Of a stretch of DNA of 64,000 nucleotides, positions 1 to 64,000 are shown one piece after another. The DNA comes from Planctomycetota bacterium. GTDB lineage: Bacteria; Planctomycetota; UBA1135; GCA-002686595. Numbering within the stretch: position 1 is the stretch's first letter; every line of letters begins with the position of its first letter. The notes beneath the pieces are model-generated. The model ran no database searches and was not told where the DNA came from. It saw only the letters and a list, made by a program, of their open reading frames with translations. The translations under genes were made by a program, and so were the position numbers. The stretch is taken from the NCBI GenBank assembly GCA_044228975.1, contig JBGATX010000002.1, positions 31,122-95,121 of the forward strand, given 5' to 3'.

Positions 1-1500
1 CACGGGGATCGCGCCCGAAGCGATCAGGTCGTGCAGCACGTTGCCCGGACCGACGGAAGGCAGCTGATCGGGATCGCCGACGAGCACGAGGCGCGTCGGA
101 GGCTGGATCGCCTTCACGAGGTGATGCGCGAGCGTCACATCGAGCATCGAGATCTCGTCGACGACGACCAGATCGGCCTCCAGCGGATTGCGCGCGTCGT
201 GCAGGAAGCCGCCGTTCGCCGGTTCGAAGCCGAGCAGCCGATGGATCGTCTGCGCGTCGTGTCCGGTCGCTTCCGCGAGGCGCTTCGCCGCGCGGCCCGT
301 CGGAGACGCGAGCAAGACGCGCGCGCGCGCGCGGTGCGCGAGACGCACGAGCAGGCGCAGGATCGTCGTCTTGCCGACGCCCGGACCGCCGGTCAGCAGG
401 CCGACGGAGGTCGAGAGCAGTCCCACGACGGCCTCGCGCTGGCGCTCGTGCAGCTCGACGCCGAGCTCGCGCTCCGCCGTCGCGAGATCGCGCGCATCGG
501 CGAGTGCGCGCGTGATGCGCGCGGCGACGAGCCGTTTCAGGTTGCGCGCGAGCTCGCGCTCGCAGTAGGCGAGCTGCGGCAGGTAGACGCGCGCGTCGCG
601 GCCTTCGTGCTCGTCGAGGACGACCTCGTCGCCCGTGGCGAGCGTCGTGAGCGCGCTCGCCAGCGCCTCGTCGCCGATCGGCGCCGCGAGCAGCTCGCGC
701 GCCTGCGCGAAGAGCCTCGTTCGCGGGAGCAGCGTGTGGCCCTCGTCGGATGCGTGCTTCAGCGCGTGCAACAAGGCCGCTCGCAGCCGCCGCGGGTCGT
801 CGCTCGCGATGCCGAGGGTGTTCGCCAGGCGATCGGCGCTGGCGAAGCCGAAGCCGCTCACGGCTCCCGCGAGCTGGAACGGATTGGCGCGCAACGCCGT
901 CTCGCACTCCGGCCCCAGACGCTTGATCACCGCCGCGCTCTGCACCGGACCGAGTCCGAGCGAGCGCAGGAACGTGTGCGCGCGCGCGTTGCCGTGCTCG
1001 AGCAGCGCCGTGCGCACGAGCTCCTCGCGCACGCTCGCGCGCAGGCCGGCGATGCCCTCGAGCTTCTCGGGATGCGCGAGGATCTCCTCGACGACGTCGA
1101 CGCCGAGCTTGTCGACGATGCGCTCGGCGAGCTTCTCGCCCACGCCGTGGAAACGATCCGAGGCGAGGTAGCGGATCACGCCCAGGCGATCGTTGGGCGG
1201 CAGGACCTCGAGCGACTCGAATTCGAACTGCAGTCCGTGAGTCGCATTCGTGCGCCAGCTGCCTTGCAGTCGCACGCGCAGACCGGCGGCGGGAGCGTCG
1301 ACCTTGCCGACGGCGGTGACGCGCCCTGGCAGGAAACCTCGCTCGTCCTGGGGGAGGTCGTAACCCTTCTCCGGCAAAACCCTTAGCACCGAGTACAGCG
1401 AGGTCGCGTCGGCGTAGGTGACGCGCTCGATCGTGCCTTGAAGGACGACCGGCCGGCCTTCGCCGCCGCCCGCCGCCGCCCTGCGCGCCTCGCCGTCCAC
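1..1500 (-). CDS. recD2: RecD2/TraA-family ATP-dependent DNA helicase, N-terminal ~500 codons (3' end runs off the left edge)
   Basis: Absent from the ORF track because there is no stop in the window. My reverse-strand translation gives LQGTIERVTYADATSLYSVLRV, helix-hairpin-helix-like region, Walker A LLTGGPGVGKTT, VVVDEISMLD and LVLVGDPDQLPSVGPGNVLHDL at position 1. In-frame GTG at 1500 is the only start candidate I could see, so the start is uncertain. Confidence 0.85.
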   Translation of the reverse strand, partial: MDGEARRAAAGGGEGRPVVLQGTIERVTYADATSLYSVLRVLPEKGYDLPQDERGFLPGRVTAVGKVDAPAAGLRVRLQGSWRTNATHGLQFEFESLEVLPPNDRLGVIRYLASDRFHGVGEKLAERIVDKLGVDVVEEILAHPEKLEGIAGLRASVREELVRTALLEHGNARAHTFLRSLGLGPVQSAAVIKRLGPECETALRANPFQLAGAVSGFGFASADRLANTLGIASDDPRRLRAALLHALKHASDEGHTLLPRTRLFAQARELLAAPIGDEALASALTTLATGDEVVLDEHEGRDARVYLPQLAYCERELARNLKRLVAARITRALADARDLATAERELGVELHERQREAVVGLLSTSVGLLTGGPGVGKTTILRLLVRLAHRARARVLLASPTGRAAKRLAEATGHDAQTIHRLLGFEPANGGFLHDARNPLEADLVVVDEISMLDVTLAHHLVKAIQPPTRLVLVGDPDQLPSVGPGNVLHDLIASGAIPV

Positions 1501-1700
1501 GTCGAGAGAGGATGGCCGCGCTCGGGATGGGATTCCAGCGCACTCTTCACCCCGGCCGATGCAGGCGGTAGCCTCTTCGGCCCGAGTTTGGTGCCGCCCA
1601 CCCCTGGCAAGGGTCCGGCGCGCGAAACCGGCCCGCCGAACGTCCGTCCGTCCGACACGTCCGGTCTTCCGCTTCATCCGACCTCTCAAGGAACGCGCGC

Positions 1701-1940
1701 GTGATCAAGGTTCAGGTTCGCTCGAACGAATCCCTCGAAGCAGCTCTGCGGCGCTTCAAGCGCCAGTGCAACTACTCCGGCATCTTCCGCCTCGTCAAGG
1801 CGCACGCCGCGCACGAGAAGCGCTCCGATCGCCGCCGCCGCGAACGCCGCGAACGCCTGCGCACGATCCAGAAGTCGACGCGCAAGAACGACCCGAACGC
1901 ACGCCCGCCGTCGATGCGCCGCCGCCGCACGCGCGCGTGA
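1701..1940 (+). CDS. rpsU: 30S ribosomal protein S21
   Basis: 79-aa ORF with GTG start and AAGGAA about 7 nt upstream. MIKVQVRSNESLEAALRRFKRQCNYSGIF matches the S21 signature, followed by a basic tail. Confidence 0.9.
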   Translation: MIKVQVRSNESLEAALRRFKRQCNYSGIFRLVKAHAAHEKRSDRRRRERRERLRTIQKSTRKNDPNARPPSMRRRRTRA

Positions 1941-2125
1941 GCTCGACCCGGCGCGCCTGACGGAGGCGCCAAAGGTCCCCGAGAACCCGGCTCGCCCGGG
2001 TTCTTTCGTCGGTGCGCAAACCGAGCTCGGCCCTCCCTCGCGCATCGACCGGCGGCAACCACGCGGGCAATCGGCCCGCTCGCTGGCGCGCACGCCTCGC
2101 GCGGCGATGATGGATCGGATCCGAG

Positions 2126-3184
2126 ATGGGCATCTTTCCCAAAGACCGCGACCTGACGCGCGCTCCGACCCAGGTGGAGCTCGATGTCGATTGCAGCGAC
2201 CTGCGCATGAAGGCCTCGGAGGTGCACATCCGCCTCGATGCGTTCCTCTCGCGGCACTTGTCGTGGCGCTCGCGCACGTCGATCCAGGGTCTGATCCACG
2301 ACGGCTTCGTGCTGGTCGATGCCAGCACGCCCGAAGCTCCGCGCGGCACGGGACGGACGCGCACGGAGACGCGGCCGGGCCGCAAGCTGCGCCACGGCTC
2401 GAAGGTCGTGGTCGTGATCCCCGAGGAGCTGCGCGTGCCGATGCTCGAGAGGAGCAGCGACGAGCTCGTCGTGCTCTTCGAGGACGAGGCGATCCTGGCT
2501 GTCGACAAGCCGGCGAACGTGCCGGTGCATCCGTCGGGGCGCCATCTCAGCGACACGCTCATCCAGCGCGTGCACGCGCGCTACGGCGAGGGTTTCGAGC
2601 TCGAACGCGGTGGCGCGCCGCGCTTGTGCCATCGCCTCGATCGCGAGACGAGCGGCATCGTGCTCATCGGCAAGCACCCCGAGGCGCACGCCGACGTCAT
2701 GAAGCAGTTCGAACGCCGCAAGGTCGACAAGGAGTACCTGGCGATCGTCGCCGGCGTGCCCGATCGCGACGGCGGCGTGATCGACATCCCGCTCGGCCCC
2801 GCGCGAGTGAGCGCGATCGAGCTCAAGATCTCCGTCGCGGTCGACGGCTGGCCCTCGCGGACGGATTGGCGCGTCGTGTCGCGTCATCGCGACTGCACGC
2901 TCGTGAGCTGCTCGCCGTTCACCGGCCGCCAGCATCAGATCCGCGTGCACTTGCAGGCCATCGGGCACCCGGTGATCGGCGACAAGATCTACGGGCCGGA
3001 CGAAGCGCTGTTCCAGAAGAGCCTCGACGGCGAGCTCGACGCGCGCGATCTCGAGCAGCTCGGTCTTCCGCGCCATGCGCTGCACAACCATCGCGTCGCG
3101 TTCCGTTCGCCGGCCTCGGGCGAGCGCGTCGAGGTCGTCAGCCCGCTGCCCGACGACATGCGCCGCTATCTCGACGCGCACTGA
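2126..3184 (+). CDS. rluD: RluA/RluD-family 23S rRNA pseudouridine synthase
   Basis: S4-like N-terminus (IRLDAFLSRHL...SIQGLIHDGFVLVD), catalytic HRLDRETSGIVL, KEYLAIVAG, and HQIRVHLQAIGHPVIGDKIYG. Confidence 0.9.
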   Translation: MGIFPKDRDLTRAPTQVELDVDCSDLRMKASEVHIRLDAFLSRHLSWRSRTSIQGLIHDGFVLVDASTPEAPRGTGRTRTETRPGRKLRHGSKVVVVIPEELRVPMLERSSDELVVLFEDEAILAVDKPANVPVHPSGRHLSDTLIQRVHARYGEGFELERGGAPRLCHRLDRETSGIVLIGKHPEAHADVMKQFERRKVDKEYLAIVAGVPDRDGGVIDIPLGPARVSAIELKISVAVDGWPSRTDWRVVSRHRDCTLVSCSPFTGRQHQIRVHLQAIGHPVIGDKIYGPDEALFQKSLDGELDARDLEQLGLPRHALHNHRVAFRSPASGERVEVVSPLPDDMRRYLDAH

Positions 3185-3193
3185 GCGCGCGAT

Positions 3194-3604
3194 TCACGTC
3201 CCGTCGTGCGTGCTGACGCCGACGTTGGCCAGGCCGACGCGCATGCACTCGTCGAGCACGTGCACGACCTGCTCCAGCTGCGAACGCCGATCGCCGCGCA
3301 CGGTCACCGGCGTCGCCGCGTCGCGTCGCACGGTCTCCGTGAGCACGCTGGCGAGCTCGCTGGCGTCGACGCGGCGCCCGTCGATCCACATCTGGCCGTC
3401 GAGCGCCACGTTGATCACGAGCTCGCGCCCGTTCACCGGTGCGCGATCGGCGTGGCTCGCGGTCGGCAGCTCGAGGCCGAGCAGGCGCTCGCGCTCGAGG
3501 AACGTCGTGGCGAGCATGAAGAACACGAGCAGCGTGAACACGACGTCGATCATCGGCGTCAGGTTGATCGCGGGCTCGTCGGCGTCGCCTTCGTGGAGCT
3601 TCAT
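3194..3604 (-). CDS. exbD: ExbD/TolR-family biopolymer transport protein
   Basis: 136 aa. INLTPMIDVVFTLLVFFM is a single N-terminal TM helix followed by a periplasmic domain, and the gene sits directly downstream of the ExbB-like gene. Confidence 0.85.
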   Translation of the reverse strand: MKLHEGDADEPAINLTPMIDVVFTLLVFFMLATTFLERERLLGLELPTASHADRAPVNGRELVINVALDGQMWIDGRRVDASELASVLTETVRRDAATPVTVRGDRRSQLEQVVHVLDECMRVGLANVGVSTHDGT

Positions 3605-3608
3605 GGGC

Positions 3609-4373
3609 TCAGCTGCTCCCCGCCGCGGCGGAAACGAGGCCCGCGGGAAGACCGGGCTCGGGCGACGGCGGGCGCACGCTCGCGCTCGCGTCGTGGCGCA
3701 GCGGTTGTCCGTGCAGCTCGAGCAGGTTCTCGCCGAAGCCCTCGACGCGCCGGCCGAAACGGTCGATCTTCGCGCGCAGCCAGAAGTACGCCGCTTGCGT
3801 CGGGATCGCGATGACGAGGCCCGTCGCGGTCGTGACCAGCGCCTGCGCGATGCCCGCGGAGAGCGCTTCGGGTTTGCCCATCGCGTTGGAGAGCGCGATG
3901 TCGCGGAACGCGATGATGATGCCGATCACCGTGCCGAGCAGTCCGAGCAACGGTGCGAGCACCGCGATCACCGTCAACGGACGCAGCGACGCGACGAGCG
4001 TGCGCACCTCGCGCGCGCCGGCGTCCTCCGCGGCTTTCTCGAGCGCCGGACGGGCCTCGTTCCAGCGCTTGAACACGGGCTCGAACACGGTGCCGAGCGC
4101 CTTGCGGCTCGAGCGCGCCGTCTCGAGCGCGCGCGCGGGCCCGCCCTCGCGCACGGCGGCGAGCATGCGTTCCTCGAACGCGTGGTTGCCGAGCGCGCCG
4201 CTGCGCAGGCGCACGAAGCGCTCGATCGTCCACGCGAGCGCGATCACCGAGCACAAGCCGAGCGGGATCATCACCGGTCCGCCGTGGATCAGCGTTTCGA
4301 GCACGGAATCCATGTGGAACGACCCGCCGGCGGGCGGAGTCGGCGCGGGTGTCTGCACGAGCATCGAGATCAT
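3609..4373 (-). CDS. exbB: MotA/TolQ/ExbB-family proton channel protein
   Basis: C-terminal 254 codons of track ORF 3609..5765. Three TM segments (PVMIPLGLCSVIALAW, LAPLLGLLGTVIGIIIAF, AQALVTTATGLVIAIP). ATG at 4373 (alternative ATG 4313). The upstream part of the track ORF is Arg-rich shadow. Confidence 0.85.
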   Translation of the reverse strand: MISMLVQTPAPTPPAGGSFHMDSVLETLIHGGPVMIPLGLCSVIALAWTIERFVRLRSGALGNHAFEERMLAAVREGGPARALETARSSRKALGTVFEPVFKRWNEARPALEKAAEDAGAREVRTLVASLRPLTVIAVLAPLLGLLGTVIGIIIAFRDIALSNAMGKPEALSAGIAQALVTTATGLVIAIPTQAAYFWLRAKIDRFGRRVEGFGENLLELHGQPLRHDASASVRPPSPEPGLPAGLVSAAAGSS

Positions 4374-4576
4374 GGGAGGAGCCGTCGAAGTGGGCCTGCA
4401 CGCTCGCTCGGCGAGTTGCGCGAACGGATCTCGCGCTCGCGCGGAGCGTTCGTCGCGCTCTCGTCGCCGCGGTGGCGACACGCGGTGCGCGCGACGGCTC
4501 CGTGATACTACCCAGGTAGTTTTTGGGCCAGCTCCGCGCCGCCTGGAACCTGTACGAGGTGTGTAGGCGCGTTGCG

Positions 4577-5809
4577 CTACTTGTCGATGCGCGGCGCGTC
4601 GTACTTCGCCTGCGGGTCGACGGGCTGCGCGTAGGCCGAGTTCCAGCCGTCGGCGAACACGCGCTCGAGCTGCTTCGCGAAACTCGCGCCCTCGACGATC
4701 AGCCCGACGTTGCGGCTCTCGTAGAAGTAGTCGCGTTCCCAGTTGCTCGTGCCGATCCAGGCCGATTGCCCGTCCACGACCATGTACTTGGCGTGCACGA
4801 CGCGCGCGAACGGGATGAAGCCGCCCGACCACGGCGGGATCGTGACGAGCCTGATCTCGACGTTGTCGAGCGGCTCGAGCGCTTGCAGGCCCTCGATCGT
4901 GCCGCGGCGCTTGCACCAGTCGGCGAGGAGCAGTTGCACCTTCACTCCGCGCGCGGCGGCGCGGCGCAGGGCGTCCTCGAGCTCGTTCCACGGGCTCTTG
5001 TCGCGCGCCGTCATCTTGTAGGTGAGCAGCTGCACGCGCACGTGCTCGCGAGCGCTGTCGATGAGCTCGAGCAGGCGCGGCAGATCCCACGCGACTTGCG
5101 CAGGCAGCCGCTGCTCCGGGCTGGCGGTGGCGAGCACCGTCAGCTGCTCGGCGCCCGCGCCGACGGTCTCCGCCGGTTCCGCGGCGCGCGAGACGGAGCG
5201 CATCGCCGCGTCCGCGTCCGCGTTCGCGGCGAGTTGCCAGTCGAACTCGAAGACATCGCGCAGACACGCGACCGCGCCGGGGAGGCGCACGCGCACGCCG
5301 AGCTCCTGGATGTGCTCGAGCGAGCGCCAGTCGAGGTTCTGGCTGCCGAGGTACGCGTCGCGCGCGTCGACGACGAAGTACTTGGCGTGCAGGATGCCCG
5401 AATCGAAACGGATGCGGCGGACCTCGATGTTCGCGGGGAGCTTCGCGAAGCCGTCGATGAGCTCGGGATACGTGGCGTAGAACTTTTCCTCGAAGAGCAG
5501 GCGCACCTTCACGCCGCGCGCGGCCGCGCGCTCGATGCTCTTCAAGATCGGTCCGAGGCGCGATCCGGGTTGGTCGCTGGCATAGAACTCCGCCATTTCG
5601 AGGCTCGTGCGCGCTCCATCGATCATCTCGAGCCACACGTCGGCCGCATCGGGGATATCGGCGTGATCGAGCGTCGTTTCGACCGGGAAGCTCTCGACGA
5701 GTTGAATCGGCGGGGTTTCCGGCGCGCTCGTCGCCTTGTGCACGAGCGCGGGCGGCGTGGAGCACGCGACGATCGATGCGAGCAGCACGAACGAGAAGCG
5801 CGAGTTCAT
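4577..5809 (-). CDS. phospholipase D-family lipoprotein (two HKD motifs)
   Basis: C-terminal 410 codons of track ORF 4577..7375. Lipobox signal MNSRFSFVLLASIVAC. HKD motifs HAKYFVVDARDAYLGSQNLD and HAKYMVVDGQSAWIGTSNWE. The ATG at 5809 overlaps the upstream stop as ATGA. Confidence 0.85.
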   Translation of the reverse strand: MNSRFSFVLLASIVACSTPPALVHKATSAPETPPIQLVESFPVETTLDHADIPDAADVWLEMIDGARTSLEMAEFYASDQPGSRLGPILKSIERAAARGVKVRLLFEEKFYATYPELIDGFAKLPANIEVRRIRFDSGILHAKYFVVDARDAYLGSQNLDWRSLEHIQELGVRVRLPGAVACLRDVFEFDWQLAANADADAAMRSVSRAAEPAETVGAGAEQLTVLATASPEQRLPAQVAWDLPRLLELIDSAREHVRVQLLTYKMTARDKSPWNELEDALRRAAARGVKVQLLLADWCKRRGTIEGLQALEPLDNVEIRLVTIPPWSGGFIPFARVVHAKYMVVDGQSAWIGTSNWERDYFYESRNVGLIVEGASFAKQLERVFADGWNSAYAQPVDPQAKYDAPRIDK

Positions 5810-7290
5810 GACATGTCCTCGAACAGGGATGCGCGCCGCGCGAGCAGCCGCGCGAGGCCGATCAAGCCGACGCACGCGAGCACGCAGGCCCACCAGGTCG
5901 TGATCCACGCCCAGGCGGCGATGGAAGTCAGCGTCAGGCCCAGCGCGATCGCCATGAACGGGCCGGTCCAGTCCATGGGCATCTCGATCTCCTGCGCCGA
6001 CACGGAAAGCGGGAGGTTGCGCGCGAACTGCGGATAGACCTGGCGCAACACGATCCAGCCGAAGAGCACGGCGGGCAGGCTCAGTCGCAACGCGAAGAAG
6101 AAGTCGATCTGCGCCCACGCGAGCGCGAAGAGCAGCGCGTACAGCGGCAGCAGGAAGCGCAGCGCGACCGCCTTGAGAGCGCCCTCGTCGATGTGCTCGC
6201 GCGCGGTGGGCGCGGTGTCGAGGATCCAGCGCGCTTCGTGGCTCGCACTCGCCGGCACGTGCGCGAGCAGCACGGGCAGGTAGATCGGCGGCGTGAAGAG
6301 CAGGAGCGACATCAAGGCCTCGCGCATCGGCCCCGCGCTCTCGTTCGCGCCCGCGGCGAGGAACGCCATCGGGATGCCGAGCATCGGGTAGCTGCGCAAC
6401 ACGAACTCGCGCTCGAGCGGCAGCGCGTCGTAGACGAGATCGAAGCTCGCGCGCTCGCGAGCGCGCAACCACACGCGCGCGGCGAAGGCGCGCGCGGGCG
6501 CGAGCAGGAACGACATCCATGTCCCCGTGCGACGCGCGCGCGGCGCGGGCGGCAACGGCGCGAAGAAGAGCACGAGCAGCGCTGTCGCGAGAGCGAGTCC
6601 CGCGGGCCAGAGCGGTTGGACCGTCGCACCGGCGCACAGCGCGGCGAACCACGCCGGCGGAGTCGCGCGGGCGAGCTGCGGCAGGCTCTCGAAACCGGTC
6701 CACTCGCGCGCCAGCGGCACGAAACGCGGCACGACGACGAGGCCCGCGATGACGAACGCGACGAGCAGGGTCTGCAAGCCGACGAGCAACGCCTCCGCGC
6801 GCTCGCCGACGGCGGCCTGCAACCCCAGCAGCACGGCGGCGATCACGACCGCCTGCGCGAGGCCCGCGACGATCAAGAGCAAGCGCGCTCCCGCGCCGAA
6901 ACCGTCGGGCGCGAGCACGCTCGCGGGCAGGAGCGATGCCGACGAGAGCGCCGCGAGCAGCGTCATCACGAGCAGGATGCGCGCGAGGCGCAACTCGCTC
7001 CTGCGCACGGGCTGCGCCTCGATCCACTCCGCGGACGAATCGGCGCGCAGCAGCCAGCCCAGTTCGCCGAGCAGCGGGAGCGCGAGCGTCGCCGCCGACA
7101 ACGCGAGCGCGAGCAACGCGTAGCCGTATCCCGGCAGCGTGTCGCGCACGAGCCCGCACAAGAGCGCCGTCAGCGATCCGTGGATCACCAGCGGCCCGAC
7201 GGGCCACTGTCCGCGCGCCCAGGTCGATTGACAGCCCGCTCGAAACACAGCCAGCGTGCGCTGGATGGAGCTGGGCGGCGTGTTCGACAT
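5806..7290 (-). CDS. polytopic integral membrane protein, function unknown
   Basis: 494-aa ORF with many hydrophobic helices along its length (for example LLLIVAGLAQAVVIAAVLLGL, LLPLYALLFALAWAQIDFFFAL). Its stop overlaps the PLD start by 4 nt. I recognised no family motif. Confidence 0.7.
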   Translation of the reverse strand: MSNTPPSSIQRTLAVFRAGCQSTWARGQWPVGPLVIHGSLTALLCGLVRDTLPGYGYALLALALSAATLALPLLGELGWLLRADSSAEWIEAQPVRRSELRLARILLVMTLLAALSSASLLPASVLAPDGFGAGARLLLIVAGLAQAVVIAAVLLGLQAAVGERAEALLVGLQTLLVAFVIAGLVVVPRFVPLAREWTGFESLPQLARATPPAWFAALCAGATVQPLWPAGLALATALLVLFFAPLPPAPRARRTGTWMSFLLAPARAFAARVWLRARERASFDLVYDALPLEREFVLRSYPMLGIPMAFLAAGANESAGPMREALMSLLLFTPPIYLPVLLAHVPASASHEARWILDTAPTAREHIDEGALKAVALRFLLPLYALLFALAWAQIDFFFALRLSLPAVLFGWIVLRQVYPQFARNLPLSVSAQEIEMPMDWTGPFMAIALGLTLTSIAAWAWITTWWACVLACVGLIGLARLLARRASLFEDMS

Positions 7291-7361
7291 GCTCGCGCGG
7301 TGCGCGGCGAGAAGCTCCGACGTTGGAGCGTCCGCGCGGCGGCCCTACAGTACGCGCTTCG

Positions 7362-7997
7362 ATGGAGCTCTTCATCCCCGGTCCGGCCGGAAGGCTCGAA
7401 GCGGTCTTGTGGGAGCCTTCCGACAGGCTTGCACCGCGCGCCGCGGCCGTGTTCTGTCATCCGCATCCGCTCTTCGGCGGCACGTTGAACAACAACGTCG
7501 TCTTCCGCGCCGCGCGCGGGTTGCAGAACGCAGGGCTCGCGGTGCTGCGCTTCAATTTCCGCGGCGTGCAGCGCAGCGAAGGCGAGCACCATGGAAGGGG
7601 CGGCGAGGCCGACGACCTGGGCGCGGCGCTGGGGTGGATGAGCGCGCGCCATCCACAGCTCGAATTGTGGGCGGGCGGATTCTCCTTCGGCGCGCGCACG
7701 GCCGCGCAGCGCGCCGTCGACGACGCGCGCATCCGCAAGGTCGTGCTCGTCGCGCTGCCGGTGCGCAAGTTCGACTGCGGCTTCTTGCGCAGCGTGACCC
7801 AGCCCGGTCTGATCCTCATGGCGGGCAACGACGAGTACGGCACGCTGCCGGAGCTGCGCGCGCAGTTTCCCGGCCTTTCGCCCGCGCTGGAGCTCGACGA
7901 GGTTCCCGACGTCGGGCATTTCTTCGAAGGCGCGACGCAGGTGGTCACCGAACGCGTGCGCGCCTGGTCCGTCCGTCACCTGGAGCGATCGACATGA
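7362..7997 (+). CDS. alpha/beta-fold hydrolase
   Basis: ATG 7362 within track ORF 6936..7997. MELFIPGPAGRLEAVLWEP...AVFCHPHPLFGGTLNN, nucleophile elbow GFSFGA, and C-terminal DVGHFF. The upstream part of the track ORF is shadow. Confidence 0.75.
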   Translation: MELFIPGPAGRLEAVLWEPSDRLAPRAAAVFCHPHPLFGGTLNNNVVFRAARGLQNAGLAVLRFNFRGVQRSEGEHHGRGGEADDLGAALGWMSARHPQLELWAGGFSFGARTAAQRAVDDARIRKVVLVALPVRKFDCGFLRSVTQPGLILMAGNDEYGTLPELRAQFPGLSPALELDEVPDVGHFFEGATQVVTERVRAWSVRHLERST

Positions 7998-8413
7998 GCC
8001 TGCCGAACGTCCCGAGCTTCCCGCACGACAAGGTGCCCGCGATCCGTCAGCTCATGATGCCGCGCGACACGAACGCGCTCGGGACGATCTTCGGCGGCGT
8101 GATCCTGTCGGAGATCGACTTGGCGGCCGCGATCGAGGCGCACAAGTCGCATCCGGCGAAGATCGTCACCGTCGCGATGGACAAGATCGAGTTCAAGGCG
8201 CCCGTGTTCGTCGGCGACGCGGTGTCGTTCTTCACCGAGACCACGCGCGTGGGCCGCACGTCGATCACCGTGCACGTGTCCGTGTGGGCGCAGCGCCGCT
8301 TCGGTTCGGGTGAGTTCGCGCACGTCACCGAAGCGGACGTGACCATGGTCGCCGTCGACGATCAGTTCAAACCGACGCCGATCCTGAATCCCAAGGGCGC
8401 CGCGATGCGTTGA
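7994..8413 (+). CDS. hotdog-fold acyl-CoA thioesterase (YciA-like)
   Basis: ATG 7994 overlaps the hydrolase stop (ATGA). LMMPRDTNALGTIFGGVILSEIDLAAAI...GRTSITVHVSVWA is typical of the acyl-CoA thioester hydrolase family. Confidence 0.85.
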   Translation: MSLPNVPSFPHDKVPAIRQLMMPRDTNALGTIFGGVILSEIDLAAAIEAHKSHPAKIVTVAMDKIEFKAPVFVGDAVSFFTETTRVGRTSITVHVSVWAQRRFGSGEFAHVTEADVTMVAVDDQFKPTPILNPKGAAMR

Positions 8414-8483
8414 GCTCGTCCAGCGGCGCGCGCTTGCGCCGTTCGGGCGGGTCCGCGCGTGGAGTCGCGAGCTCGCCGGCCGC

Positions 8484-9272
8484 TCAACTTCGATTCGGGC
8501 GCGCGGGATCCGGTCCGAGCAGCGCGAGCGCCTGCGCGTGCGGGTCGGCACCGTGGGTCAGCGCGCCGAAGACCTGCTCCAGCGTGCCGTCGCGTCCGGC
8601 GCGCGTGCGCAGCTCGTCCATCGTGCCGAGCGCGACCAGCCGGCCGTGATCGATGACCGCCATGCGCGTGCACACCCGTTCGGCGATGTCGAGCAGGTGC
8701 GAGGTGTAGAGCACGGCCCCGCCGCGCGCGGCCCAGGTGGCGAGCACCTCCTTGATGATGGCGGTCGTCGCCGCGTCGAGCCCGTTCAGCGGCTCGTCGA
8801 GGATCAGGAGCGGCGCACGCGGCAGCAACGCGCAAGCGAGGGCCGTCTTCTGACGCATGCCGCGCGAAAAGGTGCCGACCGGGTCGTCGATGCGAGGACC
8901 CAGGTCGAGCGCGTCGAGCAGGCGCCGGCTCTCCGTATCGATGCGCTCCTCGTCGAGACCGTGCAGCCGGCCGACGAGGCTCAGGTGCTGGCGCGGGCTC
9001 AGGTTGGCGTACAGCGGCGCGCCGTCGGGCACGAACGCGAAGCGGCGCCGCGCTCCCACCGGGTCTGCGCGCACGTCGACGCCATCGATCGATACGTGGC
9101 CTTCGGTGGGGGTGAGCAGCCCGCACAGGATGCGCAGCGCAGTCGTCTTCCCCGCTCCGTTGGGACCGAGGAGGCCGAAGACCTCGCCAGCATGGATTTC
9201 GAGCTCGAGCCCCTCGAGCGCCGTGGTCGTTCCGAAGCGGTGGCTCACCGCGCGCATCTGGACCAACGTCAT
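8484..9272 (-). CDS. ABC transporter ATP-binding protein (ABC-2/DrrA-like), no adjacent permease
   Basis: Walker A GPNGAGKTT, signature FSRGMRQK, Walker B LLILDEPLNGLD, H-loop YTSHLL. Confidence 0.9.
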   Translation of the reverse strand: MTLVQMRAVSHRFGTTTALEGLELEIHAGEVFGLLGPNGAGKTTALRILCGLLTPTEGHVSIDGVDVRADPVGARRRFAFVPDGAPLYANLSPRQHLSLVGRLHGLDEERIDTESRRLLDALDLGPRIDDPVGTFSRGMRQKTALACALLPRAPLLILDEPLNGLDAATTAIIKEVLATWAARGGAVLYTSHLLDIAERVCTRMAVIDHGRLVALGTMDELRTRAGRDGTLEQVFGALTHGADPHAQALALLGPDPARPNRS

Positions 9273-9381
9273 CGTCGCGGCAGCCTAACCGGTGCACATC
9301 GCGAGTCGTGCGCGTCGACCCGGCCGTGACCTGGCACGGATCGCCGATCCGTCGGACGTCATCGCGCTATGGACGCGTCGA

Positions 9382-10155
9382 TCAGGTCGCGCCGAGCAGC
9401 GCGTCGCCGACGAAGACCTCGACCGGCACGCCGGCCTTCGAGGTGACCTCGGCGACGATCTCGGAGATGCGGCCCTTGGGCGCGGGCTTGACCTTCTTCG
9501 ACTTCGAGTCGCCGGTCAGGATGTGCACCGCGCGCGGCTTGAGCTCGGTGATCTTCTTCAGCCAGGCCTTCACTTCGGCGTCGCTCGAATTGTCGGCCTC
9601 GCCACGCACGAAGCGGGCTTGGATGATCAGGTTCTCGCAGTGACCGAGGTGAGCGCAGAGGTTGTTGAAGTCCGTGCTCTTGCGGCCGGTGAGCGCCGCA
9701 TACGTCTTCGCCGTGCCCCACTCGAAGCGCACGACGACGCGATCGTAGATTCCCATCGCGTGGCGCACCTCGGGGTCGTCGACGCGCGGCATGTCGGTCG
9801 CGAGCACCAGCGTGCCCTTCGAGTACCACTTGGCGCGCAGGTCCCTCAAGTTCTGGGTGACTTCCTTGAACTCGGGGTGCATCGTCGGATCAGCTTCGGA
9901 GCCCCAGACGACGACGGAGTCGAGCTTCTCACCGCTCTTGGACTGCCGGATGAGGTGGCGCGCCGCCGTCGTGATGACGTAGGACGCGCGCGGCATGCGC
10001 ACGTCGCGGCTGACGACCATGCCCGATTCGGCGCAGGTCAGGTCCACGCCCAGGCAGATCCCGAAGCGTTCGCTCTTGGCCGGGCCACTGAAGACCGGGC
10101 TTTCGAGGACGGTGGGCAGGGCGGGCTTCGCGGGGGTAAGGGACGGTTCCGGCAT
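9382..10155 (-). CDS. conserved hypothetical protein, possibly a radical-SAM-like barrel lacking CxxxCxxC
   Basis: Track ORF 9382..10170. I prefer ATG 10155, which is preceded by the purine-rich GAGAGAGAGG. High third-position GC and non-repetitive composition. The functional guess is weak (see findings). Confidence 0.6.
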   Translation of the reverse strand: MPEPSLTPAKPALPTVLESPVFSGPAKSERFGICLGVDLTCAESGMVVSRDVRMPRASYVITTAARHLIRQSKSGEKLDSVVVWGSEADPTMHPEFKEVTQNLRDLRAKWYSKGTLVLATDMPRVDDPEVRHAMGIYDRVVVRFEWGTAKTYAALTGRKSTDFNNLCAHLGHCENLIIQARFVRGEADNSSDAEVKAWLKKITELKPRAVHILTGDSKSKKVKPAPKGRISEIVAEVTSKAGVPVEVFVGDALLGAT

Positions 10156-10221
10156 GTGCCTCTCTCTCACACGGCCGCAGATGCGCCGAACACCAAAGGT
10201 AATCGCTCGCGCGCAATCTTC

Positions 10222-10479
10222 CTAGCTCCTGCCGCTCGTCGGAGGCGCTCGAGTGCTCGCCGCGCGCGCACCGCGGGAGCATGCTCTAGCGGCGAGCACG
10301 CTCGCCAACGCGCATCGAATTGGATGGTCGGCGCAGGTCCGCAACCACCGGATCGGGAGCGGTTCGCCCACCGACGGAGCGCTGTCGGCCATCGCGCAAA
10401 GCACGGCGATGACCGCGAGTGCGATCAACCCGTAGTGGGTCGGGGCCAACGTCGCCCCAATGGATGGATGGTGATCCAC
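10222..10479 (-). CDS. possible small membrane protein
   Basis: GTG start preceded by GAGGAA at about -10. The N-terminal half has one clear TM helix (YGLIALAVIAVLCAMA). The C-terminal third looks like Ala/Arg/Ser shadow, so the length is doubtful. Confidence 0.3.
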   Translation of the reverse strand: MDHHPSIGATLAPTHYGLIALAVIAVLCAMADSAPSVGEPLPIRWLRTCADHPIRCALASVLAARACSRGARAASTRAPPTSGRS

Positions 10480-10699
10480 GATTTCCTCGCTTCGTCCCGG
10501 TCGGCCTGAGGGGTCCGCTCCTCCGAAGACCTCACCCGAGACGACGCGCGCTCGCGGCCGCGATTGCGGGCTCGGTCGGAACGCGGGAACTCGAGACCCG
10601 AGCGCCGCGTCGCGATGCGGTGAGAATCGTGGCCGACATCGCAGGCTCCGGCGCGCGCGCAGCGCGGACGCGCGAGTCGACGCGTCGTGGACGGGCGGC

Positions 10700-13600
10700 T
10701 CAACGGGGCGGCAAGGCCAGTTCGACGGTCAGCGCCCCGCCGACGGTCGCTGGCACGACGAACTCGATCGCCGCGGAACGCCCACCCGGCGAGGCGATTT
10801 CGGCGCGATGGGGACCGGGGTCGAGTTGCCAGTGCAGCTCGGTCTCCTCAGCTGCCGCGCGACCGCATTCGCCCCACCACAGGACCTGACCGTCAGCGCC
10901 GCGGAGAACGAGCTCCGCTCGCACGCTCCCTTGCAGATGCTCGAGTCCACGGATCCGAAGTGTGACCGCCTCCCCCGGCGCGAGCGGCAGGTCGATGCGC
11001 GCCTCCTCGCCGCCGACGACGGTCACCGTCCGTGCCGCGACCGCCGCCTGCTCCAAGCGGGCCAACACGACGCGGTAGCGCCCCGGCGGCAACGGCCGTG
11101 AGCGCGCCACGTCCTCCCTCACCTCCATCCACTGCGCCGGCCGCCCGCCCTCGCCCAGCACGACGATCTGCGCGGCGGCGCCAACGAGTCCCGGTGCGCG
11201 ACGCAGGTTCACGACCAGCGCGCCTCCGGTGCCGAGCGGCAGGTCGCCGACGTCCCAACTCTCGTCCGCTCGCAGGTTCCGCGGCTCCACGCTCCTTGCA
11301 GCCCACCCCGCGACGTGCGCGTCGACCTCGAGACTCCATTCGCCGGGCGGCAGGGCGGCAAACTCGAAGCAGCCCGATTCGGGGTCGGGGTGTGTCAACG
11401 TCGTGCCGAGCGAAGCGCACCGCGCGACCACGTCCGCATTGCGCACCGGACGACGTTGCTCATCGACGAGCCGCCCGCGGATGCGCGTCGAGGGCAGGAG
11501 CGCGGGATCCGGCCGCAGCACGACCTCCGCTTCGCCGGGTCGCGCGGCTTCGATGCGCGCGAGCGGGAAGGGGCTCACCGCGCGGCCGAAGAGCGTCACG
11601 TCGACTGCTTGCGGACAATCGTGGAGCACGAATCGTCCGTCGGCGTCGGTGCGCGCTTCCGCGAACGGCCGGTACGCGTCCACCGACCTCGGCTCCAGCG
11701 CTTCCACGTGACGGCTGCCGCGCACGAGCCAGCCGTCGAGCTTCGCGCCGTCGAGTTCGATGCGTCCGTGCAGCTCCGCGCCGCCACAGAGCTCGGGATC
11801 CCAGACCACGTCCGCTCCCGCGACGAGGTCGAACGCGCGAGTCACCGATCCCGATGCGTTCGCCGGGCCTGCAGCTCCCGTTCGCGCCGTCTCGACGCGC
11901 ACGCGCAACGGACCGGAGCCGAGATCCTCCAGCGCGAACGAACCGTCGGCGGAGCTGCGCGTGCTCGCGCGCGCGAAGAAGCTCGTGCCCTCGCTCGTGA
12001 TGAGCGCGTCGGAGAGCGCCTGTCCGCTCGCATCGCGCACGCGACCGTGGAGGCGCGCGCATCGTTCGAGCCGTACATCGAGGTGGCGCATCGCGCGCGT
12101 GTCGCAGCGGCCGCTCCACGGAGCGCAGCCGCGAGCGCGCACTTGCACCGGCAATTCGTCCAGGGCGACGCCGTCGAGAGCGAACCCACCCGAGGAATCG
12201 GTCACGACGAGCTCGCCGATCGGCGCCTGTGCGACCGTGCCGTCGGCTTGGGTCCTGTACGCGATCTCGCGCTCGGATCCGACCAGGACCTGCGCGCCCT
12301 CAAGCGGTTCGCCCGACGGGCCGTACACGCGACCGGAGAGACGCGTGCCTTCCCCTTCGAAGACGAGCGTCACGTCGGCGACCGAACGCGGCGCTCCGCT
12401 GAGCACGAACTGCCGCGTCGGAGCGCGGTCGCGCGCTCGCGCCGAGAGGCACGCTCCCACGCGCGCGGGCGTCGAGCGCAGTGCGAAACGTCCGTTGGCG
12501 TCGGAGCGCGCGACGAGGAAGACGTCGTACGCTGCCTCGCTCGCGCCCGAACTGAGCAGGACGGCGGCGTCCGCGACCGGCGCACCCGCCGCGTCGACGA
12601 CGCAACCGCGCACGGCGATGCCTTCGGGGATCGAGAGCTCGATGTCCGCCGATTCATTCGTGCGCACCTGCGCGAACGCGAGCCCGCCGAGGCTGGCGCG
12701 CGCGAGCCATGCACCCGCGGGGAGCTCGCTGAACTCGACTCGACCCTGCTCGTCCGTCCGCGCGCGTCGCGTCGCCGAGTTCGAACGCAGCTCTTGAGCA
12801 TCGGCACGGAGCTCGATCCGTCGCGCTGGCGTTCCATCGGAAGCCCACACGACGTGGACGCGCAGCGTGCCGAGCTCGGACGATCGCGCAGGCTCGGCGC
12901 CGCGCCGCGCGTCGACGACCGGTTCGCGTGCGTCGGGCCCCGCAACCTGCACGGCGAGCTCTCGCGACGTCGAGACGTCGGCGGCGGGTTCCGCCGCGGA
13001 CGTCGGCGCCGGCGTTCGCACGGAGGACGCGTCTCGCGCGACCCACCACCAGCCCGAGATCAGGCACAGCGCCAGTGCCGCAACGGTCGAAGCGAGCTTG
13101 TGCGTCGTGGTCATCGTGGTGGCCCAGGGCGAGAGCCCGCGGGAGAAGACTCCGAACCCGCGCGCCAGTCGCGGCGGATCGAGCGCCAGGCCGCGCACGA
13201 GCGCGAGGCTCCACGCGTCGGAGCGATGCGAGCGGCGCAGTTCCTCGCGCAAGCGCGCGAGGCCGCGCTTCACGCGCGAGCGCGCCGTCTCCAAGGGTGC
13301 GTTGGTGCGCCGCGCGACCTCGCGCAGCTCGAGCCCATCGAGGTAGTGAAGGACGAGCGTGCCGCGCAACGGCTCTTCGAGCGCGAGCACGGCTTCGACC
13401 AGTTCGCGGCGCGCCTGCTCCTGTTCGAGGAGCTCGTCCGGCGAAGGGAAGCCGTCGCGCCGGCCTGCGTGACGCGCGTCGCGTTCGGCGCGCCGTTGAA
13501 CCTCGCGTTGCGCGGCCGAGCGGCGCGCGGAGCGCAGCGCGATGCTGCGCACGACGACCGCGAGCCACGCGCGCGGCGAGCGCAGGTCGCGCGGCGCGTG

Positions 13601-13735
13601 CTGCAACGCCGTCAGCCAGGTCTCCTGCTCGACGTCGCGCGCGAGGTCGGCGTCGAAGACGAGCTCCCGCGCGAGCGCGCGCACGAAGCCGGCGTGGCGC
13701 AGCAGCACTTCGGGATCTTGGGCGGGGCGGAGCAT
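10700..13735 (-). CDS. ECF sigma-70 domain fused to a TM helix and a ~770-aa extracytoplasmic region of carboxypeptidase-regulatory-like repeats
   Basis: Single uninterrupted 1011-aa ORF. Sigma region 2 (DVEQETWLTAL), region 4 HTH (LELREVARRTNAPLETARSRVKRGLARLRE), TM LASTVAALALCLISGWWWV, then repeated GRV.D..G.P...A.V...TD..G.F.L-type modules. Confidence 0.8.
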   Translation of the reverse strand: MLRPAQDPEVLLRHAGFVRALARELVFDADLARDVEQETWLTALQHAPRDLRSPRAWLAVVVRSIALRSARRSAAQREVQRRAERDARHAGRRDGFPSPDELLEQEQARRELVEAVLALEEPLRGTLVLHYLDGLELREVARRTNAPLETARSRVKRGLARLREELRRSHRSDAWSLALVRGLALDPPRLARGFGVFSRGLSPWATTMTTTHKLASTVAALALCLISGWWWVARDASSVRTPAPTSAAEPAADVSTSRELAVQVAGPDAREPVVDARRGAEPARSSELGTLRVHVVWASDGTPARRIELRADAQELRSNSATRRARTDEQGRVEFSELPAGAWLARASLGGLAFAQVRTNESADIELSIPEGIAVRGCVVDAAGAPVADAAVLLSSGASEAAYDVFLVARSDANGRFALRSTPARVGACLSARARDRAPTRQFVLSGAPRSVADVTLVFEGEGTRLSGRVYGPSGEPLEGAQVLVGSEREIAYRTQADGTVAQAPIGELVVTDSSGGFALDGVALDELPVQVRARGCAPWSGRCDTRAMRHLDVRLERCARLHGRVRDASGQALSDALITSEGTSFFARASTRSSADGSFALEDLGSGPLRVRVETARTGAAGPANASGSVTRAFDLVAGADVVWDPELCGGAELHGRIELDGAKLDGWLVRGSRHVEALEPRSVDAYRPFAEARTDADGRFVLHDCPQAVDVTLFGRAVSPFPLARIEAARPGEAEVVLRPDPALLPSTRIRGRLVDEQRRPVRNADVVARCASLGTTLTHPDPESGCFEFAALPPGEWSLEVDAHVAGWAARSVEPRNLRADESWDVGDLPLGTGGALVVNLRRAPGLVGAAAQIVVLGEGGRPAQWMEVREDVARSRPLPPGRYRVVLARLEQAAVAARTVTVVGGEEARIDLPLAPGEAVTLRIRGLEHLQGSVRAELVLRGADGQVLWWGECGRAAAEETELHWQLDPGPHRAEIASPGGRSAAIEFVVPATVGGALTVELALPPR

Positions 13736-14055
13736 GTTCGTGCCGCACTAGAGTCTCGCTCCCCGTCGTGCGGGTGAAACGAAGTGCCCGAAACTCGCTT
13801 CGAAGCGCGAACCCGGTCGATCCTGCGCCGGCGCAAGGCGCTGCGAGCCGCCTCGTGCGCGGATGACGCGGCCGGCGCCCGGCGCTGGTATCGTCGCGCG
13901 CTCCGGCGCGACTTCATCGGCGCACAGCGCCGTTCGGTGCTGGCGCGACCTCGCGCACGACCTCTTCGCCCGTGCGCGCGGGTTGCAGGTCTTGGTCTGC
14001 GCTGAGCAGCGCACGACGAGTTCGACACGCTCGCGGGCGGTCCCTCGACAGACGT

Positions 14056-14748
14056 CTACGCCGGCGTGCGCGCCGAGAGCCACAGGCTGCCGGCTTCGTG
14101 GAGCTCGACCTGCGTCGCCCAGTCCGGCGCATGACGGTTGGGGACGAACTGTGCCGGGTCGCCGGGACCGCGCGAATCGCGCAGGCGCTCGTGCGCGACC
14201 TCCACGAAACCGGCAGCTTCGAGCGACGCGACCCAACCGCGCGTGTCGAGGCGTTGCATCTCCAGGCCGACGAGGCCGCTCCAGCTCGCCGATGGCCGGT
14301 TCTCGGCGAACTGGTCGATGACGAAGTCGAACGAGGCACCTGGGCGCAGCACGCGGCGCACTTCGCGCAGCGCGCGCGAGAGATCGACGGCGTAGTAGAG
14401 CGCTTCCATCGAGAACGCGCGCTCGAAGCTCGCGTCGGGAAACGGCAGGGCCTCGAAGCGCGCGACCTCGAAGCGCGCGCGCACGCTGAGCGGCGTCAGC
14501 TCCTGCGCTCGCGCGACCATCGCCGACGAGCAATCGATGCCGACCGCGCTCGCGCCGACGGCGGCACGGGCGAGCAACCGCGTCGCCCAGCCGTTGCCGC
14601 AGCCCAGATCGAGTGCCCGCTCGCCGGTGCGCACACGCAGGCGCTGGAGGACTTGCAGCACGACGTCGGAATGGCCGTGCTCCATCGATTCGGCGCGTCC
14701 GTTGACGGCCCACTCGTCGAAGACCTGCGCGATGCGCTCGTGCGTCAC
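14056..14748 (-). CDS. class I SAM-dependent methyltransferase
   Basis: Motif I ALDLGCGNGWAT plus DCSSAMV and FSMEALYY. The N-terminus HERIAQVFDEWAVNGRAESMEHGH argues for the in-frame GTG at 14748 rather than the internal ATG. The start is uncertain. Confidence 0.8.
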   Translation of the reverse strand: MTHERIAQVFDEWAVNGRAESMEHGHSDVVLQVLQRLRVRTGERALDLGCGNGWATRLLARAAVGASAVGIDCSSAMVARAQELTPLSVRARFEVARFEALPFPDASFERAFSMEALYYAVDLSRALREVRRVLRPGASFDFVIDQFAENRPSASWSGLVGLEMQRLDTRGWVASLEAAGFVEVAHERLRDSRGPGDPAQFVPNRHAPDWATQVELHEAGSLWLSARTPA

Positions 14749-14800
14749 GTGGCGCAGGATAGCTTCGGCGCCGCGGCGCGAGCAGCGCGCGACGTCGAGT

Positions 14801-16000
14801 TCAGCGCGCCGCCGCGTGCTCCTCGCGACGCGCGCATTCCGCGACGATGTCGTCGAGCGGCCGGAACACCACCTCCCAGTCGTAGTTCTGCTCGACGAAG
14901 GCACGCGCGCGCCGGCCGAGCTCCGCGGCCTGTTGCGGAGCGCGCAGGAGCCCGACGACGGCCTGCGCGAAGCCGGACGCGTCATCGCGCACGAGATAAT
15001 CGCGCTCCGGCCTCCCGTCGACGCCTTGCGTCGCGCAAGTCGTGCCCACGACGGAGAGCCCCATGGCGAGCGCCTCGAGCACCTTGTTCTGGATCCCGCG
15101 CGCGATGCGCAGCGGCGCGACCGAGACCTGCGCCTTCCCGATCCACGTGCGCGTGTCGTCGACGAAGCCGGTGACCGTCACGCCCGGGATCGAGCTCAGC
15201 GCGCTCACGTCCGCGCTGGGATGCGAGCCCACGATCGTGAAACGCGCCTCGGGGACGTCACGGCGCACGAGCGGCAGGATCTCGCGCGCGAACCACACGC
15301 AGCCGTCGACGTTGGGGTAGTAGTTCATCACGCCGGTGAAGACGATGTGACCCGGCTCGGGCGGCGTCTTCGCGGGCTGGAACCAGTTGAGATCGACGCC
15401 GTTGCGCAGCACGGTGGCGCGCGCTCCGGGAATGCGCTCGTGGAAGATGCGTTCCTCGAGCGGCGTGCAGAAGACGTTCTGCGTGAAGGCTCGCGCGACG
15501 CGTGCCTCGAAGCGCTCGAGCGTGCGCGCCTCACGCGCGTAGACCCAGCTCATCGGGAAGCGCGTGCGCTCCGCGTACTGGCGCCACTTGTCCGAGTCGA
15601 GCTCGCCGAAGTGCATCACGCGCGGCTTCGTGACGTGCTTCTCGAGGAACGCTCCCATCGACGACGAGTAGGCATAGGCCATGTCGCACTCGGGGATGAG
15701 CGCGTCGACGATCGCCTGCAACTCGCGCGAGCCGTACACGCCGAGCGTCAGCGGCGTGCGCGTCGCGAGCAGCGGCAACGAACGCGCGCGCGCCCAGCGA
15801 TCGTGGTAGCGCACGAAGTGGCACGGAATGCCCTTGGCGACGAGCTCCCCCGCCGCCGCGACGTCCTTCTCGTCGTGCGCGAAGGCCACCGCGACGACCT
15901 CGTGCGCGCGCCGCATGCGCTCGACCAGGCGCCAGGTCGTGATCTTGTCGCCGCGGTTGGGCGGGTAGGGGACGCGCTGGGACAGGAAGAGGATGCGCAC
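14801..16000 (-). CDS. GT4-family glycosyltransferase of the exopolysaccharide (PEP-CTERM/EpsH1-associated-like) type
   Basis: In-frame GTG at 16000 gives (M)RILFLSQRVPYPPNRGDKITTWRLV, about 399 aa. C-terminal GT1/GT4 core APLRIARGIQNKVLEALAMG. The upstream part of the track ORF is shadow. Confidence 0.85.
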   Translation of the reverse strand: MRILFLSQRVPYPPNRGDKITTWRLVERMRRAHEVVAVAFAHDEKDVAAAGELVAKGIPCHFVRYHDRWARARSLPLLATRTPLTLGVYGSRELQAIVDALIPECDMAYAYSSSMGAFLEKHVTKPRVMHFGELDSDKWRQYAERTRFPMSWVYAREARTLERFEARVARAFTQNVFCTPLEERIFHERIPGARATVLRNGVDLNWFQPAKTPPEPGHIVFTGVMNYYPNVDGCVWFAREILPLVRRDVPEARFTIVGSHPSADVSALSSIPGVTVTGFVDDTRTWIGKAQVSVAPLRIARGIQNKVLEALAMGLSVVGTTCATQGVDGRPERDYLVRDDASGFAQAVVGLLRAPQQAAELGRRARAFVEQNYDWEVVFRPLDDIVAECARREEHAAAR

Positions 16001-16297
16001 GGGGTGAGAGTATCGGAGCGAGCCGCGCGGATCCCGGGTCGGCCGCACGCCGTCGACGCGGACCGTGTCGCCTGGGTTGCACGGTCCGCCGATCGAAGTC
16101 GCACCCACGGAAATTCGTCCATCGTGGAACAACGAGACCCGCTGCGGGCGTCTACAGTCACGTCCAGCCGGACTCCCGCGGTCGAATGCGCGCTCGCGGC
16201 CCCGCGCCGGATCCTCGATCTCTGCCGCCGGCGCCGCACCTCCACAAGGAAGCCGAGGCGGTGAGCACGCGACGCGCGTTCCGTCCACTCGCCGGCG

Positions 16298-16843
16298 ATG
16301 ATCGACAGCGTGGGACCCGCACGAGTTCGTCCGCTCGGCGCTCGACGACGACCCTCTTCCTGCCTCTCGTTCTGCGGCAACGGCGATCCCAACCGCATCC
16401 CGTGTCCGTGCGGCAACAACGGAACGGATCCGGCGGCGGGCTGCGCCAACTCGCTCGATCCCGCGGGCGCCGTCGTGACCACGACCGGTTTCGCTGCGTC
16501 CGACGACGTCCGGCTGCACTCGACGGGCATGACGGGCTCGGTCTGCATCTTCATTCGCACGCTCGGCCCGGCGCAGGTCAATGGAGCGGCCTTCGACGAC
16601 GGCATCACGTGCACCGGAGCGTCCTTGCTGCGCCTGCGTGCGATCTCGTTCACCGGCGGCATCACCGGCACCGCGACGTTCCCCGAGCCCACGCCTCCGA
16701 CGATCACGCTCTCGGCGCGCAGCGGGACGTTCCCGGGCTCCGGTGCGGCGATGCAGTACGCGAGCTACTACCGCAACGCCGCGACCGCGTTCTGTCCGCC
16801 GTTCACCTTCAACACCTCGAACACGATCCAGATCACCTGGTGA
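16298..16843 (+). CDS. stand-alone Cys-rich CPCGNNG-domain protein (no signal peptide seen)
   Basis: 181-aa ORF with an in-frame TGA at 16262 and no earlier start. High third-position GC. Colinear similarity to the C-terminal ~150 aa of ORF 22161..23555 (FC.G.G...CPCGNNG..GC.NS...DDGI.C.G...RL...YRNAA.FC.P...N...I.W). Confidence 0.6.
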   Translation: MIDSVGPARVRPLGARRRPSSCLSFCGNGDPNRIPCPCGNNGTDPAAGCANSLDPAGAVVTTTGFAASDDVRLHSTGMTGSVCIFIRTLGPAQVNGAAFDDGITCTGASLLRLRAISFTGGITGTATFPEPTPPTITLSARSGTFPGSGAAMQYASYYRNAATAFCPPFTFNTSNTIQITW

Positions 16844-16850
16844 GCGGCGG

Positions 16851-16876
16851 ATCGCGCTCTGGAGCGCGATTTCTGG
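16851..16876 (+). terminator. candidate intrinsic terminator between convergent genes
   Basis: Perfect 8-bp stem ATCGCGCT/AGCGCGAT (16851-16858 and 16863-16870) with loop CTGG, followed by TTCTGG. Starts 8 nt after the stop at 16843. Confidence 0.4.
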
Positions 16877-16930
16877 ACGCGCGAGGCCACCGCGAGCGCG
16901 TGAGTCCCGGGCCGGCCGGGCGAGGCGCTA

Positions 16931-17557
16931 TCAGTCGTCCGAGTCGAAGGAACGGCCGAAGCCGCTCTCGCGCATGCGAGCTTGCAGCCTCTGCCAGCGT
17001 TTCGAGACCGCGTCGGCGCTCATCTCGAGCAGCTCACCCGCGCGCGCGCAGGAGAGTCCTTCGATGCCGTGCATGAGCAGCACCGCGCGATCGACGGGCT
17101 CGAGCGAGTCGATGTAGTCGTTCAGTCGCTGCAGCATCTCGTCGCGCGCGACCGCGCGCGTGAGCGTGGTGAGCGAGTCGCGCCTGGCCTCCAGCGCCGC
17201 GTCGGGCGCGCTCGGCATGCGCCTGCCGAGGCGACGCCGGGAATCACACGCCTCGTTCCAGACATGTTTGGCGAAGCCGAACACCCAGCCGCGGAACGAG
17301 CCCTTCGAGCCGTCGAATTCGTGCAAGCGCGGCAGGACTCGCACCCACACCTCGCTGACGAAGTCCTCGTTCTCGACCGGCAGGCCCAGCCCCGACTTCT
17401 TCTGTGCGCGCACCCAGACGAGCAGGTGCGGGACGAGGCGCAGGTAGAGCGCTTCGGTGGCGTCCTTGTCCTTTGCGCGCGCTCGTTCCGACAGCGCGTC
17501 CGTGGACTCGTGGTCGGGCTGCGGCTCGCCGGGCGCGGAGTGTGCTTCGGCCACCAT
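16931..17557 (-). CDS. ECF-type RNA polymerase sigma factor (ECF43-like context)
   Basis: ATG 17557 within track ORF 16931..17800. Region 2 DFVSEVWVRVLPRLHEFD...FRGWVFGFAKHVW. Region 4 VDRAVLLMHGIEGLSCARAGELLEMSADAVSKRWQRLQARM. Divergent from the kinase gene. Confidence 0.85.
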   Translation of the reverse strand: MVAEAHSAPGEPQPDHESTDALSERARAKDKDATEALYLRLVPHLLVWVRAQKKSGLGLPVENEDFVSEVWVRVLPRLHEFDGSKGSFRGWVFGFAKHVWNEACDSRRRLGRRMPSAPDAALEARRDSLTTLTRAVARDEMLQRLNDYIDSLEPVDRAVLLMHGIEGLSCARAGELLEMSADAVSKRWQRLQARMRESGFGRSFDSDD

Positions 17558-17798
17558 GGAATCGTTCGTACGATACCGTCGGCGTCCGGCGCGAGCGGCG
17601 AGATCGAGAAAGCGCGTCGCCGGTGCTCGATTCCTCGGAACGAAACGTCCGCTGGCGGCCTCGGAGTGCAAGACACGCCGACGCTGCTCCTCGATCCGTC
17701 GCTGCCGCGGCGAAGTACGCGCGCGTTGCGCGTAGACGGTCGCGCAGCGTGGCCGTAGCTTGGGGCCGCGCCGTCGTTCCCGCGCGGGCGCAGTTCGC

Positions 17799-20700
17799 AT
17801 GACCGACGACTCGCACGAACTCGAAGTCGCGCTGTTCGACTTTCGCGCGCGTTTCGCAGCCGACTCCGCGCACGGACGCGTCGCGGACGTCGACAGCTAC
17901 GCACGACGTTTCCCGGGTTTCGAGACTCAGATCCGCGCGGCGTACGCCTGCCTGATCCGCGGCGAGTCGATCGACGAAGCGGAGATCGACGGACGTGCTC
18001 CGGCTCCCCCGACCACGCAGGAGCGCCGCATCGCGCACTACCGGCTGCTGCACGAACTCGGACGTGGAGGGCAGGGTTCGGTCCACTTGGCGGAGGACAC
18101 GCGCCTGCACCGGCGCGTTGCGATCAAGCTGCTCGCCGGCCTCGCGCAGTTCTCGAGCGACGCGCGCCGGCGCTTCCAGCGCGAGGCCGAGACCGCGTCG
18201 CGCCTCGATCACCCGTGCATCTGCACCGTCTACGAGAGCGGAGTCGACGACGGCACGGCGTACATCGCGATGCGCTACGTCGAGGGCGAGTCGCTCGGCC
18301 GGCGCATCGCTCGGGCACGCGACACGCGCGCGAAGCTCGACGCCGAGCCGGTCTCGAAGCGCCGCGACGCACGCACCGACCCCGATTCGTTCTTCCCTTG
18401 CGCGCCCGCGTCGCGCGACGACCTGTGGGCGTGCCTGCACTTCTTCGAATCGGCCGCGCGCGCCCTGCACGTCGCGCACGAAGCGGGCATCGTCCACCGC
18501 GACGTCAAGCCGGGCAACTTGATGATCACGACCGAGCGCACGCCGGTCGTGCTCGACTTCGGCCTCGCGCGCGAAGCGGAACCAGGCGCCGAAGCGATCA
18601 CGCTCAGCGGCGAGATCCAAGGCACGCCGGCCTACCTCTCGCCCGAACAGCTCGAGCCGAAGGGGCGACGTCTCGATCGTCGCACCGATGTCTACTCGCT
18701 CGGCGTCGCGCTCTACGAGTGCCTGACTCTCGAAGCTCCGTTCCAGGCGCCGACGATCGCCGCGCTCTACCAGCAGATCCTGCGCGATCCGCCGCGCGAT
18801 CCGCGCACGACGAACCGCTCGATCCCCGCCGACCTCGCTGTCGTCCTCGAGACCGCGCTCGAGAAGGACCGCGACCGCCGCTACGCGAGCGCGCTCGACC
18901 TCGCCGAGGACCTGCGCCGCATCCGCGAACATGAACCGATCCGCGCGCGCCCGCCGAGCCTGGGATTGCGAGCGCTGCGTTGGGTGCAACGGCATCCGGC
19001 GCAGACGGTGGGGGTCTGTGCGGGAGCGTTCGTTCTCGGCGCGCTCGGGCTCGCGCGGTTCATGTGGCGGGCGAAGGCCCAAAGCGACCGCGTCGAGGAG
19101 ATCACGCGAGCGATCAACGGCGAGCTCTCCCTGGGTCAGTCGGACGAGCGGATCCGCGGGCAACTGCTCGATTGGATCGGCGATGTGCCGATGCGCGCCT
19201 TGACACCGGACTGGGTTGCGCAGGCGCGGCGACATATGGGCGGGTTCGCGGAGTACGGCCTGCCCCTCGACGGCGCGCTCTCGCCCGACGCGTTCCGCGA
19301 GCGCATCGAGGTCGTCCGCGCACGCGATCCAGATCTCGCGGACGAGCTCATCGACGGCGTGTACTCGCTGGCGATCCGCTTGACCTCCGCCGCGCACCAA
19401 CGCGACGACCTCAAGACCCCCGACGATCTCGGCCGCTGCGCCGCGCGGAGCTTTCCATGGGACGCGACGCGCGAGCGACTCGGGCAACTGATCAGTCGGC
19501 TGGAGGACGATCGCTGGCGTCGCGCGGTGTGGTGCGCCTTCCTGCTGCACTTCGAGAGCGACAGCGAGGACGAGTACTGCTCGCCACAACTCGAGCCCTT
19601 CCTCACGCCGGCTGGCTGGGTCGACCGGTCCGCGCGCGATCTCGTGTTCCTCGGAGACCTGGCGTACGTCGCAGGTGATTCCCGCGGCGCGGTCGCGGCC
19701 TATGGAGCCGCGAAGGCGCGTCGCTCGACCAGCTTCCCGGTGCTGTACGCGACACGTCTGAACGGCGGCATCGCCCTGCGCTTCACCGCCACGGGCAACG
19801 CGCGGGATCCGCTGTTGCGTTCGATCATCGAACTCGAAGCGGCCCGCGACCTCCGCCCTTCGTGCGCGACGGTCTATCTCGCGCTCGCGCAGACGTGGGA
19901 GCGGCTCGGAGATGCCGACAACGCGCTCGCTCATGCTCGAAGAGCCGTCGATCTCGATGCCTCCAACTCGACGGCGCTGAAGCTGAAGGCGAAGCTCGCT
20001 CCCGCCGGTTCCGACGAGCGCCGCGACGCCGCATCCGCCGCGTGGCAGATCGATCCGAACGATTCCGAGGCTTGCTCGCTGCGCACACGCATCGCGCTCG
20101 ACGCCGGACGCTGGTTCGAGGCGCTGTCGATCTCGGATTGGGCAGTCGAGCACATGGCCTCACCCGCCGACGTCGCCACGATCGCGGCGAACAGGCTCTG
20201 CGCGGGGCGCGGCACGTTGGAGATCGTGACGTCGCTGAGTACCGCGACCCTCGACGACCAGCAGCGCGCGCGCTGGTCGCTCGAGTTCGCGCGAGTGCTC
20301 GTCCGCCGGCGCGCGTTCGCGGAGGCGCGGGCGCTGGCCGAAGCGTGCATCGCACTCCAGCCGTCGAACGCAGACGCGTACGTGGTGCTCGGCAGTATCT
20401 GCTGCGAGGGCGCCGACTGGGATGGAGCCGAGCGAGCATTCCGCAAGGCGATCGAGTGTCACCCGGCGGGCAGCGAGAAGTACCTCGGTCTGGCGACGGT
20501 CTGGAACGGTCGACGGAATCCGCAGCGTGCGATCGACGAGCTCGAACGCGCGCTCGAACGCGATCCTGCCCACGTCGGTCTGCGCACCGCACTGGTGAAC
20601 TTGCGCCGGACGACAGGCGGGATCGATGCAGCCATCTCGGCCGCCCGCGCGTGGACGGAAGCATGTCCGACGCGGGCGGCAGCCTGGGTGCGGTTGGCGG

Positions 20701-22049
20701 AGCTGCAGGTCGAGCGCGGCAGCACCGACGACGCCGCGGAATCGTTCGGACGCGCATTGCACGAGCAACCCGAGGACGCGCCGGCGTCGCTGGGCTTGCG
20801 CAAGCTCGCCGCGGGAAGCCAGGCGCGAGAGCGCGTGTCGCGCGTGGTCGAGGAGTTGTGCGCGCGCCGCTCGACCTCTGCGGCGGGGAAACTCGCTCGC
20901 GCGTATCTCGAGCATTCCCGCGGCGCGCGCGAGCTCTGGGAGGCGACCCTGCGGGAACTGGCGGACGAGCGCTGGTCGGATCCGATCCCGTGCACCTCCC
21001 TGGCGGACTTCCGCCAGAGCGTCGGTGACTTCGCCGGTGCGCAAGCCGCCGCGCGAGAAGCGCTCGCTCGCTCGCCGGCTATGGTGGTCGCGCACTGGTA
21101 CCTTGCTCGCGCGTTGTCGGACGCGGGAGCGTGGGTCGACGCGGTCTCCGCCGCGATCGCCGGCCTCGAGCTCTCCCCGAGTCACGAGAAGCTGCTCGGC
21201 GTCCTTGGCGACGCCGCGCTGCAGGCGGGCCGACCGGAGCTCGCGCTCGACGCCATCGCGCAGAACATCGCTGCGCACCCGGCGAACCGTGGCGCGCGGC
21301 TGCTGCGCGCGCGCGTCGAGGCCTGGCAGGGAGGGCTCCAGAGAGCGCGCAGCGAACTCGAGGACCTCGTCACGGCCGATCCGAAGGACGAGCGCGCCGC
21401 CGAGCAGCTGTATCAGCTCCTCGCCGGCGAGCGCCTGTGGTCCGATGCGATGCAGCTGGCTTCGTCGCGCGCGCGTGCAGCACGCGGGGACGACGCTCCG
21501 GACGTGTGGGCCTCTCGGGTCGAAGCGTACCAGTCCGCGTCGAGCGGCGAGCGGGCGCCGGCCAGCCTGGTCGAGACGTCCGCAACCGAGCCGGCGAATT
21601 CGAGCGGGCGGGGAGAGCGCGCGGAAGTCGTTGCCGCAGCTCGATCGCTGCTCGAGCGCGAGCTTCCCGTGGTCGCCCTCACACCCGACGCAGAGGCCAC
21701 GGTGACGTCCTGCGCCCACAACCTCGTCCGCGGTGCCGAGGCGGGCTGGTCCGACGGTGACTCGTCCGATGCGGCGCCGGGCCGCGCACCGTCGGTCGAG
21801 AGCTCGACGTTCGCGATGCGCGCGCTCGACCTCCTCGAAGCGCTGCTGGACGCGCGATTGGAGGATCTCGGCCGGGATCCACCGTTGCGGCCTCGCGCAG
21901 TCCATCGGCAGGCACTGGTGGACGAACTGCTCGCGCGCGACACGCTCGCGCTTCGCGTTCCACCTAGAGGCGCGCCGTGGCGCCAGCGCGCGCTCGGATA
22001 CATGTCGAACGTGCGCGCGGCGTTGAGCGGAGGTGCCAATTCTCGTTGA
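17799..22049 (+). CDS. Hanks-type Ser/Thr protein kinase with one TM helix and a ~1000-aa TPR-rich C-terminal domain
   Basis: GRGGQGSVHLA, VAIK, HRDVKPGNLM, DFGLA, GTPAYLSPE. TM helix TVGVCAGAFVLGALGLARFMW, then long TPR-like repeats. ATG 17799 is preferred over the TTG at 17760. Confidence 0.9.
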   Translation: MTDDSHELEVALFDFRARFAADSAHGRVADVDSYARRFPGFETQIRAAYACLIRGESIDEAEIDGRAPAPPTTQERRIAHYRLLHELGRGGQGSVHLAEDTRLHRRVAIKLLAGLAQFSSDARRRFQREAETASRLDHPCICTVYESGVDDGTAYIAMRYVEGESLGRRIARARDTRAKLDAEPVSKRRDARTDPDSFFPCAPASRDDLWACLHFFESAARALHVAHEAGIVHRDVKPGNLMITTERTPVVLDFGLAREAEPGAEAITLSGEIQGTPAYLSPEQLEPKGRRLDRRTDVYSLGVALYECLTLEAPFQAPTIAALYQQILRDPPRDPRTTNRSIPADLAVVLETALEKDRDRRYASALDLAEDLRRIREHEPIRARPPSLGLRALRWVQRHPAQTVGVCAGAFVLGALGLARFMWRAKAQSDRVEEITRAINGELSLGQSDERIRGQLLDWIGDVPMRALTPDWVAQARRHMGGFAEYGLPLDGALSPDAFRERIEVVRARDPDLADELIDGVYSLAIRLTSAAHQRDDLKTPDDLGRCAARSFPWDATRERLGQLISRLEDDRWRRAVWCAFLLHFESDSEDEYCSPQLEPFLTPAGWVDRSARDLVFLGDLAYVAGDSRGAVAAYGAAKARRSTSFPVLYATRLNGGIALRFTATGNARDPLLRSIIELEAARDLRPSCATVYLALAQTWERLGDADNALAHARRAVDLDASNSTALKLKAKLAPAGSDERRDAASAAWQIDPNDSEACSLRTRIALDAGRWFEALSISDWAVEHMASPADVATIAANRLCAGRGTLEIVTSLSTATLDDQQRARWSLEFARVLVRRRAFAEARALAEACIALQPSNADAYVVLGSICCEGADWDGAERAFRKAIECHPAGSEKYLGLATVWNGRRNPQRAIDELERALERDPAHVGLRTALVNLRRTTGGIDAAISAARAWTEACPTRAAAWVRLAELQVERGSTDDAAESFGRALHEQPEDAPASLGLRKLAAGSQARERVSRVVEELCARRSTSAAGKLARAYLEHSRGARELWEATLRELADERWSDPIPCTSLADFRQSVGDFAGAQAAAREALARSPAMVVAHWYLARALSDAGAWVDAVSAAIAGLELSPSHEKLLGVLGDAALQAGRPELALDAIAQNIAAHPANRGARLLRARVEAWQGGLQRARSELEDLVTADPKDERAAEQLYQLLAGERLWSDAMQLASSRARAARGDDAPDVWASRVEAYQSASSGERAPASLVETSATEPANSSGRGERAEVVAAARSLLERELPVVALTPDAEATVTSCAHNLVRGAEAGWSDGDSSDAAPGRAPSVESSTFAMRALDLLEALLDARLEDLGRDPPLRPRAVHRQALVDELLARDTLALRVPPRGAPWRQRALGYMSNVRAALSGGANSR

Positions 22050-22160
22050 TCGCGTCGAGCGGCGGCGTCACCGTTCGTCGCGACCGCGCTTCGTCCAACC
22101 GGATGCAAGTCCCCGCGGCCGGTTGATTCGTCCCTACAACTCCATTCGAGAGTCCCTGTC

Positions 22161-23555
22161 ATGAAACGCAATCGAACCGTCGCGTTGCTCGCACTGGTCG
22201 CCACGATGGGCGCTGTTCACGCCCAATCGGACAACTGCTCCACGGCCGTTTCCCTCTCCGGCCCGGGACCTTTCGGTGTCAGCACCGTCGGGCTCACGAC
22301 GGGGGCCCAGGGCCAGGCCGAGTCCATCTGCCTCTTCTTCGGCACCACGACGATCGCGTCGGATGGATGGTTCAACTGGACGGCGACGGCAACGGGTGTC
22401 GCGACCGTGTCGCTCTGCACCGGCGCCTCGTGCTCCCCGTCTGGCGGGACGGTCGACACCAAGATCGCCGCGTACGCGGGTGCGGGATGTCCCTCAGCAG
22501 CCGCGATCGCCTGCAACGACGACACGTGCGGACTGCTCTCACAGATGTCGTTCGTGACCACAGCCGGAAGCACCTATGCGCTGCAGGTCGGGAGCTTCCC
22601 GGGCGGCTGCGACTACAACGGCTCGATCACGATCAGCTACAGCTGTCCCCGGCCGAGCAACGACACGTGCTCGAACGCAGCCGCGCTCACCGTCGGATCG
22701 ACGACGACCGCCGATACGACGTGCGCAATGGATTCGGATGAGACAACGCTGCCATCGACGTCGTGCCCGGGGATGCACGCGGACGTCTGGTACCGAATGG
22801 ACTCCGCCGCCCCAGGGACGTACGAGTTCTCGGTCTGCGATCCGGGCTCGTCGGCCAGCAACGTGGAGCTCAGGCTCTATCCGGTCTCTTCGTCCGGGAG
22901 CTGTCCGACAACGAGCACGCCATCCCCCTCGTGCAGTCAAGCATGCGGAGGGACCGGCGGTGCGTCGGCGAGCTTGTGCGTGAGCCTCGCCACCACCACT
23001 TCGCTCGTGCTGCGAGTCGGGCACGTCGGCAGCTCTTTCCAGACAGGGACCATGCAGCTCACCGTCTCGGCGACTTGTCCGCTCTCGCCGTTCACGAAGT
23101 TTTGCCGCGGCGACGGATCCGCCCTGATCCTGAATTGCCCGTGCGGGAACAACGGCGGATTCCCGAACGGATGTCCGAACTCGTTCTTCCCGTCCGGCGC
23201 TGCGCTGGACGCCACCGGGAACCCGAGCGTCTCGGCGGACACGATCGTGCTGCAAGCGAGCCAGGTGACCGGGATCTCGCTGTTCTATCAGGGCCCCGTC
23301 CAGGTCCCCGCGTTCGTCGTCGACGACGGAATCAACTGTGTCGGTCCTCCGATCATCCGGCTCGGAACGTCACCGTCCATCGCGAACGTCGCCGTCTACC
23401 CACAAGGCGCCCAGCTTCCGGTGAGCGTGCGCGGGGCGATTCCGCCGGCCGGCGGGACGTTCTTCTACCAGTGCTGGTACAGGAACGCAGCGGCGTTCTG
23501 CACTCCGGCGACCTCGAACCGCACCAATGGATTGAGGATCGTCTGGACGCCATAG
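22161..23555 (+). CDS. secreted Cys-rich protein: two tandem ~140-aa modules plus a C-terminal CPCGNNG domain
   Basis: Signal peptide MKRNRTVALLALVATMGAVHAQ. Modules start SDNCSTAVSL and NDTCSNAAAL and both end ...TISYSCP / TVSATCP. C-terminal FCRGDGSALILNCPCGNNG...YRNAAAFCTP. Confidence 0.8.
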   Translation: MKRNRTVALLALVATMGAVHAQSDNCSTAVSLSGPGPFGVSTVGLTTGAQGQAESICLFFGTTTIASDGWFNWTATATGVATVSLCTGASCSPSGGTVDTKIAAYAGAGCPSAAAIACNDDTCGLLSQMSFVTTAGSTYALQVGSFPGGCDYNGSITISYSCPRPSNDTCSNAAALTVGSTTTADTTCAMDSDETTLPSTSCPGMHADVWYRMDSAAPGTYEFSVCDPGSSASNVELRLYPVSSSGSCPTTSTPSPSCSQACGGTGGASASLCVSLATTTSLVLRVGHVGSSFQTGTMQLTVSATCPLSPFTKFCRGDGSALILNCPCGNNGGFPNGCPNSFFPSGAALDATGNPSVSADTIVLQASQVTGISLFYQGPVQVPAFVVDDGINCVGPPIIRLGTSPSIANVAVYPQGAQLPVSVRGAIPPAGGTFFYQCWYRNAAAFCTPATSNRTNGLRIVWTP

Positions 23556-23614
23556 GCGTTCCAGCGCACCGAACCCGCGCTTCGAGTTCAGTGTGCTGAC
23601 GACGGCACGGTCCT

Positions 23615-24553
23615 TCATGCTCCGCGCGTGCCCACGAACGTGTGCCAACGCCCGCGCACGCGCTCCTCGTCGACGGTCAAACCGGCGGCGAGGAGCGCGT
23701 TGCGTGTCGCGTCGGCGTGGTGGGCGGCGCAGCCGCTGAAGGCGTACCAGCCGGTGGGGGAGAGTGCGTCGCGCAATTGCGCGACGTTCGACTGGATGAT
23801 GTCGGCGTAGATGTTCGCGAGCACGACGTCGAACGTGCCCGTGATCTGCTCGAAGCCGCCGGTGAGGAAGCGGCAATGGCTCGCGAGCTCGTTGCGCGCG
23901 GCGAGATCGTTGGCGTAGGGCTCGGCGGTGGGATCGATGTCGAAGCCGATGCACTCGCGGGCGCCGAGCAGCGCGGCGGTGACGGCGAGGATGCCGCTGC
24001 CGGAGCCGGCGTCGAGCACGCGCTCGTTGCCGCGGATGCGTTCCTGGAGCACGAAGAGACACGTGCGCGTCGTCGGGTGGCGGCCGGTGCCGAACGCTCC
24101 GCCTGGCTCGAGGTGCAGGATGCGATCGCCGGCGCGCGGCTTGGAGGTCGTCCACGGCGCGAGCACGCACAGCTTGCGAGCGCGGAACGGTCTCCAGCTC
24201 TTCTTCCACGACGTCGCGTAGTCCTCCGGCGGCAGCTCCTTGAACTCGATGCGCAGGTTCGCGAGCTCCGCGGCGCCGGTCGTCTCGGCGAGAGAGCGCA
24301 GCGCGTGCTCGAGCTCCGCGCGCACTCGCGGCGAGTCGTTCGTGCTCGGCAGGAACGTGCGCACGTAGTCGAAGCCCGGCGGCGCGGCGTCGGCGGCGAG
24401 CGAGGAGCGACCGAAGGCGACGCTGGTGCACGGGCCGACGGCGAGCGCTTCGGCGACGAGTTCGAGCCAGGATTCAGGCGCGAGGATGCGCACTTCTGTC
24501 CAACGTACGGGAGTCGGCCTCGAGGCCGGGCTCGCGGAAGGGCTGGAGCTCAA
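23615..24553 (-). CDS. prmA: ribosomal protein L11 methyltransferase
   Basis: LEPGGAFGTGRHPTTRTCL and VLDAGSGSGILAV. The TTG start at 24553 overlaps the upstream helicase stop (TTGA). The start is uncertain. Confidence 0.9.
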   Translation of the reverse strand: MSSSPSASPASRPTPVRWTEVRILAPESWLELVAEALAVGPCTSVAFGRSSLAADAAPPGFDYVRTFLPSTNDSPRVRAELEHALRSLAETTGAAELANLRIEFKELPPEDYATSWKKSWRPFRARKLCVLAPWTTSKPRAGDRILHLEPGGAFGTGRHPTTRTCLFVLQERIRGNERVLDAGSGSGILAVTAALLGARECIGFDIDPTAEPYANDLAARNELASHCRFLTGGFEQITGTFDVVLANIYADIIQSNVAQLRDALSPTGWYAFSGCAAHHADATRNALLAAGLTVDEERVRGRWHTFVGTRGA

Positions 24554-27500
24554 TACGGGAGGTCCTCGAAGGGGATGTCGAGCGGATGTTCGGCGTCGCG
24601 ACGCGCTCGCTGGCGTGCGGCGGCGTCGGTCGGGTGCGTGTCTTCGCTCTCGCGCGTCGAAGCGGGTGCGGGTGGGCTCGACGTCGCGGCTGCGCGCGGC
24701 GGAGCTCCATCGTCGTCGTCGCGATCACCCAGATCGACGCGAGGCGCATCGAAATCGAGCTGAGCTTCCGCTTCGGGTGCGTCGCGTCCGGCGACGAGCG
24801 CGGTGTGCGCGCGGCGCGGTGCGCTGTCGGCGAAGTTCGCCGCGAACCCGCGCTCCTTCAGGCCGTCGAGCAGTCCCATGTGTCGCAGCGCCTCGCGCAC
24901 GCACAGATCCGTGTCGCCGCGCACGAAGCGCGCGCGACGCTCGGGAGCGAGCTCGTCGCGGCCGCTCGCACCCTGCGCGGGCTCGAACGGCCGCTCGATC
25001 GGCAGCTCCTTCAGGAAGAATCGATGCCGCGGCTCGAGCACGCGCGCGTCGAGCACGAACACGCAACCGCGATCCCCTTCGCGCCGCATCAGGCGGCCGA
25101 AGCCCTGGCGGAACTTCGAGAGCGCGCGCGGCAGGTAGATGCGCCGGCGCTGCTCGCCGATGCCGAGCGCCGCACACTGCGCGTGGTGGTAACGATCGGG
25201 CACGCCGTAGGGGAGCTTGACGATCACCAGGTACTCGAGCGTCTCGCCCGGGAAATCCGCTCCATACCAGAACGTGTCGACACCGAGCAGCACCGAGTCG
25301 ACGCGCGCGCGGAAGAGCTCGGAGAGCTCCTCCTTCACGCTGCCTTGCATGTTCTGGAACCACAGCGGGATCGAGCGCGCGCGCAAGAAGCCCTGCAGCT
25401 CCTCGCCGACGCGCTGCGTGTCCTGCGCGTTCGTGAAGAGCACGAGCATGCGCCCGCGGGTGCGCTCGGCGAGGTGCGCGATGAAGCGCCGCACGTAGTC
25501 GAGGAACGCGTCCTTGTCGCCCTGCGCGGGCGGTGCGTCGCGCGGCACGGCGACGAGCACGCGCGAGTAGTCGAACACCTCTGGAGCGCGGAACGTGCGC
25601 ACCACGCACGGCGGACGCGTCTCGTTCGGGCCCGGCGCGGCGGCGCGATCGAGGCCGAGGTAGGCCTGCGCGGCCTCGAATCCTCCTTGCAGAAAGGTCG
25701 TCGCCGAGAGGAACACGCCCGAGGAGAGCAGCGGGTAGTAGCTCGAGCCGAGGAACTCGTTCGGCAAGAGCACGCGCGACGCGAGCGCGAGGTTGCCGCG
25801 CGCGTCGCGGTCGACGTCGTAGAACGTGCGCGGCCGGAACGCGGGCTTGCCTTCGTCGAGCGGCAGCCAGGCGTGCACCGCGGCGAGCGTCGTCGAGAGC
25901 TGCGTGCGGATCTCGTCCAGGTTGCGGCGCGCGCGCGGCAGGCCGCGCAACGGAAGACCATCGAGGCGTTCGGCGAGCTCCGCCAGCGCGACCTCGAGAC
26001 GACTCCAGTGCTCGGTGAAGTTCTTGCGCGCGTCGACGAGCAGCGTCTGGCCCTCGGTCTGGACGTACTCGCGCAGCAGCGAATGGTCGTCCCGCGCCTC
26101 GCGCGAGCGCGACTGCTCCGCGCGCCAGCCGTCGAACTCGATCGCGGCGTCCTCGAGCGACTCGAGCGCCGTGTCCGCGTCGTTCCAGGCCTCGAGGCAC
26201 GCTCCGACGCAGGCGTGAGCGGGCGTTCCGGCCAGCAATTGCCGCTCGAAACGATCGAGCAGCGCGCGCGAGCGCTCGAGCTCGGGATGCGAGAGCCGCG
26301 CGAGCAGCCCGCGCATGTCGCGGAACGAGACGTCGTGGCTCCAGGCGCTGTGCGCCTGTTCGTGCAGGTGCTCGCACTCGTCGAAGACCAGATGCCGGAA
26401 GAACTCCTGGCGCGCGAGCGCGAACGCGTGGTTGACGATCACGACGTGCGAACGCTGCGCGCGCGCGCGCGCGACGTCCGCGGCGCACGTGTCTCGATCG
26501 TCGCGTTGCGTGCAGCAGCCCGTCTGCGCGCGCGCGCCGCGCACGAACGCCGACAGGGCGCGCGAGTACGCGTCGCGGTCGGCGAGCGCGAGCGGAGCGC
26601 CGAGCGGCAGGCGGTCGAGGTCGCCTTCGATGTCGGTGAGCGCGAAGACGCAGAGTTGCTCCCACGCGAGCCACGTCGCCGCGTCGTCGTCCTCCTCCGG
26701 CGCCGCGGCGCGCAGGGCGCGCCAGCACAGGTAGTTCTCGCGACCCTTGAGCACGCTGACGCGCGTTCCGGGAGCGATGCCCGCGCGTCCGAGCGCCGCG
26801 AGCGCGCGCGGCACGTCGCGATCGAGCGCCTGCTCCTGGAGCGCGCGCGTGTACGTCGCGATGCCGACGCGCACGCCGTGGCGACGCGCCCAGAGCAATG
26901 CGGGCACGAGGTACGCGAGCGTCTTGCCCGTGCCGGTCGGCGCGTGCACGAGCAGGAGCTCGCGCACGCCGAGCGTCCTCGCCACCGCGCGCGCGACGGC
27001 GTGCTGGCTCTCGCGGTACACGCCGGAATCGCCGGCGGCGGCGAAGAGCTCGGGGATGTGGCGCTTGAAGAGCTGATCGAGCAGCGCGTGATCGTCGGAG
27101 GCGAACGGCGCGGGCTCGTCGAGATCGGGCGGCAGGATCTCGAGCGTGCGCCAGCGCTCCATCTCCCTCGCGCAGCCCGGCCGCAGCACCTCGATCAGGT
27201 CCTCGAGCGGCGGACTGCTCGCGCACAAGAGCTGCAGACGGCGCCCGAGGCGCGCGCTCGCCGGCGCCGCATCCTCGAACCAGACGTCGCGCTGCTCGAC
27301 GAGACTCAAGGCGAGGTTGAGCGTGTGGCGAGCGCAGCGATCCTCGACGCCGAAGCGCTCCCACACGCGCTGCAGCGCGAGCACGCACAGACGCAAGGAA
27401 TCCTCGTCGCGCTCGAGAAAGCGCCGCGCGAGCTCGTGCGTCGCGAGCGCGAGGTCGTCCGGACCGAACGCCTCGGGCCCCGCGCCTTGCGTCGGCTCGA

Positions 27501-27993
27501 CGAGCGCACCGAGCAGCGCGTCGCGGCGTTGCGCGAGACGTCCGGGAAAGAGCAGGGCCGCGACGTCGGTGAGGCCCAGCAGGAGCGGCGCGGGAGTCTC
27601 GGCGCTCTCGAAGTGCGCGCGCCAGGTGTGGAACGAGGCCGCGTCGGGCACGACCAGCGGCCCCGCGCCGATGAATCGGCGCAGTTCTCGCCACAGCTCC
27701 GCCGCGGGCGGCGCATCGAGGACCGCGCGCGCGTCCTCCCCGAAGCGCTCGATCGAGCGGGCGATCTCCGCCGGCGTGGCTTTCGGCCAGCCGCACCAGC
27801 GATCGAAGCTCTCCCACGTGCCGTCGACGCCGCGACGCCGCGCGAGGACGCGCACGAGCTGGTCCGTGACCGGATCGGGTCCGCTCGTCCACACGATCGC
27901 GAAGCCCAGCTGCCCGAGATCGGACTCCAGCCAGGCCGCGTCGGGCTTCGTGTGGGGCGCGCGCGGGACGATCACGGGCGCGCATTTCACCAT
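24550..27993 (-). CDS. dinG: DinG/Rad3-family ATP-dependent DNA helicase, long form (~1147 aa)
   Basis: ATG 27993 within track ORF 24550..28335. Walker A VHAPTGTGKTLAYL, DEAH-like VFDECEHL, C-terminal helicase motifs (VLFTN, FWYGADFPG, VIVKLPY), and an acidic tail ending LDIPFEDLPY. Confidence 0.85.
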   Translation of the reverse strand: MVKCAPVIVPRAPHTKPDAAWLESDLGQLGFAIVWTSGPDPVTDQLVRVLARRRGVDGTWESFDRWCGWPKATPAEIARSIERFGEDARAVLDAPPAAELWRELRRFIGAGPLVVPDAASFHTWRAHFESAETPAPLLLGLTDVAALLFPGRLAQRRDALLGALVEPTQGAGPEAFGPDDLALATHELARRFLERDEDSLRLCVLALQRVWERFGVEDRCARHTLNLALSLVEQRDVWFEDAAPASARLGRRLQLLCASSPPLEDLIEVLRPGCAREMERWRTLEILPPDLDEPAPFASDDHALLDQLFKRHIPELFAAAGDSGVYRESQHAVARAVARTLGVRELLLVHAPTGTGKTLAYLVPALLWARRHGVRVGIATYTRALQEQALDRDVPRALAALGRAGIAPGTRVSVLKGRENYLCWRALRAAAPEEDDDAATWLAWEQLCVFALTDIEGDLDRLPLGAPLALADRDAYSRALSAFVRGARAQTGCCTQRDDRDTCAADVARARAQRSHVVIVNHAFALARQEFFRHLVFDECEHLHEQAHSAWSHDVSFRDMRGLLARLSHPELERSRALLDRFERQLLAGTPAHACVGACLEAWNDADTALESLEDAAIEFDGWRAEQSRSREARDDHSLLREYVQTEGQTLLVDARKNFTEHWSRLEVALAELAERLDGLPLRGLPRARRNLDEIRTQLSTTLAAVHAWLPLDEGKPAFRPRTFYDVDRDARGNLALASRVLLPNEFLGSSYYPLLSSGVFLSATTFLQGGFEAAQAYLGLDRAAAPGPNETRPPCVVRTFRAPEVFDYSRVLVAVPRDAPPAQGDKDAFLDYVRRFIAHLAERTRGRMLVLFTNAQDTQRVGEELQGFLRARSIPLWFQNMQGSVKEELSELFRARVDSVLLGVDTFWYGADFPGETLEYLVIVKLPYGVPDRYHHAQCAALGIGEQRRRIYLPRALSKFRQGFGRLMRREGDRGCVFVLDARVLEPRHRFFLKELPIERPFEPAQGASGRDELAPERRARFVRGDTDLCVREALRHMGLLDGLKERGFAANFADSAPRRAHTALVAGRDAPEAEAQLDFDAPRVDLGDRDDDDGAPPRAAATSSPPAPASTRESEDTHPTDAAARQRARRDAEHPLDIPFEDLPY

Positions 27994-28314
27994 CTCTACC
28001 AGGCATGCGCAGGCGCGGCTCGACCGGGCGCACGCAGGCGCGGCGTGTTCGCGCGCGTGCCGAGCGCGCGCGGGTGAGGCGGCCCGAGCCGCCGATTTCT
28101 TGCGTCGCTTGGATTCGCTCTCGCGGAGGAGCTCGCGAGGCTCGGATCGGGCACCTCGAGCGCGCGCTCGAACGGCGCCCGCGCGGAGCGGCAAGCCGTT
28201 GCGGAGCAACGCATTACCCGGTCCGCCGTGGCTGCCTCGCGCGCCCGCGCTCTCGCGTGCGCGCGTGCGCGCATGAGCGCACGAGGCCGGCGCGAGGTCC
28301 ATCCGACGCCGCGC

Positions 28315-28342
28315 TTGACTCGCCCGCTCCACCACCTATTTA
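28315..28342 (+). promoter_or_regulatory. candidate sigma-70 promoter for topA
   Basis: TTGACT (28315-28320), 16-nt spacer, TATTTA (28337-28342). This is an AT-rich island in GC-rich DNA about 50 nt upstream of the topA ATG. Confidence 0.4.
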
Positions 28343-28393
28343 TGGCGCCCCCTCCCGGTACCCGATCTCCCTGCGGAACCGTTGAGCACGCTG

Positions 28394-30985
28394 ATGGCCA
28401 AATCCACTTCCAAGCCCACGACGAAGACGACCGAGGCCGCGACGCCCGCTGCTCCGCGCAAGGCGAGCGCGAAGGCGCCGGCCAAGGCGCCCCGCAAGTC
28501 GGCCAAGGCGATCAAGGAGGTCGAGGTCGAGGAGCCGCTCACGCCCGAGGAGCTCGAGGCCGAGAAGCTCGTGCGCGGCAAGAAGCTCGTCATCGTCGAG
28601 AGCCCGGCCAAGGCCAAGACGATCAACAAGTACCTGGGCAAGGACTTCGTGGTGCGCGCCTCGATGGGTCACATCCGCGACCTGCCCAAGGGCAAGCTCG
28701 GCATCGACATCGAGCACGGCTTCAAGCCCGCGTACACGACCATCGCGGGCAAGACGAAGGTCGTGAGCGAGCTCAAGCGTCTGGCCGACAAGGCGCCGCA
28801 GGTCTACCTCGCTCCCGACTTGGACCGCGAGGGAGAGGCGATCGCCTGGCACCTGTTCGAGCTCCTGCAGGTGGACGCGTCGAAGGTCTACCGCGTCGTG
28901 TTCAACGAGATCACGAAGAAGGCGATCCTCGAGGCCTTCGAGCACCCCGGCAAGCTCAACATGGACAAGGTCGATGCGCAGCAGGCGCGGCGCGTGCTCG
29001 ACCGCATCATGGGGTACAAGCTCTCGCCGCTCCTGTGGAAGAAGATCGCCAAGGGTCTCTCCGCCGGGCGCGTGCAGTCGGTCGCCGTGCGCCTGATCGT
29101 CGAGCGCGAGAAGGAGATCCGCGCGTTCATCAAGGAAGAGTACTGGCGCGTCACGGCGCACTTCTCCGTCGACGGCCAGACCTTCGACGCCGAGCTGCGG
29201 CGCCTCGGTGAAGAGCGCATCGACAAGAACCTCGACGAGGCGCGCGCTCGCGGTCTCGTGGCGCGCATCGGGAAGCAATCGCTCGAGCTCGTCGAGATCG
29301 AGAACAAGCCCAAGACGCGCCGCCCGACGCCGCCGTTCACGACCAGCCAGCTGCAGCAGAAGGCGTCGACGATGCTGCGCTTCTCGGCCAAGAAGACGAT
29401 GATGCTCGCGCAGCAGCTCTACGAGGGCGTCGAGCTGCCCGGCGAGGGCTCCGTCGGTCTGATCACGTACATGCGCACCGACTCGGTGCGCGTGTCGGAG
29501 GACGCGCTGACGCAGGTGCGCGACGTCATCGCGAAGCGCTTCGGCGAGGCCTACGTGCCCGAGAAGGCGCACCTCTACACGGGCAAGGCGAAGGGCGCGC
29601 AGGAAGCGCACGAAGCGATCCGCCCGACCGACGCGGCGCGCACGCCCGAGGCGGTGCGCGGTGCGCTCACGACGGATCAGCACAAGCTCTACACGCTGAT
29701 CTGGAACAAGTTCGTCGCCAGCCAGATGAAGCCGTCCGCTTCGACGATCACCACGGCGGTGTTCCAGAACGGCGACGCGCGTTTCGTCGCGCAGGGCGAG
29801 GTGCAGCTCTTCGACGGGCACCTGCGCGTGTTCGACATCCAGGCCTCGGTGGGCGGTCAGAGCGAGGAGAAGGACGCCGAGAGCAAGCTCGAGCAGTCGC
29901 TGCCGAAGAGTCTCGCGCTCCACGAGCGCTACACGCCGGGCGCGATCGATCCCACGCAGCACTTCACGCAGCCGCCGCCGCGCTACAGCGAGGCGACGCT
30001 GGTGAAGGAGCTCGAGAAGAAGGGCATCGGGCGTCCCTCGACGTACGCCACCATCATCTCGACCATCCAGGATCGCGGCTACGTGAACCTGGAGCAGCGA
30101 CGCTTCGCCGCCACGGAGCTGGGCGAGATCGTCACCGAGCAGCTCGTCGCGCACTTCGGCGACGTGATCAACTCCGACTTCACGTCGAGCATGGAAGCCG
30201 ACCTCGACCGCATCGAGAGCGGCGAGAAGAAGTGGGAGGGCGTCGTGCGCACCTTCCACGACGTGTTCATCGCGGACTTGGCCAAGGCCGAGAAGGCGAT
30301 GACGAACATCAAGCTCAACCCGACGCTCTCGGACAAGCTCTGCGACAAGTGCGGCGCGCCGATGGCGATCCTGTTCAACAAGCGCGGGAAGTTCCTCGGC
30401 TGCTCGAAGTACCCCGAGTGCCGCAACACGATGTCGATGGACGGACCGCGCGAGAAGAGCGAGGTCGTCGAGACCGACAAGAAGTGCGAGAAGTGCGAGA
30501 AGCCGATGGTGATCCGCACGGGCAGCCGCGGGCGCTTCATGGCCTGCACGGGCTTCCCCAAGTGCCGCAACACCTACTCGGTCGACGACAACGGCGAGCC
30601 GTTGAAGCCGAAGGAGACCGGCATCGCCTGCGACAAGTGCAGCTCGCCGATGATCATCAAGGGCTCCAAGCGCGGACCGTTCCTGGCGTGCTCGGCGTAT
30701 CCCAAGTGCCGCAACGCCAAGCCGCTGCCCGAGGAGCTGCGCGAGAAGCCCGTCGAGACCGGCGAGATCTGCGACAAGTGCGGCGCGCCGATGATCTTGA
30801 AGAAGACGCGCTGGGGTAAGGACTTCCTCGCGTGCTCGGCGTATCCGAAGTGCAAGAACGCCCGCGATCCGAAGAAGCCCGGAGACGATGGCGGCGCGCT
30901 GCCCGCGGCCGTCGCCGCGGCGGACGAGGGCGACGAGTCCCCGGCCGCCATCGATCCGAACGTCACGCCGCAGAGCGACGACTGA
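28394..30985 (+). CDS. topA: DNA topoisomerase I with four C-terminal C4 zinc ribbons and a basic Ala/Lys/Pro N-terminal extension
   Basis: KKLVIVESPAKAKTINKYLG (Toprim), DLDREGEAIAWH, active-site region GLITYMRTDS, and repeated C..C...C..C zinc-finger units. ATG 28394 is preferred over the TTG at 28382. Confidence 0.95.
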   Translation: MAKSTSKPTTKTTEAATPAAPRKASAKAPAKAPRKSAKAIKEVEVEEPLTPEELEAEKLVRGKKLVIVESPAKAKTINKYLGKDFVVRASMGHIRDLPKGKLGIDIEHGFKPAYTTIAGKTKVVSELKRLADKAPQVYLAPDLDREGEAIAWHLFELLQVDASKVYRVVFNEITKKAILEAFEHPGKLNMDKVDAQQARRVLDRIMGYKLSPLLWKKIAKGLSAGRVQSVAVRLIVEREKEIRAFIKEEYWRVTAHFSVDGQTFDAELRRLGEERIDKNLDEARARGLVARIGKQSLELVEIENKPKTRRPTPPFTTSQLQQKASTMLRFSAKKTMMLAQQLYEGVELPGEGSVGLITYMRTDSVRVSEDALTQVRDVIAKRFGEAYVPEKAHLYTGKAKGAQEAHEAIRPTDAARTPEAVRGALTTDQHKLYTLIWNKFVASQMKPSASTITTAVFQNGDARFVAQGEVQLFDGHLRVFDIQASVGGQSEEKDAESKLEQSLPKSLALHERYTPGAIDPTQHFTQPPPRYSEATLVKELEKKGIGRPSTYATIISTIQDRGYVNLEQRRFAATELGEIVTEQLVAHFGDVINSDFTSSMEADLDRIESGEKKWEGVVRTFHDVFIADLAKAEKAMTNIKLNPTLSDKLCDKCGAPMAILFNKRGKFLGCSKYPECRNTMSMDGPREKSEVVETDKKCEKCEKPMVIRTGSRGRFMACTGFPKCRNTYSVDDNGEPLKPKETGIACDKCSSPMIIKGSKRGPFLACSAYPKCRNAKPLPEELREKPVETGEICDKCGAPMILKKTRWGKDFLACSAYPKCKNARDPKKPGDDGGALPAAVAAADEGDESPAAIDPNVTPQSDD

Positions 30986-31016
30986 GCGCGCGTCCCACGG
31001 CGCGCTCGACGCCTTC

Positions 31017-31047
31017 GGCGGGGCTTTCTAGAATGCCCCGCCTTTTT
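31017..31047 (+). terminator. rho-independent terminator of topA
   Basis: Stem GGCGGGGC/GCCCCGCC (31017-31024 and 31035-31042), 10-nt loop, then TTTTT (31043-31047). Confidence 0.7.
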
Positions 31048-31142
31048 CGGCTTCCGATCCGGTCCGTGATCCACGGTCCGCGCGGCGGTCGTCCTCGAAC
31101 CCCACATCCGCGATCCCGCCGGGTCGTTGCGTCTGCCCTCCG

Positions 31143-32207
31143 ATGGAAATCAACGAGATCGAAGTCGCCGGCTACGAGAAGGTCGTGCGCTGCCGCGAGC
31201 GCAAGTCCGGACTGCACGCGCTGATCGCCGTGCACGACACGACGCTCGGGCCCGCGCTCGGCGGCATGCGCATGCTGCCCTACGCGTCGGAGGACGAAGC
31301 GCTCTTCGACGTGCTGCGCCTGTCGAAGGGCATGACGCACAAGTCGGCCGTCGCCGAGTCGGGGCTGGGCGGCGGCAAGTCGGTGATCATCGGCGATCCC
31401 AAGACGCTCAAGTCGCCGGCCTTGTTCAAGGCGATGGGGCGCTTCATCGACTCGCTCGACGGCCAGTACATCACCGCCGAGGACATGAACATCGGCATCC
31501 CCGACCTCGAGGTCGTGCGCACGGAGACGAAGTGGGTCACGGGGCTCTCGCGCGAGTCGGGCAGCTCGGGCAATCCGAGTCCCTACACGGCGAAGGGCTG
31601 CCTCGTCGGTCTGCGCGCGACGCTCGAGGAGGTCTGGGGCAAGGCCGACTTCAAGGGCAAGCGCTTCCTCGTCCAGGGCGTCGGCGCGGTCGGCGGTCGT
31701 CTCGCGGCGCTGCTCAAGGCCGAAGGCGCGCACGTCGTGATCTGCGACATCAACGAGGACCGCGTCGCGCAGCTCAAGAAGGAGCACGGCTACGAGGTCG
31801 TGCCCGACAAGGGTCACGTCGAAGTCGCCTGCGACGTGTACGTGCCGTGCGCGCGCGGAGCCGGCCTCAACGACGACACGATCCCGCGCTTGAAGTGCCG
31901 CGCGATCGGCGGCGCGGCGAACAACCAGCTGCTCGATCCCGCCAAGCACGGCCGCGACCTGATCCAACGCAACATCGTCTACGCGCCGGATTTCGTGATC
32001 AACGCCGGCGGCATCATCAACGTGTCGGTCGAGCTCCTGCCCGGCGGCTACGACGAGGGCGCGTCGTACCGCAAGATCGAGCGCATCTACGACAACATGA
32101 AGCGCGTGTTCGAGATCTCGCGCAAGGAGCGCGTGCCGACCAACGAGGCGGCCGTGCGCCTGGCCGAGGAACGCGTCGCGGCGGGCAAGAAGGCGCAGAA
32201 GCGCTGA
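31143..32207 (+). CDS. ldh: leucine dehydrogenase (Glu/Leu/Phe/Val dehydrogenase family)
   Basis: ALGGMRM, MTHKSAVAESGLGGGKSVI (catalytic Lys region), Rossmann VQGVGAVGGRLA, GGAANNQL. Confidence 0.9.
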   Translation: MEINEIEVAGYEKVVRCRERKSGLHALIAVHDTTLGPALGGMRMLPYASEDEALFDVLRLSKGMTHKSAVAESGLGGGKSVIIGDPKTLKSPALFKAMGRFIDSLDGQYITAEDMNIGIPDLEVVRTETKWVTGLSRESGSSGNPSPYTAKGCLVGLRATLEEVWGKADFKGKRFLVQGVGAVGGRLAALLKAEGAHVVICDINEDRVAQLKKEHGYEVVPDKGHVEVACDVYVPCARGAGLNDDTIPRLKCRAIGGAANNQLLDPAKHGRDLIQRNIVYAPDFVINAGGIINVSVELLPGGYDEGASYRKIERIYDNMKRVFEISRKERVPTNEAAVRLAEERVAAGKKAQKR

Positions 32208-32234
32208 ACGCGCGTCACGCTGCCTCAAACACGC

Positions 32235-32268
32235 GAGCCCCGGCACAGGTCCGGGGCTCGTTCGTTTC
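32235..32268. terminator. candidate bidirectional terminator between convergent ldh and the kinase-like gene
   Basis: Perfect 9-bp stem GAGCCCCGG/CCGGGGCTC (32235-32243 and 32251-32259), 7-nt loop, followed by GTTCGTTTCC. Confidence 0.6.
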
Positions 32269-32283
32269 CGCGATCGCGCGCTC

Positions 32284-33210
32284 TCACTCCTTGCGCAGGA
32301 AGTCGACCAGGTCGCGCTCGAGCTCGACGAGGCCGTAGTCGGGCACCGTCAGGCAGCGATACACGATGCGCGCGAGCGCATCGGGCGTGTTCGGGTTGAG
32401 GTCCTTCGGCGGCGGGTAGGAGAGGAAGTAGGAGAGGCTCATGCGCTCCACTTCTCCGCCTTGCTCGCGGCCCGCGTACTGCCAAGGCACTTCATCGAAG
32501 GGCAGCACGCCGGTCAGGATCTCGTAGAGCATGATCCCGATGCCCATCACGTCGGCCTTGCTGTCGCGCAAGAGCAACGGGTTGTAGTGCGGCGTCGTCG
32601 TGATCACGCCGCGCTCGTCGACGCGCAGCGCCGGATCGATCATCACGACCGAGCCCGAGGGCTTGATCACGATGTTCTCGGGCTTCAGGTCGCCGTGGTA
32701 GGCGAGCTGGCCGGCCTTGGCGAGCTTCTGCAGCGTGCGCACGATCGTCAGGAACCAGTTGAGACGGATGCCTTCGAGCGCGCGGATCTTCTCGCGCAGC
32801 GTCTTGCCGCGCGCGAACTCCATCGCGAGCACGGGGCGGCCTTCGTGCACGAAGCACTCGCGCAACTGCACGACGTTCGGGTTCTTCAGCGGACCGAGCA
32901 GCGTCGCTTCGCTGCGCAGGAGATCGTCGATCTCGTGCACGTCGAGGAAGTCGATGCGCACTCCGTCCTGGCGGAAGAAGATCGCCTCGGCCGGCGTCTC
33001 GTCGGGGCTGATGCCCTCGGGACGGCGCTGGCTGGTGATCTCCAGGAAGCGCGTCACGTAACGGCCGCCGCCAGCGACGTCGCCGATCTTCAGCGCGACC
33101 TTGTGACCTTCCGCGTCCTCGGCGAGGTAGACGAGCGCGAAACCGCCTCGAGCCAGGAACTCGAGGACGCGGTAGGAGCCGATGCGCTCGCCTGCTTCCA
33201 GCTTGATCAT
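32284..33210 (-). CDS. stand-alone atypical protein kinase-like protein
   Basis: 308 aa. YRVLEFLARGGFALVYLA, VALK, HGDLKPENIV (HRD-like), IDPA in place of DFG. No TM or sensor domain. Confidence 0.75.
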   Translation of the reverse strand: MIKLEAGERIGSYRVLEFLARGGFALVYLAEDAEGHKVALKIGDVAGGGRYVTRFLEITSQRRPEGISPDETPAEAIFFRQDGVRIDFLDVHEIDDLLRSEATLLGPLKNPNVVQLRECFVHEGRPVLAMEFARGKTLREKIRALEGIRLNWFLTIVRTLQKLAKAGQLAYHGDLKPENIVIKPSGSVVMIDPALRVDERGVITTTPHYNPLLLRDSKADVMGIGIMLYEILTGVLPFDEVPWQYAGREQGGEVERMSLSYFLSYPPPKDLNPNTPDALARIVYRCLTVPDYGLVELERDLVDFLRKE

Positions 33211-33570
33211 GGGGGGGGGCCGGGGGGCGACGGCCGAAGCCTCTTTCGGGCGACCATGGGCACGGATTGAGGGAATCCCTCAGGCGACGGGAGTGTTCTC
33301 CGCAGGATGCGGCGCGGATGGAGCAGGGCAGTCGGAGACTCTTTCCCCGCGCGTGCGTCGCTGTGCGCACGCCGCACGCGCAAGGACCCGCGTGCGAGGC
33401 CGTGGGCCGCGATTCCCGCACTCGCGAGCTTCGAGCGCGGTGCCTCGCGAGGTGCGGCCCACGAACGGGAGGCACCCAAGGGAAACGGCTCCGAAATAGG
33501 GAGCTCGTCGCGCTCGCCGCTGCGGTGCGCGGAGTTCAGCGCGGCGCACGGCCGCGGCGGATCAGCGGCC

Positions 33571-33654
33571 TCAACAGCCGCCGCGCCGGCCGAAGATCAG
33601 CGCGAGCGCGACGATCGTCGCGGCAACGAGCAGGGCTTGGAGCGGGACGTTCAT
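33571..33654 (-). CDS. possible 27-aa hydrophobic micropeptide
   Basis: MNVPLQALLVAATIVALALIFGRRGGC. 23 of 26 codons after the ATG end in G or C. An alternative ATG at 33669 adds MQAHV. No clear SD. Speculative. Confidence 0.25.
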   Translation of the reverse strand: MNVPLQALLVAATIVALALIFGRRGGC

Positions 33655-33851
33655 GACGTGGGCCTGCATCGAGAGTAACTCGGACGCGCGTGTTCGCCAG
33701 CGACGCGGCTCGCGCAGCGTGCGCAGCTCGCGCGAAGCGGACCGACGCGTTCGCGCCGGTCGTCGTCGCGTCGAGCGGTGCTCGAGTTCGTCCGTGGAGC
33801 GCCGCGAGCTCCACCGAGTTTCAGGGGAGCTCGACGAGCTCCGCCGGTTCG

Positions 33852-34253
33852 TCAGTGGAGCTCTGCGAGCTCCACTGGGGCTCGACAACCCAGGATCGCC
33901 GCGACGCCTTGCGGGACCGTGCCTGACACGAGCCACTCGGGCTCACTCGCATGCGGCCGGTAGCGCCATGCGCGTCCCTGCGCGTCGATCAGGCCGAGAT
34001 CCTGGCGCTCGAGGCTCTGCACCAGGAAAAAAAAGCGCGCGGGCTGCTCGCTCGTCTCGTGGCGCACGACGAAACCGATCGTGGCGCCCTCCGCCCGAGC
34101 TTCCCAGCTTTGCGTGCGGTGCGAACGCGTCACCACCGCGTCCAGTCCACCCGCGGGCACGCTGCGTTCGCTCGTGCGGCAGCCGCACGCGAGCGCGCCG
34201 AGCGCAAGGACCATCCAGGCGCGGCGCGAACGAGGAATGGAGCCGGGGTGCAC
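33852..34253 (-). CDS. small lipoprotein, function unknown
   Basis: In-frame GTG 34253 gives (M)HPGSIPRSRRAWMVLALGALACGC, a lipobox signal (alternative ATG 34214). The mature part is non-repetitive. Contains an unusual TTTTTTTT run. Confidence 0.5.
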   Translation of the reverse strand: MHPGSIPRSRRAWMVLALGALACGCRTSERSVPAGGLDAVVTRSHRTQSWEARAEGATIGFVVRHETSEQPARFFFLVQSLERQDLGLIDAQGRAWRYRPHASEPEWLVSGTVPQGVAAILGCRAPVELAELH

Positions 34254-34401
34254 GCGAGCGACTATCGGCCATCGCGCGCCGGCGATCAACGCCGCTGTCG
34301 CGCGCGGGCCCGCGAACGGTCCGGGAGCTCGTTCGCGTCCCGGATCCCGATCGCGAGCGGGCTTCGTTGGAACGTCGAGCTCGCACGCGTATCCTCCTCG
34401 C

Positions 34402-35295
34402 GTGGAACAACAAGCTCTCGAGTGCTTCCGCAAGGCCGGACGCATCGCCTCGGAGTGCCGTGAATGGGCTCGCGAGAACATCCGACCCGGCGTGCGCATC
34501 CGCCACGTGCTCGAGACCATCGAGGAGCGCATCCGCGCGCGCGGCGCCGCGCCGGGATTTCCGGCGCAGTCGAGCCGCAATTACGTCGCCGCGCACTACT
34601 GCTCGAGCCCCGAGGACGAGCAAACCTACGAGGAAGGCGACTGCGTCAAGGTCGACATCGGCGTGCACGTCGACGGCTACGTCGCCGACACCGCGGCTTC
34701 GGTCGACTTGTCCGCCGACAAACGCTGGACGCCGCTCGTCGAGGCGTCGCGCAACGCGCTCGCCGCCGCGATCGTGACGATCCGCGACGGCGTGCCGGTC
34801 GGCGACATCGGTGCCGCGATCGAGCGCACGATCGTCAAGGCGGGCTTCCAGCCCGTGCGCAATCTCACGGGTCACGGTCTCGGGCGCTGGAAGGTGCACA
34901 CTGCGCCGCAGATCCCCAACTACGGCGAACGCGGCGGCGGAACGCTGCGCTCGGGGATGGTGTTCGCCATCGAACCGTTCGCCAGCACCGGACGCGGCTA
35001 CATCCGCGAAGCCGGCAAGGCCGAGGTGTTCATGCTCGTGCGACCGCCGGTGAAGGCCAAGGGTCTCGATCGCGAGGTGTTGAAGGCGATCGAGAGCTGG
35101 CGCGGGCTCCCGATCGCACGGCGCTACTTCACGCACCTCGATCGCGCGCTCGTCGAGGACACGCTGGCGAAGCTCGCGCGCCAGGGCTCGCTCGTGCGCT
35201 ATCCGCCGCTGGTCGAGGACGACGGCGTGATGGTCGCGCAGTACGAGCACTCGATCTACCTCGGGCCGGAGGGCGCCGAGGTGTTGACGGCCTGA
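34402..35295 (+). CDS. map: type II (archaeal/eukaryotic-type) methionine aminopeptidase
   Basis: In-frame GTG 34402 gives about 297 aa. AAHY, VKVDIGVHVDGYVADTA, NLTGHGLGRWKVH, MVFAIEPFAS, and VAQYEHSI, plus the type II helical insert (LDREVLKAIESWRGLPIARRYF). Confidence 0.85.
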   Translation: MEQQALECFRKAGRIASECREWARENIRPGVRIRHVLETIEERIRARGAAPGFPAQSSRNYVAAHYCSSPEDEQTYEEGDCVKVDIGVHVDGYVADTAASVDLSADKRWTPLVEASRNALAAAIVTIRDGVPVGDIGAAIERTIVKAGFQPVRNLTGHGLGRWKVHTAPQIPNYGERGGGTLRSGMVFAIEPFASTGRGYIREAGKAEVFMLVRPPVKAKGLDREVLKAIESWRGLPIARRYFTHLDRALVEDTLAKLARQGSLVRYPPLVEDDGVMVAQYEHSIYLGPEGAEVLTA

Positions 35296-35440
35296 GCGAA
35301 CTTGACGCATCGAACGCTTCGCGGCGGAGTGCACGCCAGCCGTCGCGTCGTCACACACTCGGAACGGAGCGCGCGTACCGAGCGAGTCAAAGGGGCGCGC
35401 TCGCTCGGCGAACTCTGACCGGCGTTTCTAGGCTGGCGCG

Positions 35441-37279
35441 ATGCTCTCACGCGCCTTGCTGCTCGCCGGTCTCGCCTCCTGCACCTCGCTGACGCCGGAC
35501 TCGCGAAACGGCGTCGATTCCATCGGGTTCCGAGGGCCCGCGCGCGACGGGCATTTCGGCGGTCGCGTGCCGAGGCGCAAGCCGGACGTCGCCTGGACAT
35601 TCGTCACGCAGGGGCCGATCCGCAGCTCGCCGATCGCGGTCGGCGACGCGATCGTGTTCGGCAGCGGCGACGGTGTCCTGTACTCCGTCGATGCAGCGCA
35701 GGGGCGAGAGCGCTGGAGCTTGCGCACCGGGAGCGCGCTCGATGGTCCCGCCGCATTCGCCGCGGGCAACGTCGTCGTCGAGAGCCGCGATGGAAGGCTC
35801 TTCGGCGTCGATGCGCGGAGCGGAGCGCTGCGTTGGACGCTCGCGCTCGGCGCGGATGCGCACTCGGACTGGGACTACGAGTACTTCATCTCCGGCCCGG
35901 CGACCGACGGCTCGCGCGTGTACGTCGGTTCCGGTCACGGCGAGGTGTCGTGCGTCGACGCGGCGAGCGGTGGCGTGCTCTGGCGCTTCATGACCGGCGG
36001 TCGCGTGCGCGCGTCGCCCAGCGTCGATGGCGGTGTCGTGTTCGTCGGCAGCTTCGACGGCTACGTGTACGCGCTCGACGCCGCGCGCGGAACGCAGCTC
36101 TGGAAGTTCGCCACGCAGGGCGTTTCGATCGACTGCCAGGCCGCGGGCTTCGATCGTCGCTCGGTGCAGGGCTCGACGGCGGTGACGAGCGATCTCGTGC
36201 TCGTCGGTGGTCGCGACGGACACCTGTACGCGATCGACCGTCGCACGGGCGTCGAACGCTGGAACTTCGATCACGAGACGAGCTGGGTCGTGTCGTCGCC
36301 CGCGGTGTCGGGCTCGACCGTCGTCGTCGGCACGTCCGATGGACGCTTCGTGCAGGCATTGGAGCTCTCGACCGGTCGCGAGCTCTGGCGTCACCGCACG
36401 GACTCGAACGCGCAGCCGTCGCCCGCGATCGTCGGCGACGTCGTCGTGACCGGCGACAGCCTCGGCTCGATCCTCGCGCTCGATCTCGAAAGCGGTCGCG
36501 AGCTCTGGCGCATTCCGACCGGTGACGCGGTGTACTCGTCGCCGCTCGTCCGCGCGGGGCGCATCTACGTCGGCAGCGACGACGGCCGGATGTACGCGCT
36601 GCACGGCGATCTCGAAGCGCCAGAGCGCACGGCGCGGCGCGCGGTGTACTACGACCGCACGGTTCCGTACCGCTACTTCTCGGGCGATCGCGAGCTGCGC
36701 GCGGCGTTGATGAAGGAGAGCTACGAGACGCTCTCGCGCCAGAACCTCGCCGTGTTCCTCGAAGCGCGCGTCGCGGATCGCAAGGCGAGCGTCGTGGTGC
36801 TCGCGACCGACGTGCTGCCTTCGAACGTGCTCGACGAGGAAGGCGGGAAGGCGTGTCTCGTGCGGCGCTATCTCGACGCCGGCGGCAAGCTCGTCTGGGT
36901 CGGATGTCCGCCGCTCTGCTACACGTTCGACGCCGTGAGCGGTCAGATGATCGCGCCGACGCAGGACAGCCTCGCGCGCTTCCGCCACGTGCTCGACATG
37001 CAAGCCGCGCCTCCCGACGAAGGCGCCTGTCGCGCGGAGCCGACGGAGCTCGGCCGGCGCTGGGGAATGCCCGAGGGATGGTTCATCGCGCACGAAGCGC
37101 TCGCGACCGCTCCGGGAGAAGTCGACGTGCTCGCGACGGACGAACACGGCCACGCGGCGGCGTGGGTGAAGAGCTTCGGCGGCGCACCGGGCTCGGGTTT
37201 CGTCCGTTGCTGGGGGAGCGAGCGACCGCTGCCGGATCCGAGCGTGGTCTTGCGCATCGCGGAGTTCGGACTGGACTGA
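35441..37279 (+). CDS. PQQ-like beta-propeller repeat lipoprotein with an uncharacterised ~200-aa C-terminal domain
   Basis: Lipobox MLSRALLLAGLASC. About eight repeats of G.(L/V)YA(L/V)D...G...W. Confidence 0.85.
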   Translation: MLSRALLLAGLASCTSLTPDSRNGVDSIGFRGPARDGHFGGRVPRRKPDVAWTFVTQGPIRSSPIAVGDAIVFGSGDGVLYSVDAAQGRERWSLRTGSALDGPAAFAAGNVVVESRDGRLFGVDARSGALRWTLALGADAHSDWDYEYFISGPATDGSRVYVGSGHGEVSCVDAASGGVLWRFMTGGRVRASPSVDGGVVFVGSFDGYVYALDAARGTQLWKFATQGVSIDCQAAGFDRRSVQGSTAVTSDLVLVGGRDGHLYAIDRRTGVERWNFDHETSWVVSSPAVSGSTVVVGTSDGRFVQALELSTGRELWRHRTDSNAQPSPAIVGDVVVTGDSLGSILALDLESGRELWRIPTGDAVYSSPLVRAGRIYVGSDDGRMYALHGDLEAPERTARRAVYYDRTVPYRYFSGDRELRAALMKESYETLSRQNLAVFLEARVADRKASVVVLATDVLPSNVLDEEGGKACLVRRYLDAGGKLVWVGCPPLCYTFDAVSGQMIAPTQDSLARFRHVLDMQAAPPDEGACRAEPTELGRRWGMPEGWFIAHEALATAPGEVDVLATDEHGHAAAWVKSFGGAPGSGFVRCWGSERPLPDPSVVLRIAEFGLD

Positions 37280-37403
37280 GCGCGCGCCAGCGTGTCCCGA
37301 GAGCGTGTTCGCGACGCTAACGTAGTGCGAGATCGCGGCCACGTGCTCCCGCAACGCAGCCGCGCTCCGTCGAGCCTCGAGACATCCGCCGCACGAGTCG
37401 CCC

Positions 37404-38792
37404 ATGATCCGAGTTCCGTTCCTCGTCGCATTCCTTCCGGTGGTGCTGCCGATCTCAACCATCGCGGGCGACGGGCAGAAGATCACCGAGGAGCGCCTGA
37501 ACGCCGCCTACGCCGACGCGCAGAAGGCCATCGCGAAGGAGCTCTCCGCATCGCTCGAGCAGCTGCCCAGGCTGAAGATCAGCGATGCGCTCACGCTGGC
37601 GAAGGCGGTTGCGGCAGAGAACCTGCCGATGATCCGGCTGCGCCAGCCGGACGAAGAAAAGGCGAAGACGGAAGCGAAGCAGGCCGGCGCGCAGCTCGCC
37701 ACGTTCGCCTATGCGAAATACGCCTGGTCCACGAAGGAGTTCCTGGTCGTTCCGGCGAACTGGGAGGGCACCGCGCGCATCGCCAAGAGGCCGGAGCTCA
37801 CCGGCGACGAGGCGCTGCGCGCGGTGATGGTTCACGAGCTGTGTCACGCCCTCGACGACCGCGCGCACGATTTCGATGCGCTGTTGCGCGCCTCGCCGAA
37901 CACCGACACCTCGTCCGCGCTGTGCGCCGTCATCGAGGGTCACGCGCAACACCGAGCGCGCCGTGTGTGCGCGGCCGCGGGCTGGAGTCGCGGCTTCGAA
38001 TCGTTCACGGAATCGATCGGCGCCTTGCCGGAAGACGCCGGAGCCAATGGCGAAGCGCAGAAACGCTGGCTCGAAGCCCAGTCCGCGAACGCGTCGTTCG
38101 CCTACCGCGAGGGCGAGCGTTTCGTCGCGGCGATCGAGGAGGCCGCGGGGAAGGAAGCGCTCGGACGCGTGTTCCGATCTCCGCCGCAGGACACGGAGAC
38201 GATCCTCAACCCGGCGTGGTACCTCGATCCGAAGTCGCGTCCCGCGCAGCTGTACGACGCGGAACCGGCGCTCGACAAGTTCGCCGCGGCGTACGACGGC
38301 GCCGTCTGGAGCTCGCAACGCGTCAGCCTCAACGGTGCGCAGCTCGGCGCGAGCCTGAACCAGCTGCCGAAGGAGGAGATGGACGCGATCGTCGCCTCGA
38401 TTCGCGCGACGCGTGTGATCCAGCTCTACCCGACCGCGGACCCCAGCTCGAAGGTCGCGCTCCTCGCGGTGATCGAGTTCGACGGCGAGAGTTCAGCGAG
38501 CTCCTTCGTCGAAGCGAGCGCGCGGCTGAGCAAGCTCAAGGACGAGAGCATGTCCAAGGGCACGCTGCGCATCACCGGCTCGAAGTCGACGCAGCTCGAG
38601 CGCAAGGAGTACCGCGGCTGGCTGCAGGAGAAGACGATGGTCAACGGCACGCTCGAGTTCCAATTCGCATCGATCGACGCGTGTCGCGGCCGCATCGTCG
38701 TCGAGACGATCATGAGCGGCGAGCCGCTCGAGCGCGAGGCGCACGAGGAGCTCATCGGCGAGTTGCACGACGCGGTGAGGCTCAAACGCTGA
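37404..38792 (+). CDS. secreted HExxH-motif protein (putative zinc metallopeptidase-like)
   Basis: Signal peptide MIRVPFLVAFLPVVLPISTIAG. VMVHELCHALDD plus a downstream VIEGHAQH. No further family recognised. Confidence 0.7.
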   Translation: MIRVPFLVAFLPVVLPISTIAGDGQKITEERLNAAYADAQKAIAKELSASLEQLPRLKISDALTLAKAVAAENLPMIRLRQPDEEKAKTEAKQAGAQLATFAYAKYAWSTKEFLVVPANWEGTARIAKRPELTGDEALRAVMVHELCHALDDRAHDFDALLRASPNTDTSSALCAVIEGHAQHRARRVCAAAGWSRGFESFTESIGALPEDAGANGEAQKRWLEAQSANASFAYREGERFVAAIEEAAGKEALGRVFRSPPQDTETILNPAWYLDPKSRPAQLYDAEPALDKFAAAYDGAVWSSQRVSLNGAQLGASLNQLPKEEMDAIVASIRATRVIQLYPTADPSSKVALLAVIEFDGESSASSFVEASARLSKLKDESMSKGTLRITGSKSTQLERKEYRGWLQEKTMVNGTLEFQFASIDACRGRIVVETIMSGEPLEREAHEELIGELHDAVRLKR

Positions 38793-39036
38793 GCTCTGCG
38801 GCTTCATCGGGCTCGTGCCCCCCCCCGATGGCTCTCCGCGCTCGAGCGCAACGACCCTCGGCTCGAGTCCGTGGCGCGACCCAGCGTGCGGGTCGTGTGC
38901 TGCTGCGAAGAGGATCAGTCCTGCGTATCCAGGTGGGCGAGACCCTCGCGCGTGATCGCAATCGTTCGCAAGGGGCGCGTCGACGCGCATGCCTGCGCCG
39001 CCCAACGCACGGGAGTTCGCACGCAGCGTCGCGCGA

Positions 39037-41691
39037 TCAGCGGAGCTTCTGCTTCAGCTCGCGCAGGAAGAGCAGCGCTTCGATCGGCGTCATGCGATCG
39101 AGATCGGCCTTGCCGAGCTCGACCTCGATCTCGCTGCGCTTGGCATCGAACAGCCCGAGCTGGCGCAGGCCGTCGTCGACCTCCGCCTTCGCACCCGCCG
39201 CGCGGCGCGCGATGCGCGGAGTGAGGTCCTCCGCGTCGCGTTCGATGTCGGCCAGGATCTCCTTGGCGCGCTCGAGCACCGCGCGCGGGACGCCGGCGAG
39301 TCGCGCGACGTGGATGCCATACGAGCGATCCGTGCCGCCGTCGACGATCTTGTGCAGGAAGACGATCTCGTCGTGCCACTCGCGCACGGCGACGTTCATG
39401 TTGCACACGCCCTTCAGGCGCGTGGCAAGATCCGTCAGCTGGTGGTAGTGCGTCGCGAAGAGCGTGCGCGCGCGCGCCTTCTCGTGCAGGTGCTCGACGA
39501 TCGCCCAGGCGAGCGCGAGGCCGTCGAAGGTGCTCGTGCCGCGTCCGACCTCGTCGAGCACGACCAGCGAGCGCGGCGTCGCCGTATTGAGGATGTTGGC
39601 GATCTCGAGCATCTCGACCATGAAGGTCGACGCGTTGCGTCCGATGTCGTCGGCCGAGCCGATGCGCGTGAGCACGCGATCGACGACGCCGATGCGCGCC
39701 TCGGACGCCGGCACGAACGAGCCGATCTGAGCCAGGATCACGATCAGCGCCGTCTGGCGGATGTAGGTCGACTTGCCGGCCATGTTCGGGCCGGTGAGGA
39801 TCGTGATCATCCGGTCGTTGCGGTTCAGGCGGCTGTCGTTGGGCACGAAGAGCTCGCCGCGCGGGTTGCGCTCCACGACGGGATGGCGGCCGTCGACGAT
39901 CTTGATCGCGTCGCCGTCGTCGATGGCGGGCGCGACGTAGCGATTCTCGACCGCGCGCTGAGCCAGCGCCGCGATGGCGTCGAGCGTCGCGATCGCGTCC
40001 GCGGTCGCCAGGATGCGCGCCGTCGCACGCGAGACTTCGTCGCGCAACGCGAGGAAGAGCGTGTACTCGAGATCGCGCGCGCGTTCTTCGGCGTGGAGGA
40101 CCTTGTCCTCCTGTTCCTTGAGGTCCGGCGTGATGTAGCGCTCGGCGCCCTTGATCGTCTGCTTGCGCACGTAGTGCGCGGGGACGCGCTCGATCTGGCC
40201 GCGTGGAATCTCGATGAAGTAGCCGAAGACCGAGTTGTAGCCGACCTTGAGGCCGGGCAGGTTCGAGCGCTGGATCTCCTCGGCCTGGAAGCGCGCCATC
40301 CACGACTTCGCGTCGCCGGCGATCGTGCGCAGCTCGTCCAATCCGCCGTCAAAACCCGTGCGGATCAACCCGCCTTCGCGCAACGCGAGCGGCGGATCGT
40401 CGGCGAGCGTCGTGCGGATGCGCGTGACGAGCTCCGGCAGCGGATCGAGACGATCGCGCAGCTCGCCCAGCAGCGCCGAGAAGCTCGGCTCGAGCTTCTC
40501 GCGCAGCGGTTCGACGATCGCAAGCGAGTTCGCGAGGCCCAGGAGGTCGCGCGCGTGCGCCCGCGCGGTCGCGACCTTGGCGGTGAGACGTTCGAGGTCG
40601 AGCACGCGCGAGAGGAGCTCGCGCAGCTCCTCGCGGAGGAACGGCGACTCGACGAGCTCCGCGATCGCGCGCTGGCGGTGGAGGACCGGCTCGACGTCGC
40701 GCAGCGGATGCGCGAGCCAGTCGCGCAGGCGGCGGCTGCCGAGAGGTGTCGAGCTCGCGTCGAGCACCTCGATCAGCGTGCCTTCCTTGCGGCCGTCGCG
40801 TTGCGTGCGGAAGAGCTCGAGCGTCGCTGTCGTCGCGCGGTCGAGACCGAGCCATGTCGTCGCGTCGACGCGCTCGATGCGCAAGACGTGCGCGCAGGCG
40901 TTCTTTTGCGTCTCCTGCAAATATTCGAGCAGCGCTCCAGCAGCCGGAACGACCGCGGAATCGTGCTCGACGCCGAAGCCCTCGAGACTGGCGACCTTGA
41001 AGTGCGCGCAGAGCTTCGAGATCGAGGTCTCGCGATCGAAACGCCACGGATCGCGCGAGGTGATCCGCGCTCCGAGCTGCTCGCGCAGCGACAGGAGGCG
41101 TGCTTCGACCTCGGGGCGCTGCTCCGCTGCGAGCAAGAGCTCCGCGGGTCCGATGCGCGCGACCTCGTCTGCGAGACGCGCGGATTCGATCTCGAGCACG
41201 AGGAATCGGCCGGTCGACAGATCGACCCATGCGAGTCCGTCGCGCTCGCTGCCCGCGTGCAGGCAGGCGAGGTGGTTGTTCTCGCGCGCGTCGAGCTGGT
41301 CTTCCTCCGTGATCGTGCCCGCGGTGACGACGCGCACCACGCCGCGCTCCACCATGCCCTTGGCGAAACGCGCGTCCTGGAGCTGCTCGCAGATCGCGAC
41401 CTTGAAGCCCTTGGCGACGAGCTTCATCAAGTAGTTGTCGACGGTGCGCACCGGCACGCCGGCCATCGGCACGGCGTCCTCGCCCTTGGAGCGCGACGTG
41501 AGCGTCAATCCCAGTTCGCGCGCTGCGACGCGTGCATCGTCGTGGAAGAGCTCGAAGAAGTCGCCGAGGCGGAAGAAGAGCAGCGCGTCGGGGTGCTGCT
41601 TCTTCGCGCGCCAGTACTGCTCCATCATGGGCGTGTTGGCGCCCGAGCCGGATCGCCCGGCCGCGTCCTTCTCCAAATAGGTGCTGCGCAT
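39037..41691 (-). CDS. mutS: DNA mismatch repair protein MutS
   Basis: ATG 41691 within track ORF 39037..41901. TPMMEQYWRAKKQHPDALLFFRLGDFFELF, Walker A ILTGPNMAGKSTY, LVVLDEVGRGTSTFDG, FATHYH. Confidence 0.95.
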   Translation of the reverse strand: MRSTYLEKDAAGRSGSGANTPMMEQYWRAKKQHPDALLFFRLGDFFELFHDDARVAARELGLTLTSRSKGEDAVPMAGVPVRTVDNYLMKLVAKGFKVAICEQLQDARFAKGMVERGVVRVVTAGTITEEDQLDARENNHLACLHAGSERDGLAWVDLSTGRFLVLEIESARLADEVARIGPAELLLAAEQRPEVEARLLSLREQLGARITSRDPWRFDRETSISKLCAHFKVASLEGFGVEHDSAVVPAAGALLEYLQETQKNACAHVLRIERVDATTWLGLDRATTATLELFRTQRDGRKEGTLIEVLDASSTPLGSRRLRDWLAHPLRDVEPVLHRQRAIAELVESPFLREELRELLSRVLDLERLTAKVATARAHARDLLGLANSLAIVEPLREKLEPSFSALLGELRDRLDPLPELVTRIRTTLADDPPLALREGGLIRTGFDGGLDELRTIAGDAKSWMARFQAEEIQRSNLPGLKVGYNSVFGYFIEIPRGQIERVPAHYVRKQTIKGAERYITPDLKEQEDKVLHAEERARDLEYTLFLALRDEVSRATARILATADAIATLDAIAALAQRAVENRYVAPAIDDGDAIKIVDGRHPVVERNPRGELFVPNDSRLNRNDRMITILTGPNMAGKSTYIRQTALIVILAQIGSFVPASEARIGVVDRVLTRIGSADDIGRNASTFMVEMLEIANILNTATPRSLVVLDEVGRGTSTFDGLALAWAIVEHLHEKARARTLFATHYHQLTDLATRLKGVCNMNVAVREWHDEIVFLHKIVDGGTDRSYGIHVARLAGVPRAVLERAKEILADIERDAEDLTPRIARRAAGAKAEVDDGLRQLGLFDAKRSEIEVELGKADLDRMTPIEALLFLRELKQKLR

Positions 41692-41888
41692 CGTCGTGGA
41701 CGCGAAAGCGCGCGGGTCGGGCGATGAGGACCGCTCCCCGCGCGTCTGTCGGAACGGGAGTCTACGCGCCGCGAATTCCTGCGCCAAACACGCGCGACGC
41801 GCGCGGAGCGGCATTTGCCGGGCGGCGGGCCCCTCGGCCTTGCAAGGTGCGCTTCGGCGCCCGAGCATGGCCCGCCTTCGCAGCGTCG

Positions 41889-43262
41889 ATGTCCCCCGCA
41901 ACCATCCTCCAGCGCCACCGGCGGCAGCGTCGTCGCGCCTTCGTCCCGCTCGCGCTCGCGTGGGTCCTCGCGGCCTGCGCGTCCTACCCGGAACGCACGA
42001 AGGCCGCGTATTCCGACTTCGAGAGTGGACACCTGCGCGCAGCGTTCGACGCGTACAAGGACAAGCAGACGACCGGTTCGGAGTTCCTCTCAGGCGCGGA
42101 GGCTGGCATGGTCGCCTTCTCCGAGGGTCGCTGGGACGATGCCGTCGCGCAGCTCGACCGTGCGATGGAGGTCACCAAGGACGCCGAGCGCCAGGCGTTG
42201 CTCTCTCCCGAAGCGATGGAGGAGACGCTGCTCACGTGGACGCTGAACGAGAGCTTCCAGGCGTACGTCGGCGAAGGCTACGAACGAGTGCTGCTCCACG
42301 CGACGGCCGCGCTTGCGCGCCTGGCGAAGGGCGACATCACAGGAGCACGCGTCGAGTCGAAGCTCGCCAACGAGCTGCTCGAGTCCGAGGAGCAGCTCTA
42401 CAAGAAGAAATATGCCGCTGGAGGGCTGGGACATTTCGTATCGGCGCTGGTCTACGAGCTGGATGGCAAGACCGATGACGCGCGCATCGACTACGAACGC
42501 ATGCGCGCGAAGGGACTGGGCACGGCGCTCGCCGGTCGCGCGCTCCTGCGCCTCTACGAAGCGCAAGGCAAGGACGACGAGGCCGAGGCGCTGCGCAAGG
42601 AGCTCGGCGGGGACGTCGAGATGCCCAAGGACGCGGCGAACATCGTCATCGTCGCCGCTATCGGCATCGGCCCGTACAAGCGCGCGAACACGCTCACGAT
42701 CCCGACGCCCGACGGAATCCTGCAATGGTCCGTGCCCTCGTACGAGCGTCGTCCACAGGCCGTGGGTGATCTCGAGCTCTCGATCGCTGGCGGCGTGGGC
42801 AGCGTGCGAACGATCGTGATCGAAGACGTGGGCAAGGTCTCCGACGAGAACCTCTCCGATCGCTTGCTCCTGCTCTCGGCGAAGTCCGCCGTGCGTGCCG
42901 TACTCAAGCGCGAGATGGCGCAAGCGCTAGGCGACAAGCACGGAGGCTGGGCCGAGCTTGCCGGCAACCTCTTCACGATCCTGACGGAGCACGCCGACTT
43001 GCGCGCGTGGCAGACGCTTCCCGATACCTGGCAGGCCGCGCGCGTTTTCGTGCCGCCGGGCGCGCACGAGCTCGTGCTCGAGGCACGCGGCGGCGAGCGT
43101 CAGAACCTCGGTAGCTTCGTGCTCGAACCGGGCGAAACGATGTTCGTCTTCGCGCGCACGATCGGCCCGCGCTTGCTCGCCTATCCCATCGGCGGGCGGA
43201 AGTCGGCCGTCGAAAGTCCGTCCGCCACCGAGACCACGCCGCCCGGAGGCTCGACCCCGTGA
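41889..43262 (+). CDS. COG3014-like lipoprotein
   Basis: ATG 41889 within track ORF 41532..43262. Signal RRRAFVPLALAWVLAAC, a TPR-like N-terminal half, and operon context with YcfL-like and LpoB-like genes. Confidence 0.7.
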   Translation: MSPATILQRHRRQRRRAFVPLALAWVLAACASYPERTKAAYSDFESGHLRAAFDAYKDKQTTGSEFLSGAEAGMVAFSEGRWDDAVAQLDRAMEVTKDAERQALLSPEAMEETLLTWTLNESFQAYVGEGYERVLLHATAALARLAKGDITGARVESKLANELLESEEQLYKKKYAAGGLGHFVSALVYELDGKTDDARIDYERMRAKGLGTALAGRALLRLYEAQGKDDEAEALRKELGGDVEMPKDAANIVIVAAIGIGPYKRANTLTIPTPDGILQWSVPSYERRPQAVGDLELSIAGGVGSVRTIVIEDVGKVSDENLSDRLLLLSAKSAVRAVLKREMAQALGDKHGGWAELAGNLFTILTEHADLRAWQTLPDTWQAARVFVPPGAHELVLEARGGERQNLGSFVLEPGETMFVFARTIGPRLLAYPIGGRKSAVESPSATETTPPGGSTP

Positions 43263-43666
43263 AGACCAGCATCTCGATCCTGCTCGCCGCCATCGCGGCC
43301 TTCGTCTCTTGCCGCTCGACGTCGGGCTCCGGTGCCGGTGGGCCCCCGCGGCAGGTCTACACGGCGATGCAGGGAGACGAACGCGTCCATCAGGACCTCG
43401 AGCTGCGCTCCCCACGCATCGTTCGCACGGGCGGCGCGCGGGCGGCGGAGTTCGAGCTCAAGAACCGCACGTCGTCGATGCTCGACATCCTCTACTGCGT
43501 GGAGTGGTACGACGCGCACAACGCACGCATCGACGCGCTCCCGCAGCTCTGGTACCCCGTCCACCTGGCCGGCGGAGCGACGCATCCCGTCCACGCGGTC
43601 GCGCCCACGGCGCAGGCCGAGTCTTTCCGACTTCTCGCTCAACGTCCGGGCGCCTTCAGTCACTAG
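43259..43666 (+). CDS. YcfL-like (DUF1425-type) lipoprotein
   Basis: GTG start overlaps the upstream stop (GTGA). Lipobox ILLAAIAAFVSC. FELKNRTSSMLDILYCVEWYDAHN pattern, about 135 aa. Confidence 0.65.
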   Translation: MKTSISILLAAIAAFVSCRSTSGSGAGGPPRQVYTAMQGDERVHQDLELRSPRIVRTGGARAAEFELKNRTSSMLDILYCVEWYDAHNARIDALPQLWYPVHLAGGATHPVHAVAPTAQAESFRLLAQRPGAFSH

Positions 43667-43711
43667 CGCTTCGCGACCTTCAACCACGATCCCACCTCGG
43701 AGCTTCGAATC

Positions 43712-44341
43712 ATGAGCAAGTTGTGCCTGTCGTTCCTTCTCGTCTCCCTCGTCGGCGCTTCGTCCTGCAGCTCGACACGCTACGGCGATTCGAAAGCCAC
43801 GGAGACCGTCAACGTCGATTGGGGCTCGACCGATCTGCAGACCTTCTCCGCGGAGATGGTCAAGTCGCTCCTCGACGCTCCGCAGCTCGCCTACATGGAC
43901 CACTCGGGCAAGGGCGAGGACAAGCGCATCATCGTCTACATGGGCGGCATCCGGAACGAAACGAAGGAGCACATCAACCTCGAGTCGATGAACGACTCGA
44001 TCAGCACCGAGCTCCTGCGCAGCAAGCGCTTCCGCCTTGCCGCCGACCAGAAGGGCCAGACCGAACTGGGCGACCAGGTGCGCTTCCAGAACGAGAGCGG
44101 TCGGGTCGCCGAGGAACAGGCGAAGAAGTTCGGAAAGCAGATCGGCGCCGACGTCGTGCTCTACGGCACGCTGTACTCGATCGAGAAGAAGAAGGGCCGC
44201 TCGATCGAGAACCTCGGCACGAAGACCGAGGACGTCTACTACCAGTTCACCTTCAAGTGCGTGAACATAGAGACCGGCGAGATCATCTGGCAGGAGAACA
44301 AGGACATCCGTAAGCAGCAGAAGACCGGCATCTTCGGCTGA
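43712..44341 (+). CDS. lpoB: LpoB-like (COG3417) lipoprotein
   Basis: Lipobox FLLVSLVGASSC. VDWGSTDLQTFSAEMVKSLL, IRNETKEHINLESMNDSISTELL, GADVVLYGTLYSI, and VNIETGEIIW resemble the LpoB / COG3417 fold family. Confidence 0.75.
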   Translation: MSKLCLSFLLVSLVGASSCSSTRYGDSKATETVNVDWGSTDLQTFSAEMVKSLLDAPQLAYMDHSGKGEDKRIIVYMGGIRNETKEHINLESMNDSISTELLRSKRFRLAADQKGQTELGDQVRFQNESGRVAEEQAKKFGKQIGADVVLYGTLYSIEKKKGRSIENLGTKTEDVYYQFTFKCVNIETGEIIWQENKDIRKQQKTGIFG

Positions 44342-44449
44342 GCGGCGCGGCGCCATTCGTGGCCGTCGATCGCGTTCGGCAGCGAACCTGCCTCGGCTCG
44401 ATCGCACCGCCGGCTCGTACGGATGGGTGTGAACGAGCGACACGAGCGA

Positions 44450-45472
44450 AGCTGACGGGAAAGCGCTTCCCGTCTTCCTGATGGGCAAGGCCCGCTGGTC
44501 GACCGCCGGCGGGCCTGCTTCTTGGATAGGCGCCCGTCCAGCGTTGCTGCCTGCCTCCGACAGAAACCCCGACTTTCCGCGATCGGGGGCTAGGTTGCCC
44601 CGGCTCCGTGGCCCGCAGTCATCGAACTGCGCTGGGGACAAACTCTTCTCGAAGCCGTCAGCCCGCTGGGTCATACCCTGCGGGCTGATGGTGTTTCCGG
44701 GCCGGCTGCCGGCGACGTGCCGCCTGGCGTAGAACCTCCCGACACGAGTCGCAGATCGATCGTTCGGAGCGCCGCGGCTCACCGGCTCGATCGGTCGCAG
44801 CCAAGTGCTGCGCTGGGGATCCGAGAAACTCTTCTCGACGCTGCGAGCCCGCTGACCTCTTGGTCGGCGGGCTCGTCTTTCGTCGCGAGCTGTGGGATGC
44901 GGTGGCCCGCGCGAACGAGTTCGGGACGACGCGTTCGGAGTCGACTTCGAGGCGGCTGTGGATCGCGCAGCTGCGAGCTGCGCTGGGGATCCAAGAACTC
45001 TTCTCGATGCCACGAGGCCCGCTGGACTGCCTGCCAGCGGGCTTCGCGTTTCGTCGGGACGCGGCGTGCGGCCACGGATCGTCCAACGAAGTCGAGCTCC
45101 GTGCTCCGCGACGAAACTGCGACGCCGAGCGAATCGCCGCGTTCGGGAGACTCGAAGACGCGGCTGTGGATCGTGCAGCTGCGAGCTGCGCTGGGGATCC
45201 AAGAACTCTTCTCGATGCCACGAGGCCCGCTGGACTGCCTGCCAGCGGGCTTCGCGTTTCGTCGGGACGCGGCGTGCGGCCTGGATCATCCAACGAAGTC
45301 GAGCTCCGTGCTCCGCGACGAAACTGCGACGCCGACGAATCGCCGCGTTCGGGAGACTCGAAGACGCGGCTGTGGATCGTGCAGCTGCGAGCTGCGCGCT
45401 GGGGATCCAAGAACTCTTCTCGATGCCACGAGGCCCGCTGGACTGCCTGCCAGCGGGCTTCGCGTTTCGTCA
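44450..45472. repeat. tandem array of five to six 170-208-bp units, each with a conserved core and a GC-rich hairpin
   Basis: CTGCGCTGGGGA at 44627, 44808, 44978, 45186 and (with a GC insertion) 45392. Hairpins begin at 44488, 44659, 44845, 45017, 45225 and 45433. Units starting at 44953, 45161 and 45367 are near-identical. The same peptide strings repeat in several track frames, as expected for non-coding repeats. Confidence 0.9.
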
Positions 45473-48400
45473 GGCACCGCGGCGACGGTCGAACATCGCG
45501 CGACGCCGGGCGAGCGCTTCATCCCGTACCTGCGTGCGCTCGACGGTCTGACGCTGCAGGTTCCCGTCGTCCGCACCGTCGTGCAGGAACGCCGCGAGCG
45601 CACGCACCGTCGGGAACCGGAAGAGATCGGTGATCGAAACCTGCCGTCCGCACGTGCGCTTCAGCCGACCCTGCACCTGCACGGTCAGCAACGAGTGCCC
45701 GCCGAGATCGAAGAAGTTGTCGTCGCGGCCGACATTCGGCGTCTGCAGCACCTCGCTCCAGATGCCGGCGATCGCCGCCTCGAGCTCGCCCTGCGGCGGT
45801 TGGACTTCGCCGCGCACGAGGGCGCGTGACTCCTCGGGCGCGGGAAGTGACTTGCGATCGATCTTGCCGTTGGGCGTGAGCGGCAGCGCGTCGAGCACGA
45901 CGATGGGTCCTGCAGCATGAACTCCGGCAACCGCGCGCGAAGGTGCGTGCGCAGCGCCTCGACGTCGATAGGCGCCGTTCCGCGCGGTGTGACGTAGCCG
46001 ACGAGCCGGCGGTCGCCGGGCGCGTCCTCGCGCACGATGGCCGCCGAGTCGCGCACCGATGCGACCTCGCGCAGCGCCGATTCGATCTCGCCGAGCTCGA
46101 TGCGATAGCCGCGCAATTTGATCTGGTGGTCCGCGCGACCGAGGTAGTCGATCGCGCCGTCCTCGCGCAGGCGGACGACGTCGCCGGTGCGGTAGAGGCG
46201 TGCATCGGGGGCGCCGCGGAATGGGTCGGCGACGAAGCGCTCGTTCGTGAGTTCCGCCCGCTGCCAGTATCCGCGCGCGACGCCGGCACCGCCGATGTAG
46301 AGTTCGCCGGGAACACCGATCGGCACTGGCTTCATGCGCGCGTCGAGCACGTAGAGCTCCGTGTTCGCGATCGGCGTGCCGATCGGAACGGAGTGCTCGC
46401 CGCCGTCCACGCGCCAGGTCGACGACCAGATCGTCGTCTCGGTCGGTCCGTACATGTTGAGCAGCGTGCCCGCGAAACTGCGCCGCAGCTCGTTCGCCAG
46501 CGGCGGCGGGAACGCCTCGCCACCGATCATGAGCACACGCAGCCCGCGCAGCGCATTGGCCGCGCGCTCGTCGGCCAGGATCAGCGACGCCATCGAAGGC
46601 GTGCACTGCAGGTGCGTGACGCCGTAGCGCTCGATCAGCGAGGGGATCGACGCCTCCTCGCTGCGCGAGGCACGACGGACGACACGCCGGCGGAGCTCGT
46701 CGAGCAGCTCGAGGCGCTGCAGCACGAGCTCGGAATCGACTCCGAAGTCGATCAGGCACGCGATCTCGTCGACACCGACGTCCTCGAGTCGCTCGACCAT
46801 CCGCATGCAGGTCTCGGGCGTGCCGAAGAGCCCGCTCGTGCGGAAGTAGCGCTCGAACGCGTTGTCGAGCAGAGCCTCGACGTCGTCGCTCGACAGGTCG
46901 CGGAAGTCGTTGCTGACCTCCTGCGCCTCGCCACCACGCTGCGTCTTGAACGTGGGGAACGACGCCACGAAGTCGCGCACCAGTCCCACCGACGTGCGCA
47001 GGTACTCGCGCATCGGACGGCGCACGGTGCGGCGCACTTCCTCGTCGTCGTGACCGACGAACGTGTGCAGCATGATCGTGACGCGCCCTTGCTCGGGCCC
47101 GTGACCGTGTGCCGTCCAGGCATCGCGATAGGCGCGGATCTTCTCGTGCAGTTCCTCGACGGTCTGCCCCAGCAGGTGCGTCAGCACGTTCGCGCCGAGC
47201 TCGCCTGCGGCGCGCCACGTCTCGACGTTGCCCGCGGTCGTGATCCACACGGGCAGCTTCTTCTGGATGGGGCGCGGCAGCGTGCGCACCGAGACCTTGC
47301 GGCCGTCGGCGGCCTCGCACTCGACCGCCTCTCCGCTCCACAACCTGCGCAACGTCGCCAGGCCCTCGACCAGCAGCTCCTTGCGCCGGGCGTAGTTCTG
47401 CGGCGCGAGCACGAAGTCGTTCGGTTGCCAACCTGACGCGAGAGCGATCCCGACGCGGCCGCGCGAGAGGTTGTCGACGAGCGACCACTCCTCGGCGACG
47501 CGCAACGGATGATGCAATGGGAGGACGACGCTGCCGGCGCGGATCGCGATGCGATCGGTGATCGCGGCGATCGCAGCCGACGCGACGGCGGGATTGGGAT
47601 ACAGGCCGCCGAAGGCGTGGAAGTGCCGCTCCGGAGTCCACACGGCTTCGAAGCCGTGCCGATCGGCGAAGCGCGCGCCCTCCAGCAGCAGACGGTACTT
47701 GTCGCTGGCGCGTTCGCCTTCGTCGCTGGCGAAGTAGAAGAGGCTGAACGACGTCGCGCGCCTGCCGCTCGCGCTCGAGGACGCCGCGGGGCGCTTGCGA
47801 TCGTCGCCGGTGTAGATCACGACCTCGAAGCCGCGCGTGAGCGTCCAGAGCAGCTCGAGCACCGAGATGTCGAACGACAGGCTCGTCACCGCGAGCCACG
47901 TGCCGCGTTCCGTGCCGACGCGTTCGTCCATGCCGACGAAGAAGTTGACCACGTTGCGGTGCTCGACCATCACGCCCTTGGGGCGGCCGGTCGAGCCCGA
48001 CGTGTAGATCACGTAGGCGAGGTTCGCGGGCTCGATGGAGCGCGCGACACGCGTCGCGCTCTCGTGCGCGATCGAATCCCACTCGACGTCGACGCGGATC
48101 GTTGGCACGCCGGCGGAAGCGACGAGGCTCGCCAGATGATCCTGCGTGAGCACCACTCGCGCCTGTGCGTCGTGCAGCTGGTACGCGATGCGCTCGCGCG
48201 GGTAGGTCGGATCGAGCGGCACGTACGCGCCACCGGCCTTGTGGATGGCGAGCACGCCGACCAGCAGGTCGATCGAGCGTTCCATGCACAGCCCCACGAG
48301 CACGTCGGGACCGACGCCGAGGCTGCGCAGCCGCGCCGCGAGCCGGTTGGCGCGCTGATCGAGCTCGCGATACCCGATCTCGTTCGCGCCGCAGACGAGC

Positions 48401-49838
48401 GCGCGTCGGGCGTGCGGTCGGCCTGCGCCTCGAACAGATCGGAGATGCACGCGTCGCGCGGCACGACGGTGCGAGTGCGATTCCACTCGACGAGCATCTG
48501 CTCGCGCTCGGGCGGCGTGAGCAGCTCGATCGAGTCGAGCCGACGTTGGGGCTCGCTCGCGAAGCCCTCGAGGATCGCGCTCAGGTGCCCGAGCAGGCGT
48601 TGCGCAGATGCGTCGGCGATGCGGCGCCGATCCCAGTCCAGGCGCAGGAGCAGCTCCGTTTCGGCATAGGCGTACAAGCTGAGCGCGAAGACCGTCTTCT
48701 CGTGGAGCCGGAATCGTCGAGTCGGGCCGGCGATGCCCAGTTGCGCCAGCTCCGCATCGAGAGCTTGCGTATCGAACACGAGCACGGTGTCGAAGAGCGT
48801 GCGTCCGGCGGCGAGGCGGCAGACGCGCTGGATGTCGACCAGCGGCGTGTGCTCGAAGGGCCGCAGCTCGACCTGCTGCTTGCGGAGCAACGCCAGCCAG
48901 TCCGCCACTCGCGCGTCACCCGCGACGTGTACGCGCAACGGCAGCGTGTTGATGAACACGCCGACGATCGCATCGGCGTCGGCGACACTCGAGCGCCGGC
49001 CGGCGCGCACGCAGCCGTACACGACGTCCTCTTCGCCGCAATAGCGCGCGACGAGCAATGCCCACGCACCCTGGACGACCGTGTTCATCGTCACGCCGCA
49101 TTGCGTGGCAAGTTCACGCAGCCGCGTCGTCGAGGCGCGCGTCAGGCGCATCTCGATCTCGTCGCGATCACGCTGCTCTCCGACCGCGCCGGGTTCCGGC
49201 GCCGGGAGCTGCAGCGTGTTGGGATTCCCGAAACCGTGCAGACGCGCCCGCCAGAAGGCGTCGTCGCCGCTCGTGTCGCGTTGGCGCAGCCAGTCGACGT
49301 GCTCGCGGAAGGAGCGAGACGGTGCGAGCTCCAGCTTGCGCCCGGCGCGCAGCGCGTCGTAGCGCGTGAAGACGTCCTTCAACACGGCGGCGAAGGAGCG
49401 TCCGTCGAGCAGCACGTGATGGAACGTCCAGACCAGCGTCCACGCGCTCTCCGAGCGCTGGATCCAGGCGAATCGCATCACCGGAGCACGCGCGAAGTCG
49501 AGCGGCCGGGCGCGATCGGCCTCGAGCCACTCCTTCGTGCGCGCCGCATGTCGGTCGAACGGGAACTCGCGCCAATCGAGCACCGCGAAGTCGAGGGCGA
49601 CCGTCTCGTGCACCTCCTGCAGCGGCTCGGAAAGTCCTTCCCAGCGAAACGCCGTGCGCAGAGCGCCATGGCACGCGACCGTCTGGCGCCAGGCTTCCTC
49701 CAGCGCCTCGCGCGCGAGCGGCTCGTCGAGCTCGCACACGATCTGCTCGACGTCGACGCCGGTGTGTCCACCCGTCAAATGGTGGAACAACATCCCCTGT
49801 TGCATCGGGGACAGGGGAAATGCGTCGGAGACGGTCAT
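45470..49838 (-). pseudogene. NRPS module C-A(luciferase-like monooxygenase insert)-PCP, interrupted by two frameshifts
   Basis: Spread over three minus-strand frames (track ORFs 48009..51200, 45685..48486, 45470..48289). ATG 49838 MTVSDAFPLSPMQQGMLFHH, C domain HHVLLDGRS, A domain LAYVIYTSGSTGRPKG and SLSFDISV, monooxygenase insert FSLFYFASDE...WTPERHFHAFGG, then NMYGPTETT, GELYIGGAGVARGY, YRTGD, LRGYRIELGEIE, LPLTPNGKIDRK, and PCP FFDLGGHSLL. The frame changes near 48400 and 45910. Confidence 0.85.
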
Positions 49839-50074
49839 CGGGGAGCCGGGTGCGCGGCACGGCACGCCACGCAGAGGAGACGCCGGGTGCCGCGCAAGCC
49901 GCGCGCGTTCCACCGGGGCGGTGGATGCGCGAACGCAGTCGGAGCACCGAGCCTCGAAAGATAGCAGGCGCGCGAGCACGCGGCCACGCGCGAACGGAGA
50001 CGAGCGGATCGGCTCGACGGCGGACCGTTCGGCGAGTGCGGCGCGCGCGAGCAGCACGCCATCGCTTCCGAGCG

Positions 50075-50848
50075 TCAGCGCAGCGGTGAGTGCGGATCCG
50101 GCCAGATCGACGTCGTGAATCCGACCTCGCGCGCTCGCAGCGCGACGGCGCCTGCAAATCCTTCCGCCGGATCGAAGTCGACGAGGCTCCAGCTCGCGCC
50201 GTCGCCTTCCTCGCGCTCGACGCGCGGCGAACCGCGCGCGCCGTCGCCGACGACCGTGATCGCGCGCAACGAGCGGCTGATGCCCTCGCCCGTGGCCTTG
50301 AGCAGCGCTTCCTTGCGCGTCCAGATGCGGTAGAACGCGTTCACGCGAGCTCCGTCGGTGAATTCGAGGCACCACGCGAGCTCGCGGGGCGAGAGCACGC
50401 GCTCCATCAGTGAATCGAAGTCGCGCGAGGCGTGCGCGCGCTCGACATCGACTCCGAGCGGGGCCATGCGCGTCACGGCGACGGCGACCAGCGGGCCGGA
50501 GTCCGACAAACTGAAATGCAGGCCAGAACCCGGCAGGAACGGCTTGCCGCGCTCCTCGAGCTCGTAGTGGAACGAGCGCGGATCGACGCGCAATTGCGCG
50601 GCGAGGATCTCGCGCAGGATGCCGCGGCCGGCGCGGAAGCGTCGTGCGAGCTCGTCGCGCTTGAAACGTGCCGCGCGCTCGCGTTCCGTGTCGTCGAGCA
50701 GGGCCTCGAGCTCGCCTTGGCGCTCGCGAGGCACATCGCGCGAAGCCCACCACACGTGCACGTCGCGCTCGCCGCCCTCGCCCAGTGGCATGACGTGCCG
50801 CGCGGCCGATCCACGCAGGACGAGCGGCGCTTCGGATGCGGGTTTCAT
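50075..50848 (-). CDS. Sfp-type 4'-phosphopantetheinyl transferase
   Basis: ATG 50848 within track ORF 50075..51574, 257 aa. FSLSDSG, GVDVE, WTRKEALLKATG. The start overlaps the upstream stop (ATGA). Confidence 0.85.
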   Translation of the reverse strand: MKPASEAPLVLRGSAARHVMPLGEGGERDVHVWWASRDVPRERQGELEALLDDTERERAARFKRDELARRFRAGRGILREILAAQLRVDPRSFHYELEERGKPFLPGSGLHFSLSDSGPLVAVAVTRMAPLGVDVERAHASRDFDSLMERVLSPRELAWCLEFTDGARVNAFYRIWTRKEALLKATGEGISRSLRAITVVGDGARGSPRVEREEGDGASWSLVDFDPAEGFAGAVALRAREVGFTTSIWPDPHSPLR

Positions 50849-51666
50849 GCTCGCGGAGCTCCACTGCGCGCCCGACGCAGGCCGCGCCACGCGCAACCGA
50901 CGAGCAGCGCGGCGGCGAACGGCAGACCGTCGACGAGATACCGCCGCGCGAGACGGCGCGGTTCCTGCGCGAGCCGATGCAGCCACTCCAGCCCGAGCCT
51001 CTGCATCCAACGCGGAGCGCGTGCGACGCGTCCGGCGACGAAGCTGAAGCTGATGCCGATGCCGATCCACCACGCGCGCGGGAGCTGCGAGCGCAGCTGC
51101 GCGATGAGCTGCTCCTGCTTGGGCGAGCCGAGAGCGACGAGCACGAGGTCTGCGCCGCTGCGCGCGAGACCGGCAGAGATCTCCGCGAGCGCGCGCGCAT
51201 CGCGTTCGAACCCCGGCGCGGGACAGTGGATCCCGGCGATGCGCAGCGCTGCGAAGCGCTGGCGCAGGACGCGCGCGGCTTCCTCGGCCGTGCCGGGATC
51301 TCCGCCGAGCAGGTAGACGCCGCGGCCCGCGTGCGCGGCGCGCCCGGAGAGGCTCCAGATCAGGTTCGATCCGGCCACGCGCTCGGGCAGCGGTGTGCCT
51401 TGCAGGCGCGCGGCCCACAAGAGCGGCATGCCGTCGGCGACGCGCAGCTCCGCACCGGCGCACAACGAACGGAAGTCCGCATCGCGCGTCAGGCGGCGCA
51501 GGTGATCGAGGTTGGGCGTGACGATCCAGCCGCCGCGCCCCGCGTCGAGCTCGTCGAACACGTGCTCGACGCACGCGCGTTCGCTCAGCGCGTGGATCGA
51601 GATGCCGCGCAGCAGGATCTCGGGCACTCGCGCCGGCTGACGCAGCGTTTCAGACGGCGAGACCAC
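50845..51666 (-). CDS. WecB/TagA/CpsF-family (GT26) glycosyltransferase
   Basis: VTPNLDHL, ADGMPLLWAAR, YLLGG, LGSPKQE, RAPRWMQRLGLEWLHRL. GTG at 51666 (alternative GTG 51627). Confidence 0.85.
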   Translation of the reverse strand: MVSPSETLRQPARVPEILLRGISIHALSERACVEHVFDELDAGRGGWIVTPNLDHLRRLTRDADFRSLCAGAELRVADGMPLLWAARLQGTPLPERVAGSNLIWSLSGRAAHAGRGVYLLGGDPGTAEEAARVLRQRFAALRIAGIHCPAPGFERDARALAEISAGLARSGADLVLVALGSPKQEQLIAQLRSQLPRAWWIGIGISFSFVAGRVARAPRWMQRLGLEWLHRLAQEPRRLARRYLVDGLPFAAALLVGCAWRGLRRARSGAPRA

Positions 51667-52606
51667 GCGTGCGCGCCTCCTCGGAGCGCGTCGGCGACCA
51701 GCGCGCGGCCCCGCTGCGATCGAGCTCCTCCGTTGCGCGGCGTTTGCCCTTCCACAAGCATCGCCACTGGTACTTCCGCAGGAAACGCCGGAACTCCGCG
51801 TCGCCGTAGCGCGCGCGTCCTGCGAGCGCCGCGCGCAGCCAGCCGAAGACCATCGCGGCGCTGCCGAGGATCGCGGGAGCTTCGAACACGCGGCGCAGTG
51901 CGCTCGCGGCGAGATACACGAAGCCCGTGCCCATGAAATGCTGCCCGCTGCCGTGGCGCGCGCGGCCGCGCAGGATGTTCGCGTCGCTCGAGCCCATCGC
52001 GCGCAAGTGCAGGAAGCGCAGCTCGGGCTCGTCGAGCTCGCGCGATCCAGCCGAGCATGCGGCAGCGATGGCAGTCGATGCCGTCCACATGACCTCGCGC
52101 ACGAAGCCGCCGATCTGCTCGAAGCACGCGCGGCGGTAGAGCTTCGTCATGCCGACCGACATCTCGTCGCCGCACAGCTCGGGCACCGACTCACCGCCCT
52201 CGACCGGGCGATACGGCTTGCCGCTCACGGTGCCCATTCGCGGCTCGCTCCGCATGCGCTCGAGCAGGAGCTCGAAGTAGCGCGGCGGCAGCTCGAGATC
52301 GAGGTCGAGCTTGCAGAGGAACTCGAACTCGCAGAGCTCGACCGTCTCGAGACCGGCATAGAACGCGTCGATGACGCCCGGACCGACGCTGCGCCGGCCA
52401 CGGTCCTCGCGGCGCACGATGCGGATCCAGTCGTGCGCACGCGCGTATTCGGCCAGGATGCGCGGCGTCTCGTCGCTCGAGCCGTCGTCGACGATCACCC
52501 AGAGATCGGGGCGAACGCTCTGGCGCACGACGCTCTCGAGCGTGCGGCGCGCGAACGCGGCCTCGTCGCGGCACGGCGTGATCGCTACCAGGCGCGAACC
52601 GTTCAC
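51650..52606 (-). CDS. GT2-family glycosyltransferase carrying a compensated -1/+1 indel pair
   Basis: GTG 52606 overlaps the asnB stop (GTGA). VAITPCRDEA, VIVDDGSSDET, CKLDLDLELPP, RFLHLRAMGSS. The conserved segment DGIDCHRCRMLGWIA is only readable in another frame (track ORF 51585..52175) between about 52087 and 52036. Confidence 0.75.
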   Translation of the reverse strand: MNGSRLVAITPCRDEAAFARRTLESVVRQSVRPDLWVIVDDGSSDETPRILAEYARAHDWIRIVRREDRGRRSVGPGVIDAFYAGLETVELCEFEFLCKLDLDLELPPRYFELLLERMRSEPRMGTVSGKPYRPVEGGESVPELCGDEMSVGMTKLYRRACFEQIGGFVREVMWTASTAIAAACSAGSRELDEPELRFLHLRAMGSSDANILRGRARHGSGQHFMGTGFVYLAASALRRVFEAPAILGSAAMVFGWLRAALAGRARYGDAEFRRFLRKYQWRCLWKGKRRATEELDRSGAARWSPTRSEEARTRGLAV

Positions 52607-54549
52607 AGGCTCACCGCGTGCCTTTGACACCACGAGATCAACGCGAACGGGGCCCAGATGCGCGACCAGTACAGCCCCGGACAGCCCGCGAGATACGCGT
52701 CGAAGAGCTGCGTCAACGCCTTCGATTCCAGCCCCACCGCGGCGCACGCATGACGATCGGCGAAGGTCGCCGCGATGCGCCGCGAGAGATGCGCGCGGCA
52801 CCAGCGCTCGATCGGGAGCACGAAACCGGACTTTGGACGGTCGAACAGCGCCGGATCGAGTCCTTCGAGGCCGATCTCGCGCAGGCAGCGCTTCGTCCCG
52901 AGCGGCTCGAAGCGCGCGCGCTCGTCGAGCGCCGCCGCCGCCTCGACGACGCGGTGGTCGACGAGCGGCACGCGCACTTCGAGCGACACCGCCATCGAGG
53001 CCGCGTCCGTGTCGCGCAAGAGCCGCTGGCCGAGGAACGAGTGCAGCTCGAGCGTCGAGATCGCGTGCAGGTCGGGCGCGTCCGCGATCCACGCTTCGAG
53101 CTGCGCGCGCAGCTCTGGATCGATGCCGTAGCGCACGTGCAGGTCGCCGAGAGCGGGCGCGATGCGCTCGAGGAACGCGCGCGTGTAGAGCGCGTACGAG
53201 ACCTGGTAGAGCTCGACCCACGAGCCGTCGGTCGAGAGCAGGTCGTCGAGCTTGCCCCAGCGCGTCTGCGGCGGCACGTCGGCGTTGCGCGGTCCGCGCC
53301 GCACGCCAGTGTGCGCCAGTGAGCGCGCCGCGCGGCGCACGAGCGACTGCGGCAGCGCGGAGCTCAGACGCTGCGCCCGGCGCGCGCGCGGGAGGTCGCG
53401 AAAGCTCCTGTAGCCGCCGAAGAGCTCGTCGCCGCCGGTCCCGGCGAGCGCGACGGTCACGCCCGCGCGGCGCACGGCGCGGCTCACGAACCAGGTGTTC
53501 AACGCGTCGAAGCTCGGCTGGTCGAGCGCGCCGAGCGCGTCGTCGAGCCCTTCGGCGAAGGCGCGCTCGTCGAGCCGGATCTCCTCGTGACGCGTGCCCA
53601 GCGCCTGCGCGACAGCGCGCGCGTGCACCGACTCGTCGAACCGCGCCTCCGCGAAGCCGACGTTGAACGTGCGGACATCTCGCGCTCCCGAGCGCACGGC
53701 GAGGCTCGCAATCGCGCTCGAATCGATGCCGCCGGAGAGGAACACGCCGACGGGCACGTCGCTCACGAGGTGCTGGCGCACGGTCTCGAGCAGCGTTGCG
53801 CGCAGCTCCTCGCGCGAGCCGTCCGTCCTCGCGGCCGGCAGGCGCCAGTAGCGCTTGGGCTTCACCTCCGCGCTCGCCGTGTCGACGATCGCGTAGCAGC
53901 CCGGCTGGAGCTCGCGAACGCCTTCGACGATCGACTGCGAGCCGAGCACGAAACCGTTCCAGAGGCAGGTCGAGAGCGCGCCGCGGTCGATGCGGTTCGA
54001 GACGCGGCCGCTCGCGAGGAGAGCGCGCACCTCGGACGCGAACAGCAGAGCGTGGCCTTCCTGCGTGAAGACGGTCGCGTAGTAGAGCGGCTTGATGCCG
54101 AGACGATCGCGCGCGAGCACGACGGCGCGGCGGCGCGCGTCGTAGATCGCGAAGGCGAACATGCCGCGCAGCCGTCCGAGGCAGGCTTCGCCGAAGCGGC
54201 CCCACGCACGCAGCAGGACCTCCGTGTCGGAACGGCTCTTCAGCGTTTCGCCGGCGTCTTCGAGCTCGCGGCGCAGCTCGGCGTGGTTGTAGATCTCGCC
54301 GTTGAACACGATCACGTTGCCGGTTGCGGCGTCGCGCATCGGCTGGTCGCCGTCAGCCGTGAGGTCGAGGATCGCGAGGCGCCGGAAGGCGAAGCACGCG
54401 CCGAGACCGCCCAGTCCGGCGGCGGTCGGGGGCGAACTCCACTCGCCGCTCGAATCGGGCCCGCGGTGCACCTGGGCTCCGCTCATCGTCGCGACGACGC
54501 GCCGCAGCTCGTCGTCGACCGCTCCGATGGCTCCCGCGATTCCGCACAT
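52603..54549 (-). CDS. asnB: asparagine synthase (glutamine-hydrolysing), EPS-locus type
   Basis: ATG 54549 gives MCGIAG (N-terminal nucleophile Cys), NGEIYN, and SGGIDSS PP-loop. 648 aa. Confidence 0.9.
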   Translation of the reverse strand: MCGIAGAIGAVDDELRRVVATMSGAQVHRGPDSSGEWSSPPTAAGLGGLGACFAFRRLAILDLTADGDQPMRDAATGNVIVFNGEIYNHAELRRELEDAGETLKSRSDTEVLLRAWGRFGEACLGRLRGMFAFAIYDARRRAVVLARDRLGIKPLYYATVFTQEGHALLFASEVRALLASGRVSNRIDRGALSTCLWNGFVLGSQSIVEGVRELQPGCYAIVDTASAEVKPKRYWRLPAARTDGSREELRATLLETVRQHLVSDVPVGVFLSGGIDSSAIASLAVRSGARDVRTFNVGFAEARFDESVHARAVAQALGTRHEEIRLDERAFAEGLDDALGALDQPSFDALNTWFVSRAVRRAGVTVALAGTGGDELFGGYRSFRDLPRARRAQRLSSALPQSLVRRAARSLAHTGVRRGPRNADVPPQTRWGKLDDLLSTDGSWVELYQVSYALYTRAFLERIAPALGDLHVRYGIDPELRAQLEAWIADAPDLHAISTLELHSFLGQRLLRDTDAASMAVSLEVRVPLVDHRVVEAAAALDERARFEPLGTKRCLREIGLEGLDPALFDRPKSGFVLPIERWCRAHLSRRIAATFADRHACAAVGLESKALTQLFDAYLAGCPGLYWSRIWAPFALISWCQRHAVSL

Positions 54550-54563
54550 GATCGGTTCCCGCT

Positions 54564-55829
54564 CTAGTTCCCGCGACGCGCGGCGATGGGGGACCAGGTG
54601 TTGAGCGCGTCGGCCACGGCGCGATGACCGCTCGCGTTCCAGTGCGTGTCGCCGGGGAACCACGGGATCTCGCCGCGCGCGGCGCACGCGCGCAAGGCGT
54701 CGGTGAGGTCGAGACACGCGACGTGCTCGCGCTCGGCCCACGCGCGCACGTGCTCGGGGACGGGGCTCAGCTGCGCGGCCAGGTCGCGCAGCGGTGAATC
54801 GGCGGAGAACTCGCACAACGGTCCGAGCACGCGCAGCTTGCTCGGCAGGATCGCGACGGCGTACTCGCCTCCGGCGGCGCGCACGCGATCACGTACGTCG
54901 GCCAGTGCCGCGGTCACGTGCGGCAGCTCGCCTTCGAGGCCGGCCCACGAGCTCTTGACCCAGCCGAAGCGATACTCGACGTCGCCGATGCGTCCCGTGC
55001 GCAGCGGCGCGTACGCCGGATGCGGTTGCGTCAGGCGCTGCGCGCGCAGGATGAGCTGGTTGAGCAGCGTGCGTTCGCCGAGCGAGCGCTGCTCCGTCGC
55101 CGGCGCGTGGCCCTCGTGCTTCGCGCGGTAGGAGGCCGAATCGAGCAGATCGTTGCCTTCGAAGACGAACTGCACGACCAGGCGCCCTTCGAGCGGCAGC
55201 CTGGAATCGCGCAGCAGGTCGCGCTCGGCTTGCACCGAGAGCCCGATGAGCGCGACGTTCATCACCGGACGGCCGAGGCGCTGCTCGAGCTGCGCGCACA
55301 GCGTCTGCTCGAACGGCACGAGCGCGGCGACGAGGAACGAATCGCCGAGCAGGTACACGTCCGCGCTCTCGCGATCGAGGCCGTTGCGGAAGCCGTGGCG
55401 GTCGGTCGCGTAGTCGAACGGGATCTCCGCGCACGGATAACCCCAGCTCTGCGCGAGGTCCTCGCGCGTCGTCCCGCTCGTGTGCATGTTCGGCACGGCC
55501 TGCGTGCCGAGCTCCGAGAGCTCCGCGGGCCCGGCGTAGTCCGACCAGTCGAGGACGTAGAGTCCCGCGGCCTCGACGAGCAGCCAGGTGAAGGCGAGCA
55601 CTCCGTTCACGAGCGCGAAGCGCACCAGCGCGCGCTTCGAGACGCTCGCGACGAAGCACGCGCACGCGATCCAGACGAAGAAGAGCGCGATCGCGACCGA
55701 ACGAGTGCGCCACACGCCGAAGAACTGCCGTGCGTGGCCTTCCATCACCGGCGGCGACGTCGAGAGCGCGAGCCACGCGGCGGCGAGCACGACGAGCGCG
55801 AGCGCGGCCCAACGCAGGCGGCGCTTCAT
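54564..55829 (-). CDS. membrane-anchored SGNH/GDSL-family hydrolase or O-acyltransferase (AlgX/AlgJ-like)
   Basis: ATG 55829 within track ORF 54564..55997. N-terminal TM helices, block I YLLGDSF, block III FEGNDL, block V GDTHWN. Starts 1 nt after the upstream stop. Confidence 0.65.
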   Translation of the reverse strand: MKRRLRWAALALVVLAAAWLALSTSPPVMEGHARQFFGVWRTRSVAIALFFVWIACACFVASVSKRALVRFALVNGVLAFTWLLVEAAGLYVLDWSDYAGPAELSELGTQAVPNMHTSGTTREDLAQSWGYPCAEIPFDYATDRHGFRNGLDRESADVYLLGDSFLVAALVPFEQTLCAQLEQRLGRPVMNVALIGLSVQAERDLLRDSRLPLEGRLVVQFVFEGNDLLDSASYRAKHEGHAPATEQRSLGERTLLNQLILRAQRLTQPHPAYAPLRTGRIGDVEYRFGWVKSSWAGLEGELPHVTAALADVRDRVRAAGGEYAVAILPSKLRVLGPLCEFSADSPLRDLAAQLSPVPEHVRAWAEREHVACLDLTDALRACAARGEIPWFPGDTHWNASGHRAVADALNTWSPIAARRGN

Positions 55830-55830
55830 C

Positions 55831-57444
55831 TCAGCCGTCCTTCCTGCGCAGCACCGCGAGGTTGAGCACCGGGTCGCGCACGAGCACGTCGAAGCGCGCC
55901 AGGTACTGCGGATCGGTCGTGAAATCGGGCTGGCGCATCCAGTCGACGAGGTAGCGGATCGGCTTGCCGAGCACGTAGCTCGGCACCGCATCCGCATTGC
56001 GCGCGACGAAAGCCTCGGGGTTCACCTTGCCGTCGAGGTTGATCGTGCGGTCGTGGAAGTAGCCGACGGTGCCCGTCTGGAACGCCCCGATCCATTCGTC
56101 GTCGCGCACGTTGCGCTCGACCCACTCGACGCACTGGAAGTGCATGTGCTCGTTGCCGTGCCGCCACAGGCGCACGTTCGGATAGAGCACGAGCGCGAGC
56201 AGCGCGAGCGCGGCGCTCATACGCGCCGCCGGCCGCAGCGCGACCGGCATCCGTTCGAGCACTTCGAGCGCCGCGGCGGCCCACAGGAGCGCGAGCGGCG
56301 CCGCGAGCGGGAAGAGATAGCGCGTCAGGAAGTACGGCACGCCGAAGAAGAGCCCGTAGTACCCGCACAGGCCGAGCGCGTACACGACGAACACCGCGAC
56401 GAACGCGAAGCGCCGAGCGTCGCCGCGTCGCGCTGCGCGCAACGCGAGCGCGAGCGCACCGAGCGCGAGAAGCGCACCAGCGACGACGACCATCGGATGG
56501 CGCTCGAGCGCGAGCGGGATCGGCACCACCGCCAGCGCGTACTCGCTCAAGCTCGCCGGCAGCTGCGCGAGGTTCGACCCGAACCCCTCCGCGAACGAGG
56601 CTTCCGCGCGGCCGCTGACCGGCACGATGCTCCCGAAACGCACGTGGTTGAAGATCAGCCACGGAGAAGCGACGGCGATCGAAGCCAGACCGGCGAGACA
56701 CGCCTCGACGAGGCTCGCGCGCGCGAGCTGCAAGCGTCTTGCCGGTCCGAGCAGCGCGCGCAGCACGCACACCGCCGCGATCAGGAACACGGCGTCGTTG
56801 CGCACCCAGAAGAGGACCCCGAGCGCCGCGCCGAGCCCGAGCGCGCGACGCACGCCCCAACGCTCGAAGGGATCGCCGCTCCTGCCGAGCAGCGCGTGCA
56901 GGAAGAGCATCACCCCGACGGCGTACGCGCCGGTCTCGAGGCAGTTCATCGTGTGCATCACGCCGAGCACGCTCGCGAACCACACCCCGCAGGCGAGCGC
57001 CGCCGTGGCCCGCGCCCCTTCGCCGAGCGCGCGCAGCGCCGTCGCGTACACGACCCAGGCGCCGGCGCAGGCGACGAGGAGCTCGAAGACGAGCGCGAAC
57101 ACCACGCCCGCGATGCGATCACCGCCGGCGAGCCAATGGCCCGCCGCGAAGACGAAGGAGATCAGGGGCTGCGTGCCATTCGTCGCGATCGTGCCGTCGG
57201 CCGTGCTCAGCCCGTGACCGAGCGCCAGATTGCGCGCGATCGTGAGCATCAGATAGCCGTCCTCGCTCGGGAACTGTCGCAGCAGCCGCTGCTCGCCGGC
57301 GAGCAGCGGAGCGACGCGCGCGAGCAGACCGATCGCGAGCAGCGCCGCGGCGAGCAGCCACACGCCGCGCAGCGATGCATGCGCCCCGGCATGCCGCGCC
57401 TGCGCGACCTGCGCGCGCGCGTGTGTGCCCATCGGTTCGCTCAT
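55831..57444 (-). CDS. GT-C-fold polytopic membrane glycosyltransferase (ArnT/PMT-like)
   Basis: 537 aa with more than 10 predicted TM helices, a first-loop acidic motif (SEDGYLMLTIARNLALGHG), and a soluble C-terminal domain. First gene of the minus-strand operon. Confidence 0.7.
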   Translation of the reverse strand: MSEPMGTHARAQVAQARHAGAHASLRGVWLLAAALLAIGLLARVAPLLAGEQRLLRQFPSEDGYLMLTIARNLALGHGLSTADGTIATNGTQPLISFVFAAGHWLAGGDRIAGVVFALVFELLVACAGAWVVYATALRALGEGARATAALACGVWFASVLGVMHTMNCLETGAYAVGVMLFLHALLGRSGDPFERWGVRRALGLGAALGVLFWVRNDAVFLIAAVCVLRALLGPARRLQLARASLVEACLAGLASIAVASPWLIFNHVRFGSIVPVSGRAEASFAEGFGSNLAQLPASLSEYALAVVPIPLALERHPMVVVAGALLALGALALALRAARRGDARRFAFVAVFVVYALGLCGYYGLFFGVPYFLTRYLFPLAAPLALLWAAAALEVLERMPVALRPAARMSAALALLALVLYPNVRLWRHGNEHMHFQCVEWVERNVRDDEWIGAFQTGTVGYFHDRTINLDGKVNPEAFVARNADAVPSYVLGKPIRYLVDWMRQPDFTTDPQYLARFDVLVRDPVLNLAVLRRKDG

Positions 57445-57831
57445 GGCTGCGAGAAGGAGCCGGCCTGCGAAGCTCGCGTCCGGGACGGGAACCCGTGGGC
57501 ATGGCAGTCGACGTTACAAGGTACGTCGCTCGGCGACGAGCCGCCAACCCGCGCTCCGTGGTACTCGCGCCGAGGAACGTACGCGCGTGCATTTATTTCT
57601 CGGCGCGCGCACGACGACCTCGGAGGGATGCGTGAGCGTCGTTCGCCGACGACGCGTGTCGCAGCGCGCAGCCGCGCTGCTTGGCCCGAGCGTTCGCAAC
57701 GCGGTACGCTCACGGTGAAGTCGCGGAGCCGCACGGGATGCGACGGGCGACGCCATGCGCCCGATGCCCCCTCCCCGAGTCCGCCGCGGTTGCGTTCGCG
57801 ACGTGCCGCCGGCGGACGCACGCGCTGAGTC

Positions 57832-60800
57832 ATGAGCCCGTCCTCGAGCCCGGCCAACCCGCCGAGCGGCGTCCCCGCATCGGCTTCGTTCGACGTCGCC
57901 GTCGTCGGGATCGCGCTCCATCTGCCGGGCGCGCGCAACGCGCGGGAGTACTGGAAGAACTTGCGCGGTGGCGTCGAATCCGTGCGCGATCTCACCGACG
58001 AGGAGCTGCTCGCCGCGGGCGTCTCGCGCGAGGCGCTCGCGCAGCCGAACTACGTGCGCCGCTCGGCCGTGCTCGAGGGACTCGCCGACTTCGACGCGGG
58101 CTTCTTCGGCTTCAGTCCGAAGGACGCGGCGATCACGGATCCGCAGCACCGGCGCTTCCTCGAATGCTGCTGGGAAGCGCTCGAGGACGCCGCGCATCCG
58201 CCCGAGAGCTTCGCCGGTCCGATCGGCGTCTTCGCGGGCTCGGGCATGTCGGCCTACATGGCCTTCAACATCCTCTCGAACCGCGAGCTCGTCGATTCGG
58301 TCGGCCTGTTCCTCCTGCGCCACACGGGCAACGACAAGGACTTCCTCACGACGCGCGTCTCGTACTGCCTCGACCTGCAGGGTCCGAGCGTCAACGTGCA
58401 GACGGCGTGCTCGACGTCGCTCGTCGCGGTGCACATGGCGTGTCAGAGCCTGCTCAGCGGCGAGTGCGACATGGCGCTCGCCGGTGGTGTCACGATCACG
58501 CTGCCGCACGGCCGCGGCTACCTCTACCACGAGAACGAGATCCTCGCGGCCGACGGCGTGTGCCGGCCGTTCGACGCGCGCTCGGGCGGCACCGTGTTCA
58601 GCAGCGGAGCGGGTGTCGTCGTGCTGCGCCGACTCTCCGACGCGCTCGCCGACGGCGACCACATCTACGCCGTGATCAAGGGCTCGGCGATCAACAACGA
58701 CGGCGCGCGCAAGGTCGGCTACCTCGCGCCGAGCGTGCCCGGACAGGCGCGCGCGATCGCCGAGGCGCTCGCGGTGTCGGGCGTCGAGCCGCGTTCGATC
58801 GGCTACGTCGAAGCGCACGGCACGGCGACGCCCGTCGGCGATCCGATCGAGATCGCGGCGCTGACGCAGGCCTTCCGCACCGGCACGGACGAGCGCGGCT
58901 TCTGCGCCGTCGGCTCGGTCAAGGGCAACATCGGCCACGCCGACACGGCCGCCGGTGTCGCGAGCTTCATCAAGGTCGCGCTCGCGCTGCAGCATCGCGA
59001 GCTCCCGCCCAGCCTGCACTTCGAGCGCCCCAACCCCGAGATCGACTTCGACGCGAGCCCGTTCTTCGTGAACGCACAGCTGCGCGAGTGGAAAGCGGGT
59101 GCTGAGCCGCGCCGCGCCGGCGTGAGCGCGCTGGGTGTCGGCGGCACGAACGCGCACGTGATCCTCGAGGAGGCGCGATCGATCGCTTCGACGAAGAGCG
59201 CGCGGCCCTTCCAGCTGCTCGTGCTCTCGGCGCGCTCGAGGAACGCGCTGGACGCGGCCTGCGCGAACTTGCGCGCGCATCTGCAGGAGCATCCCGAGCT
59301 GGAATTCGCCGACGTCGCCTGGACGCTGCAAGCCGGTCGGCGCGCCTTTCCCTGGCGCCGCACGCTCGTGTGCCGCGACGCGGCCGACGCGCTGCGCGTG
59401 CTCGGCTCGAGCGAGCGCGCCGACCTCGAGCGCCTGCGCACGCATGACGCGGGCAGCGCGCGCCCGACGCTCGTCTACATGCTGCCCGGCGGTGGCGCGC
59501 AGCACCCGCGCATGGCGCGCGACCTGTACGCGCAAGCGGGCGTCTTCCGGCGCGAGGTCGATCGCTGCCTCGCGCTGCTCGCACCCGAGCTCGCCAGCGC
59601 GATCTTGCGCGCGATCCAGACTCCCGACGGCGAGCTCGAAGCCGTCGCGCGCGAGCTCGAGCGTCCGTCGATCCAGCTCCCGGCACTGTTCGTGATCGAG
59701 TACGCGCTGGCGCGCCAGTGGAGCGAGCTCGGTCTCGAGCCCGCCGCGCTGATCGGTCACAGCATGGGCGAGAACACCGCCGCCTGCCTCGCGGGCGTGA
59801 TCTCGCTCGCCGATGCGCTCGGTCTCGTCGCCTTGCGCGGCCGGCTGTTCGAGCGCGTCGAAACCGGCGCGATGCTCGCGGTGCAACTGCCGGCCGCGGA
59901 GCTCGTGCCCTTGCTCGGTGAAGGTCTGGCGCTCGCCGCGAGCAACGCTCCCGCGCTCTCGGTCGCGTCGGGCACGCGCGCGGGCATCGAGGAGCTCGAG
60001 CGCTCGCTCGGCGCGCGCGGCGTCGAGCACTCGCGCATCCACATCCAGATCGCGGCGCACAGCGCGCTGCTCGAGCCGATCCTGCCCGAGTTCCGCGCCT
60101 ACCTGCAGCGCATCCAGCTCTCGCCGCCGCGCATCCCCTTCGTCTCGAACCTGACCGGCACGTGGATCACGAGCGAGCAGGCCGTCGACGCCGAGTACTG
60201 GGTGCAGCACCTGCGCCGCACCGTGCGCTTCTCCGACGGCGTGCGCACGCTGCTGCAGGATCCCGAGCGCGTGCTGCTCGAGGTCGGGCCGGGCAACACG
60301 CTGTGCTCGCTCGCGCGCGCGCACGGCAACGCGTCGCTCGCGCCGCGCATCGTGCCTTCGCTGCGCCACCGCGACGAAGCGGTCGACGATCGCGCCTTCG
60401 CGCTCGAGGTGCTCGGTCGCCTGTGGCTCGCGGGCTTGAAGCCGAACTGGAGCGCGTTGCACGCCGGCGAGAACCGCCAGCGCGTCTCGCTCCCGACCTA
60501 TCCGTTCGAGCGCCAGCGCTATTGGATCGAGCCCTCGCGCCGCGAGCCCGACGCGAGCGAGCATGCGCGCGGCCTCGAACGGCTCGACGATCTCTCGCGC
60601 TGGTTCCAGCGCCCGGCGTGGCGGCGCGACGACCTCGCCGGCGCGCCCGCGGCCAAGGATCTGCGCTGGCTGCTGTTCGCCGACGCCGGCGGCTTCGCGG
60701 AGGCGCTCGCGGCGCAACTGCGTTCGCAGGGCGCGCGCGTGCTCCTGGCGTTCTCGGGCGAACGCTTCGAGCGCCTCGGCGACGACGTGTACACGCTCTC

Positions 60801-63800
60801 GCCGCAGGACGCGGAGGGCTACGTCGCGCTCCTCGACGATCTGCGCGCGCGGGAGCTCCTGCCCGAGCGCATCGTGCACTGCTGGATGGTCACGCACAGC
60901 GACGCGACCGAGGTCACGACGACCTTCTTCCACTGGATCCAGGAGCACGGCTTCTACAGCCTGCTCTTCCTGTCGCAGGCGCTCGGCGCGGTCGAGCGCG
61001 CCGCGCCCGTGCACCTGACCGTCGTGTCGAACGGCATGCAGGCGCTGGAGGGCGAGACCCTCGCGCATCCGGCGAAAGCCGTCGTGCTCGGCCCGTGCCT
61101 CGTCGCGCCGCGCGAGCTGGAGCGCTTGACGTGCTCGAGCGTCGACATCGACGTGCCGATCGAGGCCCGCGCGCGCCGCGGACGCATCGAGATCGACGCG
61201 CAGCTCGTCCTGGACGTCGCGCGCGAGGCCACGGCCGCGCGCGCGGGCGCGATCGTCGCCCTGCGGCGCGGCGTGCGCCACGTGCAGCTCTTCGAGCCCG
61301 CTCCGTTGAGCGCGGCGACGACGAACACAGCGCCGCCGAGTGTGCCGTCGGCGAATGCTTCGCCGATCCGGCCGCGGGGCACGTACCTGATCACCGGCGG
61401 TCTCGGAGGCATCGGTCTCTCGATCGCGGCGCACCTCGCCCGCACGGCGCAAGCGCGACTCGTCCTGCTCGCGCGCGCCGAGCTGCCGCCGCGCGAGCGC
61501 TGGAACGAGTGGTTGAAGCGCGACGGCGATCGCGGCGCTCCCGCGGGCACGCGCCGGCGCATCCGCGACGTGCTCGCGCTCGAGGAGCTCGGCGCCGAGG
61601 TCGAAGTCGTCTCCGCCGACGTCGCGAACGTCGAGGAGCTGCGCGCCGCGCTCGCCCGCGCCCGCGCGCGTTTCGGCCCGTTGAACGGCGTGATCCACGC
61701 CGCCGGCACGATCGAGGACGGCTTGATCCAGACGCGCACGCCCGCGTCCGTCGATCGCGTCTTCACGCCCAAGGTGCACGGCACGCTGCTGCTCGACGCG
61801 GAGCTCGCAGCGGAACCGCTCGACTTCTTCGTCCTGTGCTCTTCGACGAGCGCGCAGCTCGGTCCCGCCGGACAGGTCGACTACGCCGCGGCCAACGCGT
61901 TCCTCGACGCGTTCGCCGAGCGCCGCTCGAAAGCGCGCCCCGGATTGACCGTCGCGATCGAATGGGGCGTGTGGCAGGAAGTCGGCATGGCCGCGCGTCT
62001 GACGAGCCGCGCCAACGCGACGCAGACGGATTCGGCGCGCGAGCTCGGCCACGCGCTGCTCGGCGAGCGCGTCTACGAGAGCGACGACGAGGTGATCTTC
62101 GAAGCGCGCTTCAGCCCGCGCACGCACTGGCTGCTCGACCAGCACCGCCTCGCCGACGGCACGGCCGTCGTCCCGGGCACGGGCTTCCTCGAGATGGCGC
62201 GCGCGGCGGTGGAGAGCTTCTGCGGCGCGAGCGCGTGCGAGTTGCGCGACGTCTCCTTCGTCGCGCCGCTCGCGGTCGCCGACGACGGCGAGCGCAGCGT
62301 GCGCGTGCGACTGCGGCGCGAGGAGCGCGGCCTCGAGTTCCAGATCGCGAGCTGCGACGAAGCCGACGGCGGCGCGAAGCGCTGGACCTTGCACGCTCAA
62401 GGCGGCGCGCGCGTGCTCGAGACCGCGGCGCCCGCGCGACCGGTGCTCAACGGCCTGCTCGATCGCCTCGAGCGCGCCGACGAAGCGCGCGAGAAGGCCG
62501 GGCCGCAGATGGCGCACCTGCGCTTCGGCGAACGCTGGCGCGTGCTGCACCGCGCGGTGTTCGGAGCGAGCGAGGCGCTGGCGCTGCTCGAGCTGCCCGC
62601 GGCGTTCCAAGGAGATCTCGACGACTACGCGCTGCATCCGGCGCTGCTCGATCTCGCGACGGGTTTCGCGCTGCCGCTCGCACGCGGCAGCGGTCCGTCG
62701 ACCGCGCTCTACGCGCCGATCGCCTACGGCAGCGTGCGCGTGCACCGCGCGCTGCCGCGGCGCGTGCTCAGCCACGTGCGCCTCGCCAGCGCGCCGCAGT
62801 CCGACGCGGAGATCGCGCAATTCGACGTGGCGATCTCGGACGAGAGCGGCGCGCTGCTCGTCGAGGTGCAGGGCTTCACCGTGCGCCGTTTGAGCGGCGC
62901 GCTGAAGCTCACGGGCGCCAACGATCGCCGTCCGCGCGCCGCCGGCGATGCGAGCGCGCACGAGACGCGTCCGAGCCCGCTCGCGAGGCTCGTCGGCGCC
63001 GGCATCAAGCCCGCCGAAGGCGTCGAGGCGTTCGCGCGCGTGCTCGCGGCGCGCGCCGGCCCGCGCATCGTCGTCTCGTCGATCGAGCTCGCGGCTCTGC
63101 GCGCGGAGCTCGACGGGCAGGGCTCCGCGAGCCCGTCGGGTTCCTCCGAGGCGCAGTTTGCCCGTCCCGAGCTCGCCTCGAGCTACGTCGCGCCGCGCGA
63201 CGAGATCGAGCGCAAGCTCGCGGCGATGTGGCAGGAGCTCCTGGGCATCGATCGCGTCGGCATCCACGACAACTTCTTCGATCTCGGAGGCTACTCGCTC
63301 GTGGCCGTGCGCCTGTTCGCGCAGGTGCGGCGCGTGTGGAAGCTCGAGTTCGCCCTCGCGGTGCTGTTCGAGGCGTCGACGATCGAGGCGCTCGCGGCGC
63401 GCATCCGCGGCGAGCTCGGCGAGACGCGCGCTCCCGAGCACGCGCGCGGCCCGCGCCTGCCGTTCCTCGTGCCGTTGCACCCGGGCAAGCGCGGCACGCG
63501 CCGGCCGTTCTTCCTCGTCGCCGGCATGTACGGCAACGTGATGAACCTGCGCCATCTCGCGGGACATCTCGGCGCCGAGCAGCCGCTCTACGGCATCCAG
63601 GCGCGCGGTCTCGACGGCAAGGAGGAGCCGCACGCGACCTTCGAGGAGATGGCCGCCGACTACCTGAAGGACGTGCGCGCGCTGCAACCCGCGGGTCCGT
63701 ACCTGATCGGCGGCTATTCCGGCGGAGGCATCACCGCCTATGAAATGGCGCGCCAGCTCGTCGCCGCGGGCGAGAAGGTCGCGCTGCTCGTGTTCCTCGA

Positions 63801-64000
63801 CACGCCGGTGCCGCTCGAGCCGCCGCTCTCGCCCGAGAAGCGCATGCGCCTCATGCGCCAGCGTCTCGCGCGCCAGGGCCTGGGCTTCTTCACCGACGCG
63901 CTGCGCCGCAAGCTCGCGCAGAAGCGGCGCGAGCTCCGGCTGCTCGTCAGCAAGCCGATGACGAAGCTGCGTCCGTTCGAGTACGTCACCGAGCGCATCG
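57832..64000 (+). CDS. type I polyketide synthase, single module KS-AT-KR-DH-carrier-TE (3' end beyond the window)
   Basis: Not in the track because it has no stop. In-frame TGA at 57826, then ATG 57832. My translation: KS (TACSTSLVAVH, EAHGTATPVGDP, KGNIGHADTAAG; about 57890-59175), AT (GHSMGE; about 59465-60300), KR (TYLITGGLGGIG at 61381, YAAANAF), DH (HWLLDQHRLADGTAVVPGTGFLEM at about 62125), carrier (DNFFDLGGYSL at about 63270), and TE (GGYSGGG at about 63710). Confidence 0.9.
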   Translation, partial: MSPSSSPANPPSGVPASASFDVAVVGIALHLPGARNAREYWKNLRGGVESVRDLTDEELLAAGVSREALAQPNYVRRSAVLEGLADFDAGFFGFSPKDAAITDPQHRRFLECCWEALEDAAHPPESFAGPIGVFAGSGMSAYMAFNILSNRELVDSVGLFLLRHTGNDKDFLTTRVSYCLDLQGPSVNVQTACSTSLVAVHMACQSLLSGECDMALAGGVTITLPHGRGYLYHENEILAADGVCRPFDARSGGTVFSSGAGVVVLRRLSDALADGDHIYAVIKGSAINNDGARKVGYLAPSVPGQARAIAEALAVSGVEPRSIGYVEAHGTATPVGDPIEIAALTQAFRTGTDERGFCAVGSVKGNIGHADTAAGVASFIKVALALQHRELPPSLHFERPNPEIDFDASPFFVNAQLREWKAGAEPRRAGVSALGVGGTNAHVILEEARSIASTKSARPFQLLVLSARSRNALDAACANLRAHLQEHPELEFADVAWTLQAGRRAFPWRRTLVCRDAADALRVLGSSERADLERLRTHDAGSARPTLVYMLPGGGAQHPRMARDLYAQAGVFRREVDRCLALLAPELASAILRAIQTPDGELEAVARELERPSIQLPALFVIEYALARQWSELGLEPAALIGHSMGENTAACLAGVISLADALGLVALRGRLFERVETGAMLAVQLPAAELVPLLGEGLALAASNAPALSVASGTRAGIEELERSLGARGVEHSRIHIQIAAHSALLEPILPEFRAYLQRIQLSPPRIPFVSNLTGTWITSEQAVDAEYWVQHLRRTVRFSDGVRTLLQDPERVLLEVGPGNTLCSLARAHGNASLAPRIVPSLRHRDEAVDDRAFALEVLGRLWLAGLKPNWSALHAGENRQRVSLPTYPFERQRYWIEPSRREPDASEHARGLERLDDLSRWFQRPAWRRDDLAGAPAAKDLRWLLFADAGGFAEALAAQLRSQGARVLLAFSGERFERLGDDVYTLSPQDAEGYVALLDDLRARELLPERIVHCWMVTHSDATEVTTTFFHWIQEHGFYSLLFLSQALGAVERAAPVHLTVVSNGMQALEGETLAHPAKAVVLGPCLVAPRELERLTCSSVDIDVPIEARARRGRIEIDAQLVLDVAREATAARAGAIVALRRGVRHVQLFEPAPLSAATTNTAPPSVPSANASPIRPRGTYLITGGLGGIGLSIAAHLARTAQARLVLLARAELPPRERWNEWLKRDGDRGAPAGTRRRIRDVLALEELGAEVEVVSADVANVEELRAALARARARFGPLNGVIHAAGTIEDGLIQTRTPASVDRVFTPKVHGTLLLDAELAAEPLDFFVLCSSTSAQLGPAGQVDYAAANAFLDAFAERRSKARPGLTVAIEWGVWQEVGMAARLTSRANATQTDSARELGHALLGERVYESDDEVIFEARFSPRTHWLLDQHRLADGTAVVPGTGFLEMARAAVESFCGASACELRDVSFVAPLAVADDGERSVRVRLRREERGLEFQIASCDEADGGAKRWTLHAQGGARVLETAAPARPVLNGLLDRLERADEAREKAGPQMAHLRFGERWRVLHRAVFGASEALALLELPAAFQGDLDDYALHPALLDLATGFALPLARGSGPSTALYAPIAYGSVRVHRALPRRVLSHVRLASAPQSDAEIAQFDVAISDESGALLVEVQGFTVRRLSGALKLTGANDRRPRAAGDASAHETRPSPLARLVGAGIKPAEGVEAFARVLAARAGPRIVVSSIELAALRAELDGQGSASPSGSSEAQFARPELASSYVAPRDEIERKLAAMWQELLGIDRVGIHDNFFDLGGYSLVAVRLFAQVRRVWKLEFALAVLFEASTIEALAARIRGELGETRAPEHARGPRLPFLVPLHPGKRGTRRPFFLVAGMYGNVMNLRHLAGHLGAEQPLYGIQARGLDGKEEPHATFEEMAADYLKDVRALQPAGPYLIGGYSGGGITAYEMARQLVAAGEKVALLVFLDTPVPLEPPLSPEKRMRLMRQRLARQGLGFFTDALRRKLAQKRRELRLLVSKPMTKLRPFEYVTERI

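Follow-up and report, generated by a model that had tools for sequence, protein, structure and literature searches.

A conserved tandem array of putative sibling small RNA genes in Planctomycetota

The window analyzed here, a 64-kb stretch of DNA from a Planctomycetota bacterium, contains a non-coding interval (44342–45469) in which six units follow one another head to tail on the plus strand (Table 1). We consider it likely, with a probability of about 0.7, that this interval is a tandem array of six paralogous, independently transcribed small RNA (sRNA) genes that are regulatory in trans. Each unit would be an autonomous transcription unit, with its own promoter and its own intrinsic terminator. 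The initial annotation of this DNA had offered three explanations for the repeats: tandem sRNA genes, stacked terminators insulating two convergent operons, and a REP/MITE-like element caught amplifying. The first is the candidate that the evidence supports. Beyond what that annotation noticed, each unit possesses a promoter-like motif and a 5′ hairpin, and the arrangement is conserved in other genomes.

Table 1. Features of the array and its flanks, in window positions
Feature	Position	Strand	Basis	Parts and remarks
LpoB-like lipoprotein gene	43712–44341	+	Pfam PF13036 (LpoB), E = 2.7e-32	This gene ends the conserved upstream operon
Unit 0 promoter-like motif, GTTCGG-N15-CGGCT	44374–44398	+	Motif and spacing as in the other units (PWM)	
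Unit 0 putative RNA, type C head unit	44408–44525	+	Sequence, fold, weak covariance-model match at 44452–44531 (21 bits)	Variable body; small hairpin GGGAAAGCGCUUCCC; CU-rich stretch GUCUUCCUGAUG; terminator hairpin 44488–44516, then tail GCUUCUUGG
Unit 1 promoter-like motif, variant GATCGG-N15-CGGCT	44581–44605	+	Sequence	
Unit 1 putative RNA, type A	44615–44699	+	Covariance-model match, 79.6 bits	SL1 44615–44630; CUGGGGA 44632–44638; AACUCUUCUCGA 44641–44652; terminator hairpin 44655–44691, tail GUGUUUCC; type A orthologues in six other genomes
Unit 2 promoter-like motif, GTTCGG-N16-CGGCT	44762–44787	+	Motif search	
Unit 2 putative RNA, type B	44797–44885	+	Covariance-model match, 78.9 bits; inverted repeat	SL1 44797–44811; CUGGGGAUCC from 44813; AACUCUUCUCGA 44827–44838; terminator 44844–44875
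Unit 3 promoter-like motif	44933–44957	+	Motif search	
Unit 3 putative RNA, type B	44967–45055	+	Covariance-model match, 75 bits; inverted repeat	SL1 44967–44981; CUGGGGA 44983–44989; AACUCUUCUCGA 44996–45007; terminator 45013–45046
Unit 4 promoter-like motif	45141–45165	+	Motif search	
Unit 4 putative RNA, type B	45175–45263	+	Covariance model, alignment	Near-identical copy of unit 3; terminator 45221–45254
Unit 5 promoter-like motif	45347–45371	+	Motif search	
Unit 5 putative RNA, type B	45381–45469	+	Covariance-model match, 65.7 bits	GC insertion after SL1; AACUCUUCUCGA 45412–45423; terminator 45429–45462
NRPS gene end (PCP domain), convergent	45470–48289	−	Pfam, tblastn	Right array boundary, outside the element

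Several features mark the interval as non-coding. GC3 is flat, at ~0.6–0.8 in all frames, across 44340–45470, while it is at least 0.9 in the flanking genes. No Pfam match was found for the long ORFs that cross the array, no conserved start codon or ORF was found in the units, and loop lengths vary among copies by non-multiples of 3. The flat GC3 and the lack of a Pfam match lead us to reject the ORFs at 43181–45289 (minus strand) and 44717–45829 (plus strand) as genes, and long ORFs over such a GC-rich gap should not be annotated as genes.

The periodicity of the interval is equally plain. Specifically, CTGCGCTGGGGA is present exactly at 44627, 44808, 44978, and 45186 and, with a GC insertion, at 45392; five or more matches arise in 0 of 100 shuffles. 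The sequence AACTCTTCTCGA occurs exactly five times in the array and nowhere else in the 64 kb, and no further copies of the units were found elsewhere in the window. TRF reports a 208-nt period, repeated 2.6 times, at 44952–45484 with 96% matches. Units 3–5 are near-identical; they differ by single-base changes and indels and by one substituted patch that corresponds to the unit 3 promoter spacer, and unit 5 has the GC insertion. The core of the last hairpin ends at 45459, 11 nt before the NRPS stop codon (45470–45472). The CTGCGCTGGGGA repeats, the near-identity of units 3–5, and the position of the last hairpin had been claimed in the initial annotation and stand, as do the hairpins that it listed, each of which exists where it was placed, as judged by sequence, inverted repeats, and fold. 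The degenerate sixth unit suspected at about 44450–44525 is likewise real: it has a promoter-like motif and a model score of 21 bits. One short-read contig (L001; Logan SRR14932533) ends at window position 44981, the exact start of the near-identical 208-nt units, and its final 700 nt match the window without a difference. Because the contig stops there, the count of three such units is not verifiable from short-read data, and the array explains why short-read assemblies break at this spot.

A two-block motif, cGTTCGg-N15/16-C(G/C)GCT, precedes every unit, and all six units of the window are marked by it. Its geometry is nearly rigid. Of 84 units, 74 have a spacer of 15 nt and 8 a spacer of 16 nt, and in 81 the 5′ hairpin follows CGGCT at a distance of exactly 9 nt. 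Nine nucleotides past CGGCT lie a pyrimidine and then the G of GCAG, and we infer that this G is the transcription start. The blocks GTTCG and CGGCT, which would serve as −35 and −10 elements, contain 1.3–2.0 bits per position, and an A-rich stretch lies further upstream. The motif is also nearly exclusive to the arrays: on both strands of 373 kb, it occurs 55 times at strong model matches, 18 times at head-of-array units, and once elsewhere. When type A orthologues from seven genomes are compared, the alignable parts are the promoter blocks and the RNA only; the spacers are unalignable. A spacer that is fixed in length but not conserved in sequence is the hallmark of promoters read by sigma factors.

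The generic promoter scan found no sigma-70 consensus in the interval, and no match was found between the CGGCT-type motif and a known sigma-factor consensus, CGGCT being unusual as a −10 element. Another candidate was a sigma-54 promoter of the form CGGCT-N9-YGCAG. The sigma-54 consensus places GG and GC exactly 10 nt apart (TGGCAC-N5-TTGC). We reject this candidate on spacing, as GG and GC are 11 nt apart in 81 of 84 units; an extra fixed block, GTTCG, is also present 16 nt upstream. The GC-rich −10 block differs from the TAnnnT-type box of the epimerase gene that follows the array in relatives, and thus an alternative sigma factor is the likeliest reader. Judging from the motif, that reader is probably ECF-like.

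The predicted RNAs are ~85–95 nt in length. Each begins with a hairpin, GCAGY-loop-RCUGC, that may be protective, continues with an invariant module, CUGGGGA(C or UCC..)(A)ACUCUUCUCGA, and would end at a GC-rich hairpin with a U-rich tail. The tail is present on the plus strand only, which bears out the terminator-like polarity noticed at the outset. Across 66 copies from ~40 genomes, 12 of 13 terminator stem pairs exhibit compensatory changes, on both sides, and 95% of cells are paired in a MAFFT alignment that was fitted to no structure. These values are reached in 0 of 500 shuffles, and slid-partner controls pair 31–44%. The claim that compensatory stem changes betray a selected structured element, made from the window's own units, thereby gains the support of the wider family, and the sequence of the terminator hairpin drifts with its pairing kept. 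In the 5′ hairpin, most of the sequence is invariant, and a few compensatory changes fall at the inner pair.

Folding ensembles leave AACUC mostly unpaired and GGGGA/UCUUC partly paired. The module may accordingly be either single-stranded or folded into a weak GGGGA/UCUUC hairpin that exposes AACUC. Because both blocks of the module never vary, the GGGGA/UCUUC pairing is not testable by covariation, and their invariance leaves room for sequence-specific protein binding. Of the 17 copies that the covariance model recovered independently of the search pattern, 13 keep UCUUCUCGA intact and 16 keep CUGGGGA, and almost all of the variation in those copies falls within the first three bases of the second module block. 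At the 3′ end, the U-tails of window units 2–5 are interrupted (UUCGCGUUUCG), so termination may be leaky, and the same interruptions explain why the unit terminators escaped a generic scan for promoters and terminators. The covariance model, built from 66 distinct copies, identifies 87 copies at 53–92 bits in 373 kb, on one strand within each array. Weaker matches of 21–34 bits lie just upstream of arrays, one of them being the match to unit 0.

The units of the window belong to a family with a fixed address. Scanning one genome for each of 185,579 species for the pattern GCTGGGGA-N1-8-AACTCTTCTCGA yields 45 loci, 41 of which reside in ~40 Planctomycetota MAGs (two titled only "bacterium") and contain 1–5 tandem copies. 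Sources of the MAGs include activated sludge, Lac Pavin, groundwater, and soil. The copies of a locus lie on one strand, and all but one of the carrier genomes have a single locus; the exact core is not dispersed in hundreds of sites. The four matches outside Planctomycetota (L009, L019, L024, and L032) lack the promoter, the 5′ hairpin, and the terminator, are rejected as members, and fit the ~9 matches estimated by chance. The only off-locus copy seen is type B-like (GGGGAUUC) and stands alone on a separate contig of MAG CAYMYN01 (L011:4862–4952); this copy has no promoter-like motif.

The surroundings of the array are conserved as well. An LpoB gene lies upstream in 24 loci, where the flank is in view, and the conserved upstream operon encodes a 912-aa protein (orf912), a TPR protein, DUF1425, and LpoB; the array sits beside envelope-related genes. 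LpoB identity among carrier genomes is only 52–75%, yet the promoter motif and the non-hairpin module are conserved. On the other side, at least 34 loci have a gene for an NAD-dependent epimerase, oriented like the array and mostly lying 20–130 nt past the last unit. The downstream gene is thus co-directional in most relatives, and it is convergent in the window.

Such conservation bears on the proposal that the units are REP/MITE-like repeats or mere stacked terminators amplified by neutral tandem duplication. The three near-identical units do point to recent duplication, and in the window the terminator-like hairpins do stand between convergent genes. A REP/MITE-like element caught amplifying is nonetheless refuted by the single locus in all genomes but one, the single strand, and the conserved synteny. 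Insulation of convergent operons fails as the main role because the flanking genes are co-directional in most relatives and because a promoter motif and an invariant non-hairpin module accompany the hairpins in each unit, both of them conserved at the LpoB identities given above. We judge neutral repeats or stacked terminators to be very improbable indeed.

The units come in subtypes whose order is fixed: C, then A, then B. Type A precedes type B in 19 of 19 loci that have both. Type C, the head unit, stands out by its variable body and by the CU-rich stretch that lies ahead of its terminator, and relatives possess analogous head units after the same promoter motif as that of unit 0. Type A carries GGGGAC, and type B carries GGGGAUCC. 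The initial annotation took the left-hand units of the window to be older and decaying; that view is wrong, as these units represent subtypes A and C, which are distinct and conserved and have orthologues in other genomes. Copy number shifts by lineage-specific tandem duplication, and the expansions are independent. Type A is present three times in five MAGs (L022, L023, L041, L043, and L048), and type B is present four times in L045 and in the window. Under the sibling sRNA reading, multiple copies would supply both dosage and sub-functionalized variants, namely types C, A, and B. With its fixed subtype order and its separate expansions, the family is a natural case for the study of how sibling sRNA arrays evolve. 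In several relatives, type C head units contain long GA-rich tracts, for example GAGAGAGAAACGAGAG (L030:1505–1600, L034:2040–2140, L029:1600–1710, and L014:6375–6470). Being complementary in character to the CU-rich module of types A and B, these tracts could function as an internal sponge or engage in self-pairing.

The proximity of the epimerase gene raises the possibility that the units act in cis, as leaders or attenuators: a duplicated promoter-plus-attenuator would control read-through into the downstream gene. The co-directional epimerase, at the short distances noted above, is what this idea predicts, since terminator read-through would feed it. The window, however, has no co-directional downstream gene, yet five high-scoring units are kept there. 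The upstream A and C units are conserved though further terminators lie between them and the gene, and the epimerase has a −10-like box of its own, TAGCAT or TAGAGT, 6 nt before the ATG. In addition, the RNA appears too simple for a ligand-binding aptamer, and a non-systematic look revealed no evident alternative antiterminator pairing. A role as cis leaders is quite unlikely. With regard to the epimerase box itself, relatives (L045:6012–6049, L048, L022, L026, and others) display it as (c)GATAGCATG or TAGAGT, followed by N6 and the ATG. Such an arrangement points to a −10 element of the TAnnnT type and to an mRNA without a leader.

We favor the notion that the sibling RNAs act in trans. Base-pairing sRNAs that target ribosome-binding regions rich in purines typically have a CU-rich module beside the terminator. 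By analogy, the module of the array, which is CU-rich and resembles an anti-Shine-Dalgarno sequence, would bind mRNA segments rich in purines and thereby alter translation or stability. A search for 8-mers complementary to the module showed no enrichment in 437 kb (~100 non-array matches versus 239 for reversed controls). Only one complementary site is recurrent, and it lies in lpoB: ATCGAGAAGA, at 44180–44189, is perfectly complementary to UCUUCUCGAU, an invariant sequence within the sRNAs. Outside the arrays, the ATCGAGAAGA 10-mer occurs nine times in 437 kb, eight of them at this same lpoB site, and predicted duplexes there have energies of −13 to −17 kcal/mol in most genomes. Because the site encodes a conserved SIEKK motif, protein constraint may explain its recurrence.

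Invariance of the module could also signify that a protein, not an mRNA, is the partner. Specifically, CUGGGGA…ACUCUUCUCGA could be a protein-binding site, either CsrB/RsmZ-like or a mimic of the 16S rRNA 3′ end, and the RNAs would function as protein-sequestering decoys. Both module blocks are invariant and do not covary, which fits recognition of the sequence itself, and they bear a weak resemblance to the 16S 3′ end, which we take to be CUGCGGCUGGAUCACCUCCUUUCU. The similarity statistic is marginal, however, as the local alignment is bettered by 1.7–5% of mononucleotide shuffles, and the GAUC portion of the likeness is missing from type A. CsrA sponges contain many GGA-containing motifs, whereas each of these RNAs has one, a single GGGGA that is predicted to lie in a stem and not in a loop. 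The position of the CU-rich module beside a terminator, moreover, is that of base-pairing sRNAs. For these reasons, we regard the decoy interpretation as unlikely.

A bolder version of the 16S resemblance can be formulated. The 5′ hairpin together with GCUGGGGAUCC..CUCUUCU resembles helix 45 and the tail of 16S rRNA, again with marginal similarity. One could imagine that the array produces, under control of an alternative sigma factor, anti-Shine-Dalgarno or 16S-3′-end mimics. If so, the induced RNAs would either contend with ribosomes for initiation regions rich in purines or sequester a factor with affinity for the 16S 3′ end, and translation would shift globally toward leaderless mRNAs, such as that of the neighboring epimerase. 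The lpoB mRNA would be a direct internal target, and the GA-rich type C head RNAs would be a built-in sponge. We offer this scenario as speculation, and a distinctly improbable one.

Tandem arrays of sibling sRNA genes are themselves already known, and comparison with them places the planctomycete array. The NsiR1 array of Nostoc/Anabaena consists of tandem short units, each with a specialized promoter, an sRNA of ~60–90 nt, and a terminator. Like the proposed planctomycete genes, the units of NsiR1 each have their own promoter, sRNA, and terminator and occupy a fixed position beside a protein-coding gene. The two share no sequence or structure similarity, belong to different phyla, and differ in promoter, that of NsiR1 being the DIF motif; the planctomycete array has three ordered subtypes and far fewer copies. 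LhrC1-5 of Listeria, which are linked to cell-envelope stress, use CU-rich motifs to pair with purine-rich ribosome-binding regions. They too are tandem sibling genes, each with its own promoter and terminator, and have CU-rich motifs. Their sequence is unrelated, and LhrC is controlled by a two-component system, unlike the sigma-type two-block motif described here; LhrC expression and targets are experimentally shown, whereas those of the planctomycete array are predicted from sequence.

The CcsR1-4 or "cuckoo" RNAs of Alphaproteobacteria are co-transcribed with an upstream gene and then processed. They resemble the present array in being tandem homologous hairpins with anti-Shine-Dalgarno-like C/U-rich motifs downstream of a small conserved gene. 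In the planctomycete array, by contrast, each unit has its own conserved promoter-like motif, and no Rfam model matched. MicA, RybB, and MicL of enterobacteria are single-copy, Sigma-E-dependent envelope sRNAs. The likeness lies in small terminator-ended RNAs, an alternative-sigma promoter, and an envelope-related context; the differences lie in their single copy and promoter consensus, and for the planctomycete array the link to a sigma factor is a prediction from the motif. Finally, earlier comparative work contributes one motif to the comparison, Rhodopirellula-1, a candidate RNA reported in Planctomycetes (Weinberg et al. 2010, PMC2864571) for which Rfam has no entry. We reject it as the same element because it is a different, bulged hairpin with an AAC..GAU..GAAC base (PMC2864571). 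It occurs in many copies per genome, 5′ of short hypothetical genes (PMC2864571), and is unrelated to the array.

The family appears undescribed. Rfam 15 has no match at gathering threshold in the window, the best sub-threshold matches on the region are unrelated (E > 1), and nothing relevant emerges at E ≤ 10; a literature search found no description of the family. Planctomycetota have almost no characterized regulatory RNAs, and for the entire PVC group, a 2022 review counts eight annotated sRNA families (PMC9029176). The array family is strongly conserved, has a clear gene anatomy, and can be modeled, a covariance model being ready, and the promoter matrix could define a regulon and point to the sigma factor.

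The downstream flank of the window merits a separate remark. The epimerase gene is absent from the whole 64-kb window, as judged by tblastn, which is unusual among the loci. At the point where the homology of unit 5 to units 3 and 4 stops, namely the convergent NRPS stop codon, a minus-strand NRPS/glycosyltransferase cluster begins exactly. This coincidence suggests that an insertion or rearrangement occurred at the array boundary. The adjoining NRPS module (45470–48486, minus strand) looks frameshifted. One ORF, 45685–48486, contains an adenylation domain with an embedded luciferase-like monooxygenase and AMP-binding_C; the PCP domain lies in a different frame (ORF 45470–48289, amino acids 839–902); and GC3 switches frame near 45.8–45.9 kb. 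The frame switch could reflect a sequencing error, a pseudogene, or programmed frameshifting.

Follow-up and report, generated by a model that had tools for sequence, protein, structure and literature searches.

A recurring locus that sets a glycine-type NRPS module and an unusual PKS among surface-glycan genes in Planctomycetota and other bacteria

The 64-kb window (the whole stretch of planctomycete DNA analysed, 64,000 nt) ends in a divergent locus that combines a nonribosomal peptide synthetase (NRPS) module, a single polyketide synthase (PKS) and a set of genes of surface-glycan type. We read it as one conserved, uncharacterised locus, in which an N-capped glycine, possibly α-hydroxylated, and one malonate would yield an unsaturated unit that is joined to a surface glycan, a proposal that we hold at slightly less than even confidence. 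In a more specific and more tentative form, this would be an undescribed pathway in which a two-module line (a glycine NRPS with an α-hydroxylase and a KS-AT-KR-DH-TE PKS) makes a reactive N-capped 4-amino-4-hydroxy-but-2-enoyl group or its breakdown product, installed on or priming a surface glycan that a new GT-C family handles.

Layout of the locus and its glycan-side enzymes

At about 70% GC, genes were picked by third-position GC together with Pfam matches. A sequence-only reading had proposed a gene order, domain assignments, junctions and a 387-bp divergent spacer, all of which are borne out by Pfam, third-position GC and the sequence itself. The features are as follows, with L004 denoting an intact homologue and L001 and L002 two closer relatives.

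57832..64000, plus strand: PKS, KS-AT-(structural KR)-KR-DH-carrier-TE, from the ATG at 57832 to the window end (Pfam, motifs)
57445..57831, no strand: divergent intergenic region, 387 bp
55831..57444, minus strand: GT-C fold membrane glycosyltransferase, ArnT/PMT-like, 537 aa (AF2 and Foldseek)
54564..55829, minus strand: membrane-anchored SGNH/AlgX-like acyltransferase or esterase, 421 aa (Pfam ALGX, Lipase_GDSL_2)
52603..54549, minus strand: AsnB-type glutamine-dependent amidotransferase, 648 aa, starting MCGI (Pfam GATase_7, Asn_synthase)
51650..52606, minus strand: GT2 (GT-A fold) glycosyltransferase, 318 aa (Pfam Glycos_transf_2)
50845..51666, minus strand: GT26 glycosyltransferase of the WecG/TagA/CpsF family, 273 aa (Pfam Glyco_tran_WecG)
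50075..50848, minus strand: Sfp-type 4'-phosphopantetheinyl transferase (PPTase), 257 aa (Pfam ACPS, AASDHPPT_N)
45470..49838, minus strand: NRPS in three pieces, namely C, A with an embedded luciferase-like monooxygenase, and PCP
48402..49838, minus strand: NRPS part 1, condensation domain with HHVLLDG intact, ATG at 49838 (Pfam Condensation, 272 bits; L004 residues 2-482)
48405/48406, minus strand: frameshift 1, where a short (GC)n repeat of the C-A linker/A1 region has lost 4 nt (blastn against L001 and L002)
45913..48402, minus strand: NRPS part 2, A domain with an inserted FMN-dependent luciferase-like monooxygenase of the MupA/Atu3671 family (Pfam, TIGR04020)
45905..45912, minus strand: frameshift 2, a 1-nt shift just 5' of the A10 motif (three-frame translation against L004)
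45470..45901, minus strand: NRPS part 3, end of the A domain (A10, PNGKIDR) and PCP (GGHSL) (Pfam PP-binding; L004 residues 1317-1442)

The minus-strand genes are tightly spaced: the GT-C/SGNH junction reads TGA-G-ATG, with a 1-nt gap, AsnB and GT2 overlap in GTGA, and GT26 and the PPTase overlap in ATGA. Alignment of the divergent spacer with those of L002 and L001 reveals three retained blocks, at 57700-57717 (CACCGTGAGCGTACCGCG), 57589-57601 (A-rich) and 57512-57524 (GTACCTTGTAACG), and no match to the sigma-70 consensus was found in 57445-57831.

The GT-C protein has no Pfam match, and its earlier assignment to this fold now rests on an AlphaFold (AF2) model (pLDDT 88, pTM 0.88) whose best PDB fold matches in Foldseek are ArnT (5f15; TM 0.57, probability 1.0), AglB, PglB and AftB, together with an acidic pair, the invariant E61-D62, immediately after TM1, in keeping with the acidic motif that GT-C enzymes carry in their first extracytoplasmic loop. 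It thus shares fold, multiple transmembrane helices and acidic pair with the ArnT/PMT enzymes, but no Pfam family covers it, and its identity to GT-C enzymes of solved structure is just 10-18%. Its C-terminal soluble domain is conserved and carries the motif NLDGKVNP. In the SGNH protein, the N-terminus contains about three hydrophobic segments (TM 4-29, 42-69 and 67-90), and there are GDSF and DTHW motifs and matches to PF16822 (ALGX; 42.1 bits, cut-off 26.5) and Lipase_GDSL_2. Its catalytic domain is predicted to lie outside the membrane, held by the N-terminal anchor, and its activity is likewise a prediction.

Among the remaining glycan-side proteins, AsnB is closest among specific NCBIfam models to the XrtA/PEP-CTERM amidotransferase TIGR03108 (404.7 bits, below the cut-off of 816.9), and its matches include lasso-peptide and macrolactam cyclase models. 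GT2 lacks a hydrophobic segment and has weak EPS-type NCBIfam matches, none of them to an ArnC/GtrB-type model. GT26 matches Glyco_tran_WecG (PF03808, 198 bits) and TIGR00696 (154 against a cut-off of 69), with EpsA as its best specific match. On this side of the locus, the best specific NCBIfam matches are to EPS families, all below cut-off. The PPTase matches PF01648 (72.8 bits, cut-off 25) and, below cut-off, PF22624 (24.5 bits); its best NCBIfam model is the HetI equivalog, and the equivalog rule rejects it as a HetI orthologue (138.5 against a cut-off of 370). Within the visible window, the cluster contains no initiating phosphoglycosyltransferase, flippase or polymerase.

Domains and frameshifts of the NRPS gene

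The C-A(monooxygenase)-PCP domains of the sequence-only reading stand, but its single open reading frame does not. In tblastn, the L004 protein (1464 aa) is collinear with 49844-48402, 48402-45913 and 45901-45524, which lie in three frames, and homologues of the NRPS are one protein of ~1,460 aa. At the first frameshift, L001 and L002 are both in frame in blastn alignments, and in the window the frame of part 1 continues beyond the shift without a stop to 48009. Because two frameshifts break the gene as sequenced, this copy is either recently inactivated or mis-assembled, and the cluster in the window, as sequenced, may be inactive.

We consider it an even chance that the pathway is defunct in the source genome, with the NRPS a recent pseudogene and the hybrid product no longer made. 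Two independent frameshifts fall within one 4.4-kb gene, and at most one other candidate frame switch occurs elsewhere in the 64-kb window; moreover, a 4-nt deletion is unlike a typical homopolymer read error, and the gene is also split in the public annotation of the identical sequence, which holds only a 921-aa A(MOx) fragment (P0131). However, third-position GC is ~0.9 throughout the three pieces and none of the motifs is damaged, so any inactivation must be very recent. The contig is also of metagenome type, so that an assembly or polishing error in a GC-rich repeat is possible, and the sole near-identical sequence found (P0001, 98%) spans the GT-C gene only.

The monooxygenase is inserted in the A domain between A4 and A5: Pfam places AMP-binding at 22-234 and Bac_luciferase at 255-574, after which AMP-binding resumes and AMP-binding_C follows, with the A4 motif FDISV before the insert and NMYGPTE after it. 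The inserted domain scores 535 bits against TIGR04020 (cut-off 244). The specificity code, extracted by motif position, is DILQMGMIWK, and DILQ[LM]G[ML][IV]WK or a close variant is present in 86 of 86 family members (85 stand-alone homologues and a variant with a formyltransferase domain). The A domain is therefore predicted to load glycine, by comparison with the canonical glycine code. The best PDB sequence matches of the C domain are the C domains of McyB, PvdL, TycB and SrfA-C; those of McyB, TycB and SrfA-C are ordinary elongation-type domains, a point against the pathway proposed below. As had been noted from the sequence, Pfam detects no release domain after the NRPS PCP, a result matched by tblastn with L004, whereas the PKS has its own TE.

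The PKS and the locus in relatives

The visible part of the PKS comprises 2056 aa, compared with 2165 aa in the L001 homologue, as the window end cuts it ~100 aa before its C-terminus. All domains carry the expected motifs: TACSTS with its Cys and two His in the KS, GHSMG with IAAHS in the AT, TGGLGGIG, the Tyr and a B-type-like IED in the KR, His and Asp in the DH, GGYSL in the carrier domain and GYSGG in the TE. The catalytic residues (KS C-H-H, AT Ser, KR Tyr/Asp, DH His/Asp, carrier Ser and TE Ser) are kept in seven sequences, the window and six homologues. In the carrier domain, the motif GG[YH]SL is PCP-like. The KR (1184-1384) precedes the DH (1408-1690), which departs from the usual cis-AT order KS-AT-DH-KR-ACP and is shared with ClbB. 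The second-best PDB sequence match is 8xju, titled just 'Polyketide synthase', from a deposit series that includes ClbC and a peptide synthetase.

The layout in which the PKS diverges from GT-C/(SGNH)/AsnB/GT2/GT26/PPTase/NRPS recurs in the two closer relatives and in at least four other Planctomycetota species. GT-C identity is 87% in L002, 69% (tblastn) or 72% (BLASTP) in L001, and 50-53% in L003/L008, L004/L009 and L013 (L003 to L013 are Planctomycetota MAGs), so that synteny is kept down to ~50% protein identity. L003 also has a Poly_export gene. Another of these MAGs, L010, has GT-C, AsnB, GT2, GT26 and NRPS in the same order, with no PPTase or PKS within reach. On an unclassified metagenome contig (L091), the PKS faces AsnB-GT2-GT26-NRPS, and in two Gammaproteobacteria (L090, L092) the NRPS is followed by the PKS beside GT2/GT4, SGNH or acyltransferase genes or, in L092, AsnB. 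Rhodobacter kunshanensis (L083) has the PKS, an F-A(MOx)-PCP NRPS variant with a formyltransferase (F) domain where the C domain stands elsewhere, the PPTase and the GT-C gene, the last adjoined by a UbiA-HAD fusion, as well as ABC transporter, Wzy_C-like and GT2 genes. A Gemmatimonadaceae locus (L088) combines PPTase, NRPS and PKS, and genes for glycan synthesis are absent within reach, so the carrier-protein core can work without them.

More than 100 distinct proteins are related at 50-60% identity to the stand-alone C-A(Gly,MOx)-PCP protein; they come from Planctomycetota, Burkholderiaceae, Gemmatimonadaceae, Myxococcota, Gammaproteobacteria, Binatia and one actinobacterial family. Its partner in the contexts examined is the same unusual PKS, except that L010 has none within reach. 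Beyond the PKS, relatives encode a ~220-aa protein, a second, MftF-like GT2 and an FkbM methyltransferase, and in L088 and L092 two hydrolases take the place of the TE, with TIGR03100 and TIGR03101 as their best specific models, below cut-off.

These comparisons bear on whether the two divergent units belong together, as had been proposed. The outcome that would have refuted the sequence-only reading, namely EPS-type and PKS/NRPS genes that never occur together in relatives, is clearly contradicted: they do co-occur, in the same order in Planctomycetota and rearranged in Gammaproteobacteria, L091 and L083. Most GT-C homologues have neighbourhoods of an ordinary polysaccharide type or of an unrelated kind (L005-L007), with no PKS within 10 kb at ~60 of 80 genomic loci, as would be expected if an unrelated EPS operon and a PKS/NRPS cluster were merely adjacent. 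We consider such chance adjacency very improbable, given that the PPTase gene sits between GT26 and NRPS in one operon with overlapping codons, that the whole layout persists at ~50% identity across those species, and that the association returns, rearranged, in other phyla.

The relatives also bear on the order of assembly. Because in three of them the PKS gene follows immediately on the NRPS gene, with ends that touch or overlap (L088, NRPS end and PKS start both at 11356; L090, 14401/14398; L092, 14398/14395), the order NRPS then PKS is likely. The frameshifts, the glycine specificity, this order and the extra genes beyond the PKS in relatives did not figure in the sequence-only reading. 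The module type itself is that of MtaG and MelG, the terminal NRPSs of myxothiazol and melithiazol (C-A-MOX-A-T-TE), which condense glycine, for which α-hydroxylation is proposed, and which give a terminal amide (PMC11411415). Compared by domain layout and description, the window NRPS shares with them the C domain, the A domain split by a luciferase-like monooxygenase, the PCP and glycine. In an MtaG-like, reversed order, the PKS, possibly iterative, would make a chain to which C-A(Gly,MOx)-PCP adds a glycine, hydroxylating it and releasing a primary amide. The NRPS and PKS genes are divergent in the window, so gene order there gives no direction. Nevertheless, we find the reversed order improbable: the TE is on the PKS and not, as in MtaG/MelG, on the NRPS; the NRPS comes first in the three collinear relatives, which makes its module a starter and not a terminator; in L088 a further C-A-PCP module comes after the PKS; and the F-A(MOx)-PCP variant, with an F domain in place of the MtaG/MelG C domain, can only be a starter module.

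A putative pathway and its known counterparts

Each chemical step of the pathway that we favour, from N-capped glycine to a decorated glycan, is one that we infer from sequence. The NRPS would act as loading module and place glycine on its PCP, with the C domain N-acylating it or, in the Rhodobacter variant, the F domain N-formylating it. The embedded monooxygenase would probably hydroxylate the glycine α-carbon, as proposed for MtaG/MelG; the window NRPS lacks the TE of that terminal module, and its monooxygenase may therefore act otherwise. The KS would accept the N-capped glycyl unit for addition of one malonate, and KR and DH would give an α,β-unsaturated chain, an N-capped 4-amino(-4-hydroxy)but-2-enoyl unit, which the TE would free or transfer. 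In the cytoplasm, GT26 and GT2 would assemble a glycan; AsnB would amidate a carboxylate, either of a uronic acid or of the PKS product, and the acyl product would be coupled to the polyprenol-linked surface glycan. On the outer side of the membrane, GT-C and the anchored SGNH/AlgX-like enzyme would transfer and acylate this glycan, leaving a cell-surface glycan with an unusual acyl substituent. The replacement of the C domain by an F domain in Rhodobacter argues that a long lipid is not required as the N-cap, and so weakens a version of the proposal with a lipid anchor or glycolipid.

Alternatively, the NRPS and PKS could make a free, secreted small molecule (an N-acyl-glycine-derived unsaturated acid, a butenolide or a lipo-amino acid) that the glycosyltransferases, AsnB and SGNH enzyme tailor into a glycosylated natural product or glycolipid. 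We regard this as a serious but unlikely alternative. GT-C enzymes and AlgX-like SGNH enzymes with a membrane anchor work beyond the cytoplasmic membrane, where they use polyprenol-linked donors and polymer acceptors, and the substrate of GT26 is undecaprenyl-PP-GlcNAc; a thioester product in the cytoplasm would be an odd target for tailoring by these three. In its favour, L088 and L089 have the carrier-protein core but no glycan-synthesis genes, the second GT2 beside the PKS of relatives is closest to MftF, a small-molecule glycosyltransferase, and AsnB homologues serve in the amidation of natural products and in lactam formation as well, in keeping with the cyclase-model matches above. In addition, N-acyl amino acid clusters of one planctomycete lie beside EPS genes with no EPS modification shown (PMC7293339).

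We found no described pathway in the literature that matches the locus, as the sequence-only reading had also concluded, and its counterparts are partial. WcbR and RkpA are single-module type I PKSs in Burkholderia and Sinorhizobium capsule clusters, respectively, accompanied by capsule biosynthesis and export genes (PMC3908369). By description, they share with the window a lone type I PKS among polysaccharide biosynthesis genes, whereas the window PKS, with the domains KS-AT-KR-DH-carrier-TE, has a glycine NRPS as its partner, and the ORFs scanned next to the cluster include no ABC-transporter export genes. The WcbR and RkpA clusters are not known to contain an NRPS module. N-capped amino acids pass from PCP to KS in the F-A-PCP loaders of oxazole polyketides and in colibactin ClbN/ClbB-type C-A-T-KS-AT-KR-DH lines; unlike these, the window A domain carries a monooxygenase, and the line has two modules only and is set among glycan genes. 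According to PMC7293339, which cites Craig et al. [quoted passage not shown] Likeness to exosortase-A systems is limited to TIGR03108 for AsnB and TIGR03100 and TIGR03101 for the L088/L092 hydrolases, which are best specific models with scores below their curated cut-offs; the scanned ORFs of the window include neither an exosortase nor a PEP-CTERM gene. Here an NRPS, in place of a NAS enzyme, would make the acyl-amino-acid part, and a PKS would then extend it.

Because the NRPS and PKS genes are repeatedly linked to GT-C, GT26, AsnB and SGNH genes, our results suggest that thiotemplate enzymes decorate surface glycans. To our knowledge, this theme has been limited to scattered cases, namely PKSs of capsule clusters and N-acyl amino acid synthases adjacent to exosortase loci. 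The cluster family is an orphan that is widespread in uncultured environmental bacteria, which makes it a target for both natural-product and cell-envelope research, and a cultured member, Rhodobacter kunshanensis HX-7-19, opens the question to experiment. If the proposal is true, the locus would define a new class of bacterial surface glycoconjugate common to Planctomycetota, Proteobacteria and other environmental phyla.

Gene content and limits of the divergent locus

In this locus an NRPS-PKS hybrid is combined with glycan enzymes, and a 387-bp spacer (57445–57831) separates a minus-strand arm from the PKS. At ~70% GC, long spurious ORFs are abundant in the window; reading frames were chosen by third-codon-position GC, and names were taken from Pfam and NCBIfam.

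Genes of the two arms
55831–57444, minus, membrane protein of 537 aa (GT-C); no Pfam match
54564–55829, minus, SGNH/AlgX-like protein; Pfam ALGX, Lipase_GDSL_2
52603–54549, minus, AsnB-type amidotransferase; Pfam GATase_7, Asn_synthase
51650–52606, minus, GT2; Pfam Glycos_transf_2
50845–51666, minus, GT26 of the WecG/TagA family; Pfam Glyco_tran_WecG
50075–50848, minus, Sfp-type PPTase; Pfam ACPS
45470–49838, minus, NRPS domains; Pfam Condensation, AMP-binding, Bac_luciferase, PP-binding
57832 (ATG) to past the window end, plus, PKS; Pfam KS, AT, structural KR subdomain, KR, DH, carrier, TE

The sequence-only reading had listed these genes and domains and had claimed tight or overlapping operon junctions, a description that stands: TGA-G-ATG, GTGA and ATGA junctions can all be read in the sequence, and a 236-nt gap lies between the PPTase and the NRPS. 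Its assignment of the first gene to the GT-C membrane glycosyltransferases is borne out by a confident predicted structure (pLDDT 88), whose closest folds are ArnT, the oligosaccharyltransferases AglB and PglB, and AftB, together with an invariant Glu-Asp pair directly after the first transmembrane helix. The SGNH protein has ~3 hydrophobic helices at its N-terminus, followed by GDSF and DTHW motifs. We considered the GT2 as an ArnC/GtrB-like polyprenyl-phosphate sugar synthase supplying the GT-C and rejected this role: the protein has no hydrophobic segment, its NCBIfam matches are to EPS-type GT2 models, and in the PDB it matches only chondroitin synthase and GalT1, both weakly.

Below 45470, a tandem repeat array is followed by housekeeping genes (LpoB-like, DUF1425 and MutS), so the NRPS is the low-coordinate limit of the cluster; the remainder of the window is likewise housekeeping. 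The MutS is 78% identical to proteins of Planctomycetota MAGs, and every named match is from Planctomycetota. On the PKS side the cluster extends past the window end. There, synteny with the related loci L001, L004 and L013 predicts the end of the TE and three genes that relatives carry after the PKS: one for a ~220-aa protein that belongs to no family, another GT2 gene, nearest to MftF, and a methyltransferase gene of the FkbM family.

The array, at 44952–45484, repeats a 208-bp unit in tandem (2.6 copies, 96% matches) and begins in the final codons of the NRPS gene, whose stop codon is at 45470–45472; two degenerate copies extend to ~44637 (whole region 44637–45489). Each full unit carries a hairpin, GGCCCGCTGG-ACTGCCTG-CCAGCGGGC, which occurs three times and is absent from the rest of the window. 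An apparent 250-aa ORF at 44658–45410 (minus) was rejected as an extra operon gene, being an artefact of the repeat. A terminator-like hairpin lies at 44588–44567 (minus), and an Rfam scan of the window found no RNA family.

In the divergent spacer, three blocks are identical or nearly so in relatives whose flanking GT-C protein is only 69–87% identical: CACCGTGAGCGTACCGCG (57700–57717), the A-rich GAGAAATAAATGC (57589–57601) and GTACCTTGTAACG (57512–57524). These blocks may be regulator or promoter sites. No sigma-70 consensus was matched in the 387-bp spacer, nor did a sigma-70 promoter scan of 44300–58000 give a match. Elsewhere in the window, a set of regulatory genes (10700–13747, minus; 16931–17896, minus; 17736–22049, plus) encodes two ECF-type sigma-factor domains, one with a long C-terminal fusion that contains CarboxypepD_reg and Ig-like repeats, and a Ser/Thr kinase of 1,437 aa that bears TPR repeats. 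Such genes are typical of Planctomycetota, and we draw no link between them and the cluster.

The interrupted NRPS gene and the single-module PKS

Three different frames encode the C domain, the adenylation domain with its embedded luciferase-like monooxygenase, A(MOx), and the PCP. The NRPS, listed in the sequence-only reading as a C-A(monooxygenase)-PCP module with no mention of two frameshifts, is thus not a single ORF. An intact 1464-aa homologue from the related locus L004, ungapped in itself, is collinear with 49844–48402, 48402–45913 and 45901–45524. At the first frame switch, between 48406 and 48405, a short (GC)n run has lost 4 nt, judged against the closer relatives L002 and L001, both of which are in frame there. 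The second is a 1-nt shift within 45905–45912, immediately before the A10 motif.

Third-position GC and all motifs are intact across the three pieces, which indicates a gene either very recently inactivated or mis-assembled. A public 921-aa entry for the A(MOx) fragment (P0131, from a 131,732-bp NCBI contig) is 100% identical to window 45685–48450, so the deposited annotation carries the same break; the entry almost certainly comes from the same assembly and thus gives no independent confirmation. Since the rest of the 64 kb holds at most one other candidate frame switch (~16141–16351), a generally error-ridden assembly is left open rather than supported. That candidate is a change in third-position GC frame on the minus strand (ORFs 14801–16927 and 15748–16764), inside or beside a 708-aa ORF with a C-terminal GT1-type glycosyltransferase domain; the upstream piece has no Pfam match. 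The change may reflect either a third frameshift or a pair of overlapping calls. The NRPS-PKS copy in this window may be non-functional.

With its frames joined, the NRPS is ~1,452 aa long and carries the C-domain motif HHVLLDG, the A-domain motifs LAYVIYTSGSTGRPKG (A3), FDISV (A4), NMYGPTE (A5) and PNGKIDR (A10), and the PCP motif GGHSL. The insertion in the A domain, ~350 aa long, is a luciferase-like, FMN-dependent monooxygenase from the MupA/Atu3671 family (TIGR04020, 535 bits versus a cut-off of 244). The specificity code, ten positions located by motif, is DILQMGMIWK; DILQ[LM]G[ML][IV]WK or a close variant, which we take to be a glycine code, is present throughout 85 stand-alone homologues and in the Rhodobacter variant described below. 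The nearest solved relatives of the C domain are those of McyB, PvdL, TycB and SrfA-C, far ahead of the starter-type RzmA, so the donor is not predictable.

The PKS motifs are complete: Cys-His-His in the KS, GHSMG and IAAHS in the AT, TGGLGGIG with the catalytic Tyr and a B-type-like Asp in the KR, His and Asp in the DH, a PCP-like GGYSL in the carrier, and GYSGG in the TE. IAAHS is near the IAFH/HAFH malonyl type (PMC3908369). These catalytic motifs are kept in six of six homologues from three phyla. The KR precedes the DH, unlike the usual order, and the KS-AT resembles those of modular cis-AT and hybrid PKSs (7zma, 8xju, CurL and DEBS).

Conservation of the arrangement in other genomes

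The same arrangement surrounds GT-C homologues (50–87% identity) in two metagenome contigs (L001 and L002) and in Planctomycetota MAGs (L003/L008, L004/L009 and L013). Locus L010 keeps the gene order of the NRPS arm but lacks the PPTase, and no PKS lies within reach. In other variants, the SGNH gene is relocated beyond the PKS, beside a polysaccharide export gene, or a Fic or metallo-β-lactamase-fold gene is inserted. With the GT-C profile, 80 genomic loci were fetched. In about a dozen of them, including loci of Rhodobacteraceae, Burkholderiales and an Enterobacterales MAG, the PKS and/or NRPS lies no more than 10 kb from the GT-C; the other ~60, including cyanobacteria, Beggiatoa relatives and Myxococcota, have no PKS or NRPS within that distance.

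Searching from the NRPS side returned more than 100 distinct C-A(MOx)-PCP proteins of ~1,460 aa (50–62% identity) from many phyla, and the contexts of five such loci were inspected.

Contexts of five NRPS-side loci
L088/L089, Gemmatimonadaceae: PPTase, NRPS, TE-less PKS, further C-A-PCP module, two hydrolases; of glycan-synthesis genes, none within reach
L090, Pseudomonadales: NRPS→PKS(TE), two GT2, SGNH, methyltransferase, acyltransferase_3
L091, unclassified metagenome contig: PKS ↔ AsnB-GT2-GT26-NRPS
L092, Gammaproteobacteria: NRPS→PKS, two hydrolases, AsnB, GT4, SGNH
L083, Rhodobacter kunshanensis (cultured): PKS, F(formyltransferase)-A(MOx)-PCP, EntD-type PPTase, GT-C, UbiA-HAD, ABC transporter, Wzy_C-like, GT2

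These contexts point to an invariant core of a glycine A(MOx)-PCP module and the PKS, which in the loci sampled usually lies beside glycan-type genes. That the two arms form one pathway, as the sequence-only reading had suggested, is well supported by this comparative evidence: EPS-type genes recur with the PKS and NRPS, and synteny is kept. The case that the sequence-only reading had named as refuting it, in which these two sets of genes never occur together in relatives, is not what the loci show. Chance adjacency of the arms, under which they would be unrelated neighbors, retains almost no probability.

The R. kunshanensis locus (strain HX-7-19, NZ_JAALFE010000015.1, ~1–21500) has an F domain instead of the C domain, giving F-A(Gly,MOx)-PCP; its neighbors include an MsbA-like ABC transporter, a UbiA-HAD fusion, a Wzy_C/O-antigen-ligase-like protein, GT2 genes and a methyltransferase. 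In L090, positions 945–3302 encode a free-standing carrier protein, an acyl-CoA-dehydrogenase-like protein and a class-II tRNA-synthetase-like protein (faint tRNA-synt_2b match), a trio that we take to resemble amino acid:carrier-protein ligase systems and that might supply the C domain's donor there. Two α/β-hydrolase genes follow the TE-less PKS in L088 (20188–21356) and L092 (20181–21852), with 'hydrolase 2' and 'hydrolase 1, exosortase A system-associated' (TIGR03101 and TIGR03100) as best NCBIfam models, below cut-off. These matches hint at a link between the NRPS-PKS family and uncharacterised acyl-carrier genes of PEP-CTERM EPS loci.

A candidate pathway and its relation to known systems

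We propose that the NRPS would serve as a loading module, with glycine on the PCP N-acylated by the C domain or, in the F-domain variant, N-formylated. By analogy with MtaG and MelG, the terminal NRPS modules of myxothiazol and melithiazol biosynthesis, the embedded monooxygenase would hydroxylate the glycine α-carbon. The KS would accept the N-capped glycyl unit and add one malonate, the B-type KR and the DH would yield an enoyl thioester, and the TE would release the enoyl product. The F-domain variant suggests a small blocking group as the N-cap, which need not be a long fatty acid, so the expected product is a small N-capped 4-amino(-4-hydroxy)but-2-enoyl unit rather than a lipid. A long lipid anchor as the PKS product was downgraded, given the modular cis-AT/hybrid KS-AT, the single module with a TE and the formyltransferase that replaces the acylating C domain in one relative.

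GT26 enzymes use undecaprenyl-PP-GlcNAc, and GT-C enzymes, as well as SGNH enzymes of the membrane-anchored, AlgX-like type, work on the outer side of the cytoplasmic membrane. These family roles favor a surface glycan that receives the NRPS-PKS acyl unit, a reading that we hold tentatively and at slightly below an even chance, over an NRPS-PKS that makes a free glycosylated metabolite, which we regard as rather unlikely.

MtaG and MelG, with the domain order C-A-MOX-A-T-TE, condense and hydroxylate glycine to give a terminal amide (PMC11411415). The window NRPS shares with them a glycine-type A domain and the monooxygenase embedded in it but is not a terminal module with a TE; it is partly MtaG-like in its working and functionally not a member of that group. 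A reverse, MtaG-like order, with the PKS acting before the NRPS, would follow this likeness. We consider it improbable; in three relatives (L088, L090 and L092), the genes run NRPS→PKS with touching or overlapping ends.

The clusters of WcbR and RkpA, capsule-cluster PKSs of Burkholderia and Sinorhizobium, are not known to include an NRPS. As lone PKSs in polysaccharide loci, they are a precedent for the window PKS and sit with capsule biosynthesis and export genes (PMC3908369); a search of the window's cluster found no export genes of the ABC-transporter type. N-acyl amino acid synthase genes lie beside PEP-CTERM/exosortase EPS loci, among others in a planctomycete (PMC7293339). The best specific match of the window AsnB (TIGR03108), like those of the L088 and L092 hydrolases, is to a model of the exosortase-A system and below cut-off, and no exosortase gene is present among the window ORFs scanned; the likeness is a resemblance, not membership. 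In the literature, incompletely covered, no described pathway was found for the cluster, neither for its domain combination nor among reports on planctomycete clusters, interrupted A domains or KS-AT-KR-DH enzymes. The locus is of moderate interest as a member of a widespread family that lacks an explanation and can be approached through a cultured carrier.
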